Source: a virus
Taxonomy: Duplodnaviria > Heunggongvirae > Uroviricota > Caudoviricetes
Strand: one strand, 5' to 3'
Length of the DNA: 31,872 nucleotides
IMG/VR virus record: IMGVR_UViG_3300045988_180666
Below are positions 1-31,872 of this stretch, piece after piece. Below the pieces are notes generated by a model, which did no database searches, was not told where the DNA came from, and saw only the letters and a list, made by a program, of their open reading frames with translations. Positions within the stretch are counted from its first letter, which is position 1. The number at the start of each line of letters is the position of its first letter. The translations under genes and the position numbers were made by a program.

Positions 1-1362
1 CCGAAAGACCGCAAGGACCACCATAGTAAGCGTCAGCACCACGAAGGCAGACACGAAAACCGGATGTAGCACCAGACGTATTCCAGAAATAGCTAGTCCA
101 GTAGGTTGACTCGGATGCGCCCGTAGCGGTCGGGAAGTTCTCTAGATGCTCCATCGAGAGCGTCTTGATATAGCCTTCGCCCTTGGTCGGCGAGGTGCTG
201 TAAGCCACCATGCCATCGGTGGAACCTATCGTCCACGTGCCGTAGATGGACGGTGCCACGAGATGGGTCACGGAAGTGTCCTCGTTGCAACGCACCTGCT
301 CGTCATCCATGTGTCGCCACAATAAGCCGAAGCCATTTTTGTAGCCGAAGAAGGATGGTATCTTGGCGGTATAGACCACGGTGCCATCGTCTTTTTTGAC
401 CTCGTAGCTCGCCTCGCCGCAAGCGTCGCCAAGCTCGATGCCAGCCGACATCGGCACGACAGGGCGATAGCCGTTGTAACCACCCCAATCAGGCATCTGT
501 GTCACGCCAGCGCCGAGACCACCCTGGTAGAGACCGTTGGCATCTTTTTGGCTGTTGACGGCATCCTGGTCGTAGTGGGTGCCGAAGATGACCCCGAAGA
601 GCACGGAGATGGCAGAGGTGTGGCGCATGGTGGTGCAGAGCCAGCCTGTGCCGTTTTTGCGGGCAGCAGCACGCCAGTATTCGGTAGTCTGGTTGGTGGC
701 AGCCTTGCCCAGCATGGTGCGGTTGGTGTTATCTAACGTGGAGTCGTTGTTGCCGCCTCGGTAGTTTGTGCCCTCGTTGATGTAGCTCACCAGCTTGCCT
801 GTGCTGCGCTCTAGCGTGGCGAAGCCAGCGGCGGAGATGCTGCCCACAGGTATCTTGTAATTGTACTCGCCTGGTATCGGCGTAGGGCTGACCATCTCGT
901 AATGGAGTCTGCCCACGGTCTTGATGACCATGTACCACTCCTTGCCCCAGCCCCACTGGTAGTGCCCCTCTGAGCCATCGAGCTTGGCTGTCTCGCCGGT
1001 GGCATACTTGTGGTGGTCTTTGGAGTCGAGCTTGCGACGGGAGTGGTCATTCTTGACCAGATAACAGCCCAGACCCAGCTCCGTTGGTAGGGTCTGCAGT
1101 AACTCTAGCGAGCCCACATAAGTGGCGGCTTTAGGGGTTGCATTGTCGAGGTTCCACACTCGACCACACCAAGGATGCTGTCCCATTTGGACGGCGCTTT
1201 TGAGCGACATCTGCTCAGACCTGCCGGATTTTTTGTCGAAGACCTCGACAATCTTGTCAGTGGCGCTCATGTCTGACTGTGGGAGGTCGTCAACCTGTTG
1301 ACCTCCATCGAAAGCGGCTATGATAGCCTTGAGCTTACTCTCTTCTTCTGATGTTAATGCCA
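1..1362 (-). CDS. Hypothetical phage protein, N-terminal 454 codons (gene continues past window start); possibly virion/tail-associated
   Basis: Hand translation from ATG at 1362-1360 (MALTSEEESKLK...) runs stop-free to position 1. Absent from ORF track, presumably because no stop lies in-window. No recognisable domain. Confidence 0.6.
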
Positions 1363-1385
1363 TAATAAAAATTATATTTAATCGA

Positions 1386-2150
1386 TTAAACAATGCGTAA
1401 TTTATCACCAACTTTTCTAAGCTTGCCCGATGCCGACAGGCGAAGGCGAGGCTGGCGCACGGTGATGCTGACCTCTTGCCAGAGCGGTGTGTTGGCGGTG
1501 GGGATGACCCAGAACTTGGTGGTGCCCTCGCCCTTGATGATGAGGTTGCCGCTTGGGTCTGCCACGAGCGAGTCGCCCTCGGCTCGCTGGAAGAGCACGC
1601 TCTGAGGGAGGTAGCTCGGCAGGATCTGCACGGCGATGCGCAGAGCCACCTTGTTGCGTAGGCTTATCTCGGGGAGATAGGTCAGGTTCATGCGAGCTGG
1701 CGCGATGAAGCCTGTGGTTATCTGAGCGGCGAGACCATCCATCTGCGCTATCTTGGCATCGGCTCGCTTGGATGCCGCGTCAGCCTCTGCAGCCTTGGTC
1801 TCTGCCAAGGCTGCCTGTGATGCTGCAGCCTCGCCCTGCTCGCCAGCCGCCTTGGCTGCGCTCTGGGCGAGGTTAGCCGCCTTGTTGGCATCGTCGGCCG
1901 CACCCTGCGCTCTGACGGTCGGTGTCTTGTCGAGCCACAAGCGCCACTTGGCGTTGGTATCTGAAGGAGTCGTCGTGTTGCCATCCTCTAGGGAGGCGAA
2001 GACTCCTGACGATGTGTGAACGATGTCGCCCTCGTCGTAGCCCTTGACGGTCTGGCCATCCTCATCTTGATAGGAGTAGCCCGACTGCCAGGTGCCCTGG
2101 TCGGTGAAGGCGACATTGCCCACGATAATGATGTTTGTGTTATCTGCCAT
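1386..2150 (-). CDS. Hypothetical phage protein with Ala/Gln-rich coiled-coil-like centre (tail-fibre-like)
   Basis: ORF track, 254 aa. Tightly packed in minus-strand gene string. Central AAKAAGEQGEAAASQAALAETKAAEADAASKRADAKIAQ segment. Confidence 0.6.
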   Translation of the reverse strand: MADNTNIIIVGNVAFTDQGTWQSGYSYQDEDGQTVKGYDEGDIVHTSSGVFASLEDGNTTTPSDTNAKWRLWLDKTPTVRAQGAADDANKAANLAQSAAKAAGEQGEAAASQAALAETKAAEADAASKRADAKIAQMDGLAAQITTGFIAPARMNLTYLPEISLRNKVALRIAVQILPSYLPQSVLFQRAEGDSLVADPSGNLIIKGEGTTKFWVIPTANTPLWQEVSITVRQPRLRLSASGKLRKVGDKLRIV

Positions 2151-2156
2151 AATGAT

Positions 2157-2999
2157 TTATACTTTAATGACTAACTTGTTTCTGCGCTTGACAACGTGTT
2201 CAGCGACATGACTGCCGTAGTCGATCATGAGGAGTTTGTTGCGCCGTTGACGGAACGCCGGATACATGGCACCGCCTCGGGCGATGACTCCTGTATCGAC
2301 ATAGGTGTGCTTGGAGAGATCCCACTGCCACCAGTTGCCGTTGTCGCCCATCTTGGGTGGATGGTCGTTGAGCTCCTGGGCTAGGTTGGTCTGCTTCTCG
2401 CTCTCGGTGAGGGCTGTGAGCGTATCATCGATGCGCTTGTTCTCGGCGGTGACACGACCCGCCTCGGCGGCTATGCGAGCATTTTCGGCTGTCGCTCGCT
2501 TGATCTCTGAATCCATGCGAGCTTGCTCTTGGGACTGTCGGGTCTGCTCGGCAGCTTGTCTCTTGGCCTCGTTGCTCTCAATGGCAGCCTTGGAAGAGAG
2601 CGTGGCTTCGGTCGCCTGTTTGGCAGCCTCGGTCTGCGACTTGCTGGCACTGACCGCATCCTCTACCTTTTTGCGTTCGGCGGTGAGGTCAGTTGTCGCC
2701 TTGTTGACGCTAGCCGCCGCATCGTTGGCTTTGCCAGCTGCGGTGTTGGCCTCCTCTGTCGCCTGTTTCGCCTCCTCGATGCGGATATCCACATCTTTAG
2801 TCAAGAGTGACAGCGGTGCGATGACTTGCTTTTGCACACCGTCTTTGCTGTAGAGGGCGGGCATCGTACTGATGCCATCGAGCGAGGTGGCGAGCTCGCA
2901 AGAGAAGATGTTCTTGCTGTGCCGCTGTAGATATTCGTTGAACTTAGGTAAGAGCCGGGCGCATAGCGCCTCGAACTCTGTGTCATTCTCTATGCCCAT
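2157..2999 (-). CDS. Hypothetical phage protein with long charged coiled-coil-like region
   Basis: ORF track, 280 aa. EEAKQATEEANTAAGKANDAAASVNKATTDLTAERKKVEDAVSASKSQTEAAKQ heptad-like region. 6 nt gap to next gene. Confidence 0.6.
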   Translation of the reverse strand: MGIENDTEFEALCARLLPKFNEYLQRHSKNIFSCELATSLDGISTMPALYSKDGVQKQVIAPLSLLTKDVDIRIEEAKQATEEANTAAGKANDAAASVNKATTDLTAERKKVEDAVSASKSQTEAAKQATEATLSSKAAIESNEAKRQAAEQTRQSQEQARMDSEIKRATAENARIAAEAGRVTAENKRIDDTLTALTESEKQTNLAQELNDHPPKMGDNGNWWQWDLSKHTYVDTGVIARGGAMYPAFRQRRNKLLMIDYGSHVAEHVVKRRNKLVIKV

Positions 3000-3002
3000 A
3001 GG

Positions 3003-3299
3003 CTATGATTTTAAGATGTCCTGTTTCCACTCGGCAATCTTGGCGAAGACAGCCCCTGCCTCTTCATCGCTCAGCACGGCAGTGTTGATGCGACATGAGA
3101 GGTTGGTATCCATAAAGCTGATGTATCCAGCACCGCTCTCGGAGGCTGGTGCATCATCTTTGGACTCTGTACGTTTATAGACCTCACCGGAAAAAGAGAC
3201 CTTGTCATCTCGCTTTGTCTTGGTGAACTTGACGAAAACGCCTGTAACAACCTCAATCTCCTGGATGTCGGTTGTCGTAACTGTTGACTCTACCTTCAT
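3003..3299 (-). CDS. Hypothetical small phage protein
   Basis: ORF track, 98 aa. Start overlaps stop region of upstream gene (3299-3302). Confidence 0.5.
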   Translation of the reverse strand: MKVESTVTTTDIQEIEVVTGVFVKFTKTKRDDKVSFSGEVYKRTESKDDAPASESGAGYISFMDTNLSCRINTAVLSDEEAGAVFAKIAEWKQDILKS

Positions 3300-3301
3300 A
3301 A

Positions 3302-3604
3302 TTAATCTTGCTCTATTAGTTTAACAATCTGACAATATACCCCTGGCACCAAGGAAGCCTTGGCGACCTCTTTGATCATGGTTAAGTCTTCGGTCGTACA
3401 CTCGACCTCACTTGGTTTAGTGTGCATCTGCACACTCAGGTTGTAGGCTCTCTTAAGAGACTCATCATCAGCCTTGACGCTGTTATTGCTTCCGTTGAAC
3501 AGATGAAGTCCGAGCACCTCATTCATCATCTGAGGCTGTCCGTTGCTGTCTGTCATCACCCCGCCCCTGTAGTTACGGATGGCGACCTTAAAATTTCTTT
3601 TCAT
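3302..3604 (-). CDS. Hypothetical small phage protein
   Basis: ORF track, 100 aa. 18 nt downstream of the 1159-aa gene. Confidence 0.5.
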   Translation of the reverse strand: MKRNFKVAIRNYRGGVMTDSNGQPQMMNEVLGLHLFNGSNNSVKADDESLKRAYNLSVQMHTKPSEVECTTEDLTMIKEVAKASLVPGVYCQIVKLIEQD

Positions 3605-3622
3605 ATCTGTCTAAGTTTAAAA

Positions 3623-6600
3623 TTAATATGCGTGGTTCAGCTTGCGCGCTGTGTATTTGGTCGTGTAGTCACTCACCTTGTTGCCCATGGTTGAGTTATA
3701 GACCAGCAGGAACGTCGCACTGTCGCCCTGTCCCATCTCTATGTAATCTTTGTTGCCGCAGTTCTCATCGAGAATCAAAGGTAACTCCTCTTTGTTCCAT
3801 GCGTAGGAATCGCTTTTGTCTTTGATCTTGTTGCGCCCATAAATGAAGAAGTTTGTCGTGCCTGGCTCAGCGACCACCGTAAATGTCACGGCGAAGTTGG
3901 TAGATGAGCCACAGCCTAATGCGCTGCGCACCTCAGACAGTGTTGGCAGCGTTATGCCGCTTGACGAGACGTAGCTGTAGATGAGCCAGACGTTATTCTC
4001 AGAAATCTTGGCATAGCCATTATAGATGGTGTTTTTTGTGCTAAGCGCATATCTGCTATACTTATATCCACCTATCCATCCATTGAGTACGCCATTGCCA
4101 GCACCTGTGAAAGCAAAATTATAGGCACCGTTTTTAGCCGAGAGTATGGCTGCGATATTGTAACCAAGCCCCCACCAGTCGCTGCTGTCCTCATTTTCGA
4201 ATCGAGCCACCGCACGCTGTCCTGATGACGCTGGTAGTACGTTGCCACCGATGCCCGCAAAGCATTTATGGGTATCGTTGCGAAATATGATGTATGCATC
4301 ATTGGTAAATGGGTCGTTTGTCAGACCCGTGCCCTGGATAGTGAATCCAGCGATCTTGCCCGCCAATGCCTCCATGGAGCCATCTTTGTTGATTTTGAAA
4401 TTGCTGTTGGCCGTGACCACACCGTTAAGGTTGATTTGGTCTGCCGTGATGGTGGCAGAGGAGATGCCGTTGGCAATCATTGTCTTGATGGTAGCCTCGG
4501 ATAGAATCTTGCCATCGACACCCTCGATTTTTGTAGTCAGCGCATTGTAGTCTGCCGTCACAAGCAAGCCACCTTTGTTTTTGAGCGTGCCATCGGCATT
4601 GAATCGCTCGCTCATCAGGGCGTTGTAGTCAGCGGTGGTGATAAGATAGCTCGTATCTTTGAGCTTGCCATTGGCATCGAAACGAGCAACTGCCGAAGAC
4701 CACGAATCGGCGTTTTGACTGACTAACGATATAGTCGGACCATAATCGTTGCGTATGTCTGAGCCTACGCTGTCGGCGTGTCTCCTGGCTTCGGCAACGG
4801 AACTGTTGAGGGCATTGTAGTTGTCAGACATAGTCCCTTGCAAAGTGTTTTTGGCTGCATTCAGCTCGTCTTTTGTCGCAGCCTTGCCCACCGTGGTATT
4901 GATGCCATTGACCGTTATCTTTAACTCAGCGAGTGCCGCCTTGGTGCCGTTGGCAGTATTGGTGACGCTCTCGACACGTGCAGTGATGCTGTCGATGTCG
5001 GTGTAGATGCCAGAAATTTTCTCGTTTGTGCTATCCTGCCAGGTGTTGATGAGGTCGATGCGACCTGCCTCTATCTCTATTCTTGACGAGAGTGTTGTGT
5101 TGAGTTCGCCGTATCTCTTATCGACATATAGGCGTATTGCCTCTTTCTCAGCGTCCAGCTCGATGCCGAGCTGAGTTGTGGTACCATTGACCTTGTCGAT
5201 GTTTTGTCCCAGCAGCTTGATGTTTTTGGCCGTCTGAAGTATTTGTGTCGAGACGGTCTTGCTCAGGTTGTCGAGCGGCTCGTCGGTGATGGTGAGCAGC
5301 GCGACGTAGATGTCTCCTGTATATCGGAGCACGAAGTCGCCGGTGCCATTCCACTTGCCATTTAGCTCTACCGTCTGCCACTCTGCCGAGTATGGCACGC
5401 TGACGCTCTGGGCTGACAGGTCGTTGGTCTTGCCTTCGACAGCCTTGCAACCCTCGAAGCCAAAGGTGAGGGTGCCAGCAGTCTTGGCGTAGATGCGAGC
5501 ACTTATATATAAGGTGTCTTGCACCTCGGTGTAGTCATCGCCAGTGGTGTTCATGCCATCCTCGCCTTTTTCTGCCGATGGCTGGGTATATTCCTTGTGG
5601 GTACCGGGTTTGCGGATGAGATCATTGGCTTGTTTGATGCCGCTGTCCTGTATGTGCAGCATGTTGCGACCCTCGTTGTTGTCGATGCTCACTCGGTGGT
5701 TGCCACTCACGGTGGCGGCACCATTGACCATGACAGGTAAGCCATTGGCATCGACCCAGAACTGGGACTCGTCTGTATCGTCGATGGTCCAGCCATCAAT
5801 GAGCTGCTCATCGTTATAGCCTATCGCCGTCAGAAACTGACCGTTATGGAGGTAGTTGTTCTCCTCTGTCGCCTCGTAGGAGGTCTGTGCGAAGCGGGTG
5901 GCGAACTGGTTCTGCAGCATCTGTATTTTGGTGTCGATGCTCTCACCTGTGCGGCGGAGCACGAAGTCGCCCGTGGCGTAGAGGTTCTGCAGGAACTCAC
6001 CGAAGCCTGATAGTGCACCGAAGAGTGGATGGGTGATGCCCCGTAAGTTGCCGAGGCGACCTTTGAGCGCATTGTCTGGGTCTGTCTTGAGACCATAGAT
6101 GATGTCCATGTAGGGCGTATCGCTGCCCACAGTCATCATCTGTATGATGCCCTTGCGGTCGGGGTCGGTGAGGTTGTCGACCCTAACAAAAGTGTCTCGC
6201 TTGGTGATGAGCTGCTCTGCGGTGGCACCCTCCATCGATGAGGTGAAGTTCTTGAACTTGACCCATGCTAGCATATCCTCGCCACTGCCCTCGCTGCCCA
6301 CCTCTGTCACGATAAGCTCGTATCGCTTGGTGACATAGTGATTGTTTTCGGTGGAGGGCATGCCATTGTACTGCTGCACCATCACGTAGTCATCCTTGCG
6401 GAATGGGTTGTACATCCTGCCCTCGTGGGTGTCGAGATAGACCCTGCCTGTCTCTGGATCGTAGTGGTCAACCTCTAGCATCGCCGTGAAGATGCGGTTG
6501 TCATTCTCGCCCAAGAGTTGGGAGATAATCATCTCGAAGATGCGCATGGTACCACGCACGATGAGATTATCGAGCTCTAGACCATACCTATTCTCTTGCA

Positions 6601-7102
6601 CCCCGGCAGCGTTGGTCGTGGGGTTGTTGGCGAGTCGCCAGCCCTTGCCATCGAGGAAGCCCGAGACGAAGTCGGGAGAGCCTATGGTATCGTCAAAACG
6701 AGCAGCGCCCTTGACGTGCAGCGCACTGACTGTCGCCAAGCCCCACGCCAGGATCTCTTCGATGCAAAGCTTGTAACCCCCATTCTCTTTTGTGGCGAGG
6801 CAGAAGCCTTTTTGACCAGCCTCGGAGTAGTCATCAGTGGCGATGGAGTGGGCGATGATGTCGCCCTCTTTGGAGAAAGAAAAGAGGTTGCCTATCTTGA
6901 TGCCCTTGAGAAAGGTGATGAGCCCATGGGCTGTATCGTCGTTGATGGCGGAGAGTTTATCGTTGTCAGCAGAGGAAGCATAGTCGAGCAGGGACAGGAA
7001 GGCGTTGCCAATGCGGCTTGCCGTATTGGCGTGCTTGACTCTCTCGTCACGGATGCCCTCGAAAGCCTCTCTGATTTTGTTGATGTCTTTATTTTCTGCC
7101 AT
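3623..7102 (-). CDS. Large virion protein, 1159 aa; candidate tail fibre/spike or receptor-binding protein
   Basis: ORF track, longest ORF in window. ATG at 7102 lies 14-23 nt downstream of TGCAAAGATA promoter motif (7116-7125). Globular N and C regions flank a central repetitive segment (residues about 640-800). Function inferred from size and architecture only. Confidence 0.7.
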   Translation of the reverse strand: MAENKDINKIREAFEGIRDERVKHANTASRIGNAFLSLLDYASSADNDKLSAINDDTAHGLITFLKGIKIGNLFSFSKEGDIIAHSIATDDYSEAGQKGFCLATKENGGYKLCIEEILAWGLATVSALHVKGAARFDDTIGSPDFVSGFLDGKGWRLANNPTTNAAGVQENRYGLELDNLIVRGTMRIFEMIISQLLGENDNRIFTAMLEVDHYDPETGRVYLDTHEGRMYNPFRKDDYVMVQQYNGMPSTENNHYVTKRYELIVTEVGSEGSGEDMLAWVKFKNFTSSMEGATAEQLITKRDTFVRVDNLTDPDRKGIIQMMTVGSDTPYMDIIYGLKTDPDNALKGRLGNLRGITHPLFGALSGFGEFLQNLYATGDFVLRRTGESIDTKIQMLQNQFATRFAQTSYEATEENNYLHNGQFLTAIGYNDEQLIDGWTIDDTDESQFWVDANGLPVMVNGAATVSGNHRVSIDNNEGRNMLHIQDSGIKQANDLIRKPGTHKEYTQPSAEKGEDGMNTTGDDYTEVQDTLYISARIYAKTAGTLTFGFEGCKAVEGKTNDLSAQSVSVPYSAEWQTVELNGKWNGTGDFVLRYTGDIYVALLTITDEPLDNLSKTVSTQILQTAKNIKLLGQNIDKVNGTTTQLGIELDAEKEAIRLYVDKRYGELNTTLSSRIEIEAGRIDLINTWQDSTNEKISGIYTDIDSITARVESVTNTANGTKAALAELKITVNGINTTVGKAATKDELNAAKNTLQGTMSDNYNALNSSVAEARRHADSVGSDIRNDYGPTISLVSQNADSWSSAVARFDANGKLKDTSYLITTADYNALMSERFNADGTLKNKGGLLVTADYNALTTKIEGVDGKILSEATIKTMIANGISSATITADQINLNGVVTANSNFKINKDGSMEALAGKIAGFTIQGTGLTNDPFTNDAYIIFRNDTHKCFAGIGGNVLPASSGQRAVARFENEDSSDWWGLGYNIAAILSAKNGAYNFAFTGAGNGVLNGWIGGYKYSRYALSTKNTIYNGYAKISENNVWLIYSYVSSSGITLPTLSEVRSALGCGSSTNFAVTFTVVAEPGTTNFFIYGRNKIKDKSDSYAWNKEELPLILDENCGNKDYIEMGQGDSATFLLVYNSTMGNKVSDYTTKYTARKLNHAY

Positions 7103-7115
7103 ATTTTTTATTTTG

Positions 7116-7125
7116 ATGCAAAGAT
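7116..7125 (-). promoter_or_regulatory. Promoter -7 element (TATCTTTG on minus strand) for the 1159-aa gene
   Basis: Plus-strand TGCAAAGATA 14-23 nt from ATG at 7102; reverse complement matches Bacteroidetes -7 consensus TAnnTTTG. Confidence 0.55.
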
Positions 7126-7154
7126 AGGTATGATGAGAACTATATAAAAATACG

Positions 7155-7613
7155 CTAGATCGGTGTGCCGAACATCTGCTTGAAGATGTCTGCCATCAGT
7201 CCCTGGTACTCATCGCCATAGAAGTAGCCCTCCATGTCGTTGAGCTTCATGATGGAGGCGTAGTACTTGCGATTGAACCATGGACGGCGCTGTCGTGGCT
7301 CGCCGAGGTTGTGCTTGGCACGGTACTCAGGGTCGAGGAACTCTAGGTCGCCGGGGTTGCCATGGTAATAGCCATTGCCTGTGCCCGTCTCTTGGTAGAG
7401 ACCGTAGAGCAGGAACTTGTGGGCTATCTGGCGAGAGGAACCGCCAAAGGATGTGGCTTGGACAGAGCTGAAGAGGGCACCGGTATGTCGGATGCGATAG
7501 TGGATGATTTTCTCTTTCCAGATATGCACCATCTCCTCTGCCCATCCTCGCTCGTAGGCGTAGATGTCCTCTTGTGAGACGGGTTGCTTGATGTCATTCG
7601 TTCCATTCCTCAT
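7155..7613 (-). CDS. Hypothetical phage protein
   Basis: ORF track, 152 aa. 20 nt overlap with upstream gene. Confidence 0.55.
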   Translation of the reverse strand: MRNGTNDIKQPVSQEDIYAYERGWAEEMVHIWKEKIIHYRIRHTGALFSSVQATSFGGSSRQIAHKFLLYGLYQETGTGNGYYHGNPGDLEFLDPEYRAKHNLGEPRQRRPWFNRKYYASIMKLNDMEGYFYGDEYQGLMADIFKQMFGTPI

Positions 7614-8124
7614 AATTATACTCCAGGTCTAGTGGCTCGCTCACGTCAAGATGGAACTCGACGCCTGTGAGACCGTTGATGAAATAGGCACCTATCTCTC
7701 GGCTGTCTATCTGGTCGCTGAGGGTGTAGGTGTTATAGTTGTCTTGCCAGTTGTATTTGTCGATGACAATCTTGCTCAGGAACTGTCGGAATATCTTGCG
7801 GCAGGTGTTGAGCTTCTCTTGTCGGTCGTTCATGTCGAACTGTTTGTATCGCATGAGAATCCACACGGTATAGGTCATCACCTTGCGATAGCTGCCATCG
7901 CCGTTGATGGCGACGTTGCCCTCGTTGGTGTCGTCGATGACCACGAAGTTTTTGCTCTTCGCCATATTCTGTAGCATGCCCTCAAACGAGGCAGGGGTGC
8001 TGCAGGTGGTTGGAGTGAAGCCAAGCTCGGAGGTGAGCTTGTTTTGGCGGGTGAGGTCTCTAAAGTAAGAGAAGGCATCGAACCCCACCTGAGTGTCGGG
8101 AGTCTTAACATCTGTACTGATCAT
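7594..8124 (-). CDS. Hypothetical phage protein
   Basis: ORF track, 176 aa. 4 nt overlap with upstream gene (8121-8124). Confidence 0.55.
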   Translation of the reverse strand: MISTDVKTPDTQVGFDAFSYFRDLTRQNKLTSELGFTPTTCSTPASFEGMLQNMAKSKNFVVIDDTNEGNVAINGDGSYRKVMTYTVWILMRYKQFDMNDRQEKLNTCRKIFRQFLSKIVIDKYNWQDNYNTYTLSDQIDSREIGAYFINGLTGVEFHLDVSEPLDLEYNYEEWNE

Positions 8125-8918
8125 GATTTTTGTTTTAATCGTTTGTCTAACTCGTCAGCCTCGCGAGCCTTGGCATCCAGTTCGGTGAGTGCTCGCCATA
8201 CGTCTGAGTCTCTAATCTGCCCTTCTTTGGTGATGTCGCCGCCCGTGAGGGCACGGATCTGGGCGTTCATCGCCTCTATCATATCGTAGTCGCCATCAGC
8301 TGAAGCTGGCTTGAAGAGGTGTGGAAAACTTGTGGAAAAGTTTTGCTTGACCCACATGAACCACAGGAAGGCACCCATCACCTCGACTGGCGTACACTCG
8401 ATATGTTCGGGTGGGTTGCCCTTGGCATCGAGATAGAGGTAGCGCATCATCTCTCTGAGCGGTGCGTCGCTCGACTGGTCTGACTGCAGAAACTGCTGGA
8501 AGTAGTTGTCGGCGATGAGGTAATGTTGAAATGGGTACTCGTGCAGCTCGATGTCGGCGGCTTGGAAAAGCCCGATATGATCGAGGCGGTTGTCTGCGCC
8601 CTTGCCGTCGAATATGTAGTCGAAGGCTTGGCAGAAGTCTTGCACTTGCCATAGCTGAAGGAAGAAGCGCACAGTCTTGCCACTGTCTAGCTGGGTTTGG
8701 CAGAGCCAGCCGTCTTTTTTCTCGTTGAGCACCTCGATGCCAGCGAAGCGAGCGAAGAGGTAGGTGCGCACCTGCCACTCTTGCCACCCTTGGGTGAGGA
8801 GGTAGAGCACGTAGCGCAGCTGGTCTTGGGTGAGCTCGCCCCAGGAGTGAGGCACGTGGAGGTTGAGCGTGCCGTCAGCCAGCAAAGAAGAAGGTTGTGT
8901 CGTCAGCATTGTTTTCAT
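8121..8918 (-). CDS. Hypothetical phage protein
   Basis: ORF track, 265 aa. Trp/Gln-rich, no recognisable motif. Confidence 0.55.
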   Translation of the reverse strand: MKTMLTTQPSSLLADGTLNLHVPHSWGELTQDQLRYVLYLLTQGWQEWQVRTYLFARFAGIEVLNEKKDGWLCQTQLDSGKTVRFFLQLWQVQDFCQAFDYIFDGKGADNRLDHIGLFQAADIELHEYPFQHYLIADNYFQQFLQSDQSSDAPLREMMRYLYLDAKGNPPEHIECTPVEVMGAFLWFMWVKQNFSTSFPHLFKPASADGDYDMIEAMNAQIRALTGGDITKEGQIRDSDVWRALTELDAKAREADELDKRLKQKS

Positions 8919-9762
8919 AAGCTATATTGTGGCTAGCCTTGTAGGCGGTGGAATCTCTATATTTGGCGAAGTCATCGATGTTATCGTCTATGAGGGAGAG
9001 TAGGCTGAAGAAGAGTTTGTCTCTCGCCCTGAGGTCGATGGAATCGCCGTTTTTTGTGATATGGCACCCGATGAAATCGTAGATGCGCATGATGGCGACC
9101 CGATGGGAGGTGGTCGGGAACTGAGCCTTGCGCTCCTCTTCGAGCAACTGGTCTATCTGTGCATCGGAGAGCTCTCGGCGCAGGAAGGTCTCGGCTTGGT
9201 CTATCTCGCCCTTGTGCGCCACGAGGTCATCGAAGGTAAGCTTGCCGGGGATGCCGCAGAACTTGTTGAGGATGTATGGCGACCAAATGAAGGAGCGGAT
9301 GGTGTTGAAGGCTTGCAAGCTGTCAGCCCAGCCCTCGACCTGTCGCAATCGGTTGATGACGTTGTGCTGGGCGTAGTCTCGCCTGTAGGCAAGCTCGTGC
9401 TCCATGGCATCGACACGAGCCTGTGAGGCTGGGGCGATGTTGTCGTTGGAGACCACCCCGAAGCCGTTGTCGGTCATGATGATGTCGTGGGAGTGGAGAC
9501 TATCGAGGAAGGTGGCCAGTATGACATAGTCTCTGGCGTAGCGCTGCAGGGGCGAGTCTTCGGTCGAGACCGCTTGCTCGGCATCTGCGCCCACGACGGT
9601 GGCGATAAGATCGTCAAAATGGTTCTCGAAGGATGGCTGCATCTTGGTGAAGACATCCTCGGAGGCTGCCGCCACGAATGGCAGCAGCTGCTCGAACTGG
9701 TTTATATCAATCTGTATCATCTTGTTGCTTTGATTTTTGGTTGTTGGAAACTTGCTTGGCAT
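8875..9762 (-). CDS. Hypothetical phage protein (start may be the ATG at about 9720, MIQIDINQF...)
   Basis: ORF track, 295 aa. Track start appears to be an upstream alternative start; first in-frame ATG about 42 nt downstream. Confidence 0.55.
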   Translation of the reverse strand: MPSKFPTTKNQSNKMIQIDINQFEQLLPFVAAASEDVFTKMQPSFENHFDDLIATVVGADAEQAVSTEDSPLQRYARDYVILATFLDSLHSHDIIMTDNGFGVVSNDNIAPASQARVDAMEHELAYRRDYAQHNVINRLRQVEGWADSLQAFNTIRSFIWSPYILNKFCGIPGKLTFDDLVAHKGEIDQAETFLRRELSDAQIDQLLEEERKAQFPTTSHRVAIMRIYDFIGCHITKNGDSIDLRARDKLFFSLLSLIDDNIDDFAKYRDSTAYKASHNIAYENNADDTTFFFAG

Positions 9763-11113
9763 CCTTGTTCTCGTCGAGGGTGGTGAGCATGATGAGCGGC
9801 ACGTCTGGATAGACCTTCTGCTCCCAGTGGTTGAAGTAGATGACCACCCAGTGAACGGTCTCCATGAGGTCGTGGAACGCCTTCTCTATCGACTGCTTGA
9901 GGGTGAAGAGCTCTCGCTTGTCTGAGCCAGAGTTGTTGGTTTGGCTCTTGCCCGGTGTGGCGCCCACGAGATTAGGGTGGATGTTGTCGGCATAACACTG
10001 CATGTTGTTGCTCTCGGCGATGTCGTCGCTGTAGTCACCGCCATCCTTTGAGGTGTCGATGCGCGTGATGCGCACCATCTTTACCTCTTTGCCATCAGGT
10101 GTGGTGTAATAGCCCGCTATCCAGAGCTTGCCGCTATTCTCGATGCCTGAGATGAAGGAGCGGATTTTTTCTTTCTCCTTCAGCTTGCGCTCCTTTTGCT
10201 TTGCCTTGTCGGTGATGTGCTCCTCTTGGAAGATGCCACGCCAATAGTCGTTGTGTATCTCTACGAGGTAAGGGATGGCAGCGTGGTTTTTGAGCTTTGC
10301 CATCTTGCCGATGGCGATGAGCCGGGAGATGTCGTACCACTTGTCTCGGAAGATGGCGCTGTAGTAGGGCACGGGGTAGTATTGACTGCCAGGAGTAGGG
10401 AAGCGAGTCACGATGGCGAAGACTCTGTCTTTGCACTTTGCTCCACCCGTCTGTCTGGTCAGGGTCTGTCCGCTTTGACCGTCGAGCCCCATGCGCTGCT
10501 GTAGGTCGCCCAGTGGGTCTAGCTCGTCGAGGAGTGGCAGCACCTCGATGTTGTCGGGTTTGACGGCATTGCGCCAGTTGGTATAGAGCACGTATTCGGA
10601 GCGACCGTTTTTGCTCTGGGTGAACCGACAGTAGCACGCCTCTTTGTGCCGGATGCCCACGATGCGATCGCCCTTTTTGTTGAGGATGATGGCTGAGACA
10701 CAAAAGAAGAAGTACTTCATGTCTGTGATTTGCTCGAGGAAGAAGCGCGAGAGGTTGTTGTGCATCTTGAAGAGGTTGACCTCTTTGTCTTGTGTCGGAA
10801 GCTTTGTCTTGATGTCGTTGTACTGGAAGCCCATGCCGTAGCAGGTGAGCACGTTGAAGAGCTTGTTTTGCGCCATCACGCTGCTCTCGCCGATGTTTTT
10901 GATGAGCTGGTAGGGCAGCTTGTTGTCTGCCCCGAAGGGGATGTAGGTGTATCTTTGCTTGTCCACCTCTACGGAGACGGTGGGTGTGGTACCATCATCA
11001 TCGAAGATGGATGAGGACTCGACGAAGCCGCTGGTGGGCGACGAGGTCTGGTAATCGAGCACCTCGCCCATGGTGGCGTATGTGATGTCTATGTTATTGC
11101 TTTTGTCTGCCAT
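9707..11113 (-). CDS. Hypothetical large virion protein (about 468 aa); portal is a possibility by size only
   Basis: Track ORF 9707..11284. Its first 57 codons (Pro/His/Arg-rich) overlap the upstream 86-aa gene and look non-coding; ATG at 11113 (MADKSNNIDITY...) taken as start. Portal suggestion is size-based only. Confidence 0.55.
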   Translation of the reverse strand: MADKSNNIDITYATMGEVLDYQTSSPTSGFVESSSIFDDDGTTPTVSVEVDKQRYTYIPFGADNKLPYQLIKNIGESSVMAQNKLFNVLTCYGMGFQYNDIKTKLPTQDKEVNLFKMHNNLSRFFLEQITDMKYFFFCVSAIILNKKGDRIVGIRHKEACYCRFTQSKNGRSEYVLYTNWRNAVKPDNIEVLPLLDELDPLGDLQQRMGLDGQSGQTLTRQTGGAKCKDRVFAIVTRFPTPGSQYYPVPYYSAIFRDKWYDISRLIAIGKMAKLKNHAAIPYLVEIHNDYWRGIFQEEHITDKAKQKERKLKEKEKIRSFISGIENSGKLWIAGYYTTPDGKEVKMVRITRIDTSKDGGDYSDDIAESNNMQCYADNIHPNLVGATPGKSQTNNSGSDKRELFTLKQSIEKAFHDLMETVHWVVIYFNHWEQKVYPDVPLIMLTTLDENKDAKQVSNNQKSKQQDDTD

Positions 11114-11118
11114 AATCT

Positions 11119-11379
11119 TTATAAGTATATTGAATGGTCGTTGTATCTGAAGATGAAAATGTCTCTCACCTTGCGTATCTGGTGGTTGACTGGGTTGTAG
11201 AGGGTGTGGGTGCCGTTTTGCCAGGATGAGGACTTGACGAGCCATCCCCTGTACTGGATGATGGAACCATCGCCGCCCTTCCAACAGTCGATGTCAACGG
11301 GCGAGCGGTCGATGCGCGAGATGTCGAGGGCACGGCGCAGCTCGTTGATGTGTATTGCCTTGGGTGTCTTGTCTGCCAT
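11119..11379 (-). CDS. Hypothetical small phage protein
   Basis: ORF track, 86 aa. ATG at 11379; stop 5 nt before next gene. Confidence 0.5.
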   Translation of the reverse strand: MADKTPKAIHINELRRALDISRIDRSPVDIDCWKGGDGSIIQYRGWLVKSSSWQNGTHTLYNPVNHQIRKVRDIFIFRYNDHSIYL

Positions 11380-11396
11380 ATATCTGAAGATGTTTT

Positions 11397-12458
11397 TTAG
11401 TTGAACGTATCGTCGAAGGAGTCGTCGAAGATGCGACCGCCCGTATTGTCGATGTTTTTGAACACGACATTCTGGACTCGCTGGGCATATTGGTAGCTGA
11501 AGGTGAACTCAGCCATGTCATCCAGCTCGTTGGTGCGCTCGCTCTTGGAGTCGGTGAAGGTAATCTCTTTGTCCTGTGTGTAGTCACGGAACAGATAGAT
11601 CTCATCGGAGCGCAGCAGGTCTTCGGCGAAGTGTGCCATGGACGGAGGAATAACACCTGTGTCGCCCTCGAAGGTGCGGGTCTCTTTGACGGAGTAGTTG
11701 ATCTTTTTGCCGCTGATGACGGCGCTCTTGCGCTCGAAGGTAGGTGCAATCTTCTTTTTGCCTAGGCAATAGAAGATCTCTTGGCACCCGAAGGAGTTGG
11801 TGAAGAGGAGCACCGGGTCGGCGACCGCCTCGGTATGGTCTATCTGGAAGTCTTGCACTCGCTTGCCCACGGTGACGGTGTAGGCGAAGAGGTCGCCACG
11901 GTCGGCATCGTAGTAACGGTCGGGCGAGACATCGAAGGTGGTGATGTTATTCACCGTATGGGTAGGGGTGGCATCGGCGGCGATATTGCCCTCCACGACC
12001 TTGCCGTCTTTGTAATATCGGGCTGTGACGGCGGCAGTGGTTCTGTCGGCACCTGCGGCATGGAGATATTCACGGTGTCCGAGCTGTGTGAGCTTGGCAC
12101 CATCGAGGAGGGTGAGGAAGTATTGGTCGAGGAACGACTGGCACGACATGTTGATGTCAACGGTGGCGTAGTAGGCGGTGAACTCGCACGACCAGTTGGC
12201 GACATCGCTCTCGCCATTGTGCTCGACAATCTTGATGGCGCACTTGGCGACCACGGTCGTGCGCACGGCATCGGAGATGAGCGTGCCGAGGTCGTAGATG
12301 GTGATGGTGCCAGCCACTGGGTAGTAAGTCTCGCTGAGCAGCTCTTCGCCCTCGCAGGTGATGGTAACGGTAGCGCGCTCGCCACCTATCTTGAAGGAGA
12401 AGGAGTCGAGCGCACTGGTGAACAATGGCGAAGATGGTTGGTTGGTAACTGTAATCAT
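11397..12458 (-). CDS. Hypothetical phage structural protein
   Basis: ORF track, 353 aa. ATG at 12458 is about 22 nt downstream of TGCAAAGATA motif (12480-12489). Confidence 0.6.
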   Translation of the reverse strand: MITVTNQPSSPLFTSALDSFSFKIGGERATVTITCEGEELLSETYYPVAGTITIYDLGTLISDAVRTTVVAKCAIKIVEHNGESDVANWSCEFTAYYATVDINMSCQSFLDQYFLTLLDGAKLTQLGHREYLHAAGADRTTAAVTARYYKDGKVVEGNIAADATPTHTVNNITTFDVSPDRYYDADRGDLFAYTVTVGKRVQDFQIDHTEAVADPVLLFTNSFGCQEIFYCLGKKKIAPTFERKSAVISGKKINYSVKETRTFEGDTGVIPPSMAHFAEDLLRSDEIYLFRDYTQDKEITFTDSKSERTNELDDMAEFTFSYQYAQRVQNVVFKNIDNTGGRIFDDSFDDTFN

Positions 12459-12479
12459 ATCAATGTCTCATTAAAACGA

Positions 12480-12489
12480 TGCAAAGATA
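12480..12489 (-). promoter_or_regulatory. Promoter -7 element for the 353-aa gene operon
   Basis: TGCAAAGATA about 22 nt from ATG at 12458; preceded (on minus strand) by hairpin + T-run. Confidence 0.55.
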
Positions 12490-12501
12490 GGAAGGAAGGG
12501 G

Positions 12502-12584
12502 AGAAAATAAAAATACCTGATTGTCATCACGACAACCAGGTATCGACTCATGGAGCGGACCACGCCTTGTTAAGCCTAAGGCTC
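12502..12584 (-). terminator. Tandem hairpins with T-run between the 103-aa gene and the 353-aa gene promoter
   Basis: Hairpin ATGGAGC (12549-12555) / GCTCCAT (12578-12584). Imperfect 12 bp inverted repeat TACCTGATTGTC (12514-12525) / GACAACCAGGTA (12531-12542) followed on minus strand by TTTTTATTTTCT. Confidence 0.45.
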
Positions 12585-12635
12585 CATTCCGAGACTGTTT
12601 TATGTTGTAAATGAAAAAAAATGTGCTTGTCTTGC

Positions 12636-12947
12636 TTACTCTTCGGGCTGTGCGCAGTTGATTATCCAGACGAGTCTGCCACCCTCGACAGACTTCATCT
12701 TGAAGCCGTGCTCGACCATGTACTCGGTGATGACGGGGATGGGAGCGACGACCATGCCGCTGATGGCCTCTTGTATATCTTTGGAGGATAGGAAGTCAAC
12801 GCATTGGCTGTATGGGTCATCGCCCGGTGTGTCGCCCTCGAAGTAAGCGTCGAGCGCCATGCGCACATAGTCGATCTTGCTCTCTTGCTCTGACTGTTGC
12901 TGCTCGTCGCTGTTAGCACTGAAGCCCATCACACGCATACGTTTCAT
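12636..12947 (-). CDS. Hypothetical small acidic phage protein
   Basis: ORF track, 103 aa. 4 nt overlap with upstream gene. Followed by tandem hairpins and a T-run. Confidence 0.5.
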   Translation of the reverse strand: MKRMRVMGFSANSDEQQQSEQESKIDYVRMALDAYFEGDTPGDDPYSQCVDFLSSKDIQEAISGMVVAPIPVITEYMVEHGFKMKSVEGGRLVWIINCAQPEE

Positions 12948-13213
12948 GCCTCACCTCCTTTCGTCTCCAGTGCTATGTTGATGGTCTTGAAGAGCTTGCT
13001 CATGTGGTCGAAGTTGTTGAGCATGAGTAGCACTTTGTCGGCACCGCCGAGGTCTTCGACACAGTTGGTCACCACCTCGTCTGAGATAAGCACCTTTTTG
13101 ACTTGCTCTAGGTACTCGATGAAGTAGCTGAGCTGGTTGACATCCATCATTTCTACGAGCGCATTCCAGACCTCTGCTGTCATGTGCATATTTGTTGCGT
13201 TGTTTGTGTTCAT
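12944..13213 (-). CDS. Hypothetical small phage protein
   Basis: ORF track, 89 aa. Overlaps upstream and downstream genes by 4 nt each. Confidence 0.5.
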   Translation of the reverse strand: MNTNNATNMHMTAEVWNALVEMMDVNQLSYFIEYLEQVKKVLISDEVVTNCVEDLGGADKVLLMLNNFDHMSKLFKTINIALETKGGEA

Positions 13214-13575
13214 GCTACGACTCCTCCCATCAGATAACCACCAAAGAAAACCACTGCCATGAAGGCTGCGAAGCCTAGTGTGGCCTTGACCACCTCGCCG
13301 TAGGTCACGCTCTCGTCGCAGAGTGCGGTGAAGGTCTCGCTCTCGGTCTTGGCGAGCTTCTTGATTTCACACTTGAGGGTATTGATACCCTCCTCTACGC
13401 TGATGCCTGCAGGTCTCACCTGCGCATCACTAATTAAAATTGAATTCTGCATAATTGCCATCTTATAACCATTATAGACCGACCTTGATGTATAAATACA
13501 ATGGTGGCGGTCACATTCACCGTTGGTTATAAGATGGTAGCTTTCCCAGCGAAGGGCAAGTATCTTACGGATCAT
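13210..13575 (-). CDS. Small membrane protein with single C-terminal transmembrane helix; holin/spanin-like candidate
   Basis: ORF track, 121 aa. Extreme C-terminus ATLGFAAFMAVVFFGGYLMGGVVA is one hydrophobic helix. Internal ATG at about 13461 is an alternative start. Function inferred from topology only. Confidence 0.45.
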   Translation of the reverse strand: MIRKILALRWESYHLITNGECDRHHCIYTSRSVYNGYKMAIMQNSILISDAQVRPAGISVEEGINTLKCEIKKLAKTESETFTALCDESVTYGEVVKATLGFAAFMAVVFFGGYLMGGVVA

Positions 13576-13814
13576 GCAACCGCCATATTGAAAAGACCTT
13601 TTTCCCGCTGCCGGGAAAATGATACTTTATAGGCATAAAAAAAGCCCACGGCGTGAAGCCTAGGCGAAACAGTCGCCATCGCTGAGTAGATTACTACTAT
13701 CTTATAACCGATGGCAAAAGTACGAAGAATAATTGGAACCGCCAAAAAAAAAGCGAGAAATTTTGAAATAAATGACTTTTTTATGTTTTAGAGCATAAAA
13801 CAAGGGGGTGAGGA

Positions 13815-13848
13815 ACGAAAAAGCCCCGGATGCTCACGCACCCGAGGC
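13815..13848 (-). terminator. Terminator after lower-GC three-gene cassette
   Basis: Stem GCCCCGG (13823-13829) / CCGAGGC (13842-13848) with one wobble; plus-strand A-run 13816-13822 gives T-run on minus strand; begins 7 nt after the stop at 13855. Confidence 0.5.
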
Positions 13849-13854
13849 TGACAG

Positions 13855-14247
13855 TTATTTTTGGAAATAAACTTTTAAAGGGATTGAATTCTCCACATTG
13901 CCAATTTTGAAAGAGAACTGATAGTTGCCCTCTGCAGGGAACTGGAGGTCGGAGAACTCAAAGATGAAGTTGCTGAAGAGAAACTCATCTGAAGGGTGTG
14001 GCTCAATCTTGGAATTGATGGGCTGGCCAAGAATCATCTTGCCAGTGCTCATCTCTGTAACCTCTGCCGAGAACTCTTGCTGAAGTTTGCTTTCCTCGCT
14101 GTTCATCTTAACTCTCGCTACCATGAAGAGGTTGCTCTTAGGCAGCGGTGCTTTTCTTACCACATAGTGGTCAAAAGTGCCCACGATGGTAAGTTTGCCG
14201 TCATTATCTTGTGCAAAGTCACACAATGCAAGAATATCTATGTTCAT
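13855..14247 (-). CDS. Hypothetical protein, gene 3 of lower-GC three-gene cassette
   Basis: ORF track, 130 aa. GC visibly lower than flanking structural genes. Stop directly followed by hairpin + T-run (13815-13848). Confidence 0.55.
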   Translation of the reverse strand: MNIDILALCDFAQDNDGKLTIVGTFDHYVVRKAPLPKSNLFMVARVKMNSEESKLQQEFSAEVTEMSTGKMILGQPINSKIEPHPSDEFLFSNFIFEFSDLQFPAEGNYQFSFKIGNVENSIPLKVYFQK

Positions 14248-14684
14248 TTTATATGTCCTTTAATGTTAGACTCGATAGCCGAGTGTTTGAAAAGTTTTTT
14301 ATAATTGTCGAATGAATATTTGAGTTTGCTCACCGTGCGCTTGTTTGTGCTCACTAGGTTGGCTCCATGTCTGCCAGAGATGCCTTCCTTGGTATTGAAC
14401 TTCAGAGAATTTCTTTTGGAGTCAACCCAAAGCCTGATGGCATCGCCTTGTATCTTGTCACCCACATTGCCATGGACGTTGAGATCTTCTCGTATTTTCT
14501 TGTCCTCTTCGTTGAGCTCAAGAGCTTCGGTGATTTCTACGGAACTATTTCGGTCTAGTTCGTATAATGTCATCTTTTTGCCCGTGATAGGTTCCTCTTT
14601 GAGTCCCTTCCACTCAGCCCTTCTGGCAATGACATCAGCTTTTTTGCCCTCTATGATTTCACCTTCTTTGATATATATAGCCAT
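14244..14684 (-). CDS. Hypothetical protein, gene 2 of lower-GC cassette
   Basis: ORF track, 146 aa. Lys-rich. 4 nt overlap with gene 3. Confidence 0.55.
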   Translation of the reverse strand: MAIYIKEGEIIEGKKADVIARRAEWKGLKEEPITGKKMTLYELDRNSSVEITEALELNEEDKKIREDLNVHGNVGDKIQGDAIRLWVDSKRNSLKFNTKEGISGRHGANLVSTNKRTVSKLKYSFDNYKKLFKHSAIESNIKGHIK

Positions 14685-15112
14685 TATTGGATACTTTTTT
14701 GCATTGATTTTTCACTGAAAGAGAATACCTCAGCCATATCATCAGGCGAGGTGATGCTCATGAGCGATGGGCTGACCTCAAGAGCCACCTCAATGTCTTC
14801 AATGGAAGCATCTTTATCTTGTTTGATGATGTACTTATCCTCATGCTCTTCAATCTCTTTATCAAACTCTTCTTCGGTAATATTGCCGTCAAGCATTTCG
14901 CAATATAGTTTGAAGTAGTTGCGCTCACGTGTGCGGTTGTTAACGGCACGAGTCATCAACTCCTTGAGTCTGTCGGCAGTACTGATGTTGAAAAAGTTAG
15001 CCTTATTGGTAACACCAGCGAATGCAACCTTGCCAGTACCTTTGTCTTGTATAGCCACAACAGGGCTGCCATCAGTTTGGTATGTTGTATATATAGTCGT
15101 TGTATTGCTCAT
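14684..15112 (-). CDS. Hypothetical protein, gene 1 of lower-GC cassette
   Basis: ORF track, 142 aa. ATG at 15112 is about 29 nt downstream of TGCAAAGATA motif (15141-15150). Acidic C-terminal half. Confidence 0.55.
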   Translation of the reverse strand: MSNTTTIYTTYQTDGSPVVAIQDKGTGKVAFAGVTNKANFFNISTADRLKELMTRAVNNRTRERNYFKLYCEMLDGNITEEEFDKEIEEHEDKYIIKQDKDASIEDIEVALEVSPSLMSITSPDDMAEVFSFSEKSMQKSIQ

Positions 15113-15140
15113 AATTCACATCCTGTTTATATTAACACGG

Positions 15141-15150
15141 TGCAAAGATA
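15141..15150 (-). promoter_or_regulatory. Promoter -7 element for the lower-GC three-gene cassette
   Basis: TGCAAAGATA about 29 nt from ATG at 15112; lies downstream of the radC terminator. Confidence 0.55.
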
Positions 15151-15266
15151 CGGATATTTTTTGTAAATCGCAAATTTAATGATAAATTTAACAACAAAAA
15201 TTGCAATAAAGATTGGAAAATGGTATATAAAAAATGCTCGACCGCTTTTTGGCTCTTGCCAGACGC

Positions 15267-15291
15267 TTTCGCCGCAGGCGAAAATTTTTGG
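15267..15291 (+). terminator. Possible plus-strand terminator hairpin adjacent to the radC terminator
   Basis: Stem TTTCGCC (15267-15273) / GGCGAAA (15277-15283), loop GCA, then ATTTTTGG on plus strand. No plus-strand gene ends here, so function unclear. Confidence 0.3.
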
Positions 15292-15320
15292 AAAATGAGG
15301 GGGAAGGTTTTAGCCTTCCC
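15283..15320 (-). terminator. Rho-independent terminator after radC
   Basis: Stem GGGGAAGG (15299-15306) / CCTTCCCC (15313-15320), loop TTTTAG; minus strand continues TCATTTTCCAAAAATT. Confidence 0.6.
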
Positions 15321-15323
15321 CTT

Positions 15324-15338
15324 ACCTTATTATATATA
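15324..15338 (-). repeat. Copy c (15 nt, inverted) of the AT-rich repeat
   Basis: Plus strand ACCTTATTATATATA = reverse complement of TATATATAATAAGGT; between radC stop and its terminator. Confidence 0.65.
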
Positions 15339-15340
15339 TA

Positions 15341-16024
15341 TTATAGCTTTCCTTTGTCGTGGTAGCTGTAGAAGCCATCCTCAGCCAAGATGATATGGTC
15401 CATCAAGAAAAGTCTCATCACCTCGCACGCCTTGGCTATCTTCTGCGTGAGCATATCGTCCGCCTTGCTCGGCTGCGTGCTGTTCGATGGGTGGTTGTGT
15501 GCCACGGCGATGATGGTTGCATTGTTGAGCACGGCTTCTTTCATTATCAGTCGAACGTCCACCGCTGTCTCGGTGATGCCTCCCTCGCTGAGCTTGGTGC
15601 ACTTTATCAGCCTAAAGTTTTGGTTCATCAGCACTACCCAAAAGCCCTCTGTCTCATTGCAGCCTATCATTGGGCGAAGATAGTTGTAGAGTGCCAGGCT
15701 GCTGCCTAGGTCGGTGTTTCTCGCTACCTTTTCCATTTGGTAGCGTCTGCCTAGCTCGATGGCTGCCTGTAGGGCTATCGCCTTGCAGTCTCCAATTCCT
15801 GGTACCACTTCCAGGTCTTCTATTCTCGCCTTGCCGATGTTGCGAAGCGAGTTGCCCATGATGTTATAAATCTGTCGTGCCTGCTCTTGGCTGTCCTTGG
15901 TACCTGCCCCTCTGTTGATTACCAAAGAAATCAAGTCAACGTTGGTAAGGGTGTCGAAACCTTGGTTATAGGCTCTGTACTGCGGTCTCTCCTCCATACA
16001 AAGATTGTTATAATTTTGTCTCAT
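15341..16024 (-). CDS. radC: RadC-like JAB/MPN-domain protein (UPF0758 family)
   Basis: 227 aa. N-terminal helix-hairpin-helix-like VVPGIGDCKAIALQAAIELG. C-terminal AVAHNHPSNSTQPSKADD matches the JAMM motif HxHx7Sx2D typical of RadC family. Confidence 0.8.
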   Translation of the reverse strand: MRQNYNNLCMEERPQYRAYNQGFDTLTNVDLISLVINRGAGTKDSQEQARQIYNIMGNSLRNIGKARIEDLEVVPGIGDCKAIALQAAIELGRRYQMEKVARNTDLGSSLALYNYLRPMIGCNETEGFWVVLMNQNFRLIKCTKLSEGGITETAVDVRLIMKEAVLNNATIIAVAHNHPSNSTQPSKADDMLTQKIAKACEVMRLFLMDHIILAEDGFYSYHDKGKL

Positions 16025-16039
16025 ATCTTTTGTTATTTG

Positions 16040-16564
16040 TTAGTTATACATTCTCTTTGTTCTCGCTAGGAACATCGCTCCCATCACTTGTGCGCCACAT
16101 TCGGCTAGCTCGTTGGCGAACTCTCGGGCGGTCGCTCCGCTCGTCACCACGTCGTCGAAGATGATGACTTTCTTTCCGCTGAAGTACTCTCTATCGAGTG
16201 CCACTCTGTAGTCGAAGCTCTCACACACTCTGTCTGTGCTGAAGTGCTTGGCTGTGCGCTCTCCATAGATGGAAATGTGCTCGTTTCCGTTCTGTACCTT
16301 TGCGCCTTGGCTCACCTTTTGGGCGAAGCGAGAAAAGCGCTTGGTGTACTTCTTTGAGTTGGCTGCTGGAGCGCAAACCATCACGAAGTCGCTGGCTTTG
16401 TCGCCATAGGTGTTGACGAAAGAGCTGACCACCATATCGGCAGCTGCGTCTGTCGCCCACTGCTTTCCATCCTTGAAGGCAAAGATGAAGTTTCTCACTT
16501 GCTCTGCTTGTGCTGAGCGGTCGAAACGCTTGGAGCTGTACTCGTAATAATTGAAAGTTTTCAT
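16040..16564 (-). CDS. Phosphoribosyltransferase (PRTase) domain protein, ComF-like
   Basis: 174 aa. KKVIIFDDVVTSGATAREFANELAECGA matches the PRPP-binding loop of type I PRTases. No N-terminal zinc-ribbon. 15 nt upstream of radC. Confidence 0.7.
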   Translation of the reverse strand: MKTFNYYEYSSKRFDRSAQAEQVRNFIFAFKDGKQWATDAAADMVVSSFVNTYGDKASDFVMVCAPAANSKKYTKRFSRFAQKVSQGAKVQNGNEHISIYGERTAKHFSTDRVCESFDYRVALDREYFSGKKVIIFDDVVTSGATAREFANELAECGAQVMGAMFLARTKRMYN

Positions 16565-17360
16565 ACGCTTAAAATTTTTATTCTAGCCAGAGGGAGGAAG
16601 GAGCTTTTTTATTTGAACTCGTCTTTGCCTGCCCGTCTGAGAGTTTTTTTTATTCTGTCCGTCGGTCGTTTTTGTCGCTTTTTACGGTGCGATGCAGACG
16701 AGCGGAGAAGAGGTATGAAAGCCAAGGAATTTTGCAAAAAGTTTATGGAAAACCGTCATCTCTGATTGCGGAAGGCTGCCGAAAAGTTTTTGGAAAATAG
16801 ATTTATCGGTACTTGGTGCATGCCGTCCGCCGTACCTTTGCACCCGAAAAAGAGATAATGACCGATGGATAACCGATAAAGGGAAAAGCTCTCGGACAGG
16901 AAAAGCGGGCAAAGAAAAGGCTCTGCCTTACCTTGGTGGTTAAGCCTTAGCGACGTTTGAGCGCCATCACGGTCACCACCGCTTGAAAATTCGCAAATTT
17001 TAACCCTAGCGTATGAAATGAAAGATGGAAAATTTGCGTCATCAAAAACACCATGTTTTTCAGACTTCAGGAGGAAAAACATACCTTGGAGCGATGAAAT
17101 CGCAGCATTTGGCATGCTTCGACCCCGAGGTTGAAGATGCCGAATGTGTCGTTTTGCGACAGGTTTTCCACACCCACGGATTGGAAAACCCCGATTTTAT
17201 CGTGGTTTTAGGGATTCAAAGGGAAAATAATTCCCCTTTGTCGGCGATAGCACCCCCCACCGCCCTACGCCCGAGCGCGCCTTCCGCCCCCTTGGAAAAG
17301 ACGGAATATGTAAAAGACCGTTAACGTTTTTGTAGGAATGTAAAAAGCCAAAAGGCACGA

Positions 17361-17394
17361 AAAAAGGGAACACGCTTCGCAGCGCACTCCCCTT
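17361..17394 (-). terminator. Putative terminator after terL
   Basis: Minus strand GGGAGTGCGC-TGCGAA-GCGTGTTCCC (10 bp stem incl. 3 G-U pairs) followed by TTTTTTCG. Confidence 0.45.
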
Positions 17395-17462
17395 ATCGGC
17401 GGTCAAGCAAGAATGCCAGCCACCTAACTTATATAAGAATCGTACTATCTAAAGAAATCAAA

Positions 17463-19064
17463 CTATAGCATGGAACCCGTGGCGATGTAGCCATCAGCCT
17501 GAGGGTATTTCTCCATGCCAATCATGAGCGTGTCGTAGGCATCGGAGCCATCGGTGCGAGCCTCCAACTTATCCTCCTCGGTCTCAGCCAGCTTCTCGCC
17601 TCGCTTATCCTTCTTGCCGTTGTAGACCCCGGCCAGGCGGATGGAGATGAGCAGGTCTTCGTTGTTCTCGCTGTTGATCATCGAGCGATGCTCAGCCTTG
17701 CCGAGGAACATGCGGTTGAGCAGAAGCATCTTTTCGAGATGTCCCATCGGGTTGCCCAGATAGACCTCGTTGACATACCAGCCATGGTCGGTGAGGTAGT
17801 CGGTGATGAAGGTATGGAAGTCATCGTTCATCAGGGCGTAGTTGTTGCCCACGAAGGTGGAGTCGTAGTAGAAGTTGACCTCTTTGCACCGATGGTACTC
17901 ATAGTACTGCATGAACTTGTCGAGCAGGGCTGGCAGCTTCTCCTCATACTTCACGAAGATGCTCTTGAGGCAGCGTGCCTCGCCCCGCAGGTTGTCTTGT
18001 CCGACGGCTATCCAGTTGATGAGGGCGTTGGCATCGAAGGCGATGCAGAGCGGACGGTCGGGGTCAACGTCGGCATCCATTCTGGAATCTACATGCTTGA
18101 GCTTGTCGATGTCGTAGCCCAAGCCATCGAGGTAGGCGAGGTTGGGCGCCGTGTATAGGTTGGCATCCCTGAGGTTGGAGTAGAAGCCATCGAGCGAGAT
18201 GGAAGGTCGCTTGCACATGATGGAGGTCTGGAAGGTGAGGGCAGGGAGGTCTCGCTTCATCTGCTTGATGAACTCCATGCCGAGCACCTCGATGTTATAG
18301 ACCGATGAGTACTCTTTATAGAAGAGTGCCTTGGAGCGCAGTTGCGCCAGGAGCTGACCAATCTCTCGGAGTCGGCGCTGGGCATAGCCTGAGACATGGC
18401 CCGAGGTCTTGATGCGGTTGCGTATGTCATACTCCTCTACCACGAGCGAGGCGATGGCGTCGATGAGCAGCTGGTCGCAGTCTTTCTTGTAGTTGAGGAA
18501 CCAGGAGCCCTTCTTGGTCACGGGCATATCAGAGGTGATGAGCATGCCATGGTGGTAGTAGTGCTGGCCGAAGAGGTTGACGTTGCCTCGATTGGCAGGG
18601 AAGGTCTCGTCTTTGAGCTGTTCGAAGTTGATGAACTTCGCCTCGTCGATGTCGAGGTAGTCGAGCGAGAGGGAGTTGGAGGTACCCTTGCGGTCTTGCG
18701 AGATGATGGTACCGATGGAGCCGTTATAGAAAGAGATGGTGTTCTCCCAGTTGCTGGGCGGTATGACCGGGTCGGGCCATCCCAGTTTTTTGGGAGGCTT
18801 GACCCCGATGAGATAATGCTTGCCCCGGTGGAAGCCCCATCGCTCCCAGTGCTGAAGCATCGACGGTATGGTGTTGGTGAGGCATCGCTTGGTGTTGGCG
18901 GATACGAAGCCGCCGTTGCTGCCAGGCATGCGCTGCATGTTGCGCAGGTTGAAGGTGGCGTGGAGAATGCTCTTGCCGATGCCTCGACCGCCCACGACCA
19001 CGTTGTCGCGGGCGGAGATGAGGTTGACCTCCATCTGGGCTGGGTTGAGATATTGATCTATCAT
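17463..19064 (-). CDS. terL: Terminase large subunit
   Basis: 533 aa. Walker A-like VVVGGRGIGKS near N-terminus, Walker B-like LDYLDIDEA. Size and position beside a small upstream gene with ATGA overlap fit a phage TerL. Confidence 0.75.
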   Translation of the reverse strand: MIDQYLNPAQMEVNLISARDNVVVGGRGIGKSILHATFNLRNMQRMPGSNGGFVSANTKRCLTNTIPSMLQHWERWGFHRGKHYLIGVKPPKKLGWPDPVIPPSNWENTISFYNGSIGTIISQDRKGTSNSLSLDYLDIDEAKFINFEQLKDETFPANRGNVNLFGQHYYHHGMLITSDMPVTKKGSWFLNYKKDCDQLLIDAIASLVVEEYDIRNRIKTSGHVSGYAQRRLREIGQLLAQLRSKALFYKEYSSVYNIEVLGMEFIKQMKRDLPALTFQTSIMCKRPSISLDGFYSNLRDANLYTAPNLAYLDGLGYDIDKLKHVDSRMDADVDPDRPLCIAFDANALINWIAVGQDNLRGEARCLKSIFVKYEEKLPALLDKFMQYYEYHRCKEVNFYYDSTFVGNNYALMNDDFHTFITDYLTDHGWYVNEVYLGNPMGHLEKMLLLNRMFLGKAEHRSMINSENNEDLLISIRLAGVYNGKKDKRGEKLAETEEDKLEARTDGSDAYDTLMIGMEKYPQADGYIATGSML

Positions 19065-19690
19065 AGTGCTTTGTCCTCCTTGACTTCTTCTGTAGGTGTA
19101 TATTCCAAGAGCTGTTCGTCGTAGTCCTCGGCCTCGATCTTGACGAGATCCATGGAGTTGTCGGTGTATTTCTTGACGAGCTTCTTGATGGTCTGCATCA
19201 CGTTAGGGATGCGCTTGAGACCCAAGTGTCGTGGGTCGGTGGTAGGGATGAAGACCTGAGGCTGAATCTGGTCGTAGCCGTTGTCGGTAGGATCCTCTTT
19301 GTCGAGCAGGTGATATTTGCCGTATGCAGCTGCGGCGGCAGCCATGGCTCGGGCATCGCCCATGGAGTCGGCCTTGTCGTAGGTGCGCTGTATCATCTGG
19401 TCGAAGCGATAGCGGGCGAAGTCTTTTGACACTTTTTGCAGGTTGCCCAATATGAGCTTGATGAGGTGCAGGTCGTTGTAAGCCATCATGCGCTGCACCT
19501 TGTAGTCGTGCATATCTTTATAGACCAGCTCTTGGTCGCTCTTGCGAGGGTTGATGAGCCACCAGGCATAGAGGGCACGGATGCGCAAAATGCGGTCGCG
19601 CACTGGGGCGGGCACATTTTGCGCATCCATCTCTTCGGGTGTGCGGTCCATCAGTTCGATGATGGCATCGATGTTGGCGGGTTCTCTCAT
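19061..19690 (-). CDS. Putative terminase small subunit
   Basis: ORF track, 209 aa. Directly upstream of terL with 4 nt overlap. Call is positional only. Confidence 0.45.
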   Translation of the reverse strand: MREPANIDAIIELMDRTPEEMDAQNVPAPVRDRILRIRALYAWWLINPRKSDQELVYKDMHDYKVQRMMAYNDLHLIKLILGNLQKVSKDFARYRFDQMIQRTYDKADSMGDARAMAAAAAAYGKYHLLDKEDPTDNGYDQIQPQVFIPTTDPRHLGLKRIPNVMQTIKKLVKKYTDNSMDLVKIEAEDYDEQLLEYTPTEEVKEDKAL

Positions 19691-19968
19691 ATTCTAATCT
19701 CCTCTAACATTTGGTTCAGATATTCGTGTGTGCGCTGCACCGCCTGTGGCGAGCCAGCCGCAGCCAGGTCTAGCTTGTTTTTGCGTATCTGCTGGCGCAC
19801 CGTCGCCATGCCCAAGTAATAGACACGGTGAAGCTCGGAGTCGGGCTTCAGTATCTCGTCACGCAGATCGTCCTCGCTAATATCCAAAAGGACGGACATC
19901 TCGGATATCGGAGTCAACGTCTCCGCGAAGTCTTGCACTTTTTTGAGTAATTCCTGAGAAATTTCCAT
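19687..19968 (-). CDS. Hypothetical small helical protein (start uncertain; possible DNA-binding)
   Basis: ORF track, 93 aa. Charged helical composition. Overlaps the upstream 191-aa ORF by about 92 nt unless translation starts at internal Met (about 19899). Confidence 0.45.
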   Translation of the reverse strand: MEISQELLKKVQDFAETLTPISEMSVLLDISEDDLRDEILKPDSELHRVYYLGMATVRQQIRKNKLDLAAAGSPQAVQRTHEYLNQMLEEIRI

Positions 19969-20452
19969 TGATTCTTAAGCTTTGAGTGTCACAATGAAGG
20001 GTATATCCGCCGAAGAGGTCGGCGAAGACCTGCGGGTCGGTGGTGATGATGGTTGACTCGTCACGGCTGCCGTAGGTCTGGTTTTGCGAGGTGACGACCG
20101 ACACGACGTGCTGGTCGTTGCGGAAGAGTGTCACCTTGGAGTGGTTTTGCCCCAGGAACACATCGTTGAAGCAGGTCTGCATCATGCGCCACAGCTGCAC
20201 GGTCTTTTTGCTCGCCTTGACATCGAGCAGCATCGTTGCCGACAGGATGCTGCCCGACTGGCGCATCAGGCGGAAGCCTCGCAGGAACTCCTCGGAGGTG
20301 GAGTAGGAAGACACCCACACATCTGCAGGGCCTATCTGGGAGAGAATCCACTTGATGAGACCGAGGGTGTGGAGGTGCCGCCCGAAGTAGGCTTGCGTCT
20401 GGGCATCGGCGATAGGACGGAGCAGGTCACTGACCTTGACCTTGGTCGGCAT
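19877..20452 (-). CDS. Hypothetical phage protein
   Basis: ORF track, 191 aa. No recognisable motif. Confidence 0.5.
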   Translation of the reverse strand: MPTKVKVSDLLRPIADAQTQAYFGRHLHTLGLIKWILSQIGPADVWVSSYSTSEEFLRGFRLMRQSGSILSATMLLDVKASKKTVQLWRMMQTCFNDVFLGQNHSKVTLFRNDQHVVSVVTSQNQTYGSRDESTIITTDPQVFADLFGGYTLHCDTQSLRINGNFSGITQKSARLRGDVDSDIRDVRPFGY

Positions 20453-21170
20453 TGGCGGCTAGCTTAGCCTTGGCTACACGGTCACGGTCGGCATTGGTAA
20501 CCTGGTATGAGTCGTAGGTGAGCATGTCGGCACGATAGCGCTTGTCGAGGTCGGAGAGTATCTTGAGAAGCTCGTATCGGTCGCATGGCTCAAGGCGCTC
20601 CATCGTCTTGAGCGTCTCGAAGGTCGATTTAATCTGCTTGTATCGCTTGGCGTTGGCATCCCAGAGAGCGGCAACCTCGGCAGGAAGGAACTCATGGTCG
20701 CTGCGCTTGCCCTTGCGGATGACCGCCACGCCATCGCTCTCGGAGGAAGGCAGCTCGGCATCATCGGTCGAGCCATCATCGTCGATGGAATCGGCATTTT
20801 TTGCGATTTCATTGCCATTTTCGTCGGTTTCATCGGTCTTTTTGGTCGTTTTCTCGGTCGTATCGGTCGTTTCTTCGGTCGTTGCCACAGGTACGCCCTC
20901 ACTGATGATGGCTTGCGCCTCTGGTATGACGATGGCATCCATCTGCTTGACCTCTTCGATGGTCATGCCATCGAGACGAATCTTCAGGAACTTATTCAGC
21001 TCATACTCGATGTTGGTGCGATAAACCTGTGGCTGTCGGGTGGCACGGAAATGGTAGAAGCGATTGCGGTTGAGACGGAAGAGCATGTCTGCGCCCTTGA
21101 TGATGTCAGCGTCGCTCTCGTGCTTGGCATTGAGCCACGCCTGTATCTGTTTGGTGAATTGATGATCCAT
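20427..21170 (-). CDS. Hypothetical phage protein with acidic Thr/Glu/Asp-rich low-complexity segment
   Basis: Track ORF 20427..21302. Start moved to ATG at 21170 (MDHQFTKQ...) because the track's upstream extension spans a terminator hairpin (21201-21229). Confidence 0.5.
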   Translation of the reverse strand: MDHQFTKQIQAWLNAKHESDADIIKGADMLFRLNRNRFYHFRATRQPQVYRTNIEYELNKFLKIRLDGMTIEEVKQMDAIVIPEAQAIISEGVPVATTEETTDTTEKTTKKTDETDENGNEIAKNADSIDDDGSTDDAELPSSESDGVAVIRKGKRSDHEFLPAEVAALWDANAKRYKQIKSTFETLKTMERLEPCDRYELLKILSDLDKRYRADMLTYDSYQVTNADRDRVAKAKLAANADQGQGQ

Positions 21171-21187
21171 ATATAAGAATGTTTTTG

Positions 21188-21229
21188 ATGAAAAGAACAA
21201 AGGTGGCTCAGGCACGAAGCGAGAGCCAC
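21188..21229 (-). terminator. Rho-independent terminator after capsid-region operon
   Basis: 8 bp stem GGTGGCTC (21201-21208) / GAGCCACC (21222-21229); plus-strand A-rich tract gives TTTGTTCTTTTCA on minus strand. Confidence 0.6.
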
Positions 21230-21286
21230 CTAAGCTTTGAAGTTTAAACCGTATGTAGTTATGCAAAAATTTGGGCAAATGAACGT

Positions 21287-21883
21287 TTATGCCGCCTCCC
21301 ATACAGAGCCATCGGAACCCTTGATGTCTCCGGACTCAGTCTCGATCTTGCCAGGATAGAACGGTGTAGGGCAGAAGTCTGTCGCCTCGGTGTTGACGGT
21401 CGTGGTGCAAGCATCGGTCACGCCGCTGCCTGATGCCTGGCTGACGGTAATCTTAGGTGCGAATGCCTCGCAGCCGATGAGACGGGCACGACCCTTGCGG
21501 TCTTGCACCATCATGATGAGCTCGTCGTTGATAGCCATGGTAGCGAAGCCACTGATGTCCTCGTCGGTACCACCCACCACGAACTCGCCTTTGTTGAGGA
21601 ACGTAGCGGAAGGTGCCTCGCCCTGAGTCTCTGCAGTAAAATTGCTCTTGGCATCTACGAGGTCGAGACTGTGCCACTTGGCATCGCTCGCCAAGGTGAA
21701 GTCGCCTGTATATTGAGCCAGCTTAGCTGGGTCTGTGGTCTCGTCAGTTGCCGCTGGCAATGTTGGCCAAGTCAGAATCTGACTCTTCAAGATGAAGAAA
21801 ACACGAGGGCGAACGCCTGGGGCTATGCGAGCCCCAGGACATTTCTTAACTGATTTATATAAATCTTTTGTATTACAAGCCAT
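21287..21883 (-). CDS. Hypothetical phage protein (possible head-associated protein)
   Basis: ORF track, 198 aa. Immediately downstream of putative major capsid gene. Followed by strong terminator. Confidence 0.55.
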   Translation of the reverse strand: MACNTKDLYKSVKKCPGARIAPGVRPRVFFILKSQILTWPTLPAATDETTDPAKLAQYTGDFTLASDAKWHSLDLVDAKSNFTAETQGEAPSATFLNKGEFVVGGTDEDISGFATMAINDELIMMVQDRKGRARLIGCEAFAPKITVSQASGSGVTDACTTTVNTEATDFCPTPFYPGKIETESGDIKGSDGSVWEAA

Positions 21884-21895
21884 AATTTTATCTCC

Positions 21896-21911
21896 TATAT
21901 ATAATAAGGTG
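21896..21911 (+). repeat. Copy a of 16 nt AT-rich repeat TATATATAATAAGGTG
   Basis: Exact 16-mer shared with 30310-30325; lies between capsid candidate stop and next gene start. Confidence 0.7.
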
Positions 21912-21916
21912 AAACT

Positions 21917-23035
21917 TTACTCCTTGCCCTCAGCTCCGGTATCGTCTGCAGAAGAATTCTTCTGCTCTGCATCGCTAGCTGTGTTGCTGCTTGCAGGATC
22001 AGCACCTGAACCCTTTGTGATGAGCGATGTGGTACCATCGTTTGTGATGAACAGGGCTCGTTCTTTATTGATGCTCTCGTACTGGCAACCTAAGAACTTG
22101 GTGGCGATGAAGTCGAGCTTCCAAGGGTGGTACTTTTCTACGCTGATCTTCTCCTCGTCGCTGTTGTTTGCCTCGTTGACACCCACGAGCATATTGTTGC
22201 GAGTGGTGAGCTGGAAGAACGGAGCGTTCTTCTTGTTGATGAGTGGTACCATCTCAACGTTGTCGAAACCCTCGACGGTGTTGTGGTTGTAACCGGTATT
22301 GTATGGCACATTGCCAAACTTATTGAGGTAGTTGCGGTTGTAGAGATTGATGAACGCCTGTGGAACGTAGAGATAAAGCTTCTCTTCGCCAATCAGTTCT
22401 TCGTCAGCCTCCTCGCAAATGGCCTGTGCGAAGTCAACGGCGTTATCGCTGCTGATATTCTTACCACTGCCCAAAATATCTGAAACTTTGATGAGGTTGC
22501 CGAGGTCTCGAGACAGCTTGCCATTAGTCAACTCAGTCTTGGCGATGGTATCGAAACCATTGAAGAGGTCTTTTGAGCCTTTGCCCTCGTCGTTGCGCAC
22601 GGCATCGAAGAGGTGGAGGTTGAGGTTCTTGCCCAGCTTGAGCGCCAAGAGCTGCAGCACCTGAAGGGTGATTGGCACGTTCTTAAGCGCTTCGCCATTC
22701 ATGGCGTTGGCCCCCCAAATGGTGGAATAAACTGAGTTCGGGGAGAACTTGATGTCAACGTTGCCGAGGAACACCTGCAAAGTGCGAGGTGTAATCTTTA
22801 CGCCACCATCGCCCACGCGGTTCTCGTCGTATGGACCAAACTCTGCGTTGCCGAGCAACTCGCCCACGGTCTCTGAAACTCTGATGCCCGGGCGCAGGGT
22901 CATGTACTTGAGTGACTGAGCCAAGCCTTTGGTAGGCATCGTAATCAACTTCGAACGGTAAGTTTTCGCAGTGTTCTGCAGCTGTACATCGACATCTACA
23001 GGCACAATGAATTTATTATCTGCCATATTATGCAA
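21917..23035 (-). CDS. Putative major capsid protein
   Basis: ORF track, 372 aa. Immediately downstream of the ClpP-like protease gene, which is the usual capsid position. Size fits HK97-fold capsids. No motif confirmation. Confidence 0.45.
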   Translation of the reverse strand: MHNMADNKFIVPVDVDVQLQNTAKTYRSKLITMPTKGLAQSLKYMTLRPGIRVSETVGELLGNAEFGPYDENRVGDGGVKITPRTLQVFLGNVDIKFSPNSVYSTIWGANAMNGEALKNVPITLQVLQLLALKLGKNLNLHLFDAVRNDEGKGSKDLFNGFDTIAKTELTNGKLSRDLGNLIKVSDILGSGKNISSDNAVDFAQAICEEADEELIGEEKLYLYVPQAFINLYNRNYLNKFGNVPYNTGYNHNTVEGFDNVEMVPLINKKNAPFFQLTTRNNMLVGVNEANNSDEEKISVEKYHPWKLDFIATKFLGCQYESINKERALFITNDGTTSLITKGSGADPASSNTASDAEQKNSSADDTGAEGKE

Positions 23036-24053
23036 ACTGATTTAAAACATCCAACACTTGATCTGAGCAGAAATCCTCGACCTTGGTGTCATCGACAGCA
23101 GTGTGCGTGTCGCCACCAGGCTCTCCCTCCAGATCCTTCACTTTATCCTTCAGGTCATCTCTCTCCTTTTCGAGATTCTTGACCTTAGTCTCTAACTCCT
23201 TCTTCTCGTCCTTGACCTTCTGAAGCTCTGTGTCTTTGTCGGTCACGGCCTTGGAGTCGGCAGCGATCTTATCCTCCAGTTTCTGCATCTGCTCCTGTGA
23301 GATTGTGCAGTTCTTTGCGGAATCTTCTGCCTCAATGCCCTCGATATTGAGGACATTGTTGATGTGAGTCCATTTTTTGATCATATTAATAATTTTATTT
23401 TGTGATTTATCTTTGCCGAATAATCGGTCGATGATGCTTGGCTTTTTATCATACCAGGAGTTAACAACCTCTGGGAGAACAGGAAGGTTGTTGTACTTGA
23501 TGAAGTCTTGCGTCTGCTCGGTGATGTCGGCAGGCTTGCCATCCATGGCTTCATCGACGAGACCCAGTTCGATGCACTCATCGACGGTGTGCCACATCGC
23601 TTCGGACATCACCTTGACGATGTCCTCGTGCTTCTTGCCCGAGCGATCGCAGTAAACGTTGGCGATGATGTTGTCGATTTTCTGCTGGTTCTCTTGCTGT
23701 TTTTGAAGTTGCTCGATGAGCGAGCCTATCTGCTCCTCGTTGAGCGCAGACCACACAAACTGCTCGGTAGAGCACTTGTGTACCAGGAGCAAGCTATATT
23801 TGCTCATGCGAATCTTGCTGGCACCCATCGCACAGATGGTGGCAGCAGAGGCAGAGAAGCCCGCCTGGAAGTCAACGGTCACGTCGCCATGGGACTTGAA
23901 CATCTGACAGATGGCGAGACCTGCGGAGACCTCGCCACCCAAGGAGTCGATGGCAACATCGACGTGCTTATCTTTGTTGGCCTTAAGAACATCGCGAACC
24001 ATGAGCTTGGTCCACGAGCCAATATATCCTGTGATAGAAATTTGGTACTTCAT
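23028..24053 (-). CDS. ClpP-like prohead serine protease with C-terminal coiled-coil (scaffold-like) extension
   Basis: 341 aa. DSLGGEVSAGLAI, GFSASAATICAMGA and LLLVHK resemble ClpP/S14 catalytic regions. C-terminal 100 aa is Lys/Glu/Asp-rich heptad-like (KVKDEKKELETKVKNLEKERDDLKDKVKDLE). Confidence 0.75.
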   Translation of the reverse strand: MKYQISITGYIGSWTKLMVRDVLKANKDKHVDVAIDSLGGEVSAGLAICQMFKSHGDVTVDFQAGFSASAATICAMGASKIRMSKYSLLLVHKCSTEQFVWSALNEEQIGSLIEQLQKQQENQQKIDNIIANVYCDRSGKKHEDIVKVMSEAMWHTVDECIELGLVDEAMDGKPADITEQTQDFIKYNNLPVLPEVVNSWYDKKPSIIDRLFGKDKSQNKIINMIKKWTHINNVLNIEGIEAEDSAKNCTISQEQMQKLEDKIAADSKAVTDKDTELQKVKDEKKELETKVKNLEKERDDLKDKVKDLEGEPGGDTHTAVDDTKVEDFCSDQVLDVLNQFA

Positions 24054-24074
24054 ATATCTTTGCGATTTTTACGG

Positions 24075-24084
24075 CGCAAAGATA
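24075..24084 (-). promoter_or_regulatory. Promoter -7 element for protease-capsid operon, embedded in a 12 bp-arm inverted repeat
   Basis: CGCAAAGATA about 22 nt from ATG at 24053; forms right arm of palindrome TATATCTTTGCG (24053-24064) / CGCAAAGATATA (24075-24086). Confidence 0.5.
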
Positions 24085-24113
24085 TATAATAATGTATAAG
24101 GATAAAAAAACTT

Positions 24114-24533
24114 TTATTGGATGATTTGGAGCGGTTTTATCACGTCAGACCATGTCACGGTATAAGTGATGAGCGATGAGTCTGTGTGTGAGCTTGGCAT
24201 ATTTTCGGTGCGAGTGAGCACCGGGAAGGGACGCTGGTCTCTGCCCAGAAGATAGGCGCACCCATCGGCGGTAGTCACCTTGTAGGCGAGCGGGTGAACC
24301 TCTGAGTCTATCTGCTCGCTCGACTTGAAGGTGAGCTTTGAAGTGAAAATGCGAACCTTGGACTCAATTTTGTCGGTGATTTCACAACTCGACGGCATTT
24401 TGCACTTTATCTGCTGGAAGACTGCACTTGCAGGAATGATGCAAAGATTTTTGGCTGGGAAGATGACAGCCTTGAGGTCATCGGCTCTCACGACCTCAAT
24501 CTTGATGATGTTTTTGATGTATGACATAAGCAT
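24114..24533 (-). CDS. Hypothetical phage protein
   Basis: ORF track, 139 aa. No recognisable motif. Confidence 0.5.
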   Translation of the reverse strand: MLMSYIKNIIKIEVVRADDLKAVIFPAKNLCIIPASAVFQQIKCKMPSSCEITDKIESKVRIFTSKLTFKSSEQIDSEVHPLAYKVTTADGCAYLLGRDQRPFPVLTRTENMPSSHTDSSLITYTVTWSDVIKPLQIIQ

Positions 24534-24612
24534 GAAAATTTATCTTTTTGTTTGGAATCGACGGATATTTCGGTTTTGTTCGGAGTTGTTTGCAGAGACG
24601 GAAAAATTTGTA

Positions 24613-25197
24613 TTAATCTTTGCTAAATCTTGTTGTAGATGTTAAATTTACGCCTCTTTTTGCGTGTTGATCACGCATTCTGTAGAAACATTGGCGTACG
24701 GTATCCTCGTAATCGATGCCAATGCCATGCTGTTCGCACCATGCCGAAATGAGCGATGAAAGCTTGCATGAGCGGTCGGCGATGTCTTTGAGCGAAGCCC
24801 AGAGATCCATCTTGAAGAGGTCGGAAATCATCTCTTTGACGGCACGTCTGGCACGTGGCCCGAGGTAGTTGTACTCTCGCACAGGCTTAGCCTTGGAGTC
24901 AGGCAGCTCGATGGCAAGATACTCTTCGGGATGGGTGAGCCATCGGCTCTGCTCGAACTCCTCGTCGTGGAAGGTATGCTTGACACTTTGGTGCAGTTGG
25001 CTGGCATCAGCCTGCTGCATCTCTTGGATGTTCTCTTGGTCGATAGGCGATAGGTTGACAACGGGAGGTCTGCTGGTGAACTTGCGGAGCACAGCCACCT
25101 CGTTGCCGATGGCAGGGAAGACCACTGGGTTGCCATAAGCTCGGTAAGCCCATTGTCTGATGTGGGTAGGAACTTTGATGTAAACAATTGGATTCAT
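24613..25197 (-). CDS. Hypothetical phage protein (about 194 aa)
   Basis: Track ORF 24613..25209 begins with a non-ATG start; first ATG at about 25197 (MNPIVYIKV...) lies about 20 nt downstream of TGCAAAGATA motif (25216-25225). Confidence 0.55.
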   Translation of the reverse strand: MNPIVYIKVPTHIRQWAYRAYGNPVVFPAIGNEVAVLRKFTSRPPVVNLSPIDQENIQEMQQADASQLHQSVKHTFHDEEFEQSRWLTHPEEYLAIELPDSKAKPVREYNYLGPRARRAVKEMISDLFKMDLWASLKDIADRSCKLSSLISAWCEQHGIGIDYEDTVRQCFYRMRDQHAKRGVNLTSTTRFSKD

Positions 25198-25215
25198 ATA
25201 GCTATGCAATTTTCG

Positions 25216-25225
25216 TGCAAAGATA
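25216..25225 (-). promoter_or_regulatory. Promoter -7 element for the 194-aa gene
   Basis: TGCAAAGATA about 20 nt from ATG at about 25197. Confidence 0.55.
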
Positions 25226-25339
25226 CAAAGAAAATTTGAAATAACTAACGATAATCGGTAAAAACTAACTTTTATCAGTAAATTTGGTGTGATATAATTT
25301 CGTCCGAAAAGTTTGTATTTTTGTATCGTACAAACAAGG

Positions 25340-25593
25340 CTCTGTAACTAGCTGATAATCAATACTATTTTTGTGATACAATTTTCTGATACAGAAATTG
25401 TAACTCTTTAGCTTTTGTAACTTGGGGTTTTGTCGAGGTCGAAGACCTGTAGGAGAAGGGGCTTGTTACAAACTTGAAAAACTTTGTAACAGAGTTGTAA
25501 CGCAACTTTGTAAACATCGGCAAGGCGGCTTAACTCCATCTTTTATAATTATTTACCTCTTTTGCCAACATTATGTTACAGAGTTACAAAGGA
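25340..25593. repeat. Iteron-like array of at least 9 TTGTAAC / GTTACAA elements in both orientations
   Basis: Copies at about 25343, 25399, 25416, 25464 (rev), 25485, 25496, 25507 (variant), 25576 (rev), 25584 (rev). Includes near-repeats TGTAACAGAGTTGTAAC and TGTTACAGAGTTACAAAG. Downstream of primase gene. Confidence 0.6.
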
Positions 25594-25733
25594 TTTGTAT
25601 AAAATAAAAGAAAGGGGTGTGGGGAAAACGATGGCACGGGGCGTGAAGGAGGATAGGGAAGGCCCATCGAGACACCCAGGACACCCCCATTGGCCAATGG
25701 AGGGGTAGCGAGACGAAACATCGCCCATGGCAA

Positions 25734-25770
25734 CGAAAAAAGGGAGCGACGGCCAATGCGCATCGCTCCC
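25734..25770 (-). terminator. Rho-independent terminator after primase-helicase gene
   Basis: 8 bp GC stem GGGAGCGA (25742-25749) / TCGCTCCC (25763-25770); plus-strand A-run 25736-25741 gives TTTTTT on minus strand. Confidence 0.65.
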
Positions 25771-25951
25771 TCGTAACATGGGAAAAGAATTATAAATCAG
25801 CAAAAATCTGCCTATGAAATCAGCCCTCGTCTGCTTGCAAAAATAGTGAAAAATTGCTTGAAAATTTAGCCGAAAATATTTGCATAATTCAGATATTTTT
25901 TGTACCTTTGCACTATAACTTGGGGCTATCTATTCTATTATATATGGATGG

Positions 25952-28906
25952 CTAGAAAGGTTTATCACTATCTTTATCTACCTTGCTCCAGTCAATGGTA
26001 GATTGATATTCACCCCCAGCTGCAGGGACATCAGCCTTGGCAGCTTGTTTATCCTCTTTTTTATCATCACTCTTCTTGCTTCGGAGATAGATCATCTCGA
26101 CAGGGCTGCCGTCTGGGTTAGCTGGATCGCGTCTGATGATGCGGTGCTGGCTGTTGCAGAGATCAGCTGGGTTCAGCTCTTGGATGTATGGACACAGCTC
26201 GACGAAGGCTCTGAGCTTTTTGGTGAAGCTCTGTGTGGTCGCCTTGTTGATGCCTGAGAACTGCTTGAAGTCATTGAACGCACGCTCTCTCACGATAAAT
26301 GTATCGAGTCGCTCGCTCTCTTCTGAGAAGTAGGATGCAGCCCAGTCTTCGAAGTTGACACCCATGTCGGCCTTGAACTTGCGCTTGATGATGTTATCCA
26401 TCGGTGGCATGATCTTGATAGGTTCGCCAGCCAAGGAGAGATAGAAACGACAGCACTGCAGGAAAAAGTTGATGTCAGCATTCCACTCATCCTCAGTGTA
26501 TGTCTTTGAGAAGAGATCTTCGTCGAAGTCATCACGGATGCTTCGGGTCTCTTGGTAATCATTCTCCTCTGTGCGCTGATGGTAATAGTCGGAGAACACC
26601 ATATAGAGCAGTCTCGCCTCTGAGGAAGGGTCGAAGTCTGCCGGCACGTAGTTGGTGGTGAAGGCAATCTTCGGGCTATCCTCGAAAGGAATTGTGAAGC
26701 TCTGGTTGTTCTTTGGGTTGACTGTCATATCTGAAGTAATGTTATCGTAAAATAAACCTGTGTTGAGATAGCGGTCACAGTCATCGAGGAGCAGCATCTG
26801 GGTGTGCTGTGTCACCTGATCGAAGACGTGTGGGTTGTCCATCAGCTTAGGGTTGCGTCCGGAAAGCTTGACTGTTTTCATCAGCAGTGAAAGCGTCTTG
26901 AAGAAGAAACTCTTACCGGAACGGCCGTTGCACTCGTTGTTTTCACCAATCTTGTTGTCCATCGCCATCGGAGCCCAAGCCCTGGATGGTGCCTTGTAAT
27001 GATGGAGCATGTAGCCGAAGGTGAAAATCTTGTTTATCAAGTTCTGCTTTTGCTCTTGTATCTCGTTGTCGGCAAGCCCTTCGCCAGCGATGTCGAAGAG
27101 GTGTGCCTTGTGGTATGCCTCTTTCTCCTCGATGCTCTTGTCCTCAAAAGCATACTCTAGCTCTTTGCGCCAGTAGGTGCGAGAGGCGTTGATGAGATAG
27201 CCGAAGAAGTGGGACTTCACGTTCTTGACCTCGATGTCGAACTTCGGCCTGCCATCCTCGTCGATGGTTCGGGTGATGGAGAACATGTCATCCAACTTCT
27301 TGAAGTTGTGGTTGATGACATTCTCTTGCCAAACATAGTTTTTGAGCGAGCTGCCCTCACGCTGGTACTCGTTTAGTCCATCTTTGGTGACCTCGACGCT
27401 GACACGAGGGAAGAAGAACAACTGCGAGTGGTTGGTGTAGCTGGTGAAGTCTAGCGTAATCTCTTGGAGCGAGTCGAGCGCCGATGCCGACAGCTTTGGC
27501 GTGTTGAGCACCAAGTTAAGGATGTCACGCTTCTCAGCTCTCTCGATGACCCATTGGCGGCAGAACTCACGGATGTCTCTCGTGGTGATGAGCTTGACGA
27601 TGTTGCCCGTGATGCGAACATATTTGGTGATGGTCGAGTTGTCATCGTGCAAGGTATAGAAACCATTGAGACGAAGAAAATTGTAGAGGCACGCCGTGTC
27701 GATGTAGTGGTCCCAGGTGTTAGCCTTTTTGTTGAGCTTGCTCACCCAAAATCGGGCTGGCATCGCCAGTGTCATGAGGTTGCGGAAGTCTTTGCGAGTA
27801 TTGCGCAGCTCCATCCAGTCTCGCAGGTCTTTGCGCCCCTTGCCACGGTTGTCGTGGTAGGTGCGAAGCCAAGAAGGCAACCATATCGTATGGATGTCGA
27901 TGAAGCGCAGGGCAAGCTCTGTGCCCTTGGCGATGCCCGTCTCGTCGATGTCGGGTATATTGTAGAGCACCTCGACATACTTCATAATCTCTCGGTACTC
28001 CTCGTCGCTGAGCTTGTAGGTCTCGGAGTTGAACCATAACGGGTTGTAGCCCATGGAACGGCAGCAGAGACTGTCACGCTCGCCACTGCAGATGAAAGCC
28101 TCGGGAAGTTTCTTCTCCTTGTAAGGCTTGGACTCGTCTGTGTTGGTCTTGTTGTACTCAGCCTCTTCACGGCGGTTGAACTCGTGATAGGCAGCCTTCA
28201 GCTCAGCTAGGCCATTGATGTATTGCTTAGGCTTGATGCCGTCTGGGGTGTAAGAGAATCGCCACTGCTTTTGGTAGTTGAGAGGCTCATATATCTTGTA
28301 GAACTTAACCTCAGGCTTGTCGCCTTCAGCTGGGCGAACCAAGCACTCACGCATAAAGATAGGGTAGTGCTCGTTGCTGTGCTTAATCTTGACCTTGCGG
28401 TCTTTGACGTATCCTATCCACTTGGCGGAATGCCAGTTGAGCGCATCGACGTGCTCTTGCTTGACGTTTGGACCCAGTACCTTCAGTTCATCTTCGGTGA
28501 ACTTCTCGTTCAGCTCGAAAGGTCTGGTACCATCTTTCTCGTTGATGGTGGCATCACGCTCTGTGAACGTAGGCTTGTTGACCTCTTTTTTGAGTTCATC
28601 GCTAACGTTGTATTCGGAAGCCAGTCGCAGGATAGCATCAGGAAAGCGGTCGATGCACTTCTCTCTCATGTAGAGGTCGATAGGTGACTCGGCAGATCCG
28701 TCGCCGCCGAAGTCTGTCACTCGCCAGCAGTCTTTGAACTTTTTGAGACTGCAGGAAGGTGTTTTCTCATTGCGGATGGCAAAGTGCTTTTTAGGCGTGC
28801 CAGTCGTGCAATATTTCTGGATGCATTCTTTTGCGTCCGGGTATAGTGAGATGATGATGTCGAGACCATCATCTGTAGCTTGATAAATTTGTTCTGCTTT
28901 GATCAT
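25952..28906 (-). CDS. Replicative primase / SF3 (D5/P4-like) helicase
   Basis: Track ORF of 994 aa. P-loop NGRSGKSF followed about 45 aa later by Walker B-like MLLLDDCD in C-terminal third. Track start overlaps the promoter -7 element, so the ATG at about 28906 (MIKAEQIYQ...) is the likely start. Confidence 0.7.
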   Translation of the reverse strand: MIKAEQIYQATDDGLDIIISLYPDAKECIQKYCTTGTPKKHFAIRNEKTPSCSLKKFKDCWRVTDFGGDGSAESPIDLYMREKCIDRFPDAILRLASEYNVSDELKKEVNKPTFTERDATINEKDGTRPFELNEKFTEDELKVLGPNVKQEHVDALNWHSAKWIGYVKDRKVKIKHSNEHYPIFMRECLVRPAEGDKPEVKFYKIYEPLNYQKQWRFSYTPDGIKPKQYINGLAELKAAYHEFNRREEAEYNKTNTDESKPYKEKKLPEAFICSGERDSLCCRSMGYNPLWFNSETYKLSDEEYREIMKYVEVLYNIPDIDETGIAKGTELALRFIDIHTIWLPSWLRTYHDNRGKGRKDLRDWMELRNTRKDFRNLMTLAMPARFWVSKLNKKANTWDHYIDTACLYNFLRLNGFYTLHDDNSTITKYVRITGNIVKLITTRDIREFCRQWVIERAEKRDILNLVLNTPKLSASALDSLQEITLDFTSYTNHSQLFFFPRVSVEVTKDGLNEYQREGSSLKNYVWQENVINHNFKKLDDMFSITRTIDEDGRPKFDIEVKNVKSHFFGYLINASRTYWRKELEYAFEDKSIEEKEAYHKAHLFDIAGEGLADNEIQEQKQNLINKIFTFGYMLHHYKAPSRAWAPMAMDNKIGENNECNGRSGKSFFFKTLSLLMKTVKLSGRNPKLMDNPHVFDQVTQHTQMLLLDDCDRYLNTGLFYDNITSDMTVNPKNNQSFTIPFEDSPKIAFTTNYVPADFDPSSEARLLYMVFSDYYHQRTEENDYQETRSIRDDFDEDLFSKTYTEDEWNADINFFLQCCRFYLSLAGEPIKIMPPMDNIIKRKFKADMGVNFEDWAASYFSEESERLDTFIVRERAFNDFKQFSGINKATTQSFTKKLRAFVELCPYIQELNPADLCNSQHRIIRRDPANPDGSPVEMIYLRSKKSDDKKEDKQAAKADVPAAGGEYQSTIDWSKVDKDSDKPF

Positions 28907-28932
28907 AATTCTTTTCCATTGTAAATTTGCTT

Positions 28933-28940
28933 GCAAAATT
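28933..28940 (-). promoter_or_regulatory. Promoter -7 element for primase-helicase gene
   Basis: Plus-strand CAAAATTA = reverse complement TAATTTTG, about 28 nt upstream of ATG at about 28906. Confidence 0.45.
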
Positions 28941-29074
28941 ATTGCAAAGCGAGTTCAAAACAAAATACTTATTTTTTGTCGCATAGAGCCTTTGGCTCAT
29001 ACTCGACGTATCTGTGGAGAGGGTGGCAGTATCTGCCATTGATGCAGTTGCTGCCATCCTCGCACTTTTGGCAT

Positions 29075-29386
29075 TTAATCGGTGGCATCGACTTTTATAT
29101 CAAAAGTGTCGTTGTGTAGCAACATCTTGGTATGAACATAAATTGGCTTTTGCTCATCCTCATCCCATCCAACCTCTCGGAAGTCTCTGCCATCGATATA
29201 GCATTCGGTGGCGTATCCTTTGTCGGTCCACTCTACGATATGGTCTTTGTCGAACTCGTCTCTTGCTGGCACTGTAGCCAGAACACGAGTGCCAAACTTG
29301 CTGTAGCTAATCTCGTGTATGGTTACGTTAGGATATTTCTCGATGATTGCCTCCTCGATAGATTTTGTCTTAGTCTTCTTTTTCAT
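29075..29386 (-). CDS. Hypothetical early-region protein
   Basis: ORF track, 103 aa. Third gene of minus-strand early operon. Confidence 0.5.
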   Translation of the reverse strand: MKKKTKTKSIEEAIIEKYPNVTIHEISYSKFGTRVLATVPARDEFDKDHIVEWTDKGYATECYIDGRDFREVGWDEDEQKPIYVHTKMLLHNDTFDIKVDATD

Positions 29387-29576
29387 TGTTCTTCATTCTG
29401 AATTTAACAATACCTGCCACGATGCCGTCTTCTTGGTCATCGTAGAACATATTTAAATCTGTTGTGCCCTTATGGAGTGTACCATAGGACACGTCAACGG
29501 CAACGCTGGCATCCTCGAAATCTTTGAGGATGGCTTGAAGCTGTTTGCTGTTGCATCTGACTGTCATTTTTCCCAT
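29370..29576 (-). CDS. Hypothetical small early-region protein
   Basis: ORF track, 68 aa. Confidence 0.45.
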   Translation of the reverse strand: MGKMTVRCNSKQLQAILKDFEDASVAVDVSYGTLHKGTTDLNMFYDDQEDGIVAGIVKFRMKNNEKED

Positions 29577-29788
29577 GATCCATCATTGATAATTTGCTCG
29601 ATGACCTCTCTGTCGATGGCACGCCAAGTATTGGTGCGCATCTTATTGTAGATGGTGTTCTGGCTCATCTCTAGCTTTAGCTGCAGTGTGGCCATGAACT
29701 TGCTTCTCTTTTTGCGTGGTATCTCATTATACCATGCGAGGATGATATTTTCATCATCATTTTTTTGTTTTTTTCTTGCATATTCCAA
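29564..29788 (-). CDS. Small basic protein, first gene of early lytic operon (Cro-like role possible); start uncertain
   Basis: ORF track, 74 aa with apparent non-ATG start at 29788; first in-frame ATG at about 29695. Divergent from repressor gene. -7 element about 22 nt upstream. Confidence 0.45.
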   Translation of the reverse strand: MEYARKKQKNDDENIILAWYNEIPRKKRSKFMATLQLKLEMSQNTIYNKMRTNTWRAIDREVIEQIINDGSWEK

Positions 29789-29798
29789 TATTTATTAT

Positions 29799-29806
29799 TA
29801 ATTTTG
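29799..29806 (+). promoter_or_regulatory. Repressor promoter -7 element (plus strand), back-to-back with early lytic promoter
   Basis: TAATTTTG on plus strand about 97 nt upstream of repressor ATG (29903); adjacent to the minus-strand element. Confidence 0.4.
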
Positions 29807-29809
29807 TTG

Positions 29810-29817
29810 CAAAGTTA
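29810..29817 (-). promoter_or_regulatory. Early lytic promoter -7 element (minus strand) in divergent switch region
   Basis: Plus CAAAGTTA = reverse complement TAACTTTG, 22 nt upstream of the 74-aa gene start at 29788. Confidence 0.5.
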
Positions 29818-29902
29818 GTAATAAAAATCGGAAAATACTAACGAAAGTAAGTAAAAACACCTACGATAATAGGTTAAATATTATTAATTAAATTAGGTAA
29901 TT

Positions 29903-30280
29903 ATGTTTAATGGTCAGATAATCAGAAAGTTAATGTCGGATGCTGGCTTAACTAAAAAAGAGTTTGAAAGACGTATGTTCGGTAGTAAATCGACCGACCT
30001 CAACCATTTGGAAAAAGCGAAGAATCTTCGCAGTGACACTCTCGAACGTCTGCGTGATGTGTTGAAGTGCTCTATGGATGACTTCTTTACAGCACCCTCA
30101 TGGGCTGAGAACGGAAAGGGGACAGTCGTAGGCTCTAACAATGTGCTGTCAACAGTAGCCATCGGCAACGAAGTGATGGAAGCCCAATATCTCAAGGAGT
30201 TGCTCTTGGAGAAGGACAAACGCATCAGCACTTTGGAAAATTATATCAAGCTTCTGGAGACTAACTTAAATAAGGACTAA
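29903..30280 (+). CDS. XRE-family helix-turn-helix transcriptional repressor (phage CI-like), with C-terminal coiled-coil
   Basis: 125 aa. N-terminal IRKLMSDAGLTKKEFERRMFGSKSTDLNHLEKAKNLRSDTLERLRDVLKCSMDDFF is a typical HTH_XRE. No S24 peptidase domain. Only phage gene on plus strand. Confidence 0.65.
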   Translation: MFNGQIIRKLMSDAGLTKKEFERRMFGSKSTDLNHLEKAKNLRSDTLERLRDVLKCSMDDFFTAPSWAENGKGTVVGSNNVLSTVAIGNEVMEAQYLKELLLEKDKRISTLENYIKLLETNLNKD

Positions 30281-30309
30281 TACGAAACATAATTCGTAAG
30301 ATGAATCCT

Positions 30310-30325
30310 TATATATAATAAGGTG
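30310..30325 (+). repeat. Copy b of 16 nt AT-rich repeat TATATATAATAAGGTG
   Basis: Exact 16-mer, 30 nt downstream of repressor stop, near presumed prophage right boundary. Confidence 0.7.
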
Positions 30326-30486
30326 TATAAAATATATCGTATAATCTCAGCAGTGATATCCAACTCGTTAGTCCTGCCGCCGCAACTAGTTTCGGGTAAG
30401 AAGTTGGTAAACAACATCTTATCCGATTTCTGTTTTTCTATTGGAACTATATCAGAACGAAATACTTTCCATTCCACATTCCTTTG

Positions 30487-30527
30487 ATATTCAATATTTA
30501 ACACTTATTATTTGCGTATATTGAATA
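30487..30527. promoter_or_regulatory. Inverted repeat ATATTCAATAT / ATATTGAATA upstream of TetR gene (candidate operator)
   Basis: Arms at 30488-30497 and 30518-30527. A related palindrome ATTCAA-AGTATA-TTGAAT lies at 31229-31246 upstream of fabG, sharing the 11-mer GTATATTGAAT. Confidence 0.4.
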
Positions 30528-30542
30528 AAAGTGCTACTTTTG
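30511..30542 (+). promoter_or_regulatory. Bacteroidetes-type promoter of TetR gene (-33 TTTG, -7 TACTTTTG) overlapping an inverted repeat
   Basis: TTTG at 30511-30514 and TACTTTTG at 30535-30542, 20 nt apart. Inverted repeat TTGCACA (30540-30546) / TGTGCAA (30559-30565) overlaps the predicted start site. Confidence 0.5.
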
Positions 30543-30591
30543 CACATTGATAATTTATTGTGCAACCAAATCTCGATGGAGGTACTTCGTT

Positions 30592-31188
30592 ATGTCAATA
30601 TCAAAAACTAGACAGAAATTAGTGGATGTCGCTCGACAACTCTTTGCAAAGAACGGAATCGCCAATACAACGATGAATGACATCGCTGTGGCTTCTGGTA
30701 AGGGACGTCGCACGCTTTATACCTATTTTAGTCGTAAGGAGGACGTCTATTACGCAGTGATAGAGTCGGAATTGGAGCGCCTTTCTGACAAACTTGACGA
30801 AGTGGCCGCCAGTAAGATTCGACCTCAAGACAAAATCATCGAATTGATTTATACCCACTTGAGCATGATCAAGGAGACTGTTGTCAGAAATGGAAATCTG
30901 AGAGCTGAGTTCTTCCGCAATATTTGGATGGTGGAAAAGGCTCGCAAGAATTTCGATGAAGACGAGATAGAACTTCTCAGGAAGGTTTATTCCGAGGGCA
31001 AGGCGGACGGCGAGTTTGACATCGATAATGTAGATTTGGTGGCTGACATCACACACTATTGCATCAAAGGTCTCGAAGTTCCGTTTATCTATGGGCGATT
31101 GGGACATGGCTTGAACGTGGAGTCGAGCAAACCGCTGGTTGCCAAGGTTGTCTATGGTGCTTTAGGAAAGTCGGGAATGAAGTTGTAA
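30592..31188 (+). CDS. TetR/AcrR-family transcriptional regulator (host-type)
   Basis: Track ORF starts at 30547; ATG at 30592 (MSISKTRQKLVDVARQLFAKNGIANTTMNDIAVASGKGRRTLYTYF) gives the canonical TetR N-terminal HTH. Bacteroidetes-type promoter upstream. Confidence 0.8.
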   Translation: MSISKTRQKLVDVARQLFAKNGIANTTMNDIAVASGKGRRTLYTYFSRKEDVYYAVIESELERLSDKLDEVAASKIRPQDKIIELIYTHLSMIKETVVRNGNLRAEFFRNIWMVEKARKNFDEDEIELLRKVYSEGKADGEFDIDNVDLVADITHYCIKGLEVPFIYGRLGHGLNVESSKPLVAKVVYGALGKSGMKL

Positions 31189-31331
31189 GAGATTGCTTGC
31201 TAGAATAGCGAAATGCTCTTTTTCTGTTATTCAAAGTATATTGAATGATGGACTAAACTTTCTTGCAAATTCTCAGCAAATCACAAATTGAATAATATAA
31301 AGTGTTAAATATCAAATAAATAAAAAGAAAA

Positions 31332-31872
31332 TGGGATTATTAACAGGTAAGACAGCCCTTATTACAGGTGCTGCACGCGGCATCGGTAAAGCTGTCGCAA
31401 TGAAATTCGCATCAGAAGGTGCTAACATCGCATTCACAGACCTAGTTCTCAATGACGACATGGCTGCTGGTTTGGAAGCTACTCGTAAGGAAATCGAGGC
31501 TCTTGGCGTAACATGCCGTGCTTATGCTGGTAACGCTGCTGATTTCGCGGAGACAGACAAGACTGTTAAGCAGATTCATGCTGACTTCGGTTCTATCGAT
31601 ATTTTGGTTAACAACGCTGGTATCACTAAGGATGGTTTGATGCTCCGTATGAGCGAGGCTCAGTGGGATGCTGTGTTGAACGTTAACTTGAAGTCTGCTT
31701 TCAACTTCATCCACGCTTGTTCTCCTATCATGCTCCGTCAGCGCAGCGGTTCTATCATCAACATGGCTTCTGTAGTAGGTGTTCATGGTAACGCAGGTCA
31801 GTGCAACTATGCAGCTTCTAAGGCTGGTATGATTGCTTTGGCTAAGTCTATCGCTCAGGAGTTGGGTCCTAA
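31332..31872 (+). CDS. fabG: 3-oxoacyl-ACP reductase-like short-chain dehydrogenase, N-terminal 180 codons (gene continues past window end)
   Basis: Hand translation MGLLTGKTALITGAARGIGKAVAMKFASEGANIAF...NNAGITKDG...YAASKAG shows Rossmann TGxxxGIG, NNAG and YxxxK motifs of classical SDR/FabG. Not in ORF track (no stop in-window). Confidence 0.8.

What the first reader, a model, noticed from the sequence alone, without database searches (positions are those of the whole stretch)
3623..7102. 1159-aa protein with globular ends and central repetitive segment, followed by two further coiled-coil proteins: likely host-recognition module
The largest protein in the window has its own promoter and is followed by small proteins and two Ala/Glu/Lys-rich coiled-coil proteins (280 and 254 aa) and a large partial ORF. 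This arrangement resembles tail fibre/spike clusters that determine host range. No tape-measure-like protein is evident, which may point to a short-tailed virion or to tail genes lying outside the window.
Basis: inference. Interest (0 to 1): 0.35.

Follow-up and report, generated by a model that had tools for sequence, protein, structure and literature searches.

The report
Phage tail fibre host-recognition gene cassette
The 1159-residue protein is a modular tail-fibre protein of a common gut Bacteroidales temperate phage; it heads a swappable host-recognition gene cassette that ends in a tail protein hypermutated by a retroelement, which is an ordinary kind of module but an unannotated and very widespread family.

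Summary
The ORF is real: 3623-7102, minus strand, 1159 aa. It is followed by genes for 100, 98, 280 and 254 aa proteins and a partial ORF.

It is best read as a tail-fibre or tail-tip protein.
- Residues ~50-1100 are homologous to the Hankyphage "minor tail protein" (PHROG 22546), which sits right after the tape measure protein (TMP) and a small tail protein. The window protein lacks that protein's ~520-aa hub-like N-terminus.
- A conserved core (121-610) defines a family of at least 1208 clusters at 50% identity. It has no Pfam model.
- AlphaFold (pLDDT 82) shows all-beta domains plus a jelly roll like a carbohydrate-binding module (CBM).
- After the core come a coiled-coil-like shaft of variable length and an exchangeable C-terminal tip.

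Among near-identical phages, the tip, the 100/98-aa genes and the 280-aa gene form a recombination hot spot.

The partial ORF at the left edge is the target of a diversity-generating retroelement (DGR). In relatives, nearly all (about 99%) of roughly 250 differences between the template repeat (TR) and the variable repeat (VR) lie at TR adenines. The VR begins at window 61-1.

A 1454-aa TMP lies outside the window in syntenic genomes, so the phage is long-tailed.

This is a new member of a known kind, of moderate interest.

The parts
3623..7102 (-). Gene for the 1159-aa modular tail-fibre / tail-tip protein (whole ORF including stop)
   Evidence: ORF. PHROG 22546 at E 8e-97. More than 3945 homologues. 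tblastn matches to Bacteroides phage tail proteins. BFVD 'Tail protein' matches at E 1e-30.
7119..7126 (-). TATCTTTG, a Bacteroidetes-type -7 promoter box 16 nt upstream of the ATG, inside the 52-nt intergenic gap
   Evidence: The motif occurs 37 times against 12 expected and recurs upstream of four other gene starts. Function was not tested.
6953..7102 (-). Residues 1-50: N-terminal helical segment found only in the stand-alone form. Inferred to dock the fibre to the tail tip.
   Evidence: Helices 7-20 and 27-44 in a low-confidence model. Heptad-like stretch 4-55. Homology to the fused Hankyphage-type proteins starts at residue ~47-50. Residues 1-120 stay 100% identical with the upstream genes when the core is only 82% identical.
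5273..6742 (-). Residues 121-610: the conserved core that defines the family. It consists of all-beta domains (~150-400) followed by a jelly roll.
   Evidence: 1208 clusters at 50% identity match it. 25 invariant columns among 65 diverse members. AlphaFold mean pLDDT 81.9.
5273..5905 (-). Residues ~400-610: beta-sandwich resembling a carbohydrate-binding module (CBM)
   Evidence: Foldseek against PDB matches CBM4, CBM16, CBM22 and CBM6 and a hyaluronan-binding module. Probability 1.0, TM-score (target-normalised) 0.5-0.59.
4463..5272 (-). Residues 611-880: shaft of variable length, coiled-coil-like and polar
   Evidence: Heptad scan. Weak profile matches to P22 gp26, sigma-1 and fibritin. Length and identity vary among homologues (43-100%).
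4529..4684 (-). Residues 807-858: tandem duplication of a 26-aa unit (RFDANGKLKDTSYLITTADYNALMSE / RFNADGTLKNKGGLLVTADYNALTTK)
   Evidence: Self-comparison, score 70 at offset 26.
3626..4462 (-). Residues 881-1159: conserved neck (881-935) plus an exchangeable C-terminal tip domain (936-1159)
   Evidence: The tip is replaced in proteins that are 98-100% identical over residues 1-880, and is 100% identical in proteins that are ~90% identical elsewhere. The same domain occurs as stand-alone 300-450-aa proteins at the distal end of other tail modules, next to DGR cassettes. Residues 914-1013 are 62% identical to the end of a 2037-aa ORF in the unrelated phage MT835559.
3302..3604 (-). 100-aa protein, a conserved partner of the fibre. 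Inferred chaperone or adaptor.
   Evidence: A homologue (30-38% identity) lies directly after the fibre gene in Hankyphage-like and other prophages. It is only 44% identical in phages whose upstream genes are 98-100% identical, so it co-varies with the tip. No Pfam or PHROG match.
3003..3299 (-). 98-aa protein, a variable accessory gene within the hot spot
   Evidence: Absent in L096 and 37% identical in L098/L099. No family match.
2157..2999 (-). 280-aa fibrous protein: N-terminal domain, Ala/Glu/Lys-rich coiled coil (63-205), small C-terminal domain
   Evidence: PHROG 19280 at E 1.9e-17. It is fused with the C-terminal half of the 254-aa protein in Hankyphage-like prophages. 65-73% identical in sister phages.
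1386..2150 (-). 254-aa fibrous protein: N-terminal domain, Ala-rich coiled coil (78-150), C-terminal beta-rich domain
   Evidence: PHROG 20680 at E 1.4e-30. 86% identical in the unrelated phage MT835559.
1..1363 (-). First 454 codons of a 490-aa tail protein that is the DGR target and the likely adhesin
   Evidence: Start codon. In L007 its homologue matches PHROG 5302 'tail protein' at E 3e-52. Homologues are annotated tail proteins of crAss-like, Porphyromonas and Bacteroides phages.
1..61 (-). 5' half of the DGR variable repeat (VR). The rest of the VR, the template repeat (TR) and the reverse transcriptase (RT) gene lie beyond the window edge.
   Evidence: Six of six differences from the TR of sister locus L096 are at TR adenines. 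In 25 related loci nearly all of about 250 TR/VR mismatches are at TR adenines.

Best explanation
The 1159-aa protein is a tail-fibre (tail-tip) structural protein of a temperate, long-tailed Bacteroidales phage of about 44.6 kb. It is probably trimeric. It is the stand-alone version of a protein that in Hankyphage-type phages is fused behind a ~520-aa hub-like domain encoded right after the tape measure.

Proposed working, by region:
- The first ~50-120 residues dock the fibre to the tail tip (inferred).
- The invariant core (121-610) forms a rigid proximal body. Its CBM-like jelly roll may make reversible contact with surface polysaccharide (inferred from fold only).
- A coiled-coil-like shaft of variable length projects the exchangeable C-terminal tip (936-1159).
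- The tip either binds a receptor or carries the downstream fibrous proteins (inferred).

The tip, the two small genes (100 and 98 aa) and the 280-aa gene form a recombination hot spot, flanked by the better-conserved 254-aa gene. The cassette ends in a 490-aa tail protein whose C-terminus is rewritten by a DGR.

Host range would thus be tuned in two ways: by swapping modules and by adenine-directed hypermutation.

Shown here: homology, synteny, domain layout, mosaicism, and the TR/VR adenine pattern.
Inferred: trimer state, docking, sugar binding, and which component binds the receptor.
For: Family and position:
- PHROG 22546 at E 8e-97. The Hankyphage 1338-aa 'minor tail protein' is that PHROG's prototype (E 0). 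It lies after the TMP and a 154-aa tail protein.
- In prophages L087, L092 and L093 the order is TMP, a ~155-aa protein, then [520-aa N-terminus + homologue of residues ~50-1000], then a 100-aa homologue, a fused 280/254 homologue, the 491-aa DGR target and RT.
- In L089 a stand-alone 1155-aa form follows a TMP (PF10145 E 1e-22) and a 719-aa protein.

Structure:
- The core model has pLDDT 81.9.
- It contains a CBM-like sandwich.
- Best BFVD matches are 'Tail protein' at E 1e-30.
- The shaft resembles trimeric coiled-coil fibres.

Mosaicism:
- P0016-25 are 98-100% identical over residues 1-880 with the tip replaced. P0002-11 are ~90% identical with a 100% identical tip.
- In L096 and L098, flanking genes are 98-100% identical while the tip, the 100-aa gene (44%), the 98-aa gene (absent or 37%) and the 280-aa gene (65-73%) diverge.
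- An unrelated phage, MT835559, shares the distal cassette at 76% nucleotide identity.
- The tip domain also occurs as a separate gene at the distal end of other tail modules.

DGR.

TMP outside the window.
Against: - There are no virion, binding or oligomer data.
- The whole-protein model was poor (pLDDT 41). The N-terminal 100 residues, the shaft and the tip therefore have no reliable structure.
- The all-beta part of the core (~150-400) has no informative PDB match. Its many invariant charged residues could mean an enzymatic or other role that I cannot see.
- In this phage lineage the fibre gene is not next to the TMP. It follows the portal gene and four small genes, with the lysis genes lying between it and the TMP. 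Position alone is therefore weaker evidence here than in Hankyphage.
- No sequence similarity was found between the 630-aa protein after the TMP and the hub-like N-terminus of the fused form. The 'split gene' docking partner is unidentified.
- The CBM resemblance is fold-level only (TM 0.5-0.59, 10-17% identity).
Confidence: 0.8

Rival explanations
1. The protein is a purely structural carrier: a shaft or platform that displays the real receptor-binding proteins (the 280- and 254-aa fibres and the DGR-diversified 490-aa protein). It does not bind a host receptor itself.
For: - The DGR target downstream is the obvious adhesin.
- The tip co-varies with the small downstream genes and the 280-aa gene, as a docking surface would.
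- The same order, fibre then DGR target, is kept in Hankyphage-like prophages.
Against: - The tip domain is also found as an independent distal tail protein in other phages.
- It is exchanged like a specificity domain.
- The CBM-like domain suggests direct glycan contact.
- The 490-aa gene stays 97-98% identical when the tip is swapped. The two are therefore not obligatorily matched.
Confidence: 0.3
2. It is the tail-tip hub itself (Tal, tail-associated lysin, gp27-like). It would close the tail tube and open the cell envelope.
For: - Its homologue in Hankyphage-type phages occupies the Tal position after the TMP and a small tail protein.
- That homologue's N-terminus weakly matches PF06605 Prophage_tail (E 0.0042, below threshold) and PHROG 3475 minor tail protein (E 0.001).
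Against: - The window protein lacks exactly that ~520-aa N-terminal region. Homology starts at its residue ~47-50.
- No lysin or peptidase domain was found.
- The gene is not adjacent to the TMP in this lineage.
Confidence: 0.06
3. It is a tailspike-type depolymerase that degrades capsular polysaccharide.
For: - Bacteroides phage infection depends on capsular polysaccharide (own knowledge).
- The core carries many invariant Asp, Glu and Arg residues.
- A CBM-like domain often accompanies glycan-active enzymes.
- There is one low-ranking Foldseek hit to CBA120 TSP4 (E 3e-3, TM 0.15-0.17).
Against: - No beta-helix appears in the confident core model.
- There is no Pfam or PDB-sequence match to pectate-lyase, sialidase or other depolymerase families.
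Confidence: 0.04
4. It is not a tail component. It would instead be a head fibre or decoration protein, an internal or ejection protein, or a cell-surface adhesin carried as cargo.
For: - The gene follows the portal and four small unannotated genes rather than the TMP.
- CBM- and Ig-like domains also occur in capsid decoration proteins (own knowledge).
Against: - Synteny with TMP-proximal tail genes holds across several distinct prophage or phage contexts: Hankyphage and the Hankyphage-like prophages L087, L092 and L093, plus L089 and L091.
- The distal cassette is shared with tail-module ends next to the lysis genes.
- Structural neighbours are annotated as tail proteins.
Confidence: 0.03

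Closest known systems
Hankyphage p00 / Bacteroides phage jmh42_hp 'minor tail protein' (XPZ22086, 1338 aa; prototype of PHROG 22546, function listed as unknown)
   Same: - Residues 142-656 and 834-919 of the window protein align to it at 25-37% identity.
- Hankyphage-like prophage versions align over residues ~50-1000 at 41-44%.
- Both are followed by a ~100-aa homologous gene, a coiled-coil fibre gene and a DGR-diversified tail protein with its RT.
   Different: - The Hankyphage protein carries an extra ~520-aa N-terminal hub-like domain and lies immediately after the TMP and a 154-aa tail protein.
- The window protein replaces that domain with ~50 unique helical residues and is encoded far from the TMP.
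- The Hankyphage DGR target is a 2245-aa fibre, not a 490-aa protein.
- Neither protein has been characterised experimentally as far as I found.
Modular siphophage tail fibres and Tal C-terminal extensions with CBM-type domains (general class: conserved N-terminal anchor, fibrous shaft, exchangeable distal receptor-binding domain)
   Same: - Conserved N-terminus with a swapped C-terminus.
- Coiled-coil-like shaft.
- CBM-like beta-sandwich.
- Small downstream genes that co-vary with the tip, as tail-fibre assembly chaperones do.
   Different: - No sequence relationship to any solved fibre.
- No Pfam family.
- The ~250-residue all-beta part of the core has no recognisable counterpart in PDB.
Phage DGR tropism-switching cassettes (Bordetella BPP-1 Mtd/Brt; Hankyphage DGR) - applies to the partial ORF at window 1-1363
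   Same: - A VR near the 3' end of a distal tail gene, with a TR ~400 nt downstream in a ~540-nt non-coding gap.
- An RT gene comes next.
- Nearly all of about 250 TR/VR mismatches are at TR adenines, and the TR is rich in AAC/AAT.
   Different: - No Avd-like gene was recognised. The 135-aa protein after the RT is acidic.
- The 524-aa RT has a ~45-aa insertion, 'LGVKLAQ' in place of the (I/V/L)GxxxSQ motif, and 'FMDN' where DGR RTs have YxDD. PMC3521204 reports both aspartates as 100% conserved in 155 DGR RTs.
- Only the first half of the VR lies inside the window.

Membership tests
PHROG 22546 (Hankyphage-type large tail protein; function unannotated) | Significant match to the family profile | tested here: met
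   E 8e-97 over 3 stretches. The Hankyphage protein matches at E 0 over profile positions 2-1116. The window protein lacks the first ~500 profile positions.
Phage tail fibre / receptor-binding protein (functional class) | Encoded in the distal part of the tail module (after TMP, Dit and Tal, before lysis genes) | tested here: inconclusive
   Met in relatives. In this lineage the gene precedes the lysis genes but the TMP lies after them.
Phage tail fibre / receptor-binding protein (functional class) | Conserved N-terminal anchor with an exchangeable C-terminal specificity domain | tested here: met
   Region-by-region identities among 120 homologues. Locus comparisons. The tip domain exists as a stand-alone gene elsewhere.
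Phage tail fibre / receptor-binding protein (functional class) | Fibrous, trimeric shaft | tested here: inconclusive
   Heptad-like segments and weak profile matches to trimeric fibres at E 7e-5 to 1e-4. The monomer AlphaFold model of the shaft is unreliable. No multimer prediction was available.
Phage tail fibre / receptor-binding protein (functional class) | Present in virions and binds a host surface receptor | not testable with these tools
   Needs virion proteomics, cryo-EM and adsorption assays.
Tal / tail-associated lysin (gp27-like hub, PF06605 Prophage_tail type) | N-terminal hub domain that closes the tail tube, encoded right after TMP and Dit | tested here: not met
   The ~520-aa N-terminal domain of the fused homologues is absent; homology starts at residue ~47-50. 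No Pfam hit.
Carbohydrate-binding module (CBM4/9/16/22/6-type beta-sandwich) | Jelly-roll beta-sandwich fold | tested here: met
   Foldseek probability 1.0, target TM 0.5-0.59, for residues ~400-610 in a model with local pLDDT mostly above 85. The first, poorer model gave the same matches.
Carbohydrate-binding module (CBM4/9/16/22/6-type beta-sandwich) | Sequence membership of a CAZy/Pfam CBM family and a ligand-binding cleft with aromatic residues | tested here: not met
   No Pfam CBM hit at E<=0.01. Identity to CBMs is 10-17%. The binding site was not analysed, so this is fold resemblance only.
Tailspike depolymerase | Right-handed parallel beta-helix or other glycanase catalytic domain | tested here: not met
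   No beta-helix in the confident core model. No family or PDB sequence hit. The tip domain structure remains unknown.
Diversity-generating retroelement (for the partial ORF at 1-1363) | TR/VR pair whose differences fall at TR adenines | tested here: met
   25 related loci, with nearly all of about 250 mismatches at adenines. For the window VR part, 6 of 6 differences from the TR of L096 are at adenines.
Diversity-generating retroelement (for the partial ORF at 1-1363) | Adjacent RT of the DGR clade with (I/V/L)GxxxSQ and YxDD motifs | tested here: inconclusive
   An RT-like gene is adjacent in relatives: PHROG 1423 at E 3.7e-53, and RVT_1 at E 2e-4, below the curated cut-off. Its motifs read LGVKLAQ and FMDN. 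The gene lies outside the window.
Diversity-generating retroelement (for the partial ORF at 1-1363) | Accessory protein Avd | tested here: not met
   The 135-aa ORF after the RT is acidic and was not recognisable to me as Avd-like (by eye). Its L007 counterpart (131 aa) gave no Pfam or PHROG match. bAvd is present in a different DGR cassette, L101.

The most novel reading that the evidence does not exclude
The cassette may be a two-tier host-range device, and its retroelement may be unusual.

First tier: the 1159-aa protein would be the stand-alone half of a split hub-fibre protein. Its conserved ~490-aa core includes a ~250-residue all-beta region with no PDB counterpart. That core would be a widespread platform in Bacteroidales phages, carrying an exchangeable tip.

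Second tier: a DGR-diversified adhesin. The DGR would be driven by an undescribed clade of reverse transcriptases that keep adenine mutagenesis although the second catalytic aspartate of YxDD is replaced (F-M/A-D-N).
Probability: 0.25. Interest if true: 0.6.

Novelty: new member of a known kind. Interest (0 to 1): 0.4.

Why it matters
This phage lineage is very common in gut metagenomes. The 1159-aa cluster alone holds 460 sequences, and one cluster of the neighbouring 630-aa protein holds 1465. The fibre's core family spans at least 1208 clusters at 50% identity. Yet it has no Pfam model, and its PHROG is labelled 'unknown function'.

Recognising it as the proximal body of a modular tail fibre has three uses:
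- It gives an anchor for annotating host-recognition modules in Bacteroidales phages and prophages.
- It locates the recombination hot spot that probably sets host range.
- It flags the adjacent DGR target as the likely adhesin.

This helps host prediction, and phage engineering against Bacteroides, Prevotella or Parabacteroides. It does not open a new biological principle.

Tried and rejected
- AlphaFold on the full 1159 aa with 34 close homologues gave pLDDT 41. Only the CBM-like part was usable, so I re-modelled residues 101-680 with 65 diverse representatives.
- Pfam hits ATG14 and DUF1664 and DUF16 are far below their cut-offs and lie on the coiled-coil region. I treated them as compositional noise.
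- The PDB-sequence hit to a GH65 phosphorylase (E 0.0045, residues 36-144) was not reproduced with the deeper profile. I rejected it.
- Foldseek hits to Cry, Vip and iota toxins and to meprin have whole-chain TM below 0.2. I took them to reflect mainly their jelly-roll domains.
- PDB sequence searches found nothing for the tip or the 490-aa protein, and only insignificant hits (E 0.08 and 1.4) for the 254-aa protein.
- BLAST of the 630-aa post-TMP protein against the hub-like N-termini, the L089 719-aa protein and the small window proteins found nothing. Its database relatives are all unannotated. The docking partner therefore stays unknown.
- The 152-aa protein upstream has the size of the Hankyphage 154-aa tail protein but no detectable similarity to it.
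- The short-tailed (podovirus) idea was rejected once the TMP was found.
The ~150-400 domain could therefore not be searched on its own.

Full report
**1. Observation**

All long ORFs of the window lie on the minus strand. The ORF at 3623-7102 starts with ATG, encodes 1159 aa and is the largest in the window.

It is followed on the same strand by ORFs of 100 aa (3302-3604), 98 aa (3003-3299), 280 aa (2157-2999) and 254 aa (1386-2150). A further ORF starts at ATG 1363-1361 and runs off the left edge. In the syntenic locus L003 that last gene is 490 codons long, so the window holds its first 454.

The 280- and 254-aa proteins have Ala/Glu/Lys-rich, Pro-free, heptad-like stretches at residues 63-205 and 78-150. 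The large protein has such stretches at 610-788 and 853-884. Its only clear internal repeat is a 26-aa tandem duplication at 807-858.

The 52-nt gap upstream of the gene holds TATCTTTG (7119-7126, minus strand), 16 nt before the ATG. By my own knowledge this matches the Bacteroidetes -7 promoter box TAnnTTTG. The motif occurs 37 times against 12 expected, and exact copies on the coding strand precede four other gene starts. The promoter claim is therefore plausible but untested. A sigma-70 scan shows nothing there.

**2. What kind of element the window is**

The window carries these genes:
- a ClpP-type prohead protease (PF00574 at E 4e-14; PHROG 94);
- a large terminase, only weakly matched (PHROG 2 at E 1e-4; 27-34% identity to terminases of Flavobacterium, Porphyromonas, Polaribacter and Microcystis phages);
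- a putative capsid protein and portal, assigned by position and size only.

Related viral contigs are about 44.5 kb. They end with a 1454-aa tape measure protein (PF10145 at E 9.6e-16; PHROG 25337 at E 6.6e-53), a 630-aa protein and an integrase on the other strand.

In these genomes the order downstream of the finding is: 490-aa tail protein, a non-coding gap of about 540 nt, a 524-aa RT-like protein, 135- and 82-aa proteins, an amidase, a DUF6549 protein, a 121-aa protein, then the TMP.

The phage is therefore temperate and long-tailed. Its tape measure simply lies outside the window.

Relatives of the large protein occur in Duncaniella, Prevotella, Parabacteroides, Rikenellaceae and Muribaculaceae genomes. 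With the promoter motif, this places the host in Bacteroidales. The exact host is unknown.

**3. The 1159-aa protein: family**

Pfam gives only sub-threshold coiled-coil noise. PHROGs gives family 22546, labelled 'unknown function', at E 8e-97.

tblastn against annotated phages finds 40 records, almost all Bacteroides phages of the Hankyphage type. The match falls on the gene that follows the TMP and a 154-aa 'tail protein'. One record calls that gene 'minor tail protein'. That Hankyphage protein is the prototype of PHROG 22546 (E 0).

The word-indexed search found more than 3945 homologues. An exhaustive HMMER search with residues 1-660 found 1208 clusters at 50% identity, 214 of them below E 1e-30. 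The matched block is usually residues ~120-660, and it sits anywhere from the N-terminus to ~1000 residues into proteins of 800-2900 aa. The family is thus defined by a portable, strongly conserved core.

**4. Structure**

The whole-protein model was poor (pLDDT 41). Re-modelling residues 101-680 with 65 diverse representatives gave mean pLDDT 81.9. In protein numbering the model shows:
- a run of beta domains at about 150-400;
- a helix near 390;
- a beta-sandwich at about 400-610;
- long beta strands at 614-680.

Foldseek against PDB matches only the sandwich. Hits are CBM4, CBM16, CBM22 and CBM6 and a hyaluronan-binding module, at probability 1.0 and target TM 0.5-0.59. The preceding ~250 residues have no informative match.

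Against predicted viral structures, the best matches are 'Tail protein' entries of uncultured gut siphoviruses and myoviruses (E 1e-30 to 1e-27, 21-23% identity). Further down come CenC-type CBM tail proteins, 'tip attachment protein J' and S74 fibre proteins.

A family profile weakly matches trimeric coiled-coil fibres over the shaft: P22 gp26 at E 6.7e-5, sigma-1 at E 1.3e-4, plus fibritin and trimeric autotransporters. No beta-helix and no enzyme family was detected.

**5. Synteny shows where it belongs**

In Hankyphage-like prophages of Duncaniella and Parabacteroides (L087, L092, L093) the gene order is:
- TMP;
- a ~155-aa tail protein;
- a 1470-1624-aa protein whose residues from ~511-523 onward align with residues ~47-50 onward of the window protein (41-44% identity over more than 900 aa);
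- a ~100-aa homologue of the window's 100-aa gene;
- one 344-361-aa protein that combines the N-terminus and coiled coil of the window's 280-aa protein with the C-terminal half of its 254-aa protein (L087, L092);
- a 491-aa homologue of the partial ORF (L087, L092);
- an RT (L087, L092).

L093 keeps the order only as far as the ~100-aa gene. There a 705-aa protein matches the 280-aa protein alone, and neither the 491-aa homologue nor an RT was detected.

The first ~520 residues of these fused proteins are 60-64% identical among themselves. They weakly resemble Tal-type proteins (PF06605 at E 0.004; PHROG 3475 at E 0.001). The window protein lacks this region. Only its first ~50 residues, which are predicted helical and heptad-like, are unique to it.

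In L089 a stand-alone 1155-aa form follows a TMP (PF10145 at E 1e-22) and a 719-aa protein.

So the protein is the fibre part of a hub-plus-fibre unit that exists in fused and split forms. It is not the hub. The docking partner in this phage is unidentified. The 630-aa post-TMP protein is the positional candidate, but it shows no detectable similarity to the hub-like domain and has no annotated relatives.

**6. Mosaicism marks a specificity hot spot**

I compared the protein region by region against 120 homologues:
- P0016-P0025 are 98-100% identical over residues 1-880, but their last ~225 residues are replaced. Only ~87-100 residues remain alignable, at ~50% identity.
- P0002-P0011 are ~89-92% identical in the N-terminus and core, yet 100% identical in the tip.
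- P0037-P0063 have a 100% identical N-terminal 120 residues, an 82% core, a 43% shaft and no tip homology.

At locus level, L096 and L098 share 98-100% identical genes from the 353-aa protein through the 152-aa protein. Identity then collapses within the 1159-aa gene. The 100-aa gene falls to 44%, the 98-aa gene is absent or 37%, and the 280-aa gene is 65-73% with length changes. Identity recovers to 86-97% in the 254-aa gene and 97-98% in the 490-aa gene.

An otherwise unrelated fecal phage, MT835559, shares the distal cassette. Its packaging module differs: the large terminase is only 21% identical, and no window head protein matched. It has a putative 1254-aa TMP and a 2037-aa ORF. It shares 76% nucleotide identity over window 2-2398, and the end of its 2037-aa ORF matches residues 914-1013 of the window protein at 62%.

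The tip domain (881-1159) also exists as independent 300-450-aa proteins at the distal end of other tail modules, next to DGR cassettes and lysis genes.

This pattern is what is expected of host-specificity determinants and their cognate assembly or adaptor proteins.

**7. The partial ORF is a DGR target**

In L007 its homologue matches PHROG 5302 'tail protein' at E 3e-52. Homologues are annotated tail proteins in crAss-like phages (in cr50_1 next to an RT gene), in Bacteroides phage Versailles, and as the last tail gene of Porphyromonas phages.

In L003, L007 and 23 further related loci, a ~117-nt segment near the 3' end of the gene is repeated ~400 nt downstream in the non-coding gap. Nearly all of roughly 250 mismatches between the two copies fall at adenines of the downstream copy, with three exceptions; the first 23 loci counted gave 222 of 225. 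The downstream copy is rich in AAC/AAT.

The window contains the first 61 nt of the variable repeat (positions 61-1, minus strand). It differs from the template repeat of sister locus L096 at six positions, all template adenines. The 1400 nt of this gene region as a whole are 98.6% identical between the two.

This is the signature of a diversity-generating retroelement, and it makes the 490-aa protein the most likely adhesin of the module.

The adjacent 524-aa protein is RT-like (PHROG 1423 at E 3.7e-53; RVT_1 at E 2e-4, below threshold). Aligned with the Hankyphage and cr50_1 RTs, it has a ~45-aa insertion, LGVKLAQ at the SQ motif, and FMDN where they have YCDD. The Duncaniella and Parabacteroides versions read FADN.

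A survey of 155 DGR RTs reported both aspartates as 100% conserved, and AQ as a known rare variant of the SQ motif (PMC3521204). All 25 loci with the adenine pattern carry the FMDN form. This is outside the window and I did not pursue it further.

**8. Mechanism proposed**

Shown: the protein belongs to a tail-protein family; its domain order; its fission and fusion relationship to a TMP-proximal hub-fibre protein; the recombination hot spot; and the DGR on the last gene of the cassette.

Inferred:
- It is trimeric.
- Its N-terminal helices dock on the tail tip.
- The CBM-like domain contacts surface glycans.
- The shaft sets reach.
- The tip either binds a receptor or carries the 280/254-aa fibres.
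- The 100- and 98-aa proteins are tip-specific chaperones or adaptors.

Host range would then be tuned by cassette exchange (coarse) and by DGR mutagenesis (fine).

**9. Verdict**

The interpretation as a host-recognition module is supported, and the alternative 'tail genes outside the window' is correct.

The protein is a new, unannotated but very widespread member of a known kind (modular phage tail fibres). Interest is moderate, at 0.4. The interest comes mainly from the size of the unannotated family, the clean hot-spot anatomy, and the adjacent DGR with a non-canonical RT motif.

Noticed in passing
window 1-61 (minus strand); rest in L003 17049-17549, L007 5441-5957, L096 ~17280-17400: The left edge of the window holds the first half of a DGR variable repeat at the 3' end of the 490-aa tail protein gene. 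In 25 related loci nearly all of about 250 TR/VR mismatches are at TR adenines. The TR and the RT lie beyond the window.
   Followed up: yes
L003 17761-19335 (outside the window); also L007 6162-7733, L087 17099-18739, L092 16252-17418: The DGR reverse transcriptase of this lineage reads F-M-D-N (F-A-D-N in Hankyphage-like Duncaniella and Parabacteroides prophages) where DGR RTs have YxDD. It also has LGVKLAQ in place of (I/V/L)GxxxSQ, and a ~45-aa insertion between the two motifs. The adenine pattern is nevertheless present in all 25 loci. PMC3521204 reports the two aspartates as 100% conserved in 155 DGR RTs. No Avd-like gene was recognised.
   Followed up: partly
L007 8462-17437; L003 19848-23489 (downstream of the window's left edge): Tail gene order is unusual. 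The fibre/DGR cassette is followed by the lysis genes (amidase, DUF6549), and only then by a 1454-aa tape measure, an unannotated 630-aa protein and the integrase. No tail tube gene was identified anywhere.
   Followed up: partly
window 7119-7126, 12482-12489, 15143-15150, 24077-24084, 25218-25225 (all minus strand): Exact TATCTTTG copies sit 8-30 nt upstream of five gene starts on the coding strand. TAnnTTTG is three-fold enriched in the window (37 against 12 expected). This fits Bacteroidetes-type promoters and a Bacteroidales host.
   Followed up: partly
window 12512-12544 (minus strand): A strong terminator-like hairpin (15-bp stem followed by a T-run) lies just upstream of the TATCTTTG box and the 353-aa gene. 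This suggests an operon boundary before the portal and fibre block.
   Followed up: no
window 13855-16564 (minus strand): A block encodes a ComF-like phosphoribosyltransferase (174 aa), RadC (227 aa), two small proteins and a DUF6941 protein. It is 99-100% identical to L003, while the small genes next to it (12636-13575) are only 46-69% identical. It has lower GC (0.43-0.48) than the structural genes, so it looks like a mobile accessory block.
   Followed up: no
window 1386-2999 compared with L087 13961-15046, L089 13750-14784, L092 13609-14643: The 280-aa and 254-aa proteins correspond to one fused 344-361-aa protein in other prophages (N-terminus and coiled coil of the first, C-terminal domain of the second). 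Both window proteins end in a similar basic tail (…RRNKLVIKV and …GDKLRIV).
   Followed up: partly
window 2-2398 compared with MT835559.1 28474-31048 (L004): A fecal phage that otherwise shares almost nothing with the window carries the distal cassette at 76% nucleotide identity: half of the 280-aa gene, the 254-aa gene and the 490-aa gene. Apart from the cassette, only a 21%-identical terminase and one small protein matched. This indicates horizontal exchange of the module.
   Followed up: partly
window 25952-28936 (minus strand): The 994-aa protein at the early end matches only PHROG 28855 (unknown function). I did not examine it further; any role in replication is a guess from position.
   Followed up: no

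What the first reader, a model, noticed from the sequence alone, without database searches (positions are those of the whole stretch)
7116..28940. Conserved extended promoter motif TGCAAAGATA upstream of five minus-strand operons defines the transcription map
Five intergenic sites (7116-7125, 12480-12489, 15141-15150, 24075-24084, 25216-25225) carry an identical or near-identical 10-mer whose reverse complement TATCTTTGCA contains the Bacteroidetes -7 element TAnnTTTG. Each lies 14-29 nt upstream of a start codon, and several sit just downstream of hairpin + T-run terminators. The conservation beyond the core -7 element suggests a phage-specific promoter class, possibly recognised with a phage-encoded factor. 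Variant -7 elements precede the primase and early genes, which is consistent with temporal classes.
Basis: partly seen in the sequence, partly recalled or inferred. Interest (0 to 1): 0.45.

Follow-up and report, generated by a model that had tools for sequence, protein, structure and literature searches.

The report
Ordinary host-type promoters in a Segatella prophage
The repeated TATCTTTGCA motif is real and marks promoters of a prophage living in a gut Segatella (Prevotella) bacterium, but it is the host's normal promoter signal and not a phage-specific one, so the finding is largely ordinary.

Summary
TATCTTTGCA/G (minus strand) occurs at 7117, 12480, 15141, 24075 and 25216, all intergenic, 14-28 nt before minus-strand start codons (6 matches to TATCTTTGCR against 0.11 expected).

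The window is a prophage of the Segatella (Prevotella) copri complex. DNA right of about 30300 is host.

The sites are very probably real promoters:
- TAnnTTTGC[AG] is about 50 times denser in intergenic than in coding DNA.
- About 55 related phages keep a TAnnTTTGC box at every orthologous site.

The "phage-specific extended motif" reading fails on four counts:
- The GCA extension is the host's own consensus: 66% of host promoter-like TAnnTTTG sites are followed by CA, against 9% in coding DNA. Published S. copri dRNA-seq also gives a -7 box ending in CA.
- The exact 10-mer occurs 38 times in the 1.15 Mb host sample, where the contexts listed look like promoters.
- The "TC" drifts to AC, TT, CT or AT in relatives.
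- The primase promoter is TATCTTTGCA in most relatives.

The five sites have three different upstream architectures. No sigma factor or activator gene was recognised.

Verdict: host sigma-A -7/-33 promoters; a new member of a known kind.

Side observations: a covarying terminator whose T-run continues into the -33-like position, a conserved palindrome across the protease -7 box and start codon, and paired operator-like sites.

The parts
7117..7126 (-). -7 box TATCTTTGCA, 14 nt before the ATG (7102) of the 1159-aa gene (presumed tape measure, by size and position only)
   Evidence: The orthologous site in relatives keeps TA(TC/TT/AC)TTTGC.
7144..7153 (-). GTATTTTTAT T-run, 17 nt upstream of the -7 box: a surrogate for the -33 element (TTTT/TTTA in place of TTTG)
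   Evidence: Some relatives have GTATTTTTG, i.e. a canonical TTTG, at the same place. Family consensus.
12480..12489 (-). -7 box TATCTTTGCA, 21 nt before the ATG (12458) of the 353-aa structural-module gene
   Evidence: All 60 loci keep TA(T/A)CTTTGCA and a conserved 5' UTR GTTTTAATGAGACA.
12507..12544 (-). Intrinsic terminator hairpin (14 pairs). Its T-run GTATTTTTAT (12507-12516, overlapping the last stem pairs) lies at the -33-like position of the next promoter.
   Evidence: -21.5 kcal/mol, z -4.97; 96.7% of cells paired, 7 of 14 pairs changed on both sides, 0 of 500 shuffles as good.
15141..15150 (-). -7 box TATCTTTGCA, 28 nt before the ATG (15112) of the first gene of a low-GC cassette of small genes
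   Evidence: Relatives have TATC, TACT, TATT or TAAT at this site.
15171..15174 (-). Canonical -33 TTTG, 20 nt upstream of the 15141 box
   Evidence: Host-derived PWM score 31.6, close to the host's own TetR promoter.
24075..24084 (-). -7 box TATCTTTGCG, 21 nt before the ATG (24053) of the ClpP-type head maturation protease gene
   Evidence: Most relatives have TAACTTTGCG/A here.
24102..24111 (-). GTTTTTTTAT T-run, 17 nt upstream of the box, starting 3 nt after the stop codon of the upstream gene; no hairpin
24052..24087 (.). Palindrome ATATATCTTTGCG-N10-CGCAAAGATATAT. The left arm is the -7 box; the right arm runs into the protease start codon.
   Evidence: -16.2 kcal/mol, z -6.05; 92.9% paired in 7 distinct relatives, with one pair changed on both sides (TATC/GATA to TAAC/GTTA); the only window promoter with such a repeat.
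25216..25225 (-). -7 box TATCTTTGCA, 18 nt before the ATG (25197) of a 194-aa protein. A tail-tube-fold gene (24114-24527) follows.
25244..25279 (.). Two operator-like 16-bp palindromes ACYNA-N6-TNRGT (25244-25259 and 25264-25279), overlapping the -33 region of the 25216 promoter
   Evidence: (repeat family D1)
29837..29874 (.). Two more copies of the same operator-like palindrome (29837-29852 and 29859-29874), upstream of the 29808 promoter and beside the repressor gene
29808..29817 (-). -7 box TAACTTTGCA of the first leftward gene. It lies face-to-face with the + strand box TAATTTTG (29799-29806), which would serve the repressor-like gene 29903-30280.
   Evidence: Most relatives have TATCTTTGCA here.
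30535..30544 (+). Host TetR-family gene promoter: TTTG-N20-TACTTTTGCA. An internal control showing that the GCA extension is host-type.

Best explanation
The five TATCTTTGC(A/G) sites are -7 elements of ordinary Bacteroidota primary-sigma (sigma-A, 'sigma-ABfr' type) promoters in a prophage of the Segatella (Prevotella) copri complex. Host RNA polymerase holoenzyme would bind TAnnTTTG(CA), start 5-8 nt downstream, and make short A-rich leaders of about 8-24 nt.

Shown:
- the motif, its intergenic and strand bias, and its conservation in position across a large phage family;
- its identity with the host's own extended consensus.

Inferred:
- the transcription start sites and use of the host sigma factor;
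- that the uniform 'TC' in this genome is lineage drift or a preference inside the free 'nn' positions, not a recognition determinant.

The five promoters differ in their upstream halves, so they need not be co-regulated:
- 7117, 12480 and 24075 (structural operons) have GT(A/T)TTTTTAT exactly 17 nt upstream. This is a weakened -33 box; at 12480 the same T-run follows, and partly belongs to, the preceding terminator hairpin.
- 15141 has a canonical TTTG -33 box and drives a low-GC accessory cassette.
- 25216 has two operator-like palindromes shared with the immunity-region promoter.
For: Motif and chance.

Intergenic bias: TAnnTTTGC[AG] falls 12 of 14 times in the 10.5% intergenic DNA, p = 1.4e-10.

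Host identity: the repressor gene is the last prophage gene, followed by host TetR, SDR, pseudouridine synthase, TamB and Omp85 genes. The TetR protein is 100% identical to Prevotella sp. CAG:732 and 93-99% to Segatella species.

Host consensus:
- Of 244 host promoter-like TAnnTTTG sites, 66% are followed by CA, against 9% in coding DNA. TC is one of the common nn pairs at 12-15%.
- The host TetR promoter in the window is TTTG-N20-TACTTTTGCA.
- Exact TATCTTTGCA occurs 38 times in 1.15 Mb of host DNA. TAnnTTTGCA density is the same in host and prophage, 29.0 and 29.7 per 100 kb.

Literature:
- S. copri dRNA-seq gives a -7 box 'TAnnTTTCA' [sic] in more than 70% of primary start sites and a -33 box in only 15% (bioRxiv 10.1101/2024.04.05.588293).
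- B. thetaiotaomicron has the same promoter architecture (PMC7366714).
- A Bacteroides phage promoter, P_BfP1E6, drives strong constitutive expression in Bacteroides strains without any phage present (bioRxiv 10.1101/2025.03.18.644028).

Relatives: every orthologous site keeps TAnnTTTGC while nn drifts. The strand bias is 230 to 11.

The T-run as a -33 surrogate: some relatives have TTTTTG there, and the primase promoter has GTATTTTG in the same register.
Against: - No transcription start data exist for this element, so promoter activity and dependence on the host sigma factor are inferred.
- All five boxes sharing TC is unlikely if they were independent draws from host frequencies (about 8e-5), and the phage family as a whole favours TATC/TAAC more than the host does.
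- TTTTTAT-N16-18-TAnnTTTG occurs 3 times in the window and only 2 times in 1.15 Mb of host DNA. The three structural-operon promoters score lowest with a host-derived PWM (11.8-19.3, against 29-38 for the others). Both facts would also fit weak, activator-dependent late promoters.
- Most phage proteins have no recognisable function, so a novel regulator cannot be excluded.
Confidence: 0.8

Rival explanations
1. One reading: TATCTTTGCA promoters are a phage-specific class recognised with a phage-encoded factor (a sigma-like protein or activator) and are co-regulated as one temporal class.
For: - All five boxes in this genome share TC (about 8e-5 under host frequencies).
- The exact 10-mer is about 4 times denser in the prophage than in host DNA.
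Against: - The GCA extension is host-generic, and the exact 10-mer also occurs in the host DNA sample.
- TC is replaced by AC, TT, CT or AT at orthologous sites in relatives, with mixtures inside single genomes.
- The primase promoter has TATCTTTGCA in most relatives.
- The five sites have three different upstream architectures.
- No sigma or activator family was hit in PHROGs, Pfam, NCBIfam or PDB. The 137-aa neighbour is a tail-tube fold.
Confidence: 0.07
2. A narrower version: only the three structural-operon promoters (7117, 12480, 24075; GT(A/T)TTTTTAT-N17-TA(T/A)CTTTGC) form a family-specific late class. Their degenerate -33 box makes them weak with host polymerase alone and dependent on a phage activator. 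The palindrome at 24052-24087 would be that activator's operator, or a transcript-specific translation gate.
For: - The composite pattern occurs 3 times in 31.9 kb and 2 times in 1.15 Mb of host DNA. The T-run is kept at the 353-aa gene and protease sites in all relatives, and at the TMP site in most (37 of 57 by the pattern used).
- These three promoters have the lowest host-PWM scores.
- The palindrome is conserved, with one pair changed on both sides.
Against: - Only 15% of S. copri primary start sites have a recognisable -33 box, so a weak -33 is normal there.
- In some relatives the T-run is a canonical TTTG.
- At 12480 the T-run is explained by the terminator.
- No activator was identified.
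- The palindrome occurs at one promoter only, and its covariation support is thin.
Confidence: 0.12
3. The 10-mer is not a promoter element. It would be a protein operator, a recombination or module-boundary sequence, or a by-product of composition.
For: - The sites lie at module junctions, and the cassette behind 15141 varies among relatives.
- One copy is part of a palindrome.
Against: - It matches the host -7 consensus base for base, at the distance from start codons expected of a promoter, and only on the coding strand.
- Base composition favours the opposite strand: the negative AT skew on the + strand makes the T-rich motif more likely there.
- Shuffles never reach the observed counts.
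Confidence: 0.02

Closest known systems
Bacteroidota primary sigma factor (sigma-ABfr) promoter: -7 box TAnnTTTG plus -33 TTTG (Bayley et al. 2000 and Vingadassalom et al. 2005, as cited in PMC7366714; S. copri dRNA-seq, bioRxiv 10.1101/2024.04.05.588293)
   Same: Exact TAnnTTTG core. C-A after the G, as in host promoters and in the published S. copri logo text. Intergenic, on the coding strand, with short A-rich leaders. A canonical TTTG -33 box at 15141 and before the primase gene.
   Different: Three of the five sites have TTTT/TTTA instead of TTTG at the -33 position, inside a conserved GT(A/T)TTTTTAT. The nn pair is uniformly TC in this genome, against 12-15% in the host. The inferred leaders are much shorter than the S. 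copri mean of about 70 nt.
P_BfP1E6, the Bacteroides phage promoter used as a strong constitutive promoter in synthetic biology (described in bioRxiv 10.1101/2025.03.18.644028, which cites Whitaker et al. 2017)
   Same: A phage promoter in a Bacteroidales host that works with host polymerase alone and across species. This is a precedent for phage promoters being host-type.
   Different: The promoters in this window have not been tested.
Phage-specific late promoter classes read through phage factors: T4 late promoters with gp55/gp33, P2 Ogr- and Mu C-dependent late promoters, RinA/ArpU-type late activators (from my own knowledge)
   Same: A repeated motif in front of structural operons; weak or absent upstream element at three sites.
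   Different: In those systems the motif differs from the host consensus and a dedicated factor gene is present. Here the motif equals the host consensus, drifts within the host's free positions, and no factor gene was recognised.
Operator-controlled early promoters of temperate phages, lambda OR/OL type (from my own knowledge)
   Same: Paired 16-bp palindromes about two helical turns apart, overlapping the -33 region of two promoters. One pair lies next to a divergent HTH repressor-like gene.
   Different: One of the two operator-bearing promoters (25216) precedes a tail-tube-fold gene, not obviously early genes. Binding has not been tested.

Membership tests
Bacteroidota sigma-A (-7/-33) promoter | -7 box matching TAnnTTTG | tested here: met
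   5 of 5 sites match exactly.
Bacteroidota sigma-A (-7/-33) promoter | Located in intergenic DNA, on the strand of the downstream gene, a short distance before the start codon | tested here: met
   All five are intergenic and on the minus strand, 14-28 nt before an ATG. In relatives the count is 230 on the gene strand against 11 on the opposite strand.
Bacteroidota sigma-A (-7/-33) promoter | Flanking bases agree with the host's own promoter consensus (C-A after the G) | tested here: met
   66% CA at 244 host promoter-like sites, against 9% in coding DNA; 47% of 132 clusters. The published S. copri -7 box ends in CA.
Bacteroidota sigma-A (-7/-33) promoter | -33 TTTG element about 17-23 nt upstream of the -7 box | tested here: inconclusive
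   Canonical at 15141 (TTTG-N20). TTTT/TTTA inside GT(A/T)TTTTTAT at 7117, 12480 and 24075, which is TTTG in some relatives. No TTTG box at the usual -33 distance at 25216. Only 15% of S. copri start sites have this box.
Bacteroidota sigma-A (-7/-33) promoter | Primary transcription start about 5-8 nt downstream of the box; dependence on host sigma-A holoenzyme | not testable with these tools
   Needs dRNA-seq, primer extension or in vitro transcription.
Bacteroidota sigma-A (-7/-33) promoter | Purifying selection on the specified bases and freedom at nn | tested here: met
   At six orthologous sites in about 55 relatives, TA, TTTG and C are kept while nn varies among TC, AC, TT, CT and AT.
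Phage-specific promoter class read with a phage-encoded factor | Motif distinct from the host consensus | tested here: not met
   The 10-mer equals a common host variant and is found 38 times in 1.15 Mb of host DNA.
Phage-specific promoter class read with a phage-encoded factor | The extra bases are conserved at orthologous sites in related phages | tested here: not met
   TC is replaced at 4 of 5 sites in relatives, and single genomes mix variants.
Phage-specific promoter class read with a phage-encoded factor | Motif confined to one temporal or regulatory class | tested here: not met
   Three upstream architectures among the five sites. The primase promoter carries the same 10-mer in most relatives. 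Timing itself was not measured.
Phage-specific promoter class read with a phage-encoded factor | A phage gene for a sigma-like protein, activator or polymerase | tested here: inconclusive
   [not shown]
Intrinsic (Rho-independent) terminator upstream of the promoters | Stable GC-rich hairpin directly followed by a T-run, conserved as a structure | tested here: met
   Met only at 12507-12544: -21.5 kcal/mol, z -5.0; 96.7% paired, 7 pairs changed on both sides. Not met at 7117 (z -0.8), 24075 or 25216. A weaker hairpin lies about 150 nt upstream of 15141.

The most novel reading that the evidence does not exclude
The three structural-operon promoters (GT(A/T)TTTTTAT-N17-TA(T/A)CTTTGC(A/G) at 7117, 12480 and 24075) could be a family-specific late promoter class with a deliberately weakened -33 box that needs an unrecognised phage activator. 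A candidate is the 194-aa winged-helix-like protein encoded just upstream.

The conserved palindrome joining the protease -7 box to its start codon could then be that activator's operator. Alternatively it could be a switch that lets only locally initiated transcripts be translated, because read-through transcripts would fold the AUG into a -16 kcal/mol hairpin.
Probability: 0.12. Interest if true: 0.5.

Novelty: new member of a known kind. Interest (0 to 1): 0.2.

Why it matters
The practical value is modest.
- It gives a promoter and terminator map for a widespread, uncharacterised prophage family of the Segatella copri complex. One phage protein is indexed in 777 blocks of the metagenome collection, on contigs up to the 0.2-1 Mb class.
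- It offers compact candidate promoters and one well-supported terminator for Segatella genetics.
- It shows that 'extended' conservation around TAnnTTTG should be checked against the host consensus (TAnnTTTGCA) before a phage-specific factor is proposed.

It does not open a new mechanism.

Tried and rejected
- Close annotated phage relative: megablast of 25 kb against 50,697 phage records found only a 562-nt match in an unannotated record.
- Rfam and tRNA scans of the window found nothing.
- Sigma-70-type promoter scan: uninformative for this host (24 found against 15.4 expected).
- Full-text search for 'TATCTTTG': only unrelated papers.
- Idea that phage -7 boxes are generally the left arm of an inverted repeat reaching the 5' UTR. 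I saw examples in relatives, but the systematic test failed: phage and host promoter sets do not differ (Mann-Whitney p = 0.78 and 0.70). Only the protease promoter stands out.
- Naming the 353-aa and 367-aa structural proteins: no PHROG, Pfam or PDB match. I therefore do not call either one the capsid protein.
- Reading the + strand box at 24055 as a conserved antisense promoter: in the commonest relatives that arm reads CAACTTAGCG, which is not a -7 box.
- Clustering host promoter contexts into orthologous groups was only rough; single linkage produced one group of 84. The host frequencies are therefore approximate.

Full report
**Observation**

TGCAAAGATA is exact on the + strand at 7117-7126, 12480-12489, 15141-15150 and 25216-25225. 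The copy at 24075-24084 has one mismatch. Read on the minus strand the sites are TATCTTTGCA (four) and TATCTTTGCG (one).

- TATCTTTGCR: 6 matches against 0.11 expected from dinucleotide shuffles. The sixth is the + strand partner of a palindrome at 24055.
- TANNTTTGCR: 14 matches against 1.74 expected.
- The gaps from the 10-mer to the next minus-strand ATG are 14, 21, 28, 21 and 18 nt.

**What the window is**

Nearly all genes are on the minus strand. Few have a recognisable function:
- a ClpP-type head maturation protease (23028-24053);
- a weak large-terminase match (17463-19064);
- a 1159-aa protein, presumably the tape measure by its size and position only (3623-7102);
- an HTH repressor-like protein on the + strand (29903-30280).

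Exact-protein look-ups place the element in gut-metagenome contigs of 50-230 kb. There the repressor-like gene is the last phage gene, followed by TetR, short-chain dehydrogenase, pseudouridine synthase, TamB and Omp85 genes. The TetR protein of the window (30592-31188) is 100% identical to that of Prevotella sp. CAG:732 and 93-99% identical to Segatella copri-complex genomes. The window is therefore a prophage of the Segatella (Prevotella) copri complex, and DNA right of about 30300 is host. No close annotated phage exists in the phage collection.

**Are the sites promoters?**

- TAnnTTTGC[AG] occurs 14 times, 12 of them in the 10.5% of the window that is intergenic: 3.6 against 0.07 per kb, p = 1.4e-10.
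- Base composition would favour the T-rich motif on the + strand (negative AT skew), yet the intergenic copies lie on the gene strand.
- About 115 loci from related viral contigs were fetched. Their proteins are 74-100% identical to the 353-aa protein, and most are 79-100% identical to the protease. Every orthologous site keeps a TAnnTTTGC box at nearly the same distance from the start codon.
- In these loci TATCTTTGC[ACG] is found 230 times on the gene strand and 11 times on the other.

**Is the extension beyond TAnnTTTG phage-specific?**

No.

- I built a host background from 80 Prevotellaceae loci around the TetR gene, 1.15 Mb in all.
- Of 244 distinct intergenic TAnnTTTG sites lying upstream of an ORF on the same strand, 66% are followed by CA, against 9% of sites in coding DNA.
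- The nn pair is CT 25%, AT 15%, TT 14% and TC 12%.
- After rough clustering into 132 groups, CA is the majority in 47% and TC in 15%, joint first.
- The host TetR promoter inside the window reads TTTG-N20-TACTTTTGCA.
- Exact TATCTTTGCA occurs 38 times in the host sample. The most frequent contexts have a CTTG or TTTG box upstream, as promoters do; one context is a prophage primase promoter. The density of TAnnTTTGCA is the same in host and prophage, 29.0 and 29.7 per 100 kb.
- The S. copri dRNA-seq study reports a -7 box written 'TAnnTTTCA' in over 70% of primary start sites, and a -33 box in only 15%. B. thetaiotaomicron shows the same two-box architecture.
- A Bacteroides phage promoter is already used as a strong constitutive promoter in Bacteroides strains without any phage present.

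The only part of the 10-mer that is not host-generic is 'TC'. It is not conserved in relatives:
- the TMP site has TATC, TATT or TAAC;
- the 353-aa gene site has TATC or TAAC;
- the protease site has TATC or, mostly, TAAC;
- the 15112 site has TATC, TACT, TATT or TAAT;
- only the 25197 site is always TATC.

Single genomes mix variants. So TATC does not mark a temporal class. The uniform TC in this genome is unlikely under independent draws from host frequencies (about 8e-5). It behaves as a lineage feature inside the free positions of the box.

**Upstream halves differ**

- *Sites 7117, 12480 and 24075*, in front of structural operons, have TTTTTAT exactly 17 nt upstream of the box.
  - This composite occurs three times in the window and twice in 1.15 Mb of host DNA.
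  - The T-run is conserved in relatives.
  - It occupies the -33 position. In some relatives the TMP site reads TTTTTG, a canonical TTTG, and the primase promoter has GTATTTTG in the same register. I read it as a weakened -33 box.
  - At 12480 the T-run follows a 14-pair hairpin and partly belongs to it (-21.5 kcal/mol, z -5.0). The hairpin is kept in relatives with 96.7% of cells paired and 7 pairs changed on both sides. Terminator and promoter share the T-run.
  - At 7117 and 24075 there is no significant hairpin.
- *Site 15141* has a canonical TTTG-N20 -33 box and heads a low-GC cassette of small unannotated genes (43-46% GC). The cassette is bounded by hairpins and is variable among relatives.
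- *Site 25216* has two 16-bp palindromes, ACYNA-N6-TNRGT, 20 nt apart and overlapping its -33 region. The same pair lies upstream of the 29808 promoter, next to the repressor-like gene. These look like operators.

A PWM built from the host sites ranks 25216, 15141 and 29808 close to the host TetR promoter (29-38 bits). The three structural-operon promoters rank lowest (11.8-19.3). Eleven of the top twelve hits are intergenic.

**Search for a phage factor**

No sigma factor, polymerase or known late activator was hit in PHROGs, Pfam, NCBIfam or PDB sequences.

The two genes between 25216 and the protease promoter were modelled.

A factor therefore cannot be excluded, but nothing points to one.

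**Protease-promoter palindrome**

ATATATCTTTGCG-N10-CGCAAAGATATAT (24052-24087) joins the -7 box to the start codon (-16.2 kcal/mol as RNA, z -6.05). Relatives keep it at 92.9% paired. One pair is changed on both sides (TATC/GATA to TAAC/GTTA), which is thin support. It is unique among the promoters of the window; a systematic comparison of phage and host promoters showed no general tendency. Its role is unknown. It could be an operator, or a hairpin that forms only in read-through transcripts.

**Verdict**

The sites are best explained as ordinary host sigma-A -7/-33 promoters of a Segatella prophage. The 'phage-specific extended motif', 'phage factor' and 'temporal class' parts of the interpretation are not supported. 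The transcription map is also larger than five sites: 28932, 29808, 29799(+), 13713, 25836 and 25903(+) are further candidates. This is a new member of a known kind, of low to moderate interest.

Noticed in passing
window 30281-31872; loci L067-L074: The right end of the window is host chromosome. The TetR-family gene at 30592-31188 is 100% identical to that of Prevotella sp. CAG:732, and the prophage ends just after the repressor-like gene. Many host assemblies break 1-2 kb upstream of this TetR gene.
   Followed up: partly
window 25226-25951: A 725-nt intergenic region between the primase-like gene and the 194-aa gene holds 8 GTTACA/TGTAAC iteron-like repeats (6-10 in relatives) and is a likely replication origin. 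Two promoter-like boxes on the strand opposite to the genes are conserved: TACCTTTGCA at 25903-25912 in 42 of 43 distinct relatives, and TATTTTTGTA at 25316-25325 in all. The first has the highest host-PWM score in the window and points into the 3' end of the primase-like gene.
   Followed up: partly
window 25736-25845 (minus strand): The box TATTTTTGCA (25836-25845) is followed about 60 nt later by a hairpin (25742-25770) and a T6 run. This could make a small RNA of about 95 nt. The segment is present only in the closest relatives, and Rfam has no match.
   Followed up: partly
window 29799-29817: Face-to-face -7 boxes 3 nt apart: TAATTTTG on the + strand (toward the repressor-like gene) and TAACTTTG on the minus strand (toward the first leftward gene). 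The two polymerase binding sites would overlap, which suggests a mutually exclusive switch.
   Followed up: no
window 29760-29788; L067 9860-9885: A homopolymer differs between the window (A7) and L067 (A8), just after the ATG at 29781. With A8 the ATG opens the 72-aa first leftward gene. With A7 it is out of frame and only a TTG at 29788 keeps the frame. This may be a sequencing error or a slippage-prone tract.
   Followed up: partly
window 12636-15340: A low-GC cassette (43-46%, against 51-57% around it) of seven small unannotated genes. It has its own canonical promoter (15141) and hairpins at 15300-15321 and 13822-13849. It is present in only part of the relatives and resembles an accessory ('moron'-type) cassette.
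   Followed up: partly
[not shown]
   Followed up: yes
window 7155-8124 (minus strand): Two ORFs overlapping by 20 nt (176 aa and 152 aa) lie directly upstream of the 1159-aa gene. This is the usual position of the tail assembly chaperone pair that is made by a programmed frameshift.
   Followed up: no
window 13713-13722 (minus strand): TACTTTTGCC with an upstream TTTG scores 28.8 with the host PWM. It lies inside a doubtful 57-aa TTG-start ORF, about 100 nt after the strong terminator at 13822-13849. It is a likely additional promoter for 13210-13575.
   Followed up: no

What the first reader, a model, noticed from the sequence alone, without database searches (positions are those of the whole stretch)
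13815..15150. Lower-GC three-gene cassette with its own phage-type promoter and terminator (candidate moron: defence, anti-defence or superinfection-exclusion module)
Three tightly coupled genes (142, 146, 130 aa; start/stop overlaps at 14684 and 14244-14247) are visibly more AT-rich and Lys/Asn/Ile-rich than the flanking genes. They are bracketed by a TGCAAAGATA promoter (15141-15150) and a hairpin + T-run terminator (13815-13848), and are followed by about 280 bp of non-coding DNA. None shows a motif I recognise. Compositional deviation plus autonomous transcription signals between conserved phage modules is the classic signature of horizontally acquired accessory cargo.
Basis: partly seen in the sequence, partly recalled or inferred. 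Interest (0 to 1): 0.65.

Follow-up and report, generated by a model that had tools for sequence, protein, structure and literature searches.

The report
Mobile three-gene prophage accessory cassette
A 1.4-kb, AT-rich block of three tightly linked genes with its own promoter and terminator is a true add-on ("moron") that hops between gut Bacteroidales prophages; its proteins match nothing of known function, so it is a candidate new phage–host conflict system.

Summary
Window ~15215–13815 (minus strand) is a self-contained unit. It has a canonical Bacteroidota promoter (TTTG-N20-TATCTTTG), three translationally coupled genes (gA 142 aa, gB 146 aa, gC 130 aa) and a strong intrinsic terminator. 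Its GC is 0.42–0.43, against about 0.53 in the flanks.

The "accessory cargo" reading is supported:
- Of 40 related Segatella/Prevotella phage loci, 24 carry the triad and 16 do not, independently of the neighbouring PRTase–RadC pair.
- The cassette is identical (dS = 0) in phages whose backbone genes have dS of 0.8–1.2.
- The same gA–gB–gC order recurs in at least eight phage or island contexts and in 26 of 26 evaluable Bacteroidales genome loci. It is always AT-richer than its carrier.
- The genes are under strong purifying selection (ω about 0.05).

The locus is a cargo hotspot that also holds HicAB and Panacea modules. My best guess is a prophage-expressed, toxin–antitoxin-like defence complex (about 0.35–0.4). 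The rivals are anti-defence or a regulatory role.

The roughly 320 bp of "non-coding" DNA downstream belongs to the next gene.

The parts
13815..15215 (-). Whole mobile unit (promoter, three genes, terminator), about 1.4 kb
   Evidence: Homology breakpoints in relatives with or without the triad. The left edge falls at 15138–15233 and the right edge at 13815–13855.
15143..15174 (-). Bacteroidota sigma-A-type promoter: -33 TTTG, 20-nt spacer, -7 TATCTTTG. It lies 31 nt upstream of the gA ATG.
   Evidence: Equivalent TAnnTTTG elements lie upstream of gA in other carriers (21 of 26 genome loci). The assignment is from sequence only; transcription was not measured.
15175..15198 (-). AT-rich palindrome (AAATTTA-N-TAAATTT) abutting the -33 element; a possible operator
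   Evidence: Inverted repeat I2. The role as an operator is inference only.
14684..15112 (-). gA, 142 aa, acidic (pI 4.6). It has a variable N-terminal three-stranded sheet, a long helix carrying the near-invariant motif A-V-N-N-R-T-R-E-R-N-Y-F, a SHOCT-like 'G-x-I-T-E-E-E-F' turn and three C-terminal helices that resemble a helix-turn-helix.
14244..14684 (-). gB, 146 aa, basic (pI 9.4), beta-rich with two helices. R21, R45, N46, D76 and H106 are conserved in at least 95% of family members.
13855..14247 (-). gC, 130 aa, acidic (pI 5.0), a member of Pfam DUF6941. It is the fastest-diverging of the three.
   Evidence: Pfam PF22091, E = 6.3e-21, 75.5 bits against a cut-off of 27. Identity between contexts is 27–32%, compared with 44–59% for gA and gB. 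Conserved residues are C9, D10, G23, P34, G107 and Y109.
13815..13849 (-). Intrinsic terminator: 12-bp stem, 4-nt loop, U5 tail
   Evidence: (dG -23.3 kcal/mol, z = -5.0). The same hairpin ends other cargo in relatives that lack the triad (L001, L036, L048). It therefore doubles as a shared boundary sequence.

Best explanation
Window ~15215–13815 is an autonomous, horizontally exchanged accessory operon (a moron). It sits in a cargo hotspot of a temperate Segatella copri/Prevotella siphophage.

A host-type -33/-7 promoter drives three translationally coupled genes, and a strong terminator insulates them from the surrounding late genes. The unit can therefore be expressed without phage activators, that is, from the prophage or immediately on entry (inferred).

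The three soluble proteins are inferred to act together as one cytoplasmic complex:
- gA (acidic, helical, with helix-turn-helix-like C-terminal helices) acts as neutraliser and autoregulator.
- gB (basic, with the conserved polar residues R21, R45-N46, D76 and H106) acts as the effector.
- gC (DUF6941, the fastest-evolving) acts as the specificity or sensor subunit.

The most likely role is a toxin–antitoxin-like or abortive-infection conflict system that protects the lysogen against other phages.

What is shown: the anatomy, mobility, accessory status, purifying selection, obligate three-gene linkage and the lack of known relatives. What is inferred: complex formation, the subunit roles and the defence function. 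My sub-confidences are: moron or accessory cargo above 0.9; one functional three-protein unit about 0.8; defence or TA-like function about 0.35–0.4.
For: **Anatomy:**

**Composition:**

**Accessory and mobile status:** Presence and absence is 24 versus 16 among 40 related loci, and all four combinations with PRTase–RadC occur. Breakpoints lie at the promoter and the terminator. The cassette has dS = 0 while p353 and p533 have dS of 1.17 and 0.77.

**Multiple carriers:** The same triad occurs in different backbones and positions. It lies upstream of ClpP–MCP, next to a 5,300-aa polyvalent protein, inside a tail module and beside integrases. There are further viral contexts. It is found in 26 of 26 evaluable loci from 27 Bacteroidales species genomes.

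**Real, constrained genes:** omega is 0.04–0.07.

**Core pair:** The gA–gB pair persists in distant chromosomal variants without gC (hhalign 94.8%). This suggests a two-gene core with an exchangeable third partner.

**TA-like features:** An acidic upstream protein and a basic downstream protein with overlapping genes. gB is more conserved than gA. gA members give weak hits to Imm59, an immunity-protein family (5 of 74 members, best E = 0.0065).

**Neighbourhood:** The same hotspot in relatives carries HicA/HicB-like pairs, a SocA/Panacea antitoxin-domain gene and a ShosT-like PRTase.
Against: No protein of the triad matches any PADLOC, Pfam toxin or antitoxin, or NCBIfam model. The Imm59 and SHOCT hits are below threshold.

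The near-invariant NNRTRERNYF motif of gA is unusually conserved for an antitoxin.

In one context the neighbours look like counter-defence genes: a DNA methylase, a PAPS reductase and a polyvalent protein.

The lower GC tracks the carrier's GC (r = 0.56). It is therefore a persistent property of the module and not simply a mark of recent foreign origin.

There are no expression, toxicity or phage-challenge data.
Confidence: 0.42

Rival explanations
1. Counter-defence (anti-defence) module. The triad is expressed immediately on infection from its activator-independent promoter. It neutralises a host immune system, for example with the acidic gA acting as a mimic or sponge, and gC as a rapidly evolving binder of a variable host defence protein.
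For: gA and gC are acidic (pI 4.6 and 5.0). gC evolves fast. In L013–L016 the triad sits at the end of an early region with a DNA methylase, a PAPS reductase and a 'Sequestin'-domain gene, and is convergent with a polyvalent protein. In the window it follows a RadC-like JAB protein. RadC-like proteins are common in anti-restriction regions of mobile elements (my own knowledge). There is no hit to any defence model.
Against: All carriers look temperate or integrated, with contigs up to 260 kb and integrases adjacent. The hotspot partners in the window's lineage are TA-type modules. A strictly conserved three-gene, translationally coupled unit with a basic protein carrying conserved R/N/D/H residues is unusual for known anti-defence proteins, which are mostly single small genes. 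Nothing matches known Acr, Ard, Ocr or Tad families through Pfam or PHROGs.
Confidence: 0.2
2. Regulatory or lysogenic-conversion module. gA is a sequence-specific DNA-binding (or RNA-binding) factor. Together with gB and gC it reprogrammes host or prophage transcription, for example induction control or host physiology, rather than acting against phages.
For: The gA model ends in three helices arranged like a helix-turn-helix (H104–116, H123–130, H134–141). An Arg/Asn-rich invariant helix suggests nucleic-acid binding. A palindrome abuts the -33 element. Different repeats lie near the promoters of other lineages.
Confidence: 0.12
3. Structural or assembly accessory of the virion, such as a decoration protein, a chaperone or a tail accessory. 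This would be consistent with the cassette lying between head and tail genes.
For: In three contexts the triad lies inside or next to the morphogenesis genes, on the same strand.
Against: It is absent from 16 of 40 close relatives that have otherwise the same structural genes. It also occurs at the end of early regions and beside integrases. It has its own promoter and terminator and deviant composition. There are no PHROG structural hits. The gB model has no BFVD structural match.
Confidence: 0.03

Closest known systems
Morons of lambdoid phages (Juhala, Hendrix and colleagues, 2000; for example HK97 gp15, lambda bor and lom) — cited from my own knowledge
   Same: Extra DNA present in some relatives only. 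It is inserted between genes of a late operon on the same strand, bracketed by its own promoter and a factor-independent terminator, and its base composition differs from the neighbours. All of these were checked here.
   Different: It has three translationally coupled genes rather than one. The carriers are Bacteroidales phages that use -33/-7 TTTG/TAnnTTTG promoters. None of the proteins is related to known moron products. Expression from the prophage has not been shown.
[quoted passage not shown] 2022, PMC9122126)
   Same: A fixed position between conserved core genes (here the 533-aa and 353-aa genes) holds alternative, shuffled cargo units, including TA-type modules.
   Different: It is a different phage lineage and host phylum. 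The cargo here has not been shown to be antiviral, and none of it is recognised by PADLOC except a weak ShosT-like PRTase.
Type II and tripartite toxin–antitoxin modules
   Same: Small adjacent overlapping genes, with an acidic protein encoded upstream of a basic one. The upstream protein has helix-turn-helix-like helices and a palindrome lies at the promoter. The putative toxin is more conserved than the putative antitoxin. The module sits on mobile elements, next to HicAB and Panacea modules.
   Different: There is no homology to any toxin or antitoxin family. gB's fold matches no known toxin fold. The third gene, DUF6941, has no TA precedent. Toxicity is untested.
Pfam DUF6941 (PF22091)
   Same: gC is a full-length member (E = 6e-21, positions 2–124 of 125). 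All 15 tested triad and free-living homologues match it.
   Different: Free-living Chitinophagaceae homologues are stand-alone chromosomal genes with no gA or gB. No paper in the library mentions the family.
SHOCT motif (PF09851; Eberhardt et al. 2013, PMC3581485) and Imm59 immunity protein (PF15597)
   Same: The gA segment 'L-x-G-x-I-T-E-E-E-F-D-K-E-I' resembles the two-helix SHOCT motif. Eight of 74 family members hit SHOCT and five of 74 hit Imm59.
   Different: All hits are below the curated thresholds. SHOCT itself has no established function (PMC3581485). The resemblance is a lead, not membership.

Membership tests
Moron (phage accessory transcription unit) | Present in some but not all closely related phages at the same locus | tested here: met
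   24 of 40 related loci carry it and 16 lack it. Breakpoints lie at about 15215 and about 13815.
Moron (phage accessory transcription unit) | Own promoter and terminator | tested here: met
   Sequence level only. TTTG-N20-TATCTTTG at 15174–15143. Hairpin plus U5 with dG -23.3 kcal/mol. Analogous signals occur in other carriers.
Moron (phage accessory transcription unit) | Nucleotide composition distinct from the flanking genes | tested here: met
   GC is 0.42–0.43 against about 0.53, and GC3 is 0.46–0.55 against 0.60–0.81. The cassette is lower than the flanks in 26 of 26 genome loci.
Moron (phage accessory transcription unit) | Transcribed from the repressed prophage | not testable with these tools
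   This needs RNA-seq or a reporter assay in a Segatella/Prevotella lysogen.
Known anti-phage defence systems (PADLOC-DB v2) | Significant match of at least one component to a defence-system model | tested here: not met
   No family hit for gA, gB or gC at E up to 0.1.
Type II toxin–antitoxin system | Two small adjacent co-transcribed genes, with antitoxin and toxin of opposite charge | tested here: met
   gA and gB overlap by 1 nt, with pI 4.6 and 9.4. The pair is conserved even where gC is absent.
Type II toxin–antitoxin system | Homology to a recognised toxin or antitoxin superfamily | tested here: not met
Type II toxin–antitoxin system | Toxin arrests growth and antitoxin neutralises it | not testable with these tools
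   This requires expressing gB with and without gA (and gC) in a host.
Pfam DUF6941 (gC only) | Score above the Pfam gathering threshold over the full domain | tested here: met
   75.5 bits against a cut-off of 27, covering residues 5–126. 15 of 15 homologues match.
Membrane-anchored superinfection-exclusion proteins | Transmembrane segment or signal peptide | tested here: not met
   The maximum 19-residue Kyte–Doolittle hydropathy is 0.85 / 0.23 / 0.56 for gA / gB / gC. The neighbouring 80-aa membrane protein scores 2.01.
Ribosomal protein uS9 (lead from a weak NCBIfam hit to gB) | Profile-level similarity to uS9 | tested here: not met
   The NCBIfam E-value is 0.087. hhalign of the gB profile against E. 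coli S9 (typed in from memory) gives 0.9% probability over 12 columns.
Phage structural or assembly module | Conserved in all relatives, with structural-protein homology | tested here: not met
   It is absent from 16 of 40 relatives. There are no structural PHROG hits. The gB model has no BFVD match.

The most novel reading that the evidence does not exclude
gA–gB–gC is a previously undescribed three-component anti-phage (abortive-infection or TA-like) system. It is specific to Bacteroidales mobile elements and is built from two protein folds with no solved relative plus a DUF6941 specificity subunit. It spreads as a promoter-to-terminator cassette among abundant human-gut Segatella/Prevotella prophages.
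Probability: 0.35. Interest if true: 0.72.

Novelty: new variant of a known kind. Interest (0 to 1): 0.55.

Why it matters
Segatella/Prevotella are among the most abundant human gut bacteria and remain poorly tractable. Their prophages are numerous: a single gB variant is indexed in 625 blocks of the assembly collection.

If the triad is a defence or counter-defence system, it would add a phylum-specific system that current catalogues (PADLOC, Pfam, PHROGs) cannot see. It would also add two uncharacterised protein families, one with 394 clusters at 50% identity. It would show that these phages carry a P2-like hotspot of exchangeable conflict cargo.

Even if its role stays unknown, it is an unusually clean, quantified example of a moron outside the Proteobacteria. 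The promoter-to-terminator boundaries are defined and could be used directly for cloning.

Tried and rejected
- **gB as a diverged ribosomal protein uS9.** A weak NCBIfam hit (E = 0.087) was rejected by hhalign (0.9% probability) and by Pfam scans of 23 members.
- **Sequence searches of the PDB.** Profiles of gA, gB and gC found nothing below E = 0.1.
- **Family libraries.** PADLOC, PHROGs and NCBIfam have no family for gA or gB.
- **Rfam.** The whole window gave no hit.
- **Annotated records.** GenBank phage records (INPHARED) and PLSDB plasmids have no protein-level match to gA or gB respectively. The only DNA match in the phage collection was to the downstream leader and 80-aa gene, not to the cassette.
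- **Literature.** No paper mentions DUF6941 or PF22091. The SHOCT paper gives no function.
- **DNA inversion of the repeat-flanked leader segment.** All 53 loci are collinear, so there is no evidence for inversion.
- **Other.** The dN/dS values for gA in three pairs are invalid because my ORF finder picked a wrong start, and I did not use them.

Full report
**1. What is in the sequence**

All genes in this part of the window run on the minus strand. gA and gB overlap by one base (TAATG). gB and gC overlap by four (ATGA).

The rest of the window looks like a siphophage or prophage morphogenesis region. It contains a ClpP-type prohead protease, a 1,159-aa tape-measure-like protein, a DUF6712 protein and a weak large-terminase hit on the 533-aa protein.

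A 99%-identical gA lies in a Segatella copri MAG. The window is essentially identical to IMG/VR contigs from a human-associated metagenome.

**2. Is the compositional deviation real?**

Yes. Per-gene GC is 0.420, 0.420 and 0.433, and GC3 is 0.46, 0.48 and 0.55. The 32-gene mean GC is 0.51, and backbone genes have GC3 of 0.60–0.81. These are the three lowest-GC genes in the window (profile).

The deviation is not peculiar to this phage:
- In four independent carrier lineages the cassette is 9–13 GC points below its flanks.
- In 26 of 26 Bacteroidales genome loci it is lower, by 9 points on average (Wilcoxon p = 8e-6).
- The same holds in 16 further viral loci.

Cassette GC correlates with carrier GC (r = 0.56). 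Low GC is therefore a persistent property of the module, not just a trace of a recent foreign origin.

**3. Transcription signals**

The motif TATCTTTG (15150–15143) is the Bacteroidota -7 element TAnnTTTG. It sits exactly 20 nt downstream of a -33 TTTG. The bipartite pattern occurs six times in the window against 0.4 expected, and only three of those lie on the coding strand.

The -7 decamer TATCTTTGCA also precedes the tape-measure gene, the 353-aa gene, the protease gene and the 198-aa gene. So the cassette uses the ordinary promoter type of this phage and host. It differs in having a canonical -33 element, which suggests it needs no activator (inference).

Downstream, a 12-bp stem followed by U5 (13849–13815) folds at -23.3 kcal/mol, with z = -5.0. 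A weaker hairpin follows the upstream RadC gene. Comparable promoter and terminator elements flank the triad in other carriers.

**4. Accessory and mobile**

I anchored on the conserved 353-aa gene and retrieved 60 related IMG/VR loci. Forty of them cover the whole interval from the 533-aa gene to the 353-aa gene. Their content is as follows:

| Content of the interval | Loci |
|---|---|
| Triad plus the PRTase–RadC pair | 20 |
| Triad only | 4 |
| PRTase–RadC only | 4 |
| Neither | 12 |

Homology breakpoints put the unit's edges at about 15215 (just upstream of the promoter) and about 13815–13855 (terminator or stop codon).

The cassette is 99–100% identical in phages whose 353-aa gene is only 75–79% identical. 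For the window against L034, dS is 0.000 for gB and gC but 1.17 and 0.77 for the two flanking core genes. A second allele, 76–82% identical, occupies the same locus in other relatives.

Many of these contigs come from one metagenome, so the counts are not independent samples.

**5. The same triad in unrelated carriers**

gB and gA homologues led to at least four distinct contexts:
- after PRTase–RadC, as in the window's lineage;
- directly upstream of ClpP–MCP;
- at the end of an early region, convergent with a roughly 5,300-aa polyvalent protein;
- inside a tail module upstream of the tape-measure gene.

There are further viral backbones and integrase-adjacent islands.

A scan of one genome per GTDB species found gA in 27 genomes, all Bacteroidales. 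These include Segatella, Prevotella, Bacteroides, Parabacteroides, Muribaculaceae, Proteiniphilum and Porphyromonadaceae. In all 26 evaluable loci gA, gB and gC are adjacent in that order. Two of them carry a split gB.

In very distant chromosomal variants the gA–gB pair persists (hhalign 94.8% for gB). gC is replaced there by an unrelated upstream gene. Free-living Chitinophagaceae have DUF6941 as a lone gene.

I read this as a two-gene core with a recruited third subunit.

**6. The proteins**

All three are soluble, with no hydrophobic segment. They are under strong purifying selection (omega 0.04–0.07 where dS is measurable).

*gA*
- pI is 4.6.
- The family has 394 clusters at 50% identity.
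- A confident AF2 model (pLDDT 89) shows a variable N-terminal three-stranded sheet and a 32-residue helix. The helix carries the near-invariant A-V-N-N-R-T-R-E-R-N-Y-F motif.
- A SHOCT-like 'G-x-I-T-E-E-E-F' turn and three C-terminal helices follow. The helices resemble a helix-turn-helix.
- Sub-threshold hits to SHOCT (8 of 74 members) and to the immunity family Imm59 (5 of 74) are the only family signals. SHOCT itself has no known function.

*gB*
- pI is 9.4.
- The model is beta-rich (pLDDT 81.8, pTM 0.76).
- R21, R45, N46, D76 and H106 are conserved in at least 95% of 27 diverse members. This is compatible with a catalytic or ligand-binding site (inference).

*gC*
- It is a full-length DUF6941 protein.
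- It diverges fastest: 27–32% identity between contexts, against 44–59% for gA and gB.

None of the three matches PADLOC, and gA and gB match nothing in PHROGs or NCBIfam.

**7. The neighbourhood is a cargo hotspot**

In relatives that lack the triad, the interval between the 533-aa gene and the 80-aa gene holds shuffled small units. These include:
- HicA/HicB-like pairs;
- a SocA/Panacea antitoxin-domain gene with a partner;
- DUF2335 and DUF5053 proteins;
- a 338-aa protein and others.

The PRTase upstream of the triad weakly resembles ShosT and PsyrT. The triad's terminator hairpin also ends other cargo. This suggests that shared boundary sequences mediate cassette exchange by recombination (inference). 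The arrangement parallels the P2/P4 defence hotspots (PMC9122126).

**8. Mechanism: what I commit to**

*Shown:* an autonomous, dispensable, horizontally exchanged three-gene operon whose products are constrained and always co-inherited.

*Inferred:* the three proteins form one cytoplasmic complex.
- gA acts as neutraliser and autoregulator. A palindrome abuts the -33 element.
- gB acts as effector.
- gC acts as a variable specificity subunit.
- The whole acts as a TA-like or abortive-infection system that protects the lysogen.

I put this functional reading at about 0.35–0.4. Anti-defence is at about 0.2, favoured by the counter-defence-like neighbours and by the acidic gA and gC. A regulatory or lysogenic-conversion role is at about 0.12. 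A structural role is effectively excluded.

**9. Comparison and novelty**

In anatomy this is a textbook moron. Every sequence-level criterion was tested and met, and only prophage-state transcription is untested. It is not a member of any catalogued defence, TA or anti-defence family.

I therefore rate it a new variant of a known kind. It has a familiar architecture and evolutionary behaviour, but its protein content is uncharacterised and has no detectable sequence or fold relatives.

**10. Correction about the downstream DNA**

The roughly 320 bp between the terminator and the next ORF (13764–13440) is conserved upstream of the 80-aa membrane-protein gene in 53 loci, whether or not the triad is present. 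It has its own full promoter (13746–13715). It also contains three co-varying copies of a 14–17-nt element. It is a separate feature, and arguably as interesting as the cassette. It is listed under things noticed in passing.

Noticed in passing
window 13440-13764 (minus strand): This is the conserved, structured leader of the 80-aa membrane-protein gene. It has a full TTTG-N20-TACTTTTG promoter (13746–13715) and a terminator-like hairpin followed by T7. It carries three copies of GGTTATAAGAT: 13709–13699, an inverted copy at 13525–13535, and 13470–13460 just before the start codon. Across 15 diverged phages the three copies co-vary. The copy 2:copy 3 pairing has 17 pairs, 98.8% paired, with 8 compensatory pairs, no G-U intermediates, and 0/500 shuffles reaching the observed value. 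The RNA fold has z = -5.15, and there is no Rfam family. It could be a set of specificity-variable protein or recombinase sites. It could instead be an RNA switch in which copy 2 pairs alternately with copy 1 or copy 3 and masks the ribosome-binding site.
   Followed up: partly
window 15341-16564 (minus strand): A ComF/ShosT-like phosphoribosyltransferase (174 aa; PADLOC ShosT E = 1.6e-9, PsyrT E = 9e-9) is followed by a RadC-like JAB protein (227 aa). The pair forms a second accessory unit that is present or absent independently of the triad (4 loci have the pair only, 4 have the triad only). It is a possible defence or anti-defence pair.
   Followed up: partly
L036, L038, L045, L046, L048 and other relatives; the interval between the 533-aa and 80-aa genes: This is a hypervariable cargo hotspot. 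It holds HicA/HicB-like pairs, a SocA/Panacea-domain gene with a 123-aa partner, DUF2335 and DUF5053 proteins, a 338-aa protein and a reverse-strand 196-aa gene, in shuffled order.
   Followed up: partly
L004 10004-11113; L005 13313-14290; L007 11398-12375: Tyrosine recombinase (Phage_integrase) genes, some with an N6-methyltransferase fragment and HicA, are inserted between the 80-aa gene and the 89/103-aa genes in close relatives. This is in the middle of the morphogenesis region. They may be nested integrative elements or recombinases acting on the hotspot.
   Followed up: no
window 7117, 12480, 15141, 25216 (and 24075 with one mismatch), minus strand: The decamer TATCTTTGCA (a Bacteroidota -7 element plus CA) recurs just upstream of the tape-measure gene, the 353-aa gene, gA, the 198-aa gene and the protease gene. 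There are 17 matches with at most one mismatch, against 2 expected. This marks the phage's transcription units.
   Followed up: partly
L013-L016, 8390 to the locus end (minus strand): A polyvalent protein of about 5,300–5,460 aa (a shorter 3,506-aa call in L016) is convergent with the triad in one phage lineage. Its domains include MuF_C, ddrB-ParB, ART-PolyVal, InPase and PBECR.
   Followed up: no
L091 6375-6827; L093 6327-6779: gB is split into two ORFs, apparently by a frameshift or as a pseudogene, in two Prevotella MAGs. gA and gC remain intact there.
   Followed up: no
window 16756-17115 and 29075-31872: There are other low-GC stretches. The 119-aa ORF has GC 0.45 and GC3 0.44 and is variable among relatives. 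The window's right end has GC 0.36–0.45 and holds three full bipartite promoters on both strands (28898–28964 and 30511–30542). It may be a regulatory or lysogeny region.
   Followed up: no

What the first reader, a model, noticed from the sequence alone, without database searches (positions are those of the whole stretch)
15324..30325. Exact 15-16 nt AT-rich sequence TATATATAATAAGGT(G) present three times, each at a module junction
Copies at 21896-21911 (between capsid candidate and next gene), 30310-30325 (30 nt after the repressor stop, at the presumed prophage/host boundary) and 15324-15338 (inverted, between radC stop and its terminator). A 15-16 nt exact match three times in 32 kb is far beyond chance even for AT-rich DNA. 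A degenerate fourth copy, ATATATAATAA...AAGG, lies at about 24082-24100 in the protease promoter region. The sites coincide with boundaries between functional modules and with the likely attachment region, so they could be a recombination target, a conserved late-regulatory or boundary element, or a protein-binding site.
Basis: seen in the sequence. Interest (0 to 1): 0.55.

Follow-up and report, generated by a model that had tools for sequence, protein, structure and literature searches.

The report
Conserved AT-rich intergenic motif in prophage
A 13-15 base AT-rich sequence really is repeated and evolutionarily conserved between genes of this gut Bacteroidales prophage, and it looks like a gene-expression signal placed at the ends of transcription units, not a recombination or attachment site; what reads it is still unknown.

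Summary
TATATATAATAAGGT occurs exactly three times (15324-, 21896+, 30310+), with none expected by chance. The conserved core is the 13-mer TATATAATAAGGT. Weaker copies lie at 24081 (head-operon promoter), 21168 and 25932.

The window is a tRNA-Met-integrated temperate phage of Bacteroidales with no cultured relative. In about 100 related contigs:
- The capsid-junction copy is always present, in two alleles that keep ACCTTAT.
- The radC copy is kept while its terminator stem changes.
- The repressor-side copy is exact in two sublineages and decayed in others.

Similarity breakpoints do not fall on the motif. The true att core is AGTCCTGCCGCCGCAAC at 30370-30386, 45 nt away. The HTH repressor appears to have a different, co-varying operator.

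My best guess (0.35) is a recognition site for a sequence-specific DNA-binding or DNA-bending factor, from phage or host, acting at promoter and terminator boundaries much like mycobacteriophage stoperators or IHF sites. The main rival (0.25) is purely local RNA-level roles: terminator shoulder, ribosome-site hairpin, AU-rich leader. This is a moderately interesting new member of a known kind.

The parts
15324..15338 (-). Site A: exact 15-mer, sense on the radC mRNA. It lies 2 nt after the radC stop and directly abuts the radC terminator hairpin.
   Evidence: In 34 radC-bearing relatives TATAATAAGGT is unchanged in 32, while the hairpin has 5 different stem versions and the (TA)n tract varies.
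15300..15321 (-). radC intrinsic terminator hairpin (GGGGAAGG-CTAAAA-CCTTCCCC). The consensus scan scores it as a terminator on both strands, with the motif acting as the tail on the + strand.
21896..21911 (+). Site B: exact 16-mer in the 33-nt capsid / next-gene junction. The late (minus-strand) mRNA reads CACCTTATTATATATA, followed by GGAGAT and, 12 nt after the motif, the ATG at 21883.
   Evidence: It is present in 64 of 64 related junctions as two alleles, ACCTTATTATATATA (22) and ACCTTATATAATATA (40); ACCTTAT and GGAGAT do not vary. The minimum-energy fold pairs UCACC with GGAGA, but the region folds no better than shuffles, z = 0.1.
30310..30325 (+). Site C: exact 16-mer, sense in the 3' UTR of the HTH (CI-like) gene. 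It lies 29 nt after the stop and 45 nt before the att core, inside the phage arm.
   Evidence: It is exact in the window type (4 loci, 45 nt from the core) and the L320 type (14 loci, 74 nt). It has 2-4 mismatches at 72-74 nt in the L045 and L049 types.
24081..24095 (+). Site D: 2-mismatch copy. It forms the spacer of the head-operon promoter and runs into its -7 box.
   Evidence: Variants in relatives are TATATAATAAGGA, TATATCATAAGGT and TATATAATAATGT. The homologous promoters of distant relatives carry TATATA(A)TAAGGTAT in the spacer, at variable register and in the opposite orientation.
24077..24111 (-). Head-operon (protease-capsid) promoter: GTTTTTTTAT (24111-24102), a 17-nt spacer, then the -7 box TATCTTTG (24084-24077).
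   Evidence: The 27-nt G-to-TA register is conserved in about 60 relatives.
21168..21182 (+). Site E: 3-mismatch copy overlapping the true ATG (21170) of the 247-aa MDHQF gene, downstream of a terminator hairpin.
   Evidence: It is an exact 15-mer in the L049/L051/L053/L318/L319/L323 type, 4 nt before the ATG, and is deleted in the L045 type.
21202..21230 (-). Terminator hairpin GGTGGCTCTCGCTTCGTGCCTGAGCCACC after the 198-aa gene, upstream of site E.
25932..25946 (-). Site F: degenerate sense copy (CATATATAATAGAAT), 5 nt after the stop of the 994-aa early gene.
   Evidence: It reads TATATAATAGGGT in L320, L321 and L052. It lies in a 131-nt stretch that is missing in L043.
5504..5516 (+). TATATATAAGGTG: the motif lacking 3 nt, inside the 1159-aa tail gene and antisense to it. 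Its status is unclear.
30370..30386 (+). attR core, the 3' end of tRNA-Met. It is not part of the motif and is listed to place site C.

Best explanation
The 13-nt element TATATAATAAGGT (reading ACCTTATTATATA on the late-gene strand) is a conserved cis-acting signal placed at the boundaries of transcription units in one lineage of tRNA-Met-integrating Bacteroidales prophages.

Most likely it is the recognition site of one sequence-specific DNA-binding or DNA-bending factor. That factor could be phage-encoded and still unidentified, or a conserved host IHF/HU-like protein.

At site D the bound factor would sit on the spacer and -7 box of the head-operon promoter and so control late transcription. 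At the other sites it would act as a roadblock, insulator or architectural element:
- between capsid and the next gene;
- after a terminator and before the packaging genes;
- next to the radC terminator;
- after the early operon;
- in the attP arm behind the repressor gene.

Shown: the copies exist, are non-random, are confined to intergenic DNA, are asymmetric and occur in both orientations. They persist at the same positions through about 20-25% nucleotide divergence while adjacent sequence changes. One copy overlaps a conserved promoter. The motif does not co-vary with the HTH repressor.

Inferred: that a protein binds the sites, which protein it is, and the direction of the effect.
For: 1. 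Non-random: three exact copies against 0 in shuffles; 6 against 0.23 with up to 3 mismatches.
2. Same sequence kept at unrelated positions. At site A the motif is invariant in 32 of 34 loci while the abutting hairpin has five stem versions. Site C is an exact 15-mer in the window and L320 lineages, although both flanks differ. Site E is exact in one lineage, in a context unlike site B.
3. The sites evolve independently. B allele 2 coexists with a canonical A in many contigs. Gene conversion is therefore not what keeps the sites alike; selection towards one consensus is the simpler reading.
4. Site D overlaps the spacer and -7 box of the head-operon promoter in every lineage member. Distant relatives (capsid 30-50% identical) carry TATATA(A)TAAGGTAT in the same spacer, including an exact 15-mer in L141. 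Two other promoters of the same class in the window lack it, so it is an add-on and not generic promoter sequence; it is also not the general spacer consensus.
5. A radC homologue only 45% identical, in another phage (L170), has the exact 15-mer 8 nt after its stop, followed by a probable stem that I paired by eye and did not fold.
6. The 13-mer is enriched outside the lineage but rare: 5 contexts in 3.9 Mb against 0.16 for composition-matched permutations.
7. The motif is constant across lineages whose HTH repressor and upstream dyad differ. This fits a conserved factor other than that repressor.
Against: - No binding protein is identified. Pfam and PHROG searches of 30 window proteins gave no candidate beyond the HTH.
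- The register of the AAGG block within the homologous promoter spacers varies from position 16 to 27. That suits occlusion by a repressor but not a precisely positioned activator.
- Several copies decay or are lost in some lineages: E in the window and L045 types, C in the L045 and L049 types, F in the window. Each site is therefore individually dispensable.
- At site B the AT-rich part varies freely between alleles, and the motif is no better conserved than the rest of the 33-nt spacer.
- Copies at transcript 3' ends are always in the sense orientation and abut hairpins (A; L170, stem paired by eye; and the palindromic terminators of L128/L134/L177/L200). That regularity points to an RNA- or termination-level role.
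- If a host factor read this exact sequence, it should be commoner in other Bacteroidales phages than about 1 per Mb.
Confidence: 0.35

Rival explanations
1. There is no common trans-acting factor. The copies are pieces of local RNA-level signals that share ancestry and composition:
- the A/U-rich 5' shoulder of intrinsic, partly bidirectional terminators (A, F, C);
- a small hairpin that pairs an anti-SD-like CACC with the GGAG ribosome site (B);
- G-free, unstructured AU-rich leaders that help ribosome loading in Bacteroidetes (B, E, D).

Their similarity would come from duplicated terminator or leader cassettes plus local constraint.
For: - Sense copies always sit between a stop codon and a hairpin: A in all five hairpin versions; L170 (stem paired by eye); and tail-gene relatives in which TATATAATAAGGTG - stem-loop - CACCTTATTATATA forms a palindromic terminator between convergent genes.
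- The terminator scan calls site A a terminator on both strands.
- At B the invariant parts are the possible stem (CACC / GGAG) and the variable part is the loop.
- The late-strand version ACCUUAUUAUAUA has no G. Related phages carry their own repeated G-poor leaders at many late-gene junctions (L034, L378/L379).
- Elsewhere the motif sits 0-8 nt before ATGs.
Against: - Such roles need composition, not an exact 13-mer. They do not explain invariance at A while the stem changes, or the exact 15-mer at C in lineages with unrelated flanks.
- The B hairpin is marginal, and the region folds no better than shuffles, z = 0.1.
- ACCUUAUUAUAUA is a poor U-tract.
- C and F have no convincing terminator.
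- The motif occurs in both orientations in leaders (sites B and E against the L049 17511-type copy and the L152 family), which a single RNA function does not predict.
Confidence: 0.25
2. The motif is a phage-specific (late or middle) promoter element read in the direction ACCTTATTATATA by host RNA polymerase, with a phage activator or sigma-like factor.
For: - Four of six copies (C, D, B, E) point in the main transcription direction.
- D is fused to a genuine -7 box.
- In unrelated phages CACCTTATTATATA is fused in the same way to TCTTTG (L168, L154 twice, L211).
- E follows a terminator and precedes the packaging genes, where a restart would make sense.
Against: - B, C, E and A lack the TTTG of the Bacteroidetes -7 box and lack a correctly spaced -33 element.
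- At B a start site downstream of the motif would leave out the GGAG ribosome site.
- A and C would drive antisense RNA into radC and the repressor gene.
- No sigma-like protein was found.
- The other two late-class promoters in the window lack the motif.
Confidence: 0.1
3. The motif is a recombination linker or mosaic boundary. Short conserved sequences at module ends would promote exchange of modules, or serve as targets of a site-specific recombinase or endonuclease.
For: - The copies are intergenic.
- Site A lies in the radC-PRTase cargo, which is present or absent among relatives.
- Site F lies in a 131-nt indel.
- Site E is a roughly 15-nt indel relative to the L045 type.
- The L045/L046 alignments end at 30323, the last base of site C.
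Against: - Cargo boundaries (15116/15215/15246 and 16877/16984/17150) differ between relatives and lie 78-200 nt from site A. The other cargo end has no copy.
- No breakpoint falls at B, D or E in any of 14 relatives.
- The loss of similarity at C is the diverging attP arm, and other relatives align through it.
- All copies sit at the same positions across the lineage, which indicates vertical inheritance.
Confidence: 0.05
4. The copies are functionless relics: ancient duplicated AT-rich sequence or (TA)n microsatellite products that happen to persist.
For: - The (TA)n tract is length-polymorphic.
- Several copies decay or are lost.
- At B the motif is no better conserved than its flanks.
Against: - The TATAATAAGGT part is retained at A, B, C, D and E across lineages with about 20-25% nucleotide divergence.
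- It is retained next to rapidly changing sequence.
- It recurs at homologous junctions in relatives with 44-45% protein identity.
Confidence: 0.1

Closest known systems
Stoperators of Cluster A mycobacteriophages (phage L5, repressor gp71; recalled from memory: Brown et al. 1997 EMBO J)
   Same: Both are asymmetric 13-bp sites dispersed through the phage genome in short intergenic gaps next to stop and start codons. One site overlaps a promoter. Most copies (4 of 6) lie in one orientation relative to lytic transcription.
   Different: - There are only about 6 copies here, against 20-30 in L5.
- Two copies lie in the opposite orientation.
- No copy lies at the early promoter switch.
- The motif does not co-vary with the HTH repressor, which has its own co-varying dyad.
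- No binding has been shown.
IHF sites of phage lambda attP/cos and the IHF-binding RIP/BIME elements of E. coli; Bacteroides host factor BHFa of CTnDOT (recalled from memory)
   Same: Both are asymmetric sites of about 13 bp with an A/T tract beside a specific block. They occur in either orientation: in an attP arm tens of bp from the core, at promoters, and beside extragenic palindromes or terminators. The site is conserved across phages of different hosts, as expected for a host factor.
   Different: - The sequence is unrelated to WATCAANNNNTTR.
- The other attP arm has no copy.
- Some copies lie inside the RNA polymerase footprint instead of upstream of it.
- The exact motif is rare in other Bacteroidales phages.
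Start-associated sequences (SAS) of Cluster K mycobacteriophages (recalled from memory: Pope et al. 2011 PLoS One)
   Same: Both are conserved 13-bp asymmetric motifs repeated immediately upstream of start codons of a subset of genes (here sites B, E and D, 0-28 nt before the ATG).
   Different: Half of the copies here (A, C, F) follow stop codons with no gene downstream. Both orientations occur before start codons. The motif on the mRNA strand at B and E does not contain the ribosome-binding site.
PeSL (promoter-early stem-loop) mobile regulatory cassettes of T4-type phages (recalled from memory: Arbiol et al. 2010 Genome Biol Evol)
   Same: Both are repeated terminator-hairpin-plus-signal cassettes between genes. 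Site E and the + strand of site A have hairpin-then-motif order, and some copies lie near variable cargo.
   Different: Breakpoints do not coincide with the motif. The motif is not a recognisable promoter. B, C and D have no adjacent terminator.

Membership tests
Stoperator-like repressor sites | Many copies of one asymmetric site of about 13 bp in short intergenic regions across the genome | tested here: inconclusive
   The asymmetric 13-mer is confined to intergenic DNA. There are only 3 exact and 3 degenerate copies, all in the right-hand 16 kb. None occurs in the tail region or in the 8.6 kb to the left of the window.
Stoperator-like repressor sites | One orientation relative to the direction of transcription | tested here: not met
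   C, D, B and E read ACCTTATTATATA on the late strand. A and F read the reverse.
Stoperator-like repressor sites | Same sequence as the operator at the early promoter, and co-variation with the immunity repressor | tested here: not met
   The switch region 29387-29902 has no copy within 3 mismatches. It carries a dyad ACCTA-N6-TAGGT (29859-29874) that changes to ACTAA/TTAGT in the L045 and L320 types, while the motif stays the same.
Stoperator-like repressor sites | Bound by the phage repressor | not testable with these tools
   This needs gel-shift (EMSA), footprinting or ChIP experiments.
Phage attachment site / integrase arm-type site | Identical core at both prophage ends, matching the bacterial target | tested here: not met
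   The repeated core is AGTCCTGCCGCCGCAAC, the 3' end of tRNA-Met: 30370-30386 in the window, and in the intact tRNA at L496 5437-5512. The motif is not part of it.
Phage attachment site / integrase arm-type site | Arm-type sites repeated on both attP arms close to the core | tested here: not met
   Site C lies 45 nt (window) or 72-74 nt (other lineages) from the core. The integrase-side arm has no match better than 3-5 mismatches within 200 nt.
Mosaic-boundary / recombination linker sequences | Similarity breakpoints between related genomes coincide with the sequence | tested here: not met
   BLAST block ends against 14 relatives do not fall within 20 nt of A, B, D or E. Only C coincides, at the diverging attP arm.
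Bacteroidetes sigma-A promoter (-33 TTTG / -7 TAnnTTTG) | TAnnTTTG with a TTTG-like -33 element about 19-21 nt upstream | tested here: not met
   Only D is fused to TATCTTTG with a conserved GTTTTTTTAT 27 nt upstream. B, C, E and A have TATAGGAG, TATAAGGA, TATAATAT and TATATATT in its place. The motif is not the general spacer consensus of 113 family promoters.
Start-associated sequence (translation-start motif) | Sense-strand position a few bases upstream of start codons | tested here: not met
   This is true for B (12 nt), E (0-9 nt) and D (28 nt). A, C and F follow stop codons, with no start codon within about 15 nt downstream of the motif.
Intrinsic (bidirectional) terminator component | Directly flanks a G+C-rich hairpin with a U-rich tail | tested here: inconclusive
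   This is met at A, at the palindromic terminators of L128/L134/L177/L200, and probably at L170 (stem paired by eye and not folded). E lies 14 nt after a terminator. B, C, D and F have no significant hairpin of this kind.
Known RNA families (Rfam) | Match to a curated covariance model | tested here: not met
   There were no hits at gathering thresholds anywhere in the window.

The most novel reading that the evidence does not exclude
The copies might form a trans-acting RNA-RNA regulatory pair. Transcripts that are separate from the late operon (the HTH repressor mRNA, the radC cargo mRNA and the early-operon mRNA) carry UAUAUAUAAUAAGGU(G) in their 3' UTRs. At radC it sits just 5' of the terminator hairpin, the layout of a 3'-UTR-derived small RNA seed. 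The late mRNA carries the perfect complement (C)ACCUUAUUAUAUAUA 0-12 nt upstream of the start codons of the genes after capsid. Prophage-state transcripts could then mask late-gene ribosome loading by a 15-16 bp duplex. The orientation of all six copies in the window fits this. The seed at A and the target at B are unpaired in the minimum-energy folds. Against it: the commonest B allele (40 of 64 loci) breaks the duplex while the A copy in the same contigs stays canonical, so there is no co-variation. In addition, the L049 type has no good sense copy in a 3' UTR.
Probability: 0.07. Interest if true: 0.7.

Novelty: new member of a known kind. Interest (0 to 1): 0.35.

Why it matters
Almost nothing is known about how temperate phages of gut Bacteroidales, especially Prevotella-type hosts, control late genes. 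This family has no cultured or GenBank relative, and nearly all its proteins lack annotation.

A short conserved element that marks the head-operon promoter, the capsid / next-gene junction, the packaging-gene leader, a cargo terminator and the attP arm gives a concrete handle on that control. A 30-bp probe could fish out the factor, and the element could help annotate transcription units in related prophages.

If the factor is a host IHF/HU-like protein, the site would be one of the first consensus sequences for such a protein in this phylum. If instead the element is only local RNA punctuation, the finding is ordinary.

Tried and rejected
- **Chance or low complexity.** Rejected by shuffles and composition-matched permutations.
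- **Attachment site.** Rejected. The tRNA-Met core lies 45 nt away, and the other arm has no copy.
- **Mosaic breakpoints.** Rejected.
- **Operator of the HTH repressor.** Disfavoured. There is no copy in the switch region, and a separate dyad co-varies with the repressor lineage.
- **Palindromic dimer site.** CCTTAT-N-ATAAGG is seen at C only, and the spacing between half-sites is 2, 4 or 5 nt in different copies, so this was rejected.
- **Canonical promoter.** Only D qualifies, and the spacer consensus of 113 family promoters does not resemble the motif.
- **Shine-Dalgarno site for hidden ORFs.** No start codon lies at a usable distance (within about 10 nt) downstream at A, B or C.
- **Stable RNA structure.** None at B, and weak at C (z = -1.9). 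Only the D-region inverted repeat is significant, and it is a different feature.
- **Known RNA families and tRNAs in the window.** None found.
- **Gene conversion keeping copies identical.** Not supported, because sites carry different variants within one genome.
- **Motif travelling with radC cassettes into other backbones.** All close radC homologues in IMG/VR lie in this same lineage. One distant case (L170) does show radC stop, then motif, then a probable stem paired by eye.
- **Literature search for the sequence.** It returned only unrelated primers. Papers on Bacteroides promoters gave no matching element.
- **Pfam and PHROG searches of 30 window proteins for a candidate binder.** Nothing beyond the HTH.

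Full report
**1.

TATATATAATAAGGT occurs exactly at 15324-15338 (-), 21896-21910 (+) and 30310-30324 (+). None of 100 dinucleotide-preserving shuffles contained it. With up to three mismatches there are six hits against 0.23 expected. These include 24081-24095 (2 mismatches) and 21168-21182 (3 mismatches).

The window is about 50% GC overall, so the repeat is not a by-product of AT-rich DNA. The copies at 21896 and 30310 share a 16th base.

The left end of the 15-mer is a (TA)n tract. At the radC copy its length differs among phages whose RadC proteins are 100% identical. The informative unit is therefore the 13-mer TATATAATAAGGT. Two more relatives of the motif exist:
- CATATATAATAGAAT at 25932-25946 on the minus strand, 5 nt after the stop of the 994-aa gene. 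It reads TATATAATAGGGT in L320, L321 and L052.
- TATATATAAGGTG at 5504-5516, inside a tail gene.

**2. What the window is**

Genes run almost entirely on the minus strand. Recognisable products are:
- a ClpP-type head protease (23028-24053);
- a weak TerL match (17463-19064);
- RadC (15341-16024) and a phosphoribosyltransferase (16040-16564);
- a Cro/CI-type HTH gene on the plus strand (29903-30280);
- a TetR gene (30547-31188).

Canonical Bacteroidetes promoters (TAnnTTTG) precede several operons. Capsid relatives come only from Bacteroidales genomes, metagenomes and IMG/VR proviruses. GenBank phages give no hit.

The invariant 17-mer AGTCCTGCCGCCGCAAC at 30370-30386 is the 3' end of a tRNA-Met gene. 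The intact tRNA lies at the other end of the source contig and of several relatives. The prophage therefore ends at about 30386, and TetR and the genes beyond it belong to the host.

**3. The sites and their surroundings**

I name the sites A to F. "Late strand" means the minus strand.
- **A** (15324) is sense on the radC mRNA, 2 nt after the stop, and abuts the radC terminator hairpin.
- **B** (21896) lies in the 33-nt capsid / next-gene gap. The late strand reads TAA-AGTTTC-ACCTTATTATATATA-GGAGATAAAATT-ATG.
- **C** (30310) is sense behind the HTH gene, 45 nt before the att core.
- **D** (24081) forms the spacer of the head-operon promoter and runs into its -7 box: GTTTTTTTAT-CCTTATACATTATTATA-TATCTTTGCG.
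- **E** (21168) overlaps the real start codon (21170) of a 247-aa gene, downstream of a strong terminator at 21202-21230. The longer ORF listed mechanically is over-extended.
- **F** follows the stop of the 994-aa early gene.

C, D, B and E read ACCTTATTATATA on the late strand. A and F read the reverse.

**4. Conservation**

- **Site B.** It is present in 64 of 64 related junctions, as two alleles that differ by a 3-nt micro-inversion in the AT part: ACCTTATTATATATA (22 loci) and ACCTTATATAATATA (40 loci). ACCTTAT and the following GGAGAT are constant.
- **Site A.** In 34 radC-bearing relatives TATAATAAGGT is unchanged in 32. The abutting hairpin exists in five stem versions with compensatory changes.
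- **Site C.** It is exact in the window type (4 loci) and the L320 type (14 loci), although both flanks differ. It has 2-4 mismatches in the L045 and L049 types.
- **Site E.** It is an exact 15-mer 4 nt before the ATG in the L049 type, decayed in the window, and deleted in the L045 type.
- **Site D.** It varies by one or two bases (TATATAATAAGGA, TATATCATAAGGT, TATATAATAATGT).

Different sites carry different variants within one genome. For example, B allele 2 occurs with a canonical A in many contigs. Gene conversion therefore does not keep the copies alike. The copies are old, sit at fixed positions, are individually dispensable, and drift around one consensus.

**5. What it is not**

- **Not the attachment site** (section 2). 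The integrase-side arm has no copy.
- **Not a mosaic breakpoint.** Block ends in BLAST comparisons with 14 relatives do not fall within 20 nt of A, B, D or E. The radC-PRTase cargo (about 15247-16876) has different boundaries in different relatives, all 78-200 nt from A.
- **Probably not the operator of the HTH repressor.** The switch region has no copy. It carries a dyad ACCTA-N6-TAGGT at 29859-29874 that becomes ACTAA-N6-TTAGT or ACTAAT-N4-ATTAGT in lineages whose HTH differs by about a third of its residues (my by-eye estimate). The motif stays the same.
- **Not a symmetric dimer site.** The spacing of the half-sites differs between copies.
- **Not a known RNA family or tRNA**.
- **Not a stable RNA structure**.

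**6. Wider context**

Upstream of the protease gene, about 60 distant relatives (protease 27-40% identical) share a promoter with a fixed geometry. GT[C/A/T]TTTT lies 27 nt before the TA of the -7 box. In most of these relatives the spacer contains TATATA(A)TAAGGTAT, at a variable register and in the opposite orientation to the window. L141, whose capsid is 44% identical, has the exact 15-mer there.

Two other promoters of this class in the window (-7 boxes at 7126-7119 and 12489-12482) have unrelated spacers. The element is therefore specific to the head promoter, not generic. A position matrix from 113 family promoters shows no such consensus.

The motif turns up in other settings too:
- In another phage (L170), a RadC homologue only 45% identical is followed 8 nt after its stop by the exact 15-mer and then a probable stem, which I paired by eye and did not fold.
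- In tail-gene relatives the two halves TATATAATAAGGTG and CACCTTATTATATA flank a hairpin between convergent genes.
- In other Bacteroidales phages the 15-mer sits fused to a -7 box (L168, L154, L211) or 0-8 nt before ATGs. That scan selected for exact matches and is biased.

In 3.9 Mb of unselected family DNA the 13-mer has 5 contexts, against 0.16 for permutations. TATA[AT]0-4TAAGGT ranks second of 90 permuted words, largely because of the head promoter. The sequence therefore recurs in this phage group, but the multi-copy state is peculiar to this lineage.

**7. Mechanism**

The features to be explained together are:
- an exact asymmetric 13-mer kept at unrelated intergenic positions;
- both orientations;
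- overlap with one promoter;
- adjacency to stops, starts and hairpins;
- no co-variation with the repressor;
- turnover of single copies.

A shared trans-acting reader explains the sequence identity most simply. I commit, at 0.35, to a sequence-specific DNA-binding or DNA-bending factor, either an unidentified phage protein or a host IHF/HU-like protein. It would occlude or shape the head promoter at D and act as a roadblock, insulator or architectural site at the other boundaries. This resembles stoperators or IHF sites in how it would work, but it fails membership tests for both.

The main rival (0.25) is that each copy serves a local RNA-level role and no common reader exists. Its best support comes from three observations. 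The copies at transcript 3' ends keep a strictly sense, hairpin-abutting position. At B the allele differences fall in the AT-rich segment between CACC and GGAG. Related phages carry their own repeated G-poor leaders at many late-gene junctions. Its weakness is that composition-level roles do not require an exact 13-mer.

Lower-ranked readings are a phage-specific promoter (0.10), a neutral relic (0.10) and a recombination linker (0.05).

The most novel reading not excluded is RNA-RNA pairing between 3'-UTR sense copies and late-leader complements. The orientation of all six copies fits it, but the lack of co-variation between A and B argues against it. I put it at 0.07.

**8. Verdict**

The element is genuine and conserved, with an unresolved reader, in a poorly known phage family. 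It belongs to the known kind "dispersed short regulatory repeats in phage genomes" and is a new member of that kind. Interest is moderate (0.35). The decisive work is transcript-end mapping and a DNA pull-down.

Noticed in passing
window 30370-30386; L496 5437-5512: The prophage is integrated in a tRNA-Met (CAT) gene. The 17-mer AGTCCTGCCGCCGCAAC is the attR core, and the intact tRNA lies next to a 387-aa ORF that I take to be the integrase, by position only, at the other end of the source contig. Both ends also carry a similar terminator-like hairpin after the core.
   Followed up: yes
window 24111-24077, 7153-7119, 12516-12482 (all minus strand): A distinct promoter class: GT[A/C/T]TTTTTAT, a 17-nt spacer, then TATCTTTGC, with exactly 27 nt from the G to the TA of the -7 box. 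It precedes the head operon and two tail-region operons. The same register is conserved upstream of the protease gene in about 60 distant relatives. It is a likely late-promoter signature of this phage family.
   Followed up: partly
window 24052-24064 and 24075-24087: A 13-bp inverted repeat pairs the -7 box region of the head promoter with the protease start codon. The RNA fold is -16.2 kcal/mol, z = -4.8. Relatives show a compensatory change (ATATATCTTTGCG/CGCAAAGATATAT becomes ATATAACTTTGCG/CGCAAAGTTATAT). Read-through transcripts would have the AUG sequestered, whereas transcripts started at this promoter would not.
   Followed up: partly
window about 15247-16876: The RadC-like JAB protein and the phosphoribosyltransferase form a cargo module with its own terminator. 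The module is absent from the L043, L052 and L049-type relatives, and its boundaries differ between them.
   Followed up: partly
window 15329-15340 and homologous positions in L389-L420: The (TA)n tract between the radC stop and the motif has at least four length alleles among phages with 100% identical RadC. It behaves as a hypermutable microsatellite.
   Followed up: partly
window 29859-29874: The dyad ACCTA-N6-TAGGT about 30 nt upstream of the HTH gene changes on both arms in other lineages (ACTAA-N6-TTAGT in L045, ACTAAT-N4-ATTAGT in L320). It is the likely true operator of the CI-like repressor.
   Followed up: partly
L034 (whole locus, e.g. 2868, 5457, 7183, 8646, 11034 to 19570); L378/L379 9489-15086: Distant relatives carry their own, far more numerous junction repeats. 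L034 has GTAATACTTAATACTTTATACTTAATACTT-type arrays, often flanking small GC hairpins, at 14 or more gene junctions. L378 and L379 have G-poor CTCTCCACACTC-type repeats before late genes. Phage-specific repeated intergenic elements seem to be a family trait.
   Followed up: no
capsid / next-gene junction of L007, L012-L016, L055-L093 and others: Bacteroides/Phocaeicola-type relatives have near-perfect Shine-Dalgarno sequences (AATAAGGAGGTGAT-ATG, GAAAGGAGGTAAAT-ATG) at this junction. That is unusual for a phylum that generally does not use them.
   Followed up: no
window 21896-21910 and 64 homologous junctions: Site B exists as two population alleles that differ by inversion of three central bases (TAT/ATA). 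The allele in the window is the minority one (22 against 40 loci).
   Followed up: yes
window 5504-5516: TATATATAAGGTG, the motif minus 3 nt, lies inside the 1159-aa tail gene on the antisense strand (coding TLYIS). It may be chance or a real extra copy.
   Followed up: no
window 5, 18686, 21493, 28393: The 12-mer AAGACCGCAAGG (or its reverse complement) occurs four times in the window and three times in several relatives.
   Followed up: no
window 20427-21302: The mechanically listed 291-aa ORF is over-extended across a terminator. Alignment with relatives puts the real start at 21170 (MDHQF..., 247 aa).
   Followed up: yes

What the first reader, a model, noticed from the sequence alone, without database searches (positions are those of the whole stretch)
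16565..17462. About 900 bp ORF-free, repeat-containing region between terL and the PRTase gene: candidate structured ncRNA or packaging/recombination site
Gene packing elsewhere is near-contiguous, but here about 900 bp have only short, implausible ORFs. The region contains a near-direct repeat CAAAAAGTTTATGGAAAA (16735-16752) / CGAAAAGTTTTTGGAAAAT (16780-16798), with a third copy CGAAAATTTTTGGAAAAT at 15279-15296 beside the radC terminator. It also has nested inverted repeats (TTTATCGGT 16802-16810 with ACCGATAAA 16872-16880, enclosing GGTGCA 16815-16820 / TGCACC 16839-16844), several other hairpins, and recurrent TTTTCC(A) on the minus strand. It lies directly downstream of terL, where a pac/cos site or small RNA would be plausible.
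Basis: seen in the sequence. Interest (0 to 1): 0.6.

Follow-up and report, generated by a model that had tools for sequence, protein, structure and literature searches.

The report
Candidate single-stranded-DNA hairpin promoter in phage
The "empty" 900 bp after this gut phage's terminase-like gene is largely a 350-460-base DNA hairpin holding a host-type promoter that faces away from the genes it precedes, which makes sense only if it fires when the DNA is single-stranded, a device known from E. coli conjugative plasmids but not from Bacteroidota or phages.

Summary
In detail: w16565-17462 is non-coding, conserved and repeat-rich, and matches no Rfam family or tRNA. It has two modules.

Module B (w~16559-17018) is one long imperfect hairpin that folds well only on the + strand, the template strand of the downstream ComF-like PRTase and RadC genes (RNA z -6.1, DNA z -5.1; minus strand about -1.6). 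Its gene-distal arm carries a perfect Bacteroidota -7 box (TACCTTTGCAC, w16833-16840) pointing away from PRTase. AnnT of the box sits in a conserved bubble. No canonical box lies on the gene strand.

Among related phages, 38 of 40 distinct PRTase-RadC gaps have only this antisense box. 20 of 21 gaps preceding other genes have an ordinary sense box.

The hairpin core is homologous to elements arrayed one per intergenic gap, always antisense, in Bacteroidales conjugative-transposon regions encoding ArdC, PcfJ and PcfK.

Best explanation (confidence 0.55): a Frpo-like single-stranded-DNA promoter. This is inferred from sequence only. When the phage DNA would be single-stranded is unknown.

Module A (w~17040-17400) holds the terL-like gene's terminator and conserved non-coding motifs of unknown function.

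The parts
17463..19064 (-). terL-like ORF (533 aa), the upstream neighbour
   Evidence: Weak PHROG phrog_2 terminase large subunit hit, E 1.1e-4. No Pfam or PDB sequence hit. 72 related loci were retrieved with it.
17360..17400 (-). Intrinsic terminator of the terL-like gene (GGGGAGUGCGCUGCGAAGCGUGUUCCC followed by a U-run on the minus strand)
   Evidence: 14-bp stem followed by a T-run in the minus-strand fold. The stem shows compensatory variants across relatives (alignment). The simple scan did not list it.
17040..17359 (.). Module A: conserved non-coding block present in nearly all close relatives, whatever gene follows
   Evidence: 76-92% identity to the window in 25-nt bins over most of the block, lower at both ends. 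No codon periodicity and truncated ORFs. Only a weak consensus structure on either strand.
17248..17313 (+). Module A core: 23-nt motif TAGCACCCCCCACCGCCCTACGC (17248-17270), then about 30 variable nt, then ACGGAATATGTAA (17301-17313)
   Evidence: The C-rich core (17 nt) is conserved in close relatives and in the distant clade L057-L072. There it lies downstream of RadC, on the strand antisense to the genes in both clades. L163 matches 22 of the 23 nt.
16992..17038 (.). Invariant inverted repeat CGCAAATTTT / AAAATTTGCG, forming near-consensus -7-like boxes (AAAATTTG) on both strands
   Evidence: I15, 10/10 complementary. Invariant in alignment A1. It matches only the relaxed pattern nAnnTTTG.
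16559..17018 (+). Module B: long imperfect hairpin on the + strand. The part conserved in all PRTase-carrying groups is about 16585-16935. The outermost helix 16559-16569/17008-17018 is specific to the window's subgroup.
   Evidence: RNA parameters: -181.2 kcal/mol, z -6.06. DNA parameters: -89.8, z -5.14. Minus strand, DNA: -68.0, z -1.58. 26 of 184 pairs are G-T. The fold is kept in three sequence groups about 82% identical. On alignment A1, 79.8% of cells pair against 40-47% in slid controls, with 9 compensatory pairs.
16585..16727 (+). Left (gene-proximal) arm, the proposed template arm. GGTGCGA (16686-16692) pairs with TTGCACC of the box region. The predicted start is near w16678-16686, giving a 5'UTR of about 115-120 nt.
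   Evidence: Duplex drawing. Pairing partners and predicted UTR length.
16728..16810 (+).
   Evidence: The motif recurs in diverged conjugative-transposon copies.
16811..16935 (+). Right (gene-distal) arm, the proposed non-template arm that carries the promoter elements
16812..16815 (+). -33-like CTTG inside GTACTTGG, invariant in alignment A2, 16-19 nt upstream of the -7 box
   Evidence: Alignment A2. It pairs with the invariant CAAG of the left arm (helix 4). Some diverged copies read ACTTGA.
16833..16840 (+). Canonical Bacteroidota -7 box TACCTTTG(CAC) facing away from PRTase, with AnnT in an internal loop
   Evidence: It reads like the window's own promoter boxes upstream of gene blocks. 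It is the only TAnnTTTG in the gap, and none lies on the gene strand. Only the nn positions vary among relatives.
16908..16927 (-). Terminator-like hairpin on the gene strand inside the right arm
   Evidence: It would stop minus-strand transcripts coming from upstream.
16040..16564 (-). ComF-like phosphoribosyltransferase-fold gene (174 aa), first gene downstream of the hairpin
   Evidence: PF00156, E 4.5e-7. The best NCBIfam match is the ComF family TIGR00201, E 1.6e-7, below its cutoff. The family is narrow.
15341..16024 (-). RadC-like JAB-domain gene (227 aa), second gene of the cassette, followed by a terminator at 15300-15321
   Evidence: PF04002, E 1.2e-35. Terminator.

Best explanation
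The gap holds two things.

Module A (w~17040-17400) is the terminator of the terL-like gene plus a conserved non-coding block of unknown role.

Module B (w~16559-17018) is a hairpin promoter that should work only on single-stranded DNA.

Proposed mechanism (inferred, not shown). When the + strand is single-stranded, its two arms pair. The + strand is the template strand of the PRTase and RadC genes. The stem then rebuilds a double-stranded host promoter. The gene-distal arm supplies the non-template-sense elements: CTTG at -33, and TACCTTTGCAC at -7 with AnnT held open in a bubble. The gene-proximal arm serves as template. RNA polymerase would start near w16680 and run down that arm into the ComF-like PRTase and RadC genes.

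In ordinary duplex DNA the same box points the wrong way. The cassette has no canonical promoter of its own and is flanked upstream by terminators, so it should be silent.

The element belongs to a family repeated upstream of small genes in Bacteroidales conjugative transposons. There, single-stranded transfer gives the obvious trigger. In the phage the trigger is unknown. Candidates are end resection of injected DNA, replication intermediates, or cruciform extrusion.
For: Shown by tools:

1. Strand-specific hairpin. The + strand gives z -6.1 (RNA) and -5.1 (DNA). The minus strand gives about -1.6. 26 of the pairs are G-T. The fold is kept in three phage groups about 82% identical, with compensatory changes.

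2. The box. The only canonical TAnnTTTG in the gap is on the + strand, in the distal arm. It reads like the window's own promoter boxes, TAyCTTTGCA. Only its nn positions vary.

3. Natural experiment. Of 40 distinct gaps preceding PRTase-RadC, 38 have only an antisense box and none has a sense box. Of 21 gaps preceding other genes, 20 have a sense box.

4. Independent recurrence. A distant phage clade (terL-like protein 52% identical) has a hairpin that nhmmer does not detect as homologous. It has the same layout before its own PRTase-RadC, with z -7.8. A phage with a 51%-identical PRTase has a homologous element.

5. Bubble. The pattern 'AnnT unpaired, flanks paired to the proximal arm' occurs in 13 of 16 elements and 22 of 34 distinct family sequences. 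It occurs in 6 of 272 left-arm shuffles. The bubble position peaks at offset 0.

6. Conjugative-transposon homologues. Core homologues form same-strand arrays, one per gap, upstream of minus-strand small genes. The regions encode ArdC, PcfJ, PcfK, a UvrD-type helicase and a lysozyme/M23 protein. In 8 of 8 gaps examined the box is antisense; one of these also has a weak gene-strand match without the usual following C.

7. Covariation across phage and transposon types. 89.4% of cells pair, against 38-51% in slid controls. Six pairs show compensatory change, and some G-T pairs are invariant.

8. No conserved promoter could make a + strand RNA spanning both arms.

From the literature: Frpo/ssi promoters are long intergenic stem-loops that rebuild -35/-10 boxes upstream of leading-region operons and are not active in double-stranded form. 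They come as several non-homologous classes, one per operon (PMC9849209; PMC12672017; PMC11541004).
Against: 1. Everything is inferred from sequence. No transcript, start site or single-stranded state was observed.

2. A tailed dsDNA phage has no known obligatory single-stranded stage. Under co-directional replication the exposed strand would be the other one (my own reasoning).

3. The box is complete within one arm, so in duplex DNA it could also act as an ordinary antisense promoter. This differs from how Frpo is described.

4. The -33 element is imperfect (CTTG, spacing 16-19 nt). It is not evident in the L057-type hairpin.

5. Some conjugative-transposon copies are thermodynamically unremarkable: L081:12085-12500 has z -0.37, and strand asymmetry is small or absent in several.

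6. A near-consensus gene-strand box (TTAAAATTTGCG, w17004-16993) is invariant and could be a weak duplex promoter with a 420-nt leader.

7. The transferred-strand polarity of the conjugative transposons could not be established.

8. The counts include related sequences. There are only about 5-6 independent phage lineages and about 8-10 distinct transposon copies.

9. My positive control on F Frpo2 reproduced the long hairpin, but my simple scan did not locate its sigma-70 boxes.
Confidence: 0.55

Rival explanations
1. An ordinary duplex antisense promoter. The + strand box drives a non-coding or cis-antisense RNA running rightwards through the right arm and module A. This RNA would regulate or insulate the cassette. 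PRTase-RadC itself would be transcribed from the near-consensus gene-strand box at w17004-16993 through a 420-nt structured leader.
For: The box is complete in one arm and would be functional in duplex DNA. An invariant near-consensus box exists on the gene strand. Module A is conserved and lies downstream on the + strand. The terminator of the terL-like gene could stop such an RNA.
Against: It does not explain why the proximal arm is complementary to the promoter region. It does not explain why AnnT sits in a conserved bubble, why the folding is strand-specific, or why arrays of such boxes face away from every gene in the transposon regions. Module A exists without module B and then has no canonical + strand box. 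In the L057 clade there is no module A downstream of the box. A terminator-like hairpin on the gene strand at 16927-16908 would cut the proposed long leader.
Confidence: 0.15
2. The same hairpin acts mainly as a priming signal (ssi or sso type). RNA polymerase would make a short primer on single-stranded DNA for complementary-strand synthesis, rather than an mRNA.
For: Frpo was described as serving both transcription and primer synthesis (PMC12672017). The structure, its strand specificity and its orientation dependence fit single-strand origins.
Against: The tight link with one particular gene pair in phages and the one-per-gene arrays in transposons fit gene expression better than replication. 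One priming site per element would be enough.
Confidence: 0.1
3. A MITE-like or repetitive palindromic element, or an intergenic terminator/insulator hairpin, that carries a promoter-like box by chance.
For: It is repeated, intergenic and hairpin-forming, and it is shared between unrelated mobile elements.
Against: Copies within one array are strongly diverged (nhmmer scores 35-170). Every copy examined has the same orientation relative to its flanking genes. Genome hits were only 1-3 per genome, and all those examined lay in conjugative-transposon contexts. The box and its bubble are the best-conserved features.
Confidence: 0.05
4. One reading: a structured ncRNA, or a packaging (pac/cos) or recombination site, downstream of terL. 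It remains possible mainly for module A.
For: Module A is conserved and non-coding. It holds a 23-nt motif whose core is kept across distant phages, enriched TGGAAAA motifs, and local hairpins with compensatory variants.
Against: No Rfam match. Only a weak consensus structure on either strand. Related sequences are collinear through the region. For module B, no promoter could produce a transcript with both arms.
Confidence: 0.1
5. An invertible (phase-variable) promoter caught in the OFF orientation, as is common in Bacteroidales.
For: A promoter facing away from its gene and flanked by inverted repeats is what an OFF inverton looks like.
Against: Alignments are uninterrupted through the hairpin in 33 phage loci. 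Every conjugative-transposon copy examined has the same orientation relative to its flanking genes, and no high-scoring match in the inverted orientation was found. The promoter lies inside the repeat arm, not between short perfect repeats. No recombinase is linked to the cassette.
Confidence: 0.03

Closest known systems
Frpo/ssi single-stranded-DNA promoters of IncF and IncI conjugative plasmids (classes 1-3)
   Same: Long intergenic stem-loop formed by the template strand directly upstream of an operon on a mobile element. The stem rebuilds the host promoter. Duplex DNA is expected to be silent for the gene. There are several non-homologous classes, one hairpin per operon, and the family members here sit in conjugative elements beside an ArdC-type anti-restriction gene (PMC9849209; PMC12672017; PMC11541004; here).
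   Different: No sequence similarity to F Frpo2. The promoter elements are the Bacteroidota type (TTTG / TAnnTTTG), not TTGACA/TATAAT. The -7 box lies complete in one arm with a fixed 4-nt bubble. The hosts are Bacteroidales. This copy sits in a tailed-phage genome with no transferred strand. Activity is untested.
Minus-strand origin of filamentous phages (f1/M13) and single-strand origins (sso) of rolling-circle plasmids
   Same: Strand- and orientation-specific imperfect hairpins on ssDNA that host RNA polymerase recognises as a promoter mimic (my own knowledge, not tested here).
   Different: Those make a short primer for complementary-strand synthesis and occur once per replicon in elements with an obligatory ssDNA stage. 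Here the element is tied to a specific gene pair and, in the transposons, to every gene of an array.
Hairpin early promoters of coliphage N4
   Same: A phage precedent for promoters that are DNA hairpins, extruded from supercoiled duplex DNA with the help of SSB (my own knowledge).
   Different: N4 hairpins are tiny (5-7 bp stems) and are read by a virion-carried phage RNA polymerase. Here the hairpin has hundreds of bases and carries host-type sigma elements.
Bacteroidales invertible promoters (invertons)
   Same: A host-type promoter found facing away from its gene and bracketed by inverted repeats.
   Different: Every copy found here has a single orientation. The arms are long and imperfect, and the promoter lies within an arm.

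Membership tests
Frpo/ssi-type single-stranded-DNA promoter | Non-coding segment directly upstream of the controlled gene(s) on a mobile element | tested here: met
   The hairpin ends at or near the PRTase start codon. The transposon copies sit one per gap upstream of each small gene.
Frpo/ssi-type single-stranded-DNA promoter | The strand that is template for the downstream genes folds into a long, stable stem-loop | tested here: met
   Window + strand: DNA z -5.14 against -1.58 for the other strand. L057: z -7.8. L141: z -3.7. One transposon copy is not exceptional, z -0.37.
Frpo/ssi-type single-stranded-DNA promoter | The stem rebuilds the host sigma factor's promoter boxes, oriented so that transcription runs down the proximal arm into the gene | tested here: inconclusive
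   The -7 box is canonical, lies in the distal arm and has the right polarity. The -33 element is only CTTG at 16-19 nt and is not evident in the L057-type hairpin.
Frpo/ssi-type single-stranded-DNA promoter | [quoted passage not shown] | tested here: not met
   The window is a tailed-phage genome: head protease and terL-like gene. For the homologous transposon copies, oriT and strand polarity could not be determined.
Frpo/ssi-type single-stranded-DNA promoter | Sequence homology to known Frpo/ssi elements | tested here: not met
   blastn of F Frpo2 against the gap gives only chance matches, E >= 2.5. Known classes also lack homology to one another (PMC12672017).
Frpo/ssi-type single-stranded-DNA promoter | Active on ssDNA, inactive on dsDNA, with a mapped start site | not testable with these tools
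   Needs in vitro transcription or 5' RACE.
Rfam structured RNA families | Match to a curated covariance model | tested here: not met
   No hit at gathering score in the window. None at E<=10 in 16400-17600. None over the elements in the transposon and phage homologue loci.
Bacteroidales invertible promoter | Both orientations occur among genomes or reads | tested here: not met
   Alignments are collinear in 33 phage loci. All transposon copies examined have one orientation relative to their genes.
Protein-coding gene or pseudogene | Codon-position bias of substitutions, ORF kept in relatives, family match | tested here: not met
   Variable sites 28/38/35 by codon position. The ORF is truncated in several variants. 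No Pfam or PHROG hits.
Phage pac/cos site | Virion DNA termini map to the site | not testable with these tools
   Only assemblies are available, and these are collinear through the region.

The most novel reading that the evidence does not exclude
Bacteroidota mobile elements use a previously undescribed class of single-strand-specific hairpin promoters. These are built on the phylum's own -33/-7 elements, with a pre-opened AnnT bubble. They occur in arrays in conjugative transposons. Tailed dsDNA phages of Segatella/Prevotella have adopted them as an ssDNA-sensing switch. The switch would turn on a ComF-like PRTase plus RadC module only when the phage genome becomes single-stranded, for example after exonuclease attack on an injected end or in replication or recombination intermediates.
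Probability: 0.35. Interest if true: 0.88.

Novelty: new variant of a known kind. Interest (0 to 1): 0.78.

Why it matters
The ssDNA promoters described in the papers read here are those of enterobacterial IncF/IncI plasmids and their sequence relatives. One large survey also proposed candidates elsewhere, but it screened for sigma-70 consensus boxes (PMC11541004). That screen cannot see Bacteroidota promoters.

If this reading is right, three things follow.

1. Early, strand-dependent gene expression during DNA entry extends to the dominant gut phylum.
2. It yields a simple sequence signature: an intergenic hairpin with an antisense TAnnTTTG in the distal arm and an AnnT bubble. That signature could be used to find leading-region-like anti-defence genes in Bacteroidales conjugative transposons.
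3. It shows for the first time such a device in a tailed phage. That raises a testable question of when and why a dsDNA phage exposes single-stranded DNA, and what a ComF-like/RadC pair does there.

Four full-text searches of the held library found no paper describing such elements in Bacteroidota or in phages. The library is incomplete.

Tried and rejected
- Rfam at gathering and permissive thresholds, and a tRNA scan: nothing.
- Coding hypothesis for the 76/99-aa + strand ORF: rejected. There is no codon periodicity and the ORF is truncated in relatives.
- RNAalifold on module A, both strands: weak (-15 and -25 kcal/mol for about 290 columns), so no structure is claimed.
- Sigma-70 promoter scan of the gap: none.
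- Positive control on F plasmid Frpo2. The long hairpin was reproduced, and the T strand was the more stable (-121.4 against -112). My simple -35/-10 scan found no boxes, so the box geometry of Frpo was not verified here.
- A naive test for 6-mer helices flanking the box was uninformative: 66% of left-arm shuffles also passed. It was replaced by the fold-based test.
- PRTase homologue search: the family is narrow and almost confined to these phages, so no transposon origin of the cassette could be shown.
- NCBIfam and Pfam on the small genes of the transposon arrays: no names except a weak DUF1281_C match.
- Literature on CTnDOT transfer polarity: nothing usable.
- The + strand box inside the PRTase ORF, as a promoter for a hairpin RNA: not conserved.
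- MFE comparison of four other intergenic regions of the window: no strand asymmetry and lower per-base stability. Promoter boxes there were not examined for hairpin context.
- No covariance model was built.
Full report
**1. The observation**

All substantial ORFs around the finding lie on the minus strand. They are a terL-like ORF (17463-19064; weak PHROG terminase hit, E 1e-4), a PRTase-fold ORF (16040-16564; PF00156) and a RadC ORF (15341-16024; PF04002, E 1e-35). The best NCBIfam match of the PRTase is the ComF family, below its cutoff.

The 898 bp between terL and the PRTase contain ORFs of up to 119 aa. None hits Pfam or PHROGs. No Rfam family matches, even at E<=10, and there is no tRNA.

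Its small inverted repeats exist. TGGAAAA is enriched, with 16 copies against 4.3 expected, six of them in w16746-17299.

**2. Conservation and modularity**

The terL-like protein retrieved 72 related IMG/VR loci. The gap is conserved in all close relatives and splits into two modules.

- Module A (w~17040-17400) is present whatever gene follows.
- Module B (w~16560-17020) travels with the PRTase-RadC cassette. In other relatives it is replaced, together with that cassette, by other genes, for example a SocA/Panacea antitoxin.

The most persistent ORF in module A (plus strand, 17094-17324) is not coding. Variable sites fall 28/38/35 on codon positions 1/2/3, and the ORF is truncated in several variants. 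So this is neither a gene nor a decayed one.

**3. Module B is one large strand-specific hairpin**

| Segment and strand | Parameters | MFE (kcal/mol) | z |
|---|---|---|---|
| w16565-16990, + | RNA | -160.7 | -7.57 |
| w16565-16990, - | RNA | -111.9 | -1.52 |
| w16520-17050, + | RNA | -181.2 | -6.06 |
| w16520-17050, + | DNA | -89.8 | -5.14 |
| w16520-17050, - | DNA | -68.0 | -1.58 |

The asymmetry comes from 26 G-T pairs among 184. The strand that folds is the template strand of the PRTase and RadC genes.

Three sequence groups of PRTase-carrying phages, about 82% identical, keep the same fold on the same strand. On their alignment 79.8% of cells pair, against 40-47% when partners are slid. 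Nine pairs change on both sides, against 1-4 in the slid controls. Some helices are mis-registered by MAFFT, so these numbers are conservative.

The outermost helix (16559-16569 with 17008-17018) is specific to the window's subgroup. The part shared by all groups is about 16585-16935.

**4. A host promoter facing the wrong way**

Promoter boxes of the Bacteroidota type upstream of gene blocks in this window read TAyCTTTGCA on the gene strand, for example at w15150, w25225, w24084, w12489 and w7126.

In the whole gap the only TAnnTTTG is TACCTTTGCAC at w16833-16840. It lies on the + strand and points away from PRTase. None lies on the gene strand. Across relatives only the two 'n' positions vary: TACCTTTG, TAAATTTG, TACATTTG.

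The box sits in the gene-distal arm of the hairpin. Its TTGCAC pairs with GTGCGA of the proximal arm. The bases just upstream pair as well. AnnT lies in an internal loop.

The geometry follows from strand polarity alone. In the folded + strand the distal arm is the non-template strand, read loop-to-base in the order -33, -7, +1. The proximal arm is the template. Transcription would therefore leave the hairpin toward PRTase, with a 5'UTR of about 115-120 nt. This is the layout described for Frpo/ssi single-stranded-DNA promoters (PMC9849209; PMC12672017; PMC11541004).

**5. A natural experiment among relatives**

| Gap downstream of terL | Antisense box only | Sense box | No box |
|---|---|---|---|
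| Precedes PRTase-RadC (40 distinct gaps) | 38 | 0 | 2 |
| Precedes another gene (21 distinct gaps) | 0 | 20 (3 with overlong gap definitions also have an antisense box) | 1 |

The sequences are related, so they represent only about five or six independent lineages. Two of those lineages are informative.

- The distant clade L057-L072 (terL-like protein 52% identical) has a hairpin with no detectable similarity to the window's. Its architecture before its own PRTase-RadC is the same: DNA z -7.8, and TACCTTTGCAC with its TA-side bases unpaired.
- L163, a phage whose PRTase is 51% identical, has a homologous hairpin (nhmmer E 2e-17) and no sense box.

A + strand box inside the PRTase ORF (w16295) could in principle have produced an RNA containing both arms. 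It is not conserved.

**6. Homologues in conjugative transposons**

The hairpin core (GTACTTGG ... GTCCRCCGTAnnTTTGC) occurs outside the phage clade. The hosts are Bacteroides, Phocaeicola, Alistipes and Prevotellamassilia genomes, plus 'viral' contigs. These regions encode ArdC-like proteins, PcfJ, PcfK, a UvrD-type helicase, a lysozyme/M23 protein and a tyrosine integrase.

A profile of the core finds arrays there. Up to four copies about 1 kb apart lie on the same strand, one in each gap upstream of each minus-strand small gene. In 8 of 8 such gaps there is exactly one TAnnTTTGC on the strand antisense to the genes. There is no canonical box on the gene strand, only one weak match without the following C.

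Across three phage groups and four transposon types, the long-range helices are 89.4% paired, against 38-51% in slid controls. Six pairs show compensatory change, and some G-T pairs are invariant.

The architecture 'flanks paired to the proximal arm, AnnT open' is found as follows:

- 13 of 16 elements;
- 22 of 34 distinct family sequences;
- 6 of 272 left-arm shuffles;
- the bubble position peaks sharply at the box.

Not every copy is thermodynamically exceptional. L141 has z -3.7 and L081:12085-12500 has z -0.37.

**7. Interpretation**

The most economical account is that module B belongs to a Bacteroidota family of hairpin promoters that work on single-stranded DNA. It accounts for each of these:

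- the strand-specific hairpin;
- the inverted box and its bubble;
- the absence of a sense promoter;
- the exclusive link with one cassette in phages;
- the one-per-gene arrays in conjugative elements.

This parallels pESBL and F, where every induced leading-region operon has its own hairpin and the hairpins fall into non-homologous classes (PMC12672017).

That the cassette encodes a ComF-like protein and RadC is suggestive. From my own knowledge, both families are linked to handling incoming single-stranded DNA in competence. This is not evidence.

The weak point is the phage context. I cannot say when the + strand would be single-stranded. If a genome end lay on the terL side, 5'-to-3' resection would expose exactly this strand. 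Cruciform extrusion and replication intermediates are other options. All of this is speculation.

The box could also act as a plain antisense promoter in duplex DNA. An invariant near-consensus gene-strand box at w17004-16993 could be a weak duplex promoter, although a terminator-like hairpin follows it at 16927-16908. Rival readings as an inverton, a MITE-like repeat or a priming site are weighed in their own sections. The uniform orientation of all copies argues against an inverton.

**8. Module A**

Module A contains three things:

- the terminator of the terL-like gene (w17360-17400);
- local hairpins, some with visible compensatory variants;
- a core made of TAGCACCCCCCACCGCCCTACGC (w17248-17270) followed about 30 nt later by ACGGAATATGTAA.

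The core of this motif is conserved even in the distant clade. There it lies downstream of RadC instead of upstream of the hairpin, flanked by two GGCAATTGCC palindromes. L163 matches 22 of the 23 nt. No convincing consensus structure emerges on either strand.

Its function is unknown. A protein-binding or regulatory site, a small RNA gene on the + strand, or a packaging signal all remain possible.

**9. Comparison with known systems, and novelty**

The element works like Frpo/ssi on paper but fails two membership criteria. It has no sequence homology to F Frpo2, and the window copy is not in a conjugative leading region. Activity is untested.

It differs in three further ways: a Bacteroidota-type box rather than sigma-70 boxes, a fixed bubble at AnnT, and a phage host element.

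Searches of the held literature found ssDNA promoters described in IncF/IncI plasmids and their relatives. One survey also proposed candidates in other conjugative elements, but it looked for TTGACA/TATAAT. I rate this a new variant of a known kind. Confidence in the mechanism is 0.55 and interest is 0.78.

Noticed in passing
window 17248-17313; L057 8600-8700; L163 about 4300-4400: A 23-nt C-rich motif (TAGCACCCCCCACCGCCCTACGC) followed about 30 nt later by GCGGWATATGTAA. Its 17-nt core is conserved across close and distant phage clades, although the surrounding sequence is unalignable. Its position relative to PRTase-RadC differs: upstream in one clade, downstream in the other. In the distant clade it is flanked by two GGCAATTGCC palindromes. 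On the gene strand it reads as G-tracts (GGGCGTAGGGCGGTGGGGGG), a possible G-quadruplex.
   Followed up: partly
window 16746-17299, also 15214 and 15289: TGGAAAA (TTTTCCA on the gene strand) occurs 16 times in the window against 4.3 expected, with six copies in the gap. In the L011 group the motif is kept while the hairpin it forms in the window is lost. This hints at a protein-binding site rather than a structure.
   Followed up: partly
L003 about 6700-6790 and L016, insertion inside module A: Two relatives carry an insertion of about 75 nt with tandem GACTTGGTACGGA-like repeats and repeated TTTGCAAAG motifs, between the ATATGTAA motif and the terL terminator.
   Followed up: no
between module A and the 142-aa gene (window 14684-15112) in L004, L006, L011, L039, L045, L052: This position is a hotspot for accessory cassettes: PRTase-RadC, a SocA/Panacea antitoxin-domain gene plus a 123-aa gene, a 338-aa gene, or nothing. 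L052 keeps only the distal part of the right arm (w16877-17048), which suggests a deletion derivative.
   Followed up: partly
L115 246-342 and the ORF at L125 1480-3285: A group II intron (Rfam RF00029, 58 bits) lies in the Bacteroides ndongoniae ArdC-like region. A 601-aa ORF whose sequence looks like a reverse transcriptase sits beside the ArdC-like gene in the homologous Bacteroides ilei locus. This suggests the intron interrupts that gene.
   Followed up: no
window 25210-25951 and 30535-31188: A 740-bp intergenic region carries several TAnnTTTG boxes on both strands, including TACCTTTGCAC at 25903 on the + strand. A TetR-family gene on the + strand (30547-31188) has its own canonical promoter. 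This may be the regulatory or lysogeny control region. It shows no strand-asymmetric hairpin.
   Followed up: partly
L154 (Segatella copri MAG contig JAJXAL010000006.1): A contig binned with Segatella copri carries a phage 86% identical and collinear with w16087-20809. Its hairpin core scores almost the same as the window's and looks like a mosaic of two phage groups. This suggests S. copri as host and recombination inside the hairpin.
   Followed up: partly
L060 and L062, gaps downstream of terL: Two PRTase-carrying relatives of the distant clade have no canonical box on either strand in the gap. They may use a variant box.
   Followed up: no
window gene order 24053-17463: On the minus strand the head protease gene (23028-24053) precedes the terL-like gene. 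The terL-like gene is followed by the accessory cassette and then by genes of unknown function. The terL assignment rests only on a weak PHROG match.
   Followed up: no

What the first reader, a model, noticed from the sequence alone, without database searches (positions are those of the whole stretch)
24053..24086. Perfect 12 bp-arm inverted repeat containing the protease promoter -7 element and overlapping the protease start codon
TATATCTTTGCG (24053-24064) and CGCAAAGATATA (24075-24086) are exact reverse complements separated by a 10 nt spacer. The right arm carries the minus-strand -7 element; the left arm carries the same element on the plus strand and ends at the first base of the protease ATG. 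Read-through transcripts from upstream would fold the start region into a 12 bp hairpin, whereas transcripts from the internal promoter would lack one arm. This could tune protease/capsid expression or serve as a dimeric regulator-binding site or a bidirectional promoter.
Basis: partly seen in the sequence, partly recalled or inferred. Interest (0 to 1): 0.45.

Follow-up and report, generated by a model that had tools for sequence, protein, structure and literature searches.

The report
Promoter hidden in start-codon hairpin
A perfect inverted repeat in front of a gut Bacteroidota phage's capsid-protease gene places the gene's own promoter in one arm and its start codon in the other, so it probably lets only promoter-made transcripts be translated, a trick already known from phage T4.

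Summary
The repeat is real and slightly longer than reported. It has 13-bp perfect arms (24052-24064 / 24075-24087) and a 10-nt spacer. As sense-strand RNA it extends to 15 bp and covers the whole AUG of a ClpP-type head-maturation protease (23028-24053, minus strand). About 0.01 such repeats are expected per window by chance.

The upstream arm holds a Bacteroidota -7 box (TATCTTTG, 24084-24077). This is one of about nine similar intergenic promoters in the window. The predicted transcription start (~24072) lies in the loop.

- **Predicted effect:** opening the AUG region costs 13.4 kcal/mol on read-through RNA and 1.8 kcal/mol on promoter-initiated RNA.
- **Close relatives:** those at 77% or more protease identity keep the hairpin, with variable loops (10-18 nt), G·U pairs and a few compensatory changes.
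- **Other lineages:** unrelated arm sequences form equivalent hairpins in several distant protease lineages. None of 22 matched control gene starts does.
- **Strand bias:** sense RNA folds better than antisense in 16 of 19 cases.

Best explanation (confidence ~0.5): a counterpart of T4 genes e/soc/49/I-TevI, where a promoter embedded in a start-site-sequestering hairpin gates translation. The operator, terminator and bidirectional-promoter readings are disfavoured. No transcript or translation data exist. I rate it a new member of a known kind, of moderate interest.

The parts
24050..24089 (-). Whole hairpin as sense RNA: 15-bp stem (13 perfect Watson-Crick pairs, then one U.G and one U-A) with a 10-nt loop
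   Evidence: -16.7 kcal/mol, z = -5.3
24075..24089 (-). 5' arm (TTATATATCTTTGCG). It contains the promoter -7 box and lies entirely upstream of the predicted transcription start
   Evidence: box position -12..-5 taken from PMC9723704
24077..24084 (-). Bacteroidota sigma-A type -7 box TATCTTTG (TAnnTTTG)
   Evidence: the same box sits upstream of about 9 minus-strand gene starts in the window; consensus from PMC7366714
24102..24111 (-). GTTTTTTTAT run, 17 nt upstream of the -7 box. Probable -33-region element, shared with the promoters at 12489 and 7126 (GTATTTTTAT) and conserved in relatives
   Evidence: sequence inspection; function inferred
24065..24074 (-). Loop CCGTAAAAAT. The predicted transcription start (~24072, +/-2) lies here. 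The loop is not conserved in sequence or length among relatives
   Evidence: start position inferred from the -7 box geometry
24050..24064 (-). 3' arm (CGCAAAGATATATGA): the last 11 nt of the leader, the ATG (24053-24051) and the first base of codon 2
23028..24053 (-). ClpP-type head-maturation (prohead) protease gene, 341 aa. Its start codon is the one sequestered
21917..23026 (-). Next gene (369 aa), whose ATG lies 1 nt after the protease stop codon. Probable major capsid protein by position only. It is likely co-expressed with, or coupled to, the protease
   Evidence: synteny; one distant homologue hits phrog_1623 'virion structural protein'; no Pfam or PDB hit
24114..24533 (-). Upstream 139-aa ORF of unknown function. 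Its stop codon is 24 nt before the hairpin. It is the source of read-through RNA, and no terminator-like site lies in between
25218..25225 (-). -7 box (TATCTTTG) of the next promoter upstream, the likely origin of transcripts that read through into the protease gene

Best explanation
The repeat is a promoter-in-hairpin translational gate. Transcripts that start upstream (for example at the promoter near 25225) and run through the 139-aa gene contain both arms. They fold into a 15-bp hairpin that buries the leader and the AUG of the head-protease gene. Bacteroidota mRNAs have no Shine-Dalgarno sequence and depend on an open, A-rich start region, so these long RNAs should be poor templates for the protease and for the closely coupled downstream capsid-like gene. 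The gene's own sigma-A promoter has its -7 box inside the 5' arm and starts transcription in the loop. Its 19-nt-leader transcripts lack the 5' arm, leave the AUG open and are translated. Protease and capsid synthesis therefore depends on firing of this one promoter rather than on any RNA that happens to cross the gene.

Shown here: the repeat, the promoter motif family, the predicted energetics, and the conservation and recurrence in relatives. Inferred: the position of the transcription start, the existence of read-through RNA, and the effect on translation.
For: - The repeat is statistically exceptional.
- The -7 box in the 5' arm belongs to a repeated intergenic promoter family, GT(A/T)TTTTTAT-N17/18-TATCTTTGCA, placed 14-30 nt before minus-strand ATGs. 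Published geometry puts TAnnTTTG at -12..-5 (PMC9723704) or centred at -7 (PMC7366714). That places the start near 24072, in the loop.
- The energy to open -6..+6 around the AUG is 13.4 kcal/mol in read-through RNA and 1.8 kcal/mol in promoter-initiated RNA. The promoter-initiated 59-nt RNA is unstructured (z = +0.55).
- No terminator-like site separates the upstream gene from the hairpin.
- In relatives at 77% or more protease identity, both arms are conserved while the loop is free in sequence and length (10, 11 and 18 nt). There is a compensatory T-A to A-T change at the free 'n' position of the -7 box. L060 has a re-registered stem (GCAGA/TCTGT, with CAU pairing AUG). L068 has two U.G pairs.
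- Hairpins with unrelated arm sequences that also bury the AUG occur upstream of distant protease homologues: L065 at 42% identity, L181/L170, L178, L191, L067, L174 and L198.
- The read-through-minus-own-promoter opening energy is 6.3 kcal/mol or more in 8 of 22 protease lineages and in 0 of 22 promoter-matched control gene starts (Fisher p = 0.002; Mann-Whitney p = 0.02).
- Only this promoter, of 10 in the window, has such a hairpin.
- Sense RNA folds better than antisense in 16 of 19 representatives.
- There is a direct precedent. In T4 genes e, soc, 49 and I-TevI, the late promoter lies in the region encoding the 5' strand of a helix that sequesters the SD/AUG on early read-through RNA (PMC3014915).
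Against: - There are no transcript-end, structure-probing or translation data; all energetics are predictions.
- Covariation within the close clade is weak: 1 pair with changes on both sides, and 93% versus 91% of cells paired in shuffles. The abundant L118/L119 variants carry 1-2 mismatches.
- A 72%-identical relative (L061) and more than half of the distant lineages lack the hairpin, so it is dispensable.
- All promoters in the window look like the same host sigma-A type. No early/late promoter distinction is visible that would give the gate an obvious temporal purpose.
- T-rich -7 boxes and A-rich leaders are partly complementary by nature, which inflates weak pairing.
- Lineage definitions and thresholds in my enrichment tests were chosen after seeing the data.
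Confidence: 0.5

Rival explanations
1. The palindrome is a DNA operator. A dimeric phage or host regulator binds the two arms and represses or activates the protease promoter by covering its -7 box and start site.
For: There is perfect two-fold symmetry over 13 bp directly on a promoter. The centre-to-centre arm distance is 23 bp, about two helical turns. Both arms are conserved in close relatives.
Against: Arm spacing among clearly homologous hairpins varies (10, 11 and 18 nt; 14 nt in L065), which a fixed dimer would not tolerate. Departures from symmetry are mostly G.U-compatible on the sense strand, and sense RNA folds better than antisense in 16 of 19 cases. Arms of 13-15 bp are long for half-sites. 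No second copy of the palindrome exists in the window; only single promoter boxes are found. Other lineages use unrelated arm sequences but keep the same geometry relative to the AUG.
Confidence: 0.12
2. The hairpin acts on the upstream transcript rather than on protease translation. It could be a factor-dependent or non-canonical terminator, a pause site that protects the promoter from occlusion, an RNase processing site, or a 3'-end stabiliser for the mRNA of the 198-aa and 139-aa genes.
For: A stable stem (-16.7 kcal/mol) begins 24 nt after the upstream stop codon, and no canonical terminator lies between the genes. A hairpin that includes the -7 box will end near the ATG anyway, because leaders here are only about 20 nt long.
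Against: No U-tract follows the stem on either strand; the next bases are AUGAAGUACC. A 15-bp stem is short for RNase III. In L178 and L190 the 5' arm sits upstream of the -33 region and the whole promoter is in the loop, yet the 3' arm still abuts or covers the AUG. In L191 and L198 the 3' arm is the AUG plus the first codons. So the constant feature is the AUG, not the end of the upstream gene.
Confidence: 0.15
3. The repeat has no function of its own. It would be a by-product of a T-rich promoter box facing an A-rich leader plus AT-rich low-complexity sequence, or a remnant of a local duplication and inversion of the promoter.
For: TTTG/CAAA and TATATA self-complementarity arise easily. The close relative L061 does without the repeat. 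Covariation in the close clade is barely above shuffles. In AU-rich shuffles the AUG region is paired about 50% of the time.
Against: A 13-bp perfect repeat is expected 0.01 times per window. Promoter-matched control starts with the same composition never reach comparable duplex or opening energies. The stem is maintained through register and sequence changes (L060, L068). It recurs in independent lineages specifically at this gene.
Confidence: 0.15
4. It is a bidirectional promoter. The plus-strand copy of TATCTTTG (24055-24062) would drive an antisense RNA across the 139-aa gene.
For: An exact TAnnTTTG match lies on the plus strand.
Against: The plus-strand box is lost in L118 (88 loci), L125, L154, L068 and L060, which keep the hairpin, and in every distant lineage. 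No TTTG sits at -33 spacing on that strand: the only one, 24041-24044, is 10 nt away. All supported genes nearby are on the minus strand.
Confidence: 0.03

Closest known systems
[quoted passage not shown]
   Same: The architecture matches. The promoter is encoded in the 5' strand of the helix, the translation start lies in the 3' strand, promoter-initiated transcripts lack the 5' strand, and no terminator lies upstream. As in T4-like phages, some relatives have the structure and others do not.
   Different: There is no sequence relationship. The promoter is a host-type Bacteroidota sigma-A -7/-33 promoter, not a gp55-dependent TATAAATA late promoter. There is no Shine-Dalgarno sequence, so only the AUG and an A-rich leader are buried. 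The gated gene is the head protease (with a probable capsid gene behind it), not a lysis, decoration or endonuclease gene. The temporal class of the read-through RNA is unknown. Nothing has been tested experimentally here.
[quoted passage not shown]
   Same: A hairpin occludes the translation start region of a phage gene.
   Different: The gene class, host and promoter type all differ. I did not check whether that hairpin contains a promoter.
Canonical Bacteroidota sigma-ABfr promoter (TAnnTTTG at -7, TTTG near -33; PMC7366714, PMC9723704)
   Same: The 5' arm contains an exact TAnnTTTG. The leader of about 19 nt matches the short 5' UTRs typical of Bacteroides (mode 23 nt).
   Different: The -33 region is a T-run (GTTTTTTTAT) rather than TTTG. 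The promoter is embedded in a perfect palindrome, which the other promoters in this window are not.

Membership tests
T4-type promoter-in-hairpin translational gate (functional class, not a homology family) | A stable RNA helix that includes the start codon or translation initiation region | tested here: met
   A 15-bp helix covers -11..+4, at -16.7 kcal/mol, z = -5.3. The opening energy for -6..+6 is 13.4 kcal/mol. This is a prediction only.
T4-type promoter-in-hairpin translational gate (functional class, not a homology family) | A promoter lies in or at the 5' strand, so that its transcripts start inside the structure and lack the 5' strand | tested here: met
   TATCTTTG at 24084-24077 lies inside the 5' arm and belongs to a repeated promoter family. 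With the box at -12..-5, the start is near 24072, in the loop. The start is inferred, not mapped.
T4-type promoter-in-hairpin translational gate (functional class, not a homology family) | Longer transcripts from upstream promoters read through into the gene | tested here: inconclusive
   An upstream promoter lies at 25225-25218, and no terminator-like site lies between it and the hairpin. No transcript data are available.
T4-type promoter-in-hairpin translational gate (functional class, not a homology family) | Translation is repressed on long RNA and efficient on promoter-initiated RNA | not testable with these tools
   This needs reporter fusions, toeprinting or ribosome profiling.
T4-type promoter-in-hairpin translational gate (functional class, not a homology family) | The structure is maintained in relatives despite sequence change | tested here: met
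   It is kept in all variants at 77% or more identity, with loop turnover, G.U pairs and some compensatory changes. It is absent in L061 (72%). Analogous hairpins occur in 6-8 of 22 lineages against 0 of 22 controls.
Bacteroidota sigma-A (sigma-ABfr) promoter | -7 box TAnnTTTG placed a short distance upstream of the gene | tested here: met
   An exact match lies 23 nt before the ATG.
Bacteroidota sigma-A (sigma-ABfr) promoter | -33 box TTTG separated from the -7 box by an AT-rich spacer | tested here: inconclusive
   There is no TTTG. Instead a conserved GTTTTTTTAT sits 17 nt upstream, shared with other promoters in the window.
Intrinsic (Rho-independent) terminator | A G+C-rich stem followed directly by a U-tract | tested here: not met
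   The terminator scan does not call it. The stem has only 4 G-C pairs and is followed by AUGAAGUACC.
Palindromic operator of a dimeric DNA-binding regulator | Fixed half-site spacing, and strand-symmetric conservation in relatives | tested here: not met
   Spacing is 10, 11, 18 or 14 nt. There is a sense-over-antisense folding asymmetry in 16 of 19 cases.
Palindromic operator of a dimeric DNA-binding regulator | A cognate regulator and further operator copies in the genome | tested here: not met
   No other palindromic copy exists in the window. I did not search for a regulator.
Bidirectional promoter | A conserved promoter box on the opposite strand with a transcribed unit behind it | tested here: not met
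   The plus-strand box is lost in most relatives. No supported plus-strand gene follows it.
Any curated RNA family (Rfam 15) | A covariance-model match | tested here: not met
   No match at E <= 1 in 23500-24700, and none at gathering score in the whole window.

The most novel reading that the evidence does not exclude
Promoter-in-hairpin gating has arisen repeatedly, with unrelated sequences, specifically at the head-protease gene across a broad family of Segatella/Prevotella/Bacteroides phages. If so, Shine-Dalgarno-less Bacteroidota phages would use AUG burial as a general insulator that makes one sigma-A promoter the only licence for translating the protease-capsid pair. One purpose could be to keep a prophage's capsid module silent despite read-through transcription.
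Probability: 0.3. Interest if true: 0.55.

Novelty: new member of a known kind. Interest (0 to 1): 0.4.

Why it matters
Almost nothing is known about how phages of gut Bacteroidota time or insulate the expression of their structural genes. These hosts lack Shine-Dalgarno-guided initiation, so start-site accessibility should matter more than usual. If the gate works as predicted, it gives a simple rule, readable from sequence, for which transcripts make the capsid protease. It would also be a portable design element for Bacteroides synthetic biology: a promoter whose product is immune to upstream read-through. Finally, it would be an example of the T4 solution reappearing in an unrelated phage-host system. 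If it does not work that way, the site remains a well-defined, testable palindrome on a promoter.

Tried and rejected
- **No phage-database match.** A blastn search of 23000-25300 against 50,697 phage records found nothing, so no annotated relative could be consulted.
- **Scans that added little.** An IMG/VR scan with P0062 found nothing. The scan with P0042 returned the same contigs as before.
- **Uninformative metric.** My first measure, the probability that the AUG region pairs upstream, was uninformative because AU-rich shuffles already give about 0.5. I replaced it with duplex and opening energies.
- **Contaminated control set.** A broad control set of 55 gene starts contained G+C-rich internal ATGs, which weakened the contrast. 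The promoter-matched set of 22 is cleaner but small.
- **Weak covariation.** Covariation counting in the close clade was weak.
- **Terminator substitution idea.** I tested whether lineages without the hairpin carry a terminator upstream instead. No such pattern emerged.
- **Downstream gene not identified.** I could not establish the 369-aa gene as the major capsid protein. It has no Pfam, PHROG or PDB hit, and the single-sequence AlphaFold model was unusable (pLDDT 31.7). Only one distant homologue hits a 'virion structural protein' PHROG.
- **Readings rejected.** Intrinsic terminator, Rfam family and tRNA are ruled out. A recombinase site or inverton is unlikely because of the 10-nt spacer and the recurrence of the same geometry with different sequences.

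Full report
**Observation.** The window carries its genes on the minus strand. The perfect repeat extends one base further on each side, giving 13-bp arms (24052-24064 / 24075-24087) and a 10-nt spacer. In Markov-1 shuffles of the window, a perfect inverted repeat of 13 bp or more with a 3-30 nt spacer occurs 0.01 times per window. Two are observed, this one and 19579-19628. Folded as minus-strand RNA, the helix extends to 15 bp (24089-24075 with 24064-24050) through a U.G pair on the G of the start codon. Its energy is -16.7 kcal/mol, z = -5.3, and none of 200 dinucleotide shuffles folds as well.

**Context.**
- ORF 23028-24053 (-) is a ClpP-type head-maturation protease (Pfam PF00574 E = 4e-14; PHROG 94 E = 1.5e-29). 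Its ATG is 24053-24051.
- One base after its stop codon begins a 369-aa ORF (23026-21917) that is conserved in synteny. It is probably the major capsid protein, but I could not confirm this.
- Upstream lie a 139-aa ORF (24533-24114) and a 198-aa ORF, both without family matches.
- The large terminase is at 17463-19064 (weak PHROG 2 hit).
- The closest genomic relative in a named organism is a Segatella (Prevotella) copri MAG contig. Some metagenome contigs carrying the module exceed 100 kb, which suggests a temperate phage of gut Bacteroidota.

**The promoter.** On the minus strand, TAnnTTTG occurs 14 times. About ten of these lie in intergenic DNA, 14-30 nt before an ATG: at 29817, 28941, 25845, 25225, 24084, 15178/15150, 13722, 12489 and 7126. 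Most read TATCTTTGCA, and several have a GT(A/T)TTTTTAT run 17-18 nt upstream. This is the Bacteroidota sigma-A promoter type, with TAnnTTTG at -7 and a second element near -33 (PMC7366714). In Flavobacterium the box occupies -12 to -5 (PMC9723704). Applied here, the box at 24084-24077 predicts a start at about 24072, which is the third base of the hairpin loop. That gives a 19-nt leader, close to the modal 23-nt 5' UTR of B. thetaiotaomicron. All 15 bases of the 5' arm therefore lie upstream of the predicted start. The start position is an inference.

**Predicted consequence.** I computed the energy needed to open positions -6..+6 around the AUG.
- In a read-through RNA (-120..+40) it is 13.4 kcal/mol.
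- In an RNA beginning in the loop it is 1.8 kcal/mol.
- The promoter-initiated 59-nt RNA is no more structured than shuffles (z = +0.55).
- Bacteroidota mRNAs lack Shine-Dalgarno sequences and rely on A-rich start regions, so burial of the AUG should matter.
- No terminator-like site lies between the upstream genes and the hairpin.
- Of ten promoter regions in the window, only this one has such a hairpin.

**Relatives, close clade.** I collected about 190 loci encoding protease homologues from IMG/VR, GTDB genomes, metagenomes and Logan/ENA assemblies. In all variants at 77% or more protease identity the hairpin is predicted.
- Both arms are conserved, while the loop varies in sequence and length (10, 11 and 18 nt).
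- The only freely variable position of the 5' arm is an 'n' of TAnnTTTG. It switches T to A, and the partner in the 3' arm switches A to T in L107 and in the L118/L125 types. It is mismatched (C) in the L119 and L057 types.
- L068 keeps the stem with two U.G pairs and a 3-nt shift.
- L060 (77%) has a different inner stem (GCAGA/TCTGT), an 18-nt loop and a new register in which CAU pairs with AUG (-21 kcal/mol, z = -5.6).
- Formal covariation in the eight alignable variants is weak. One pair changes on both sides, and 93% of cells are paired against 91% in shuffles. The slid-register controls give only 28-62%.
- A 72% relative (L061) has the same promoter but no 3' arm, so the element is dispensable.

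**Relatives, distant lineages.** A promoter directly upstream of the protease ATG is general in this protein family. Hairpins built from unrelated sequences also bury the AUG in several lineages.
- L065 (42% identity): 15-bp stem, -22 kcal/mol.
- L181/L170: ATATTGCCT/AGGCAATAT, with a G-C to G.U difference between the two.
- L174: GTATAGCTT/AAGCTATAT.
- L178/L184 and L190: the 5' arm is upstream of the -33 region and the whole promoter is in the loop.
- L191 and L198: the 3' arm is the AUG plus the first codons.
- L067.

The constant feature across these is the 3' arm on the AUG, together with a 5' arm upstream of the predicted start. I used the difference in opening energy (read-through minus promoter-initiated) as the statistic. 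It is 6.3 kcal/mol or more in 8 of 22 protease lineages and in 0 of 22 control gene starts from the same loci that have a TAnnTTTG box at a similar distance. Fisher p = 0.002, Mann-Whitney p = 0.02, and the control maximum is 6.2. A duplex-energy statistic gives the same picture. I chose lineages and thresholds after looking at the data, so these p-values are indicative only.

**RNA or DNA?** Across 19 hairpin-bearing representatives, the sense-strand RNA fold is more stable than the antisense fold in 16 (mean difference -3.4 kcal/mol). By my own grouping of those representatives into lineages, this holds in 8 of 9 independent lineages. Departures from perfect symmetry are therefore mostly G.U-compatible on the mRNA strand. 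Together with the variable arm spacing, this argues for an RNA helix rather than a protein-binding palindrome.

This argues against a bidirectional promoter. The element is not terminator-like and matches no Rfam family.

**Comparison with what is known.** The arrangement matches the one described for phage T4 genes e, soc, 49 and I-TevI. Early read-through transcripts form a helix that sequesters the SD/AUG. Late promoters located in the region encoding the 5' strand of that helix give transcripts that lack it and are well translated. Related phages either share the structure or lack it (PMC3014915). The present case differs in four ways:
- the promoter type (host sigma-A -7/-33 rather than gp55-dependent);
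- the absence of a Shine-Dalgarno sequence;
- the gated gene (head protease with a probable capsid gene);
- the host phylum.

There is no sequence homology, so it is a further instance of a known mechanism, not a member of a homologous family.

**Verdict.** I put the promoter-in-hairpin translational gate at about 0.5. The rivals are an RNA element acting on the upstream transcript (0.15), no function (0.15), an operator (0.12) and a bidirectional promoter (0.03). It is a new member of a known kind. Interest is moderate (0.4), mainly because the same solution seems to recur at this gene in a poorly studied group of gut phages and because it is easy to test.

Noticed in passing
window 19579-19592 / 19615-19628: A second exceptional inverted repeat: 14-bp perfect arms (GGATGCGCAAAATG / CATTTTGCGCATCC) with a 22-nt G+C-rich spacer. 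It lies inside the coding sequence of the 209-aa ORF 19061-19690 (-), immediately upstream of the large terminase gene. It could be a packaging (pac) or small-terminase recognition site.
   Followed up: partly
window 16992-17001 / 17029-17038: A 10-bp inverted repeat, CGCAAATTTT ... AAAATTTGCG, with a 27-nt spacer, inside or near ORF 16756-17115 (-). Like the other two repeats it contains CGCAAA/TTTGCG.
   Followed up: no
window minus strand, -7 boxes at 29817, 28941, 25845, 25225, 24084, 15178, 15150, 13722, 12489, 7126: A family of Bacteroidota-type promoters (often GT(A/T)TTTTTAT-N17/18-TATCTTTGCA) lies 14-30 nt before gene starts. This implies many short-leader transcription units rather than one long late operon.
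   Followed up: partly
window 25210-25950: A stretch of about 740 nt has no ORF of 90 aa or more, is low in G+C (about 41%), and has TAnnTTTG boxes on both strands (minus 25845; plus 25279, 25316, 25366, 25903). It may be a regulatory or non-coding region.
   Followed up: no
window 13575-13722 (-): The promoter box at 13722 is followed by a structured segment (-17.6 kcal/mol, z = -2.2) before the next ORF (13575). This could be a long structured leader or a small RNA. There is no Rfam or tRNA hit.
   Followed up: no
window 24102-24120 (-) and the same position in relatives: The stop codon of the 139-aa gene sits in a conserved A/T palindrome, AATAAAAG-TTTTTTTATT, that can form a weak AU hairpin. 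Its T-run doubles as the presumed -33 region of the protease promoter.
   Followed up: no
L129 (OLQD01028051.1, 1762 bp), 80 nt upstream of the protease ATG: This is a variant in which everything upstream of the last three bases (GCG) of the 5' arm, including the promoter, is replaced by unrelated sequence, while the loop and 3' arm are intact. It is either a natural recombinant that lacks the gate's 5' arm or an assembly chimera.
   Followed up: no
L057 (CAVCRI010000336.1): A contig with an 81%-identical protease and the same Bacteroidota-type promoter and hairpin is binned in a 'Lachnospiraceae bacterium' MAG. This is probably a binning error, given the promoter type and the Segatella copri hit L056.
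   Followed up: no
window 28919-28945 (-): The promoter of the 994-aa gene lies in a near-palindrome, CTTTGCAATAATTTTGCAAG, and a TAnnTTTG box is present on both strands (28941 minus, 28922 plus).
   Followed up: no
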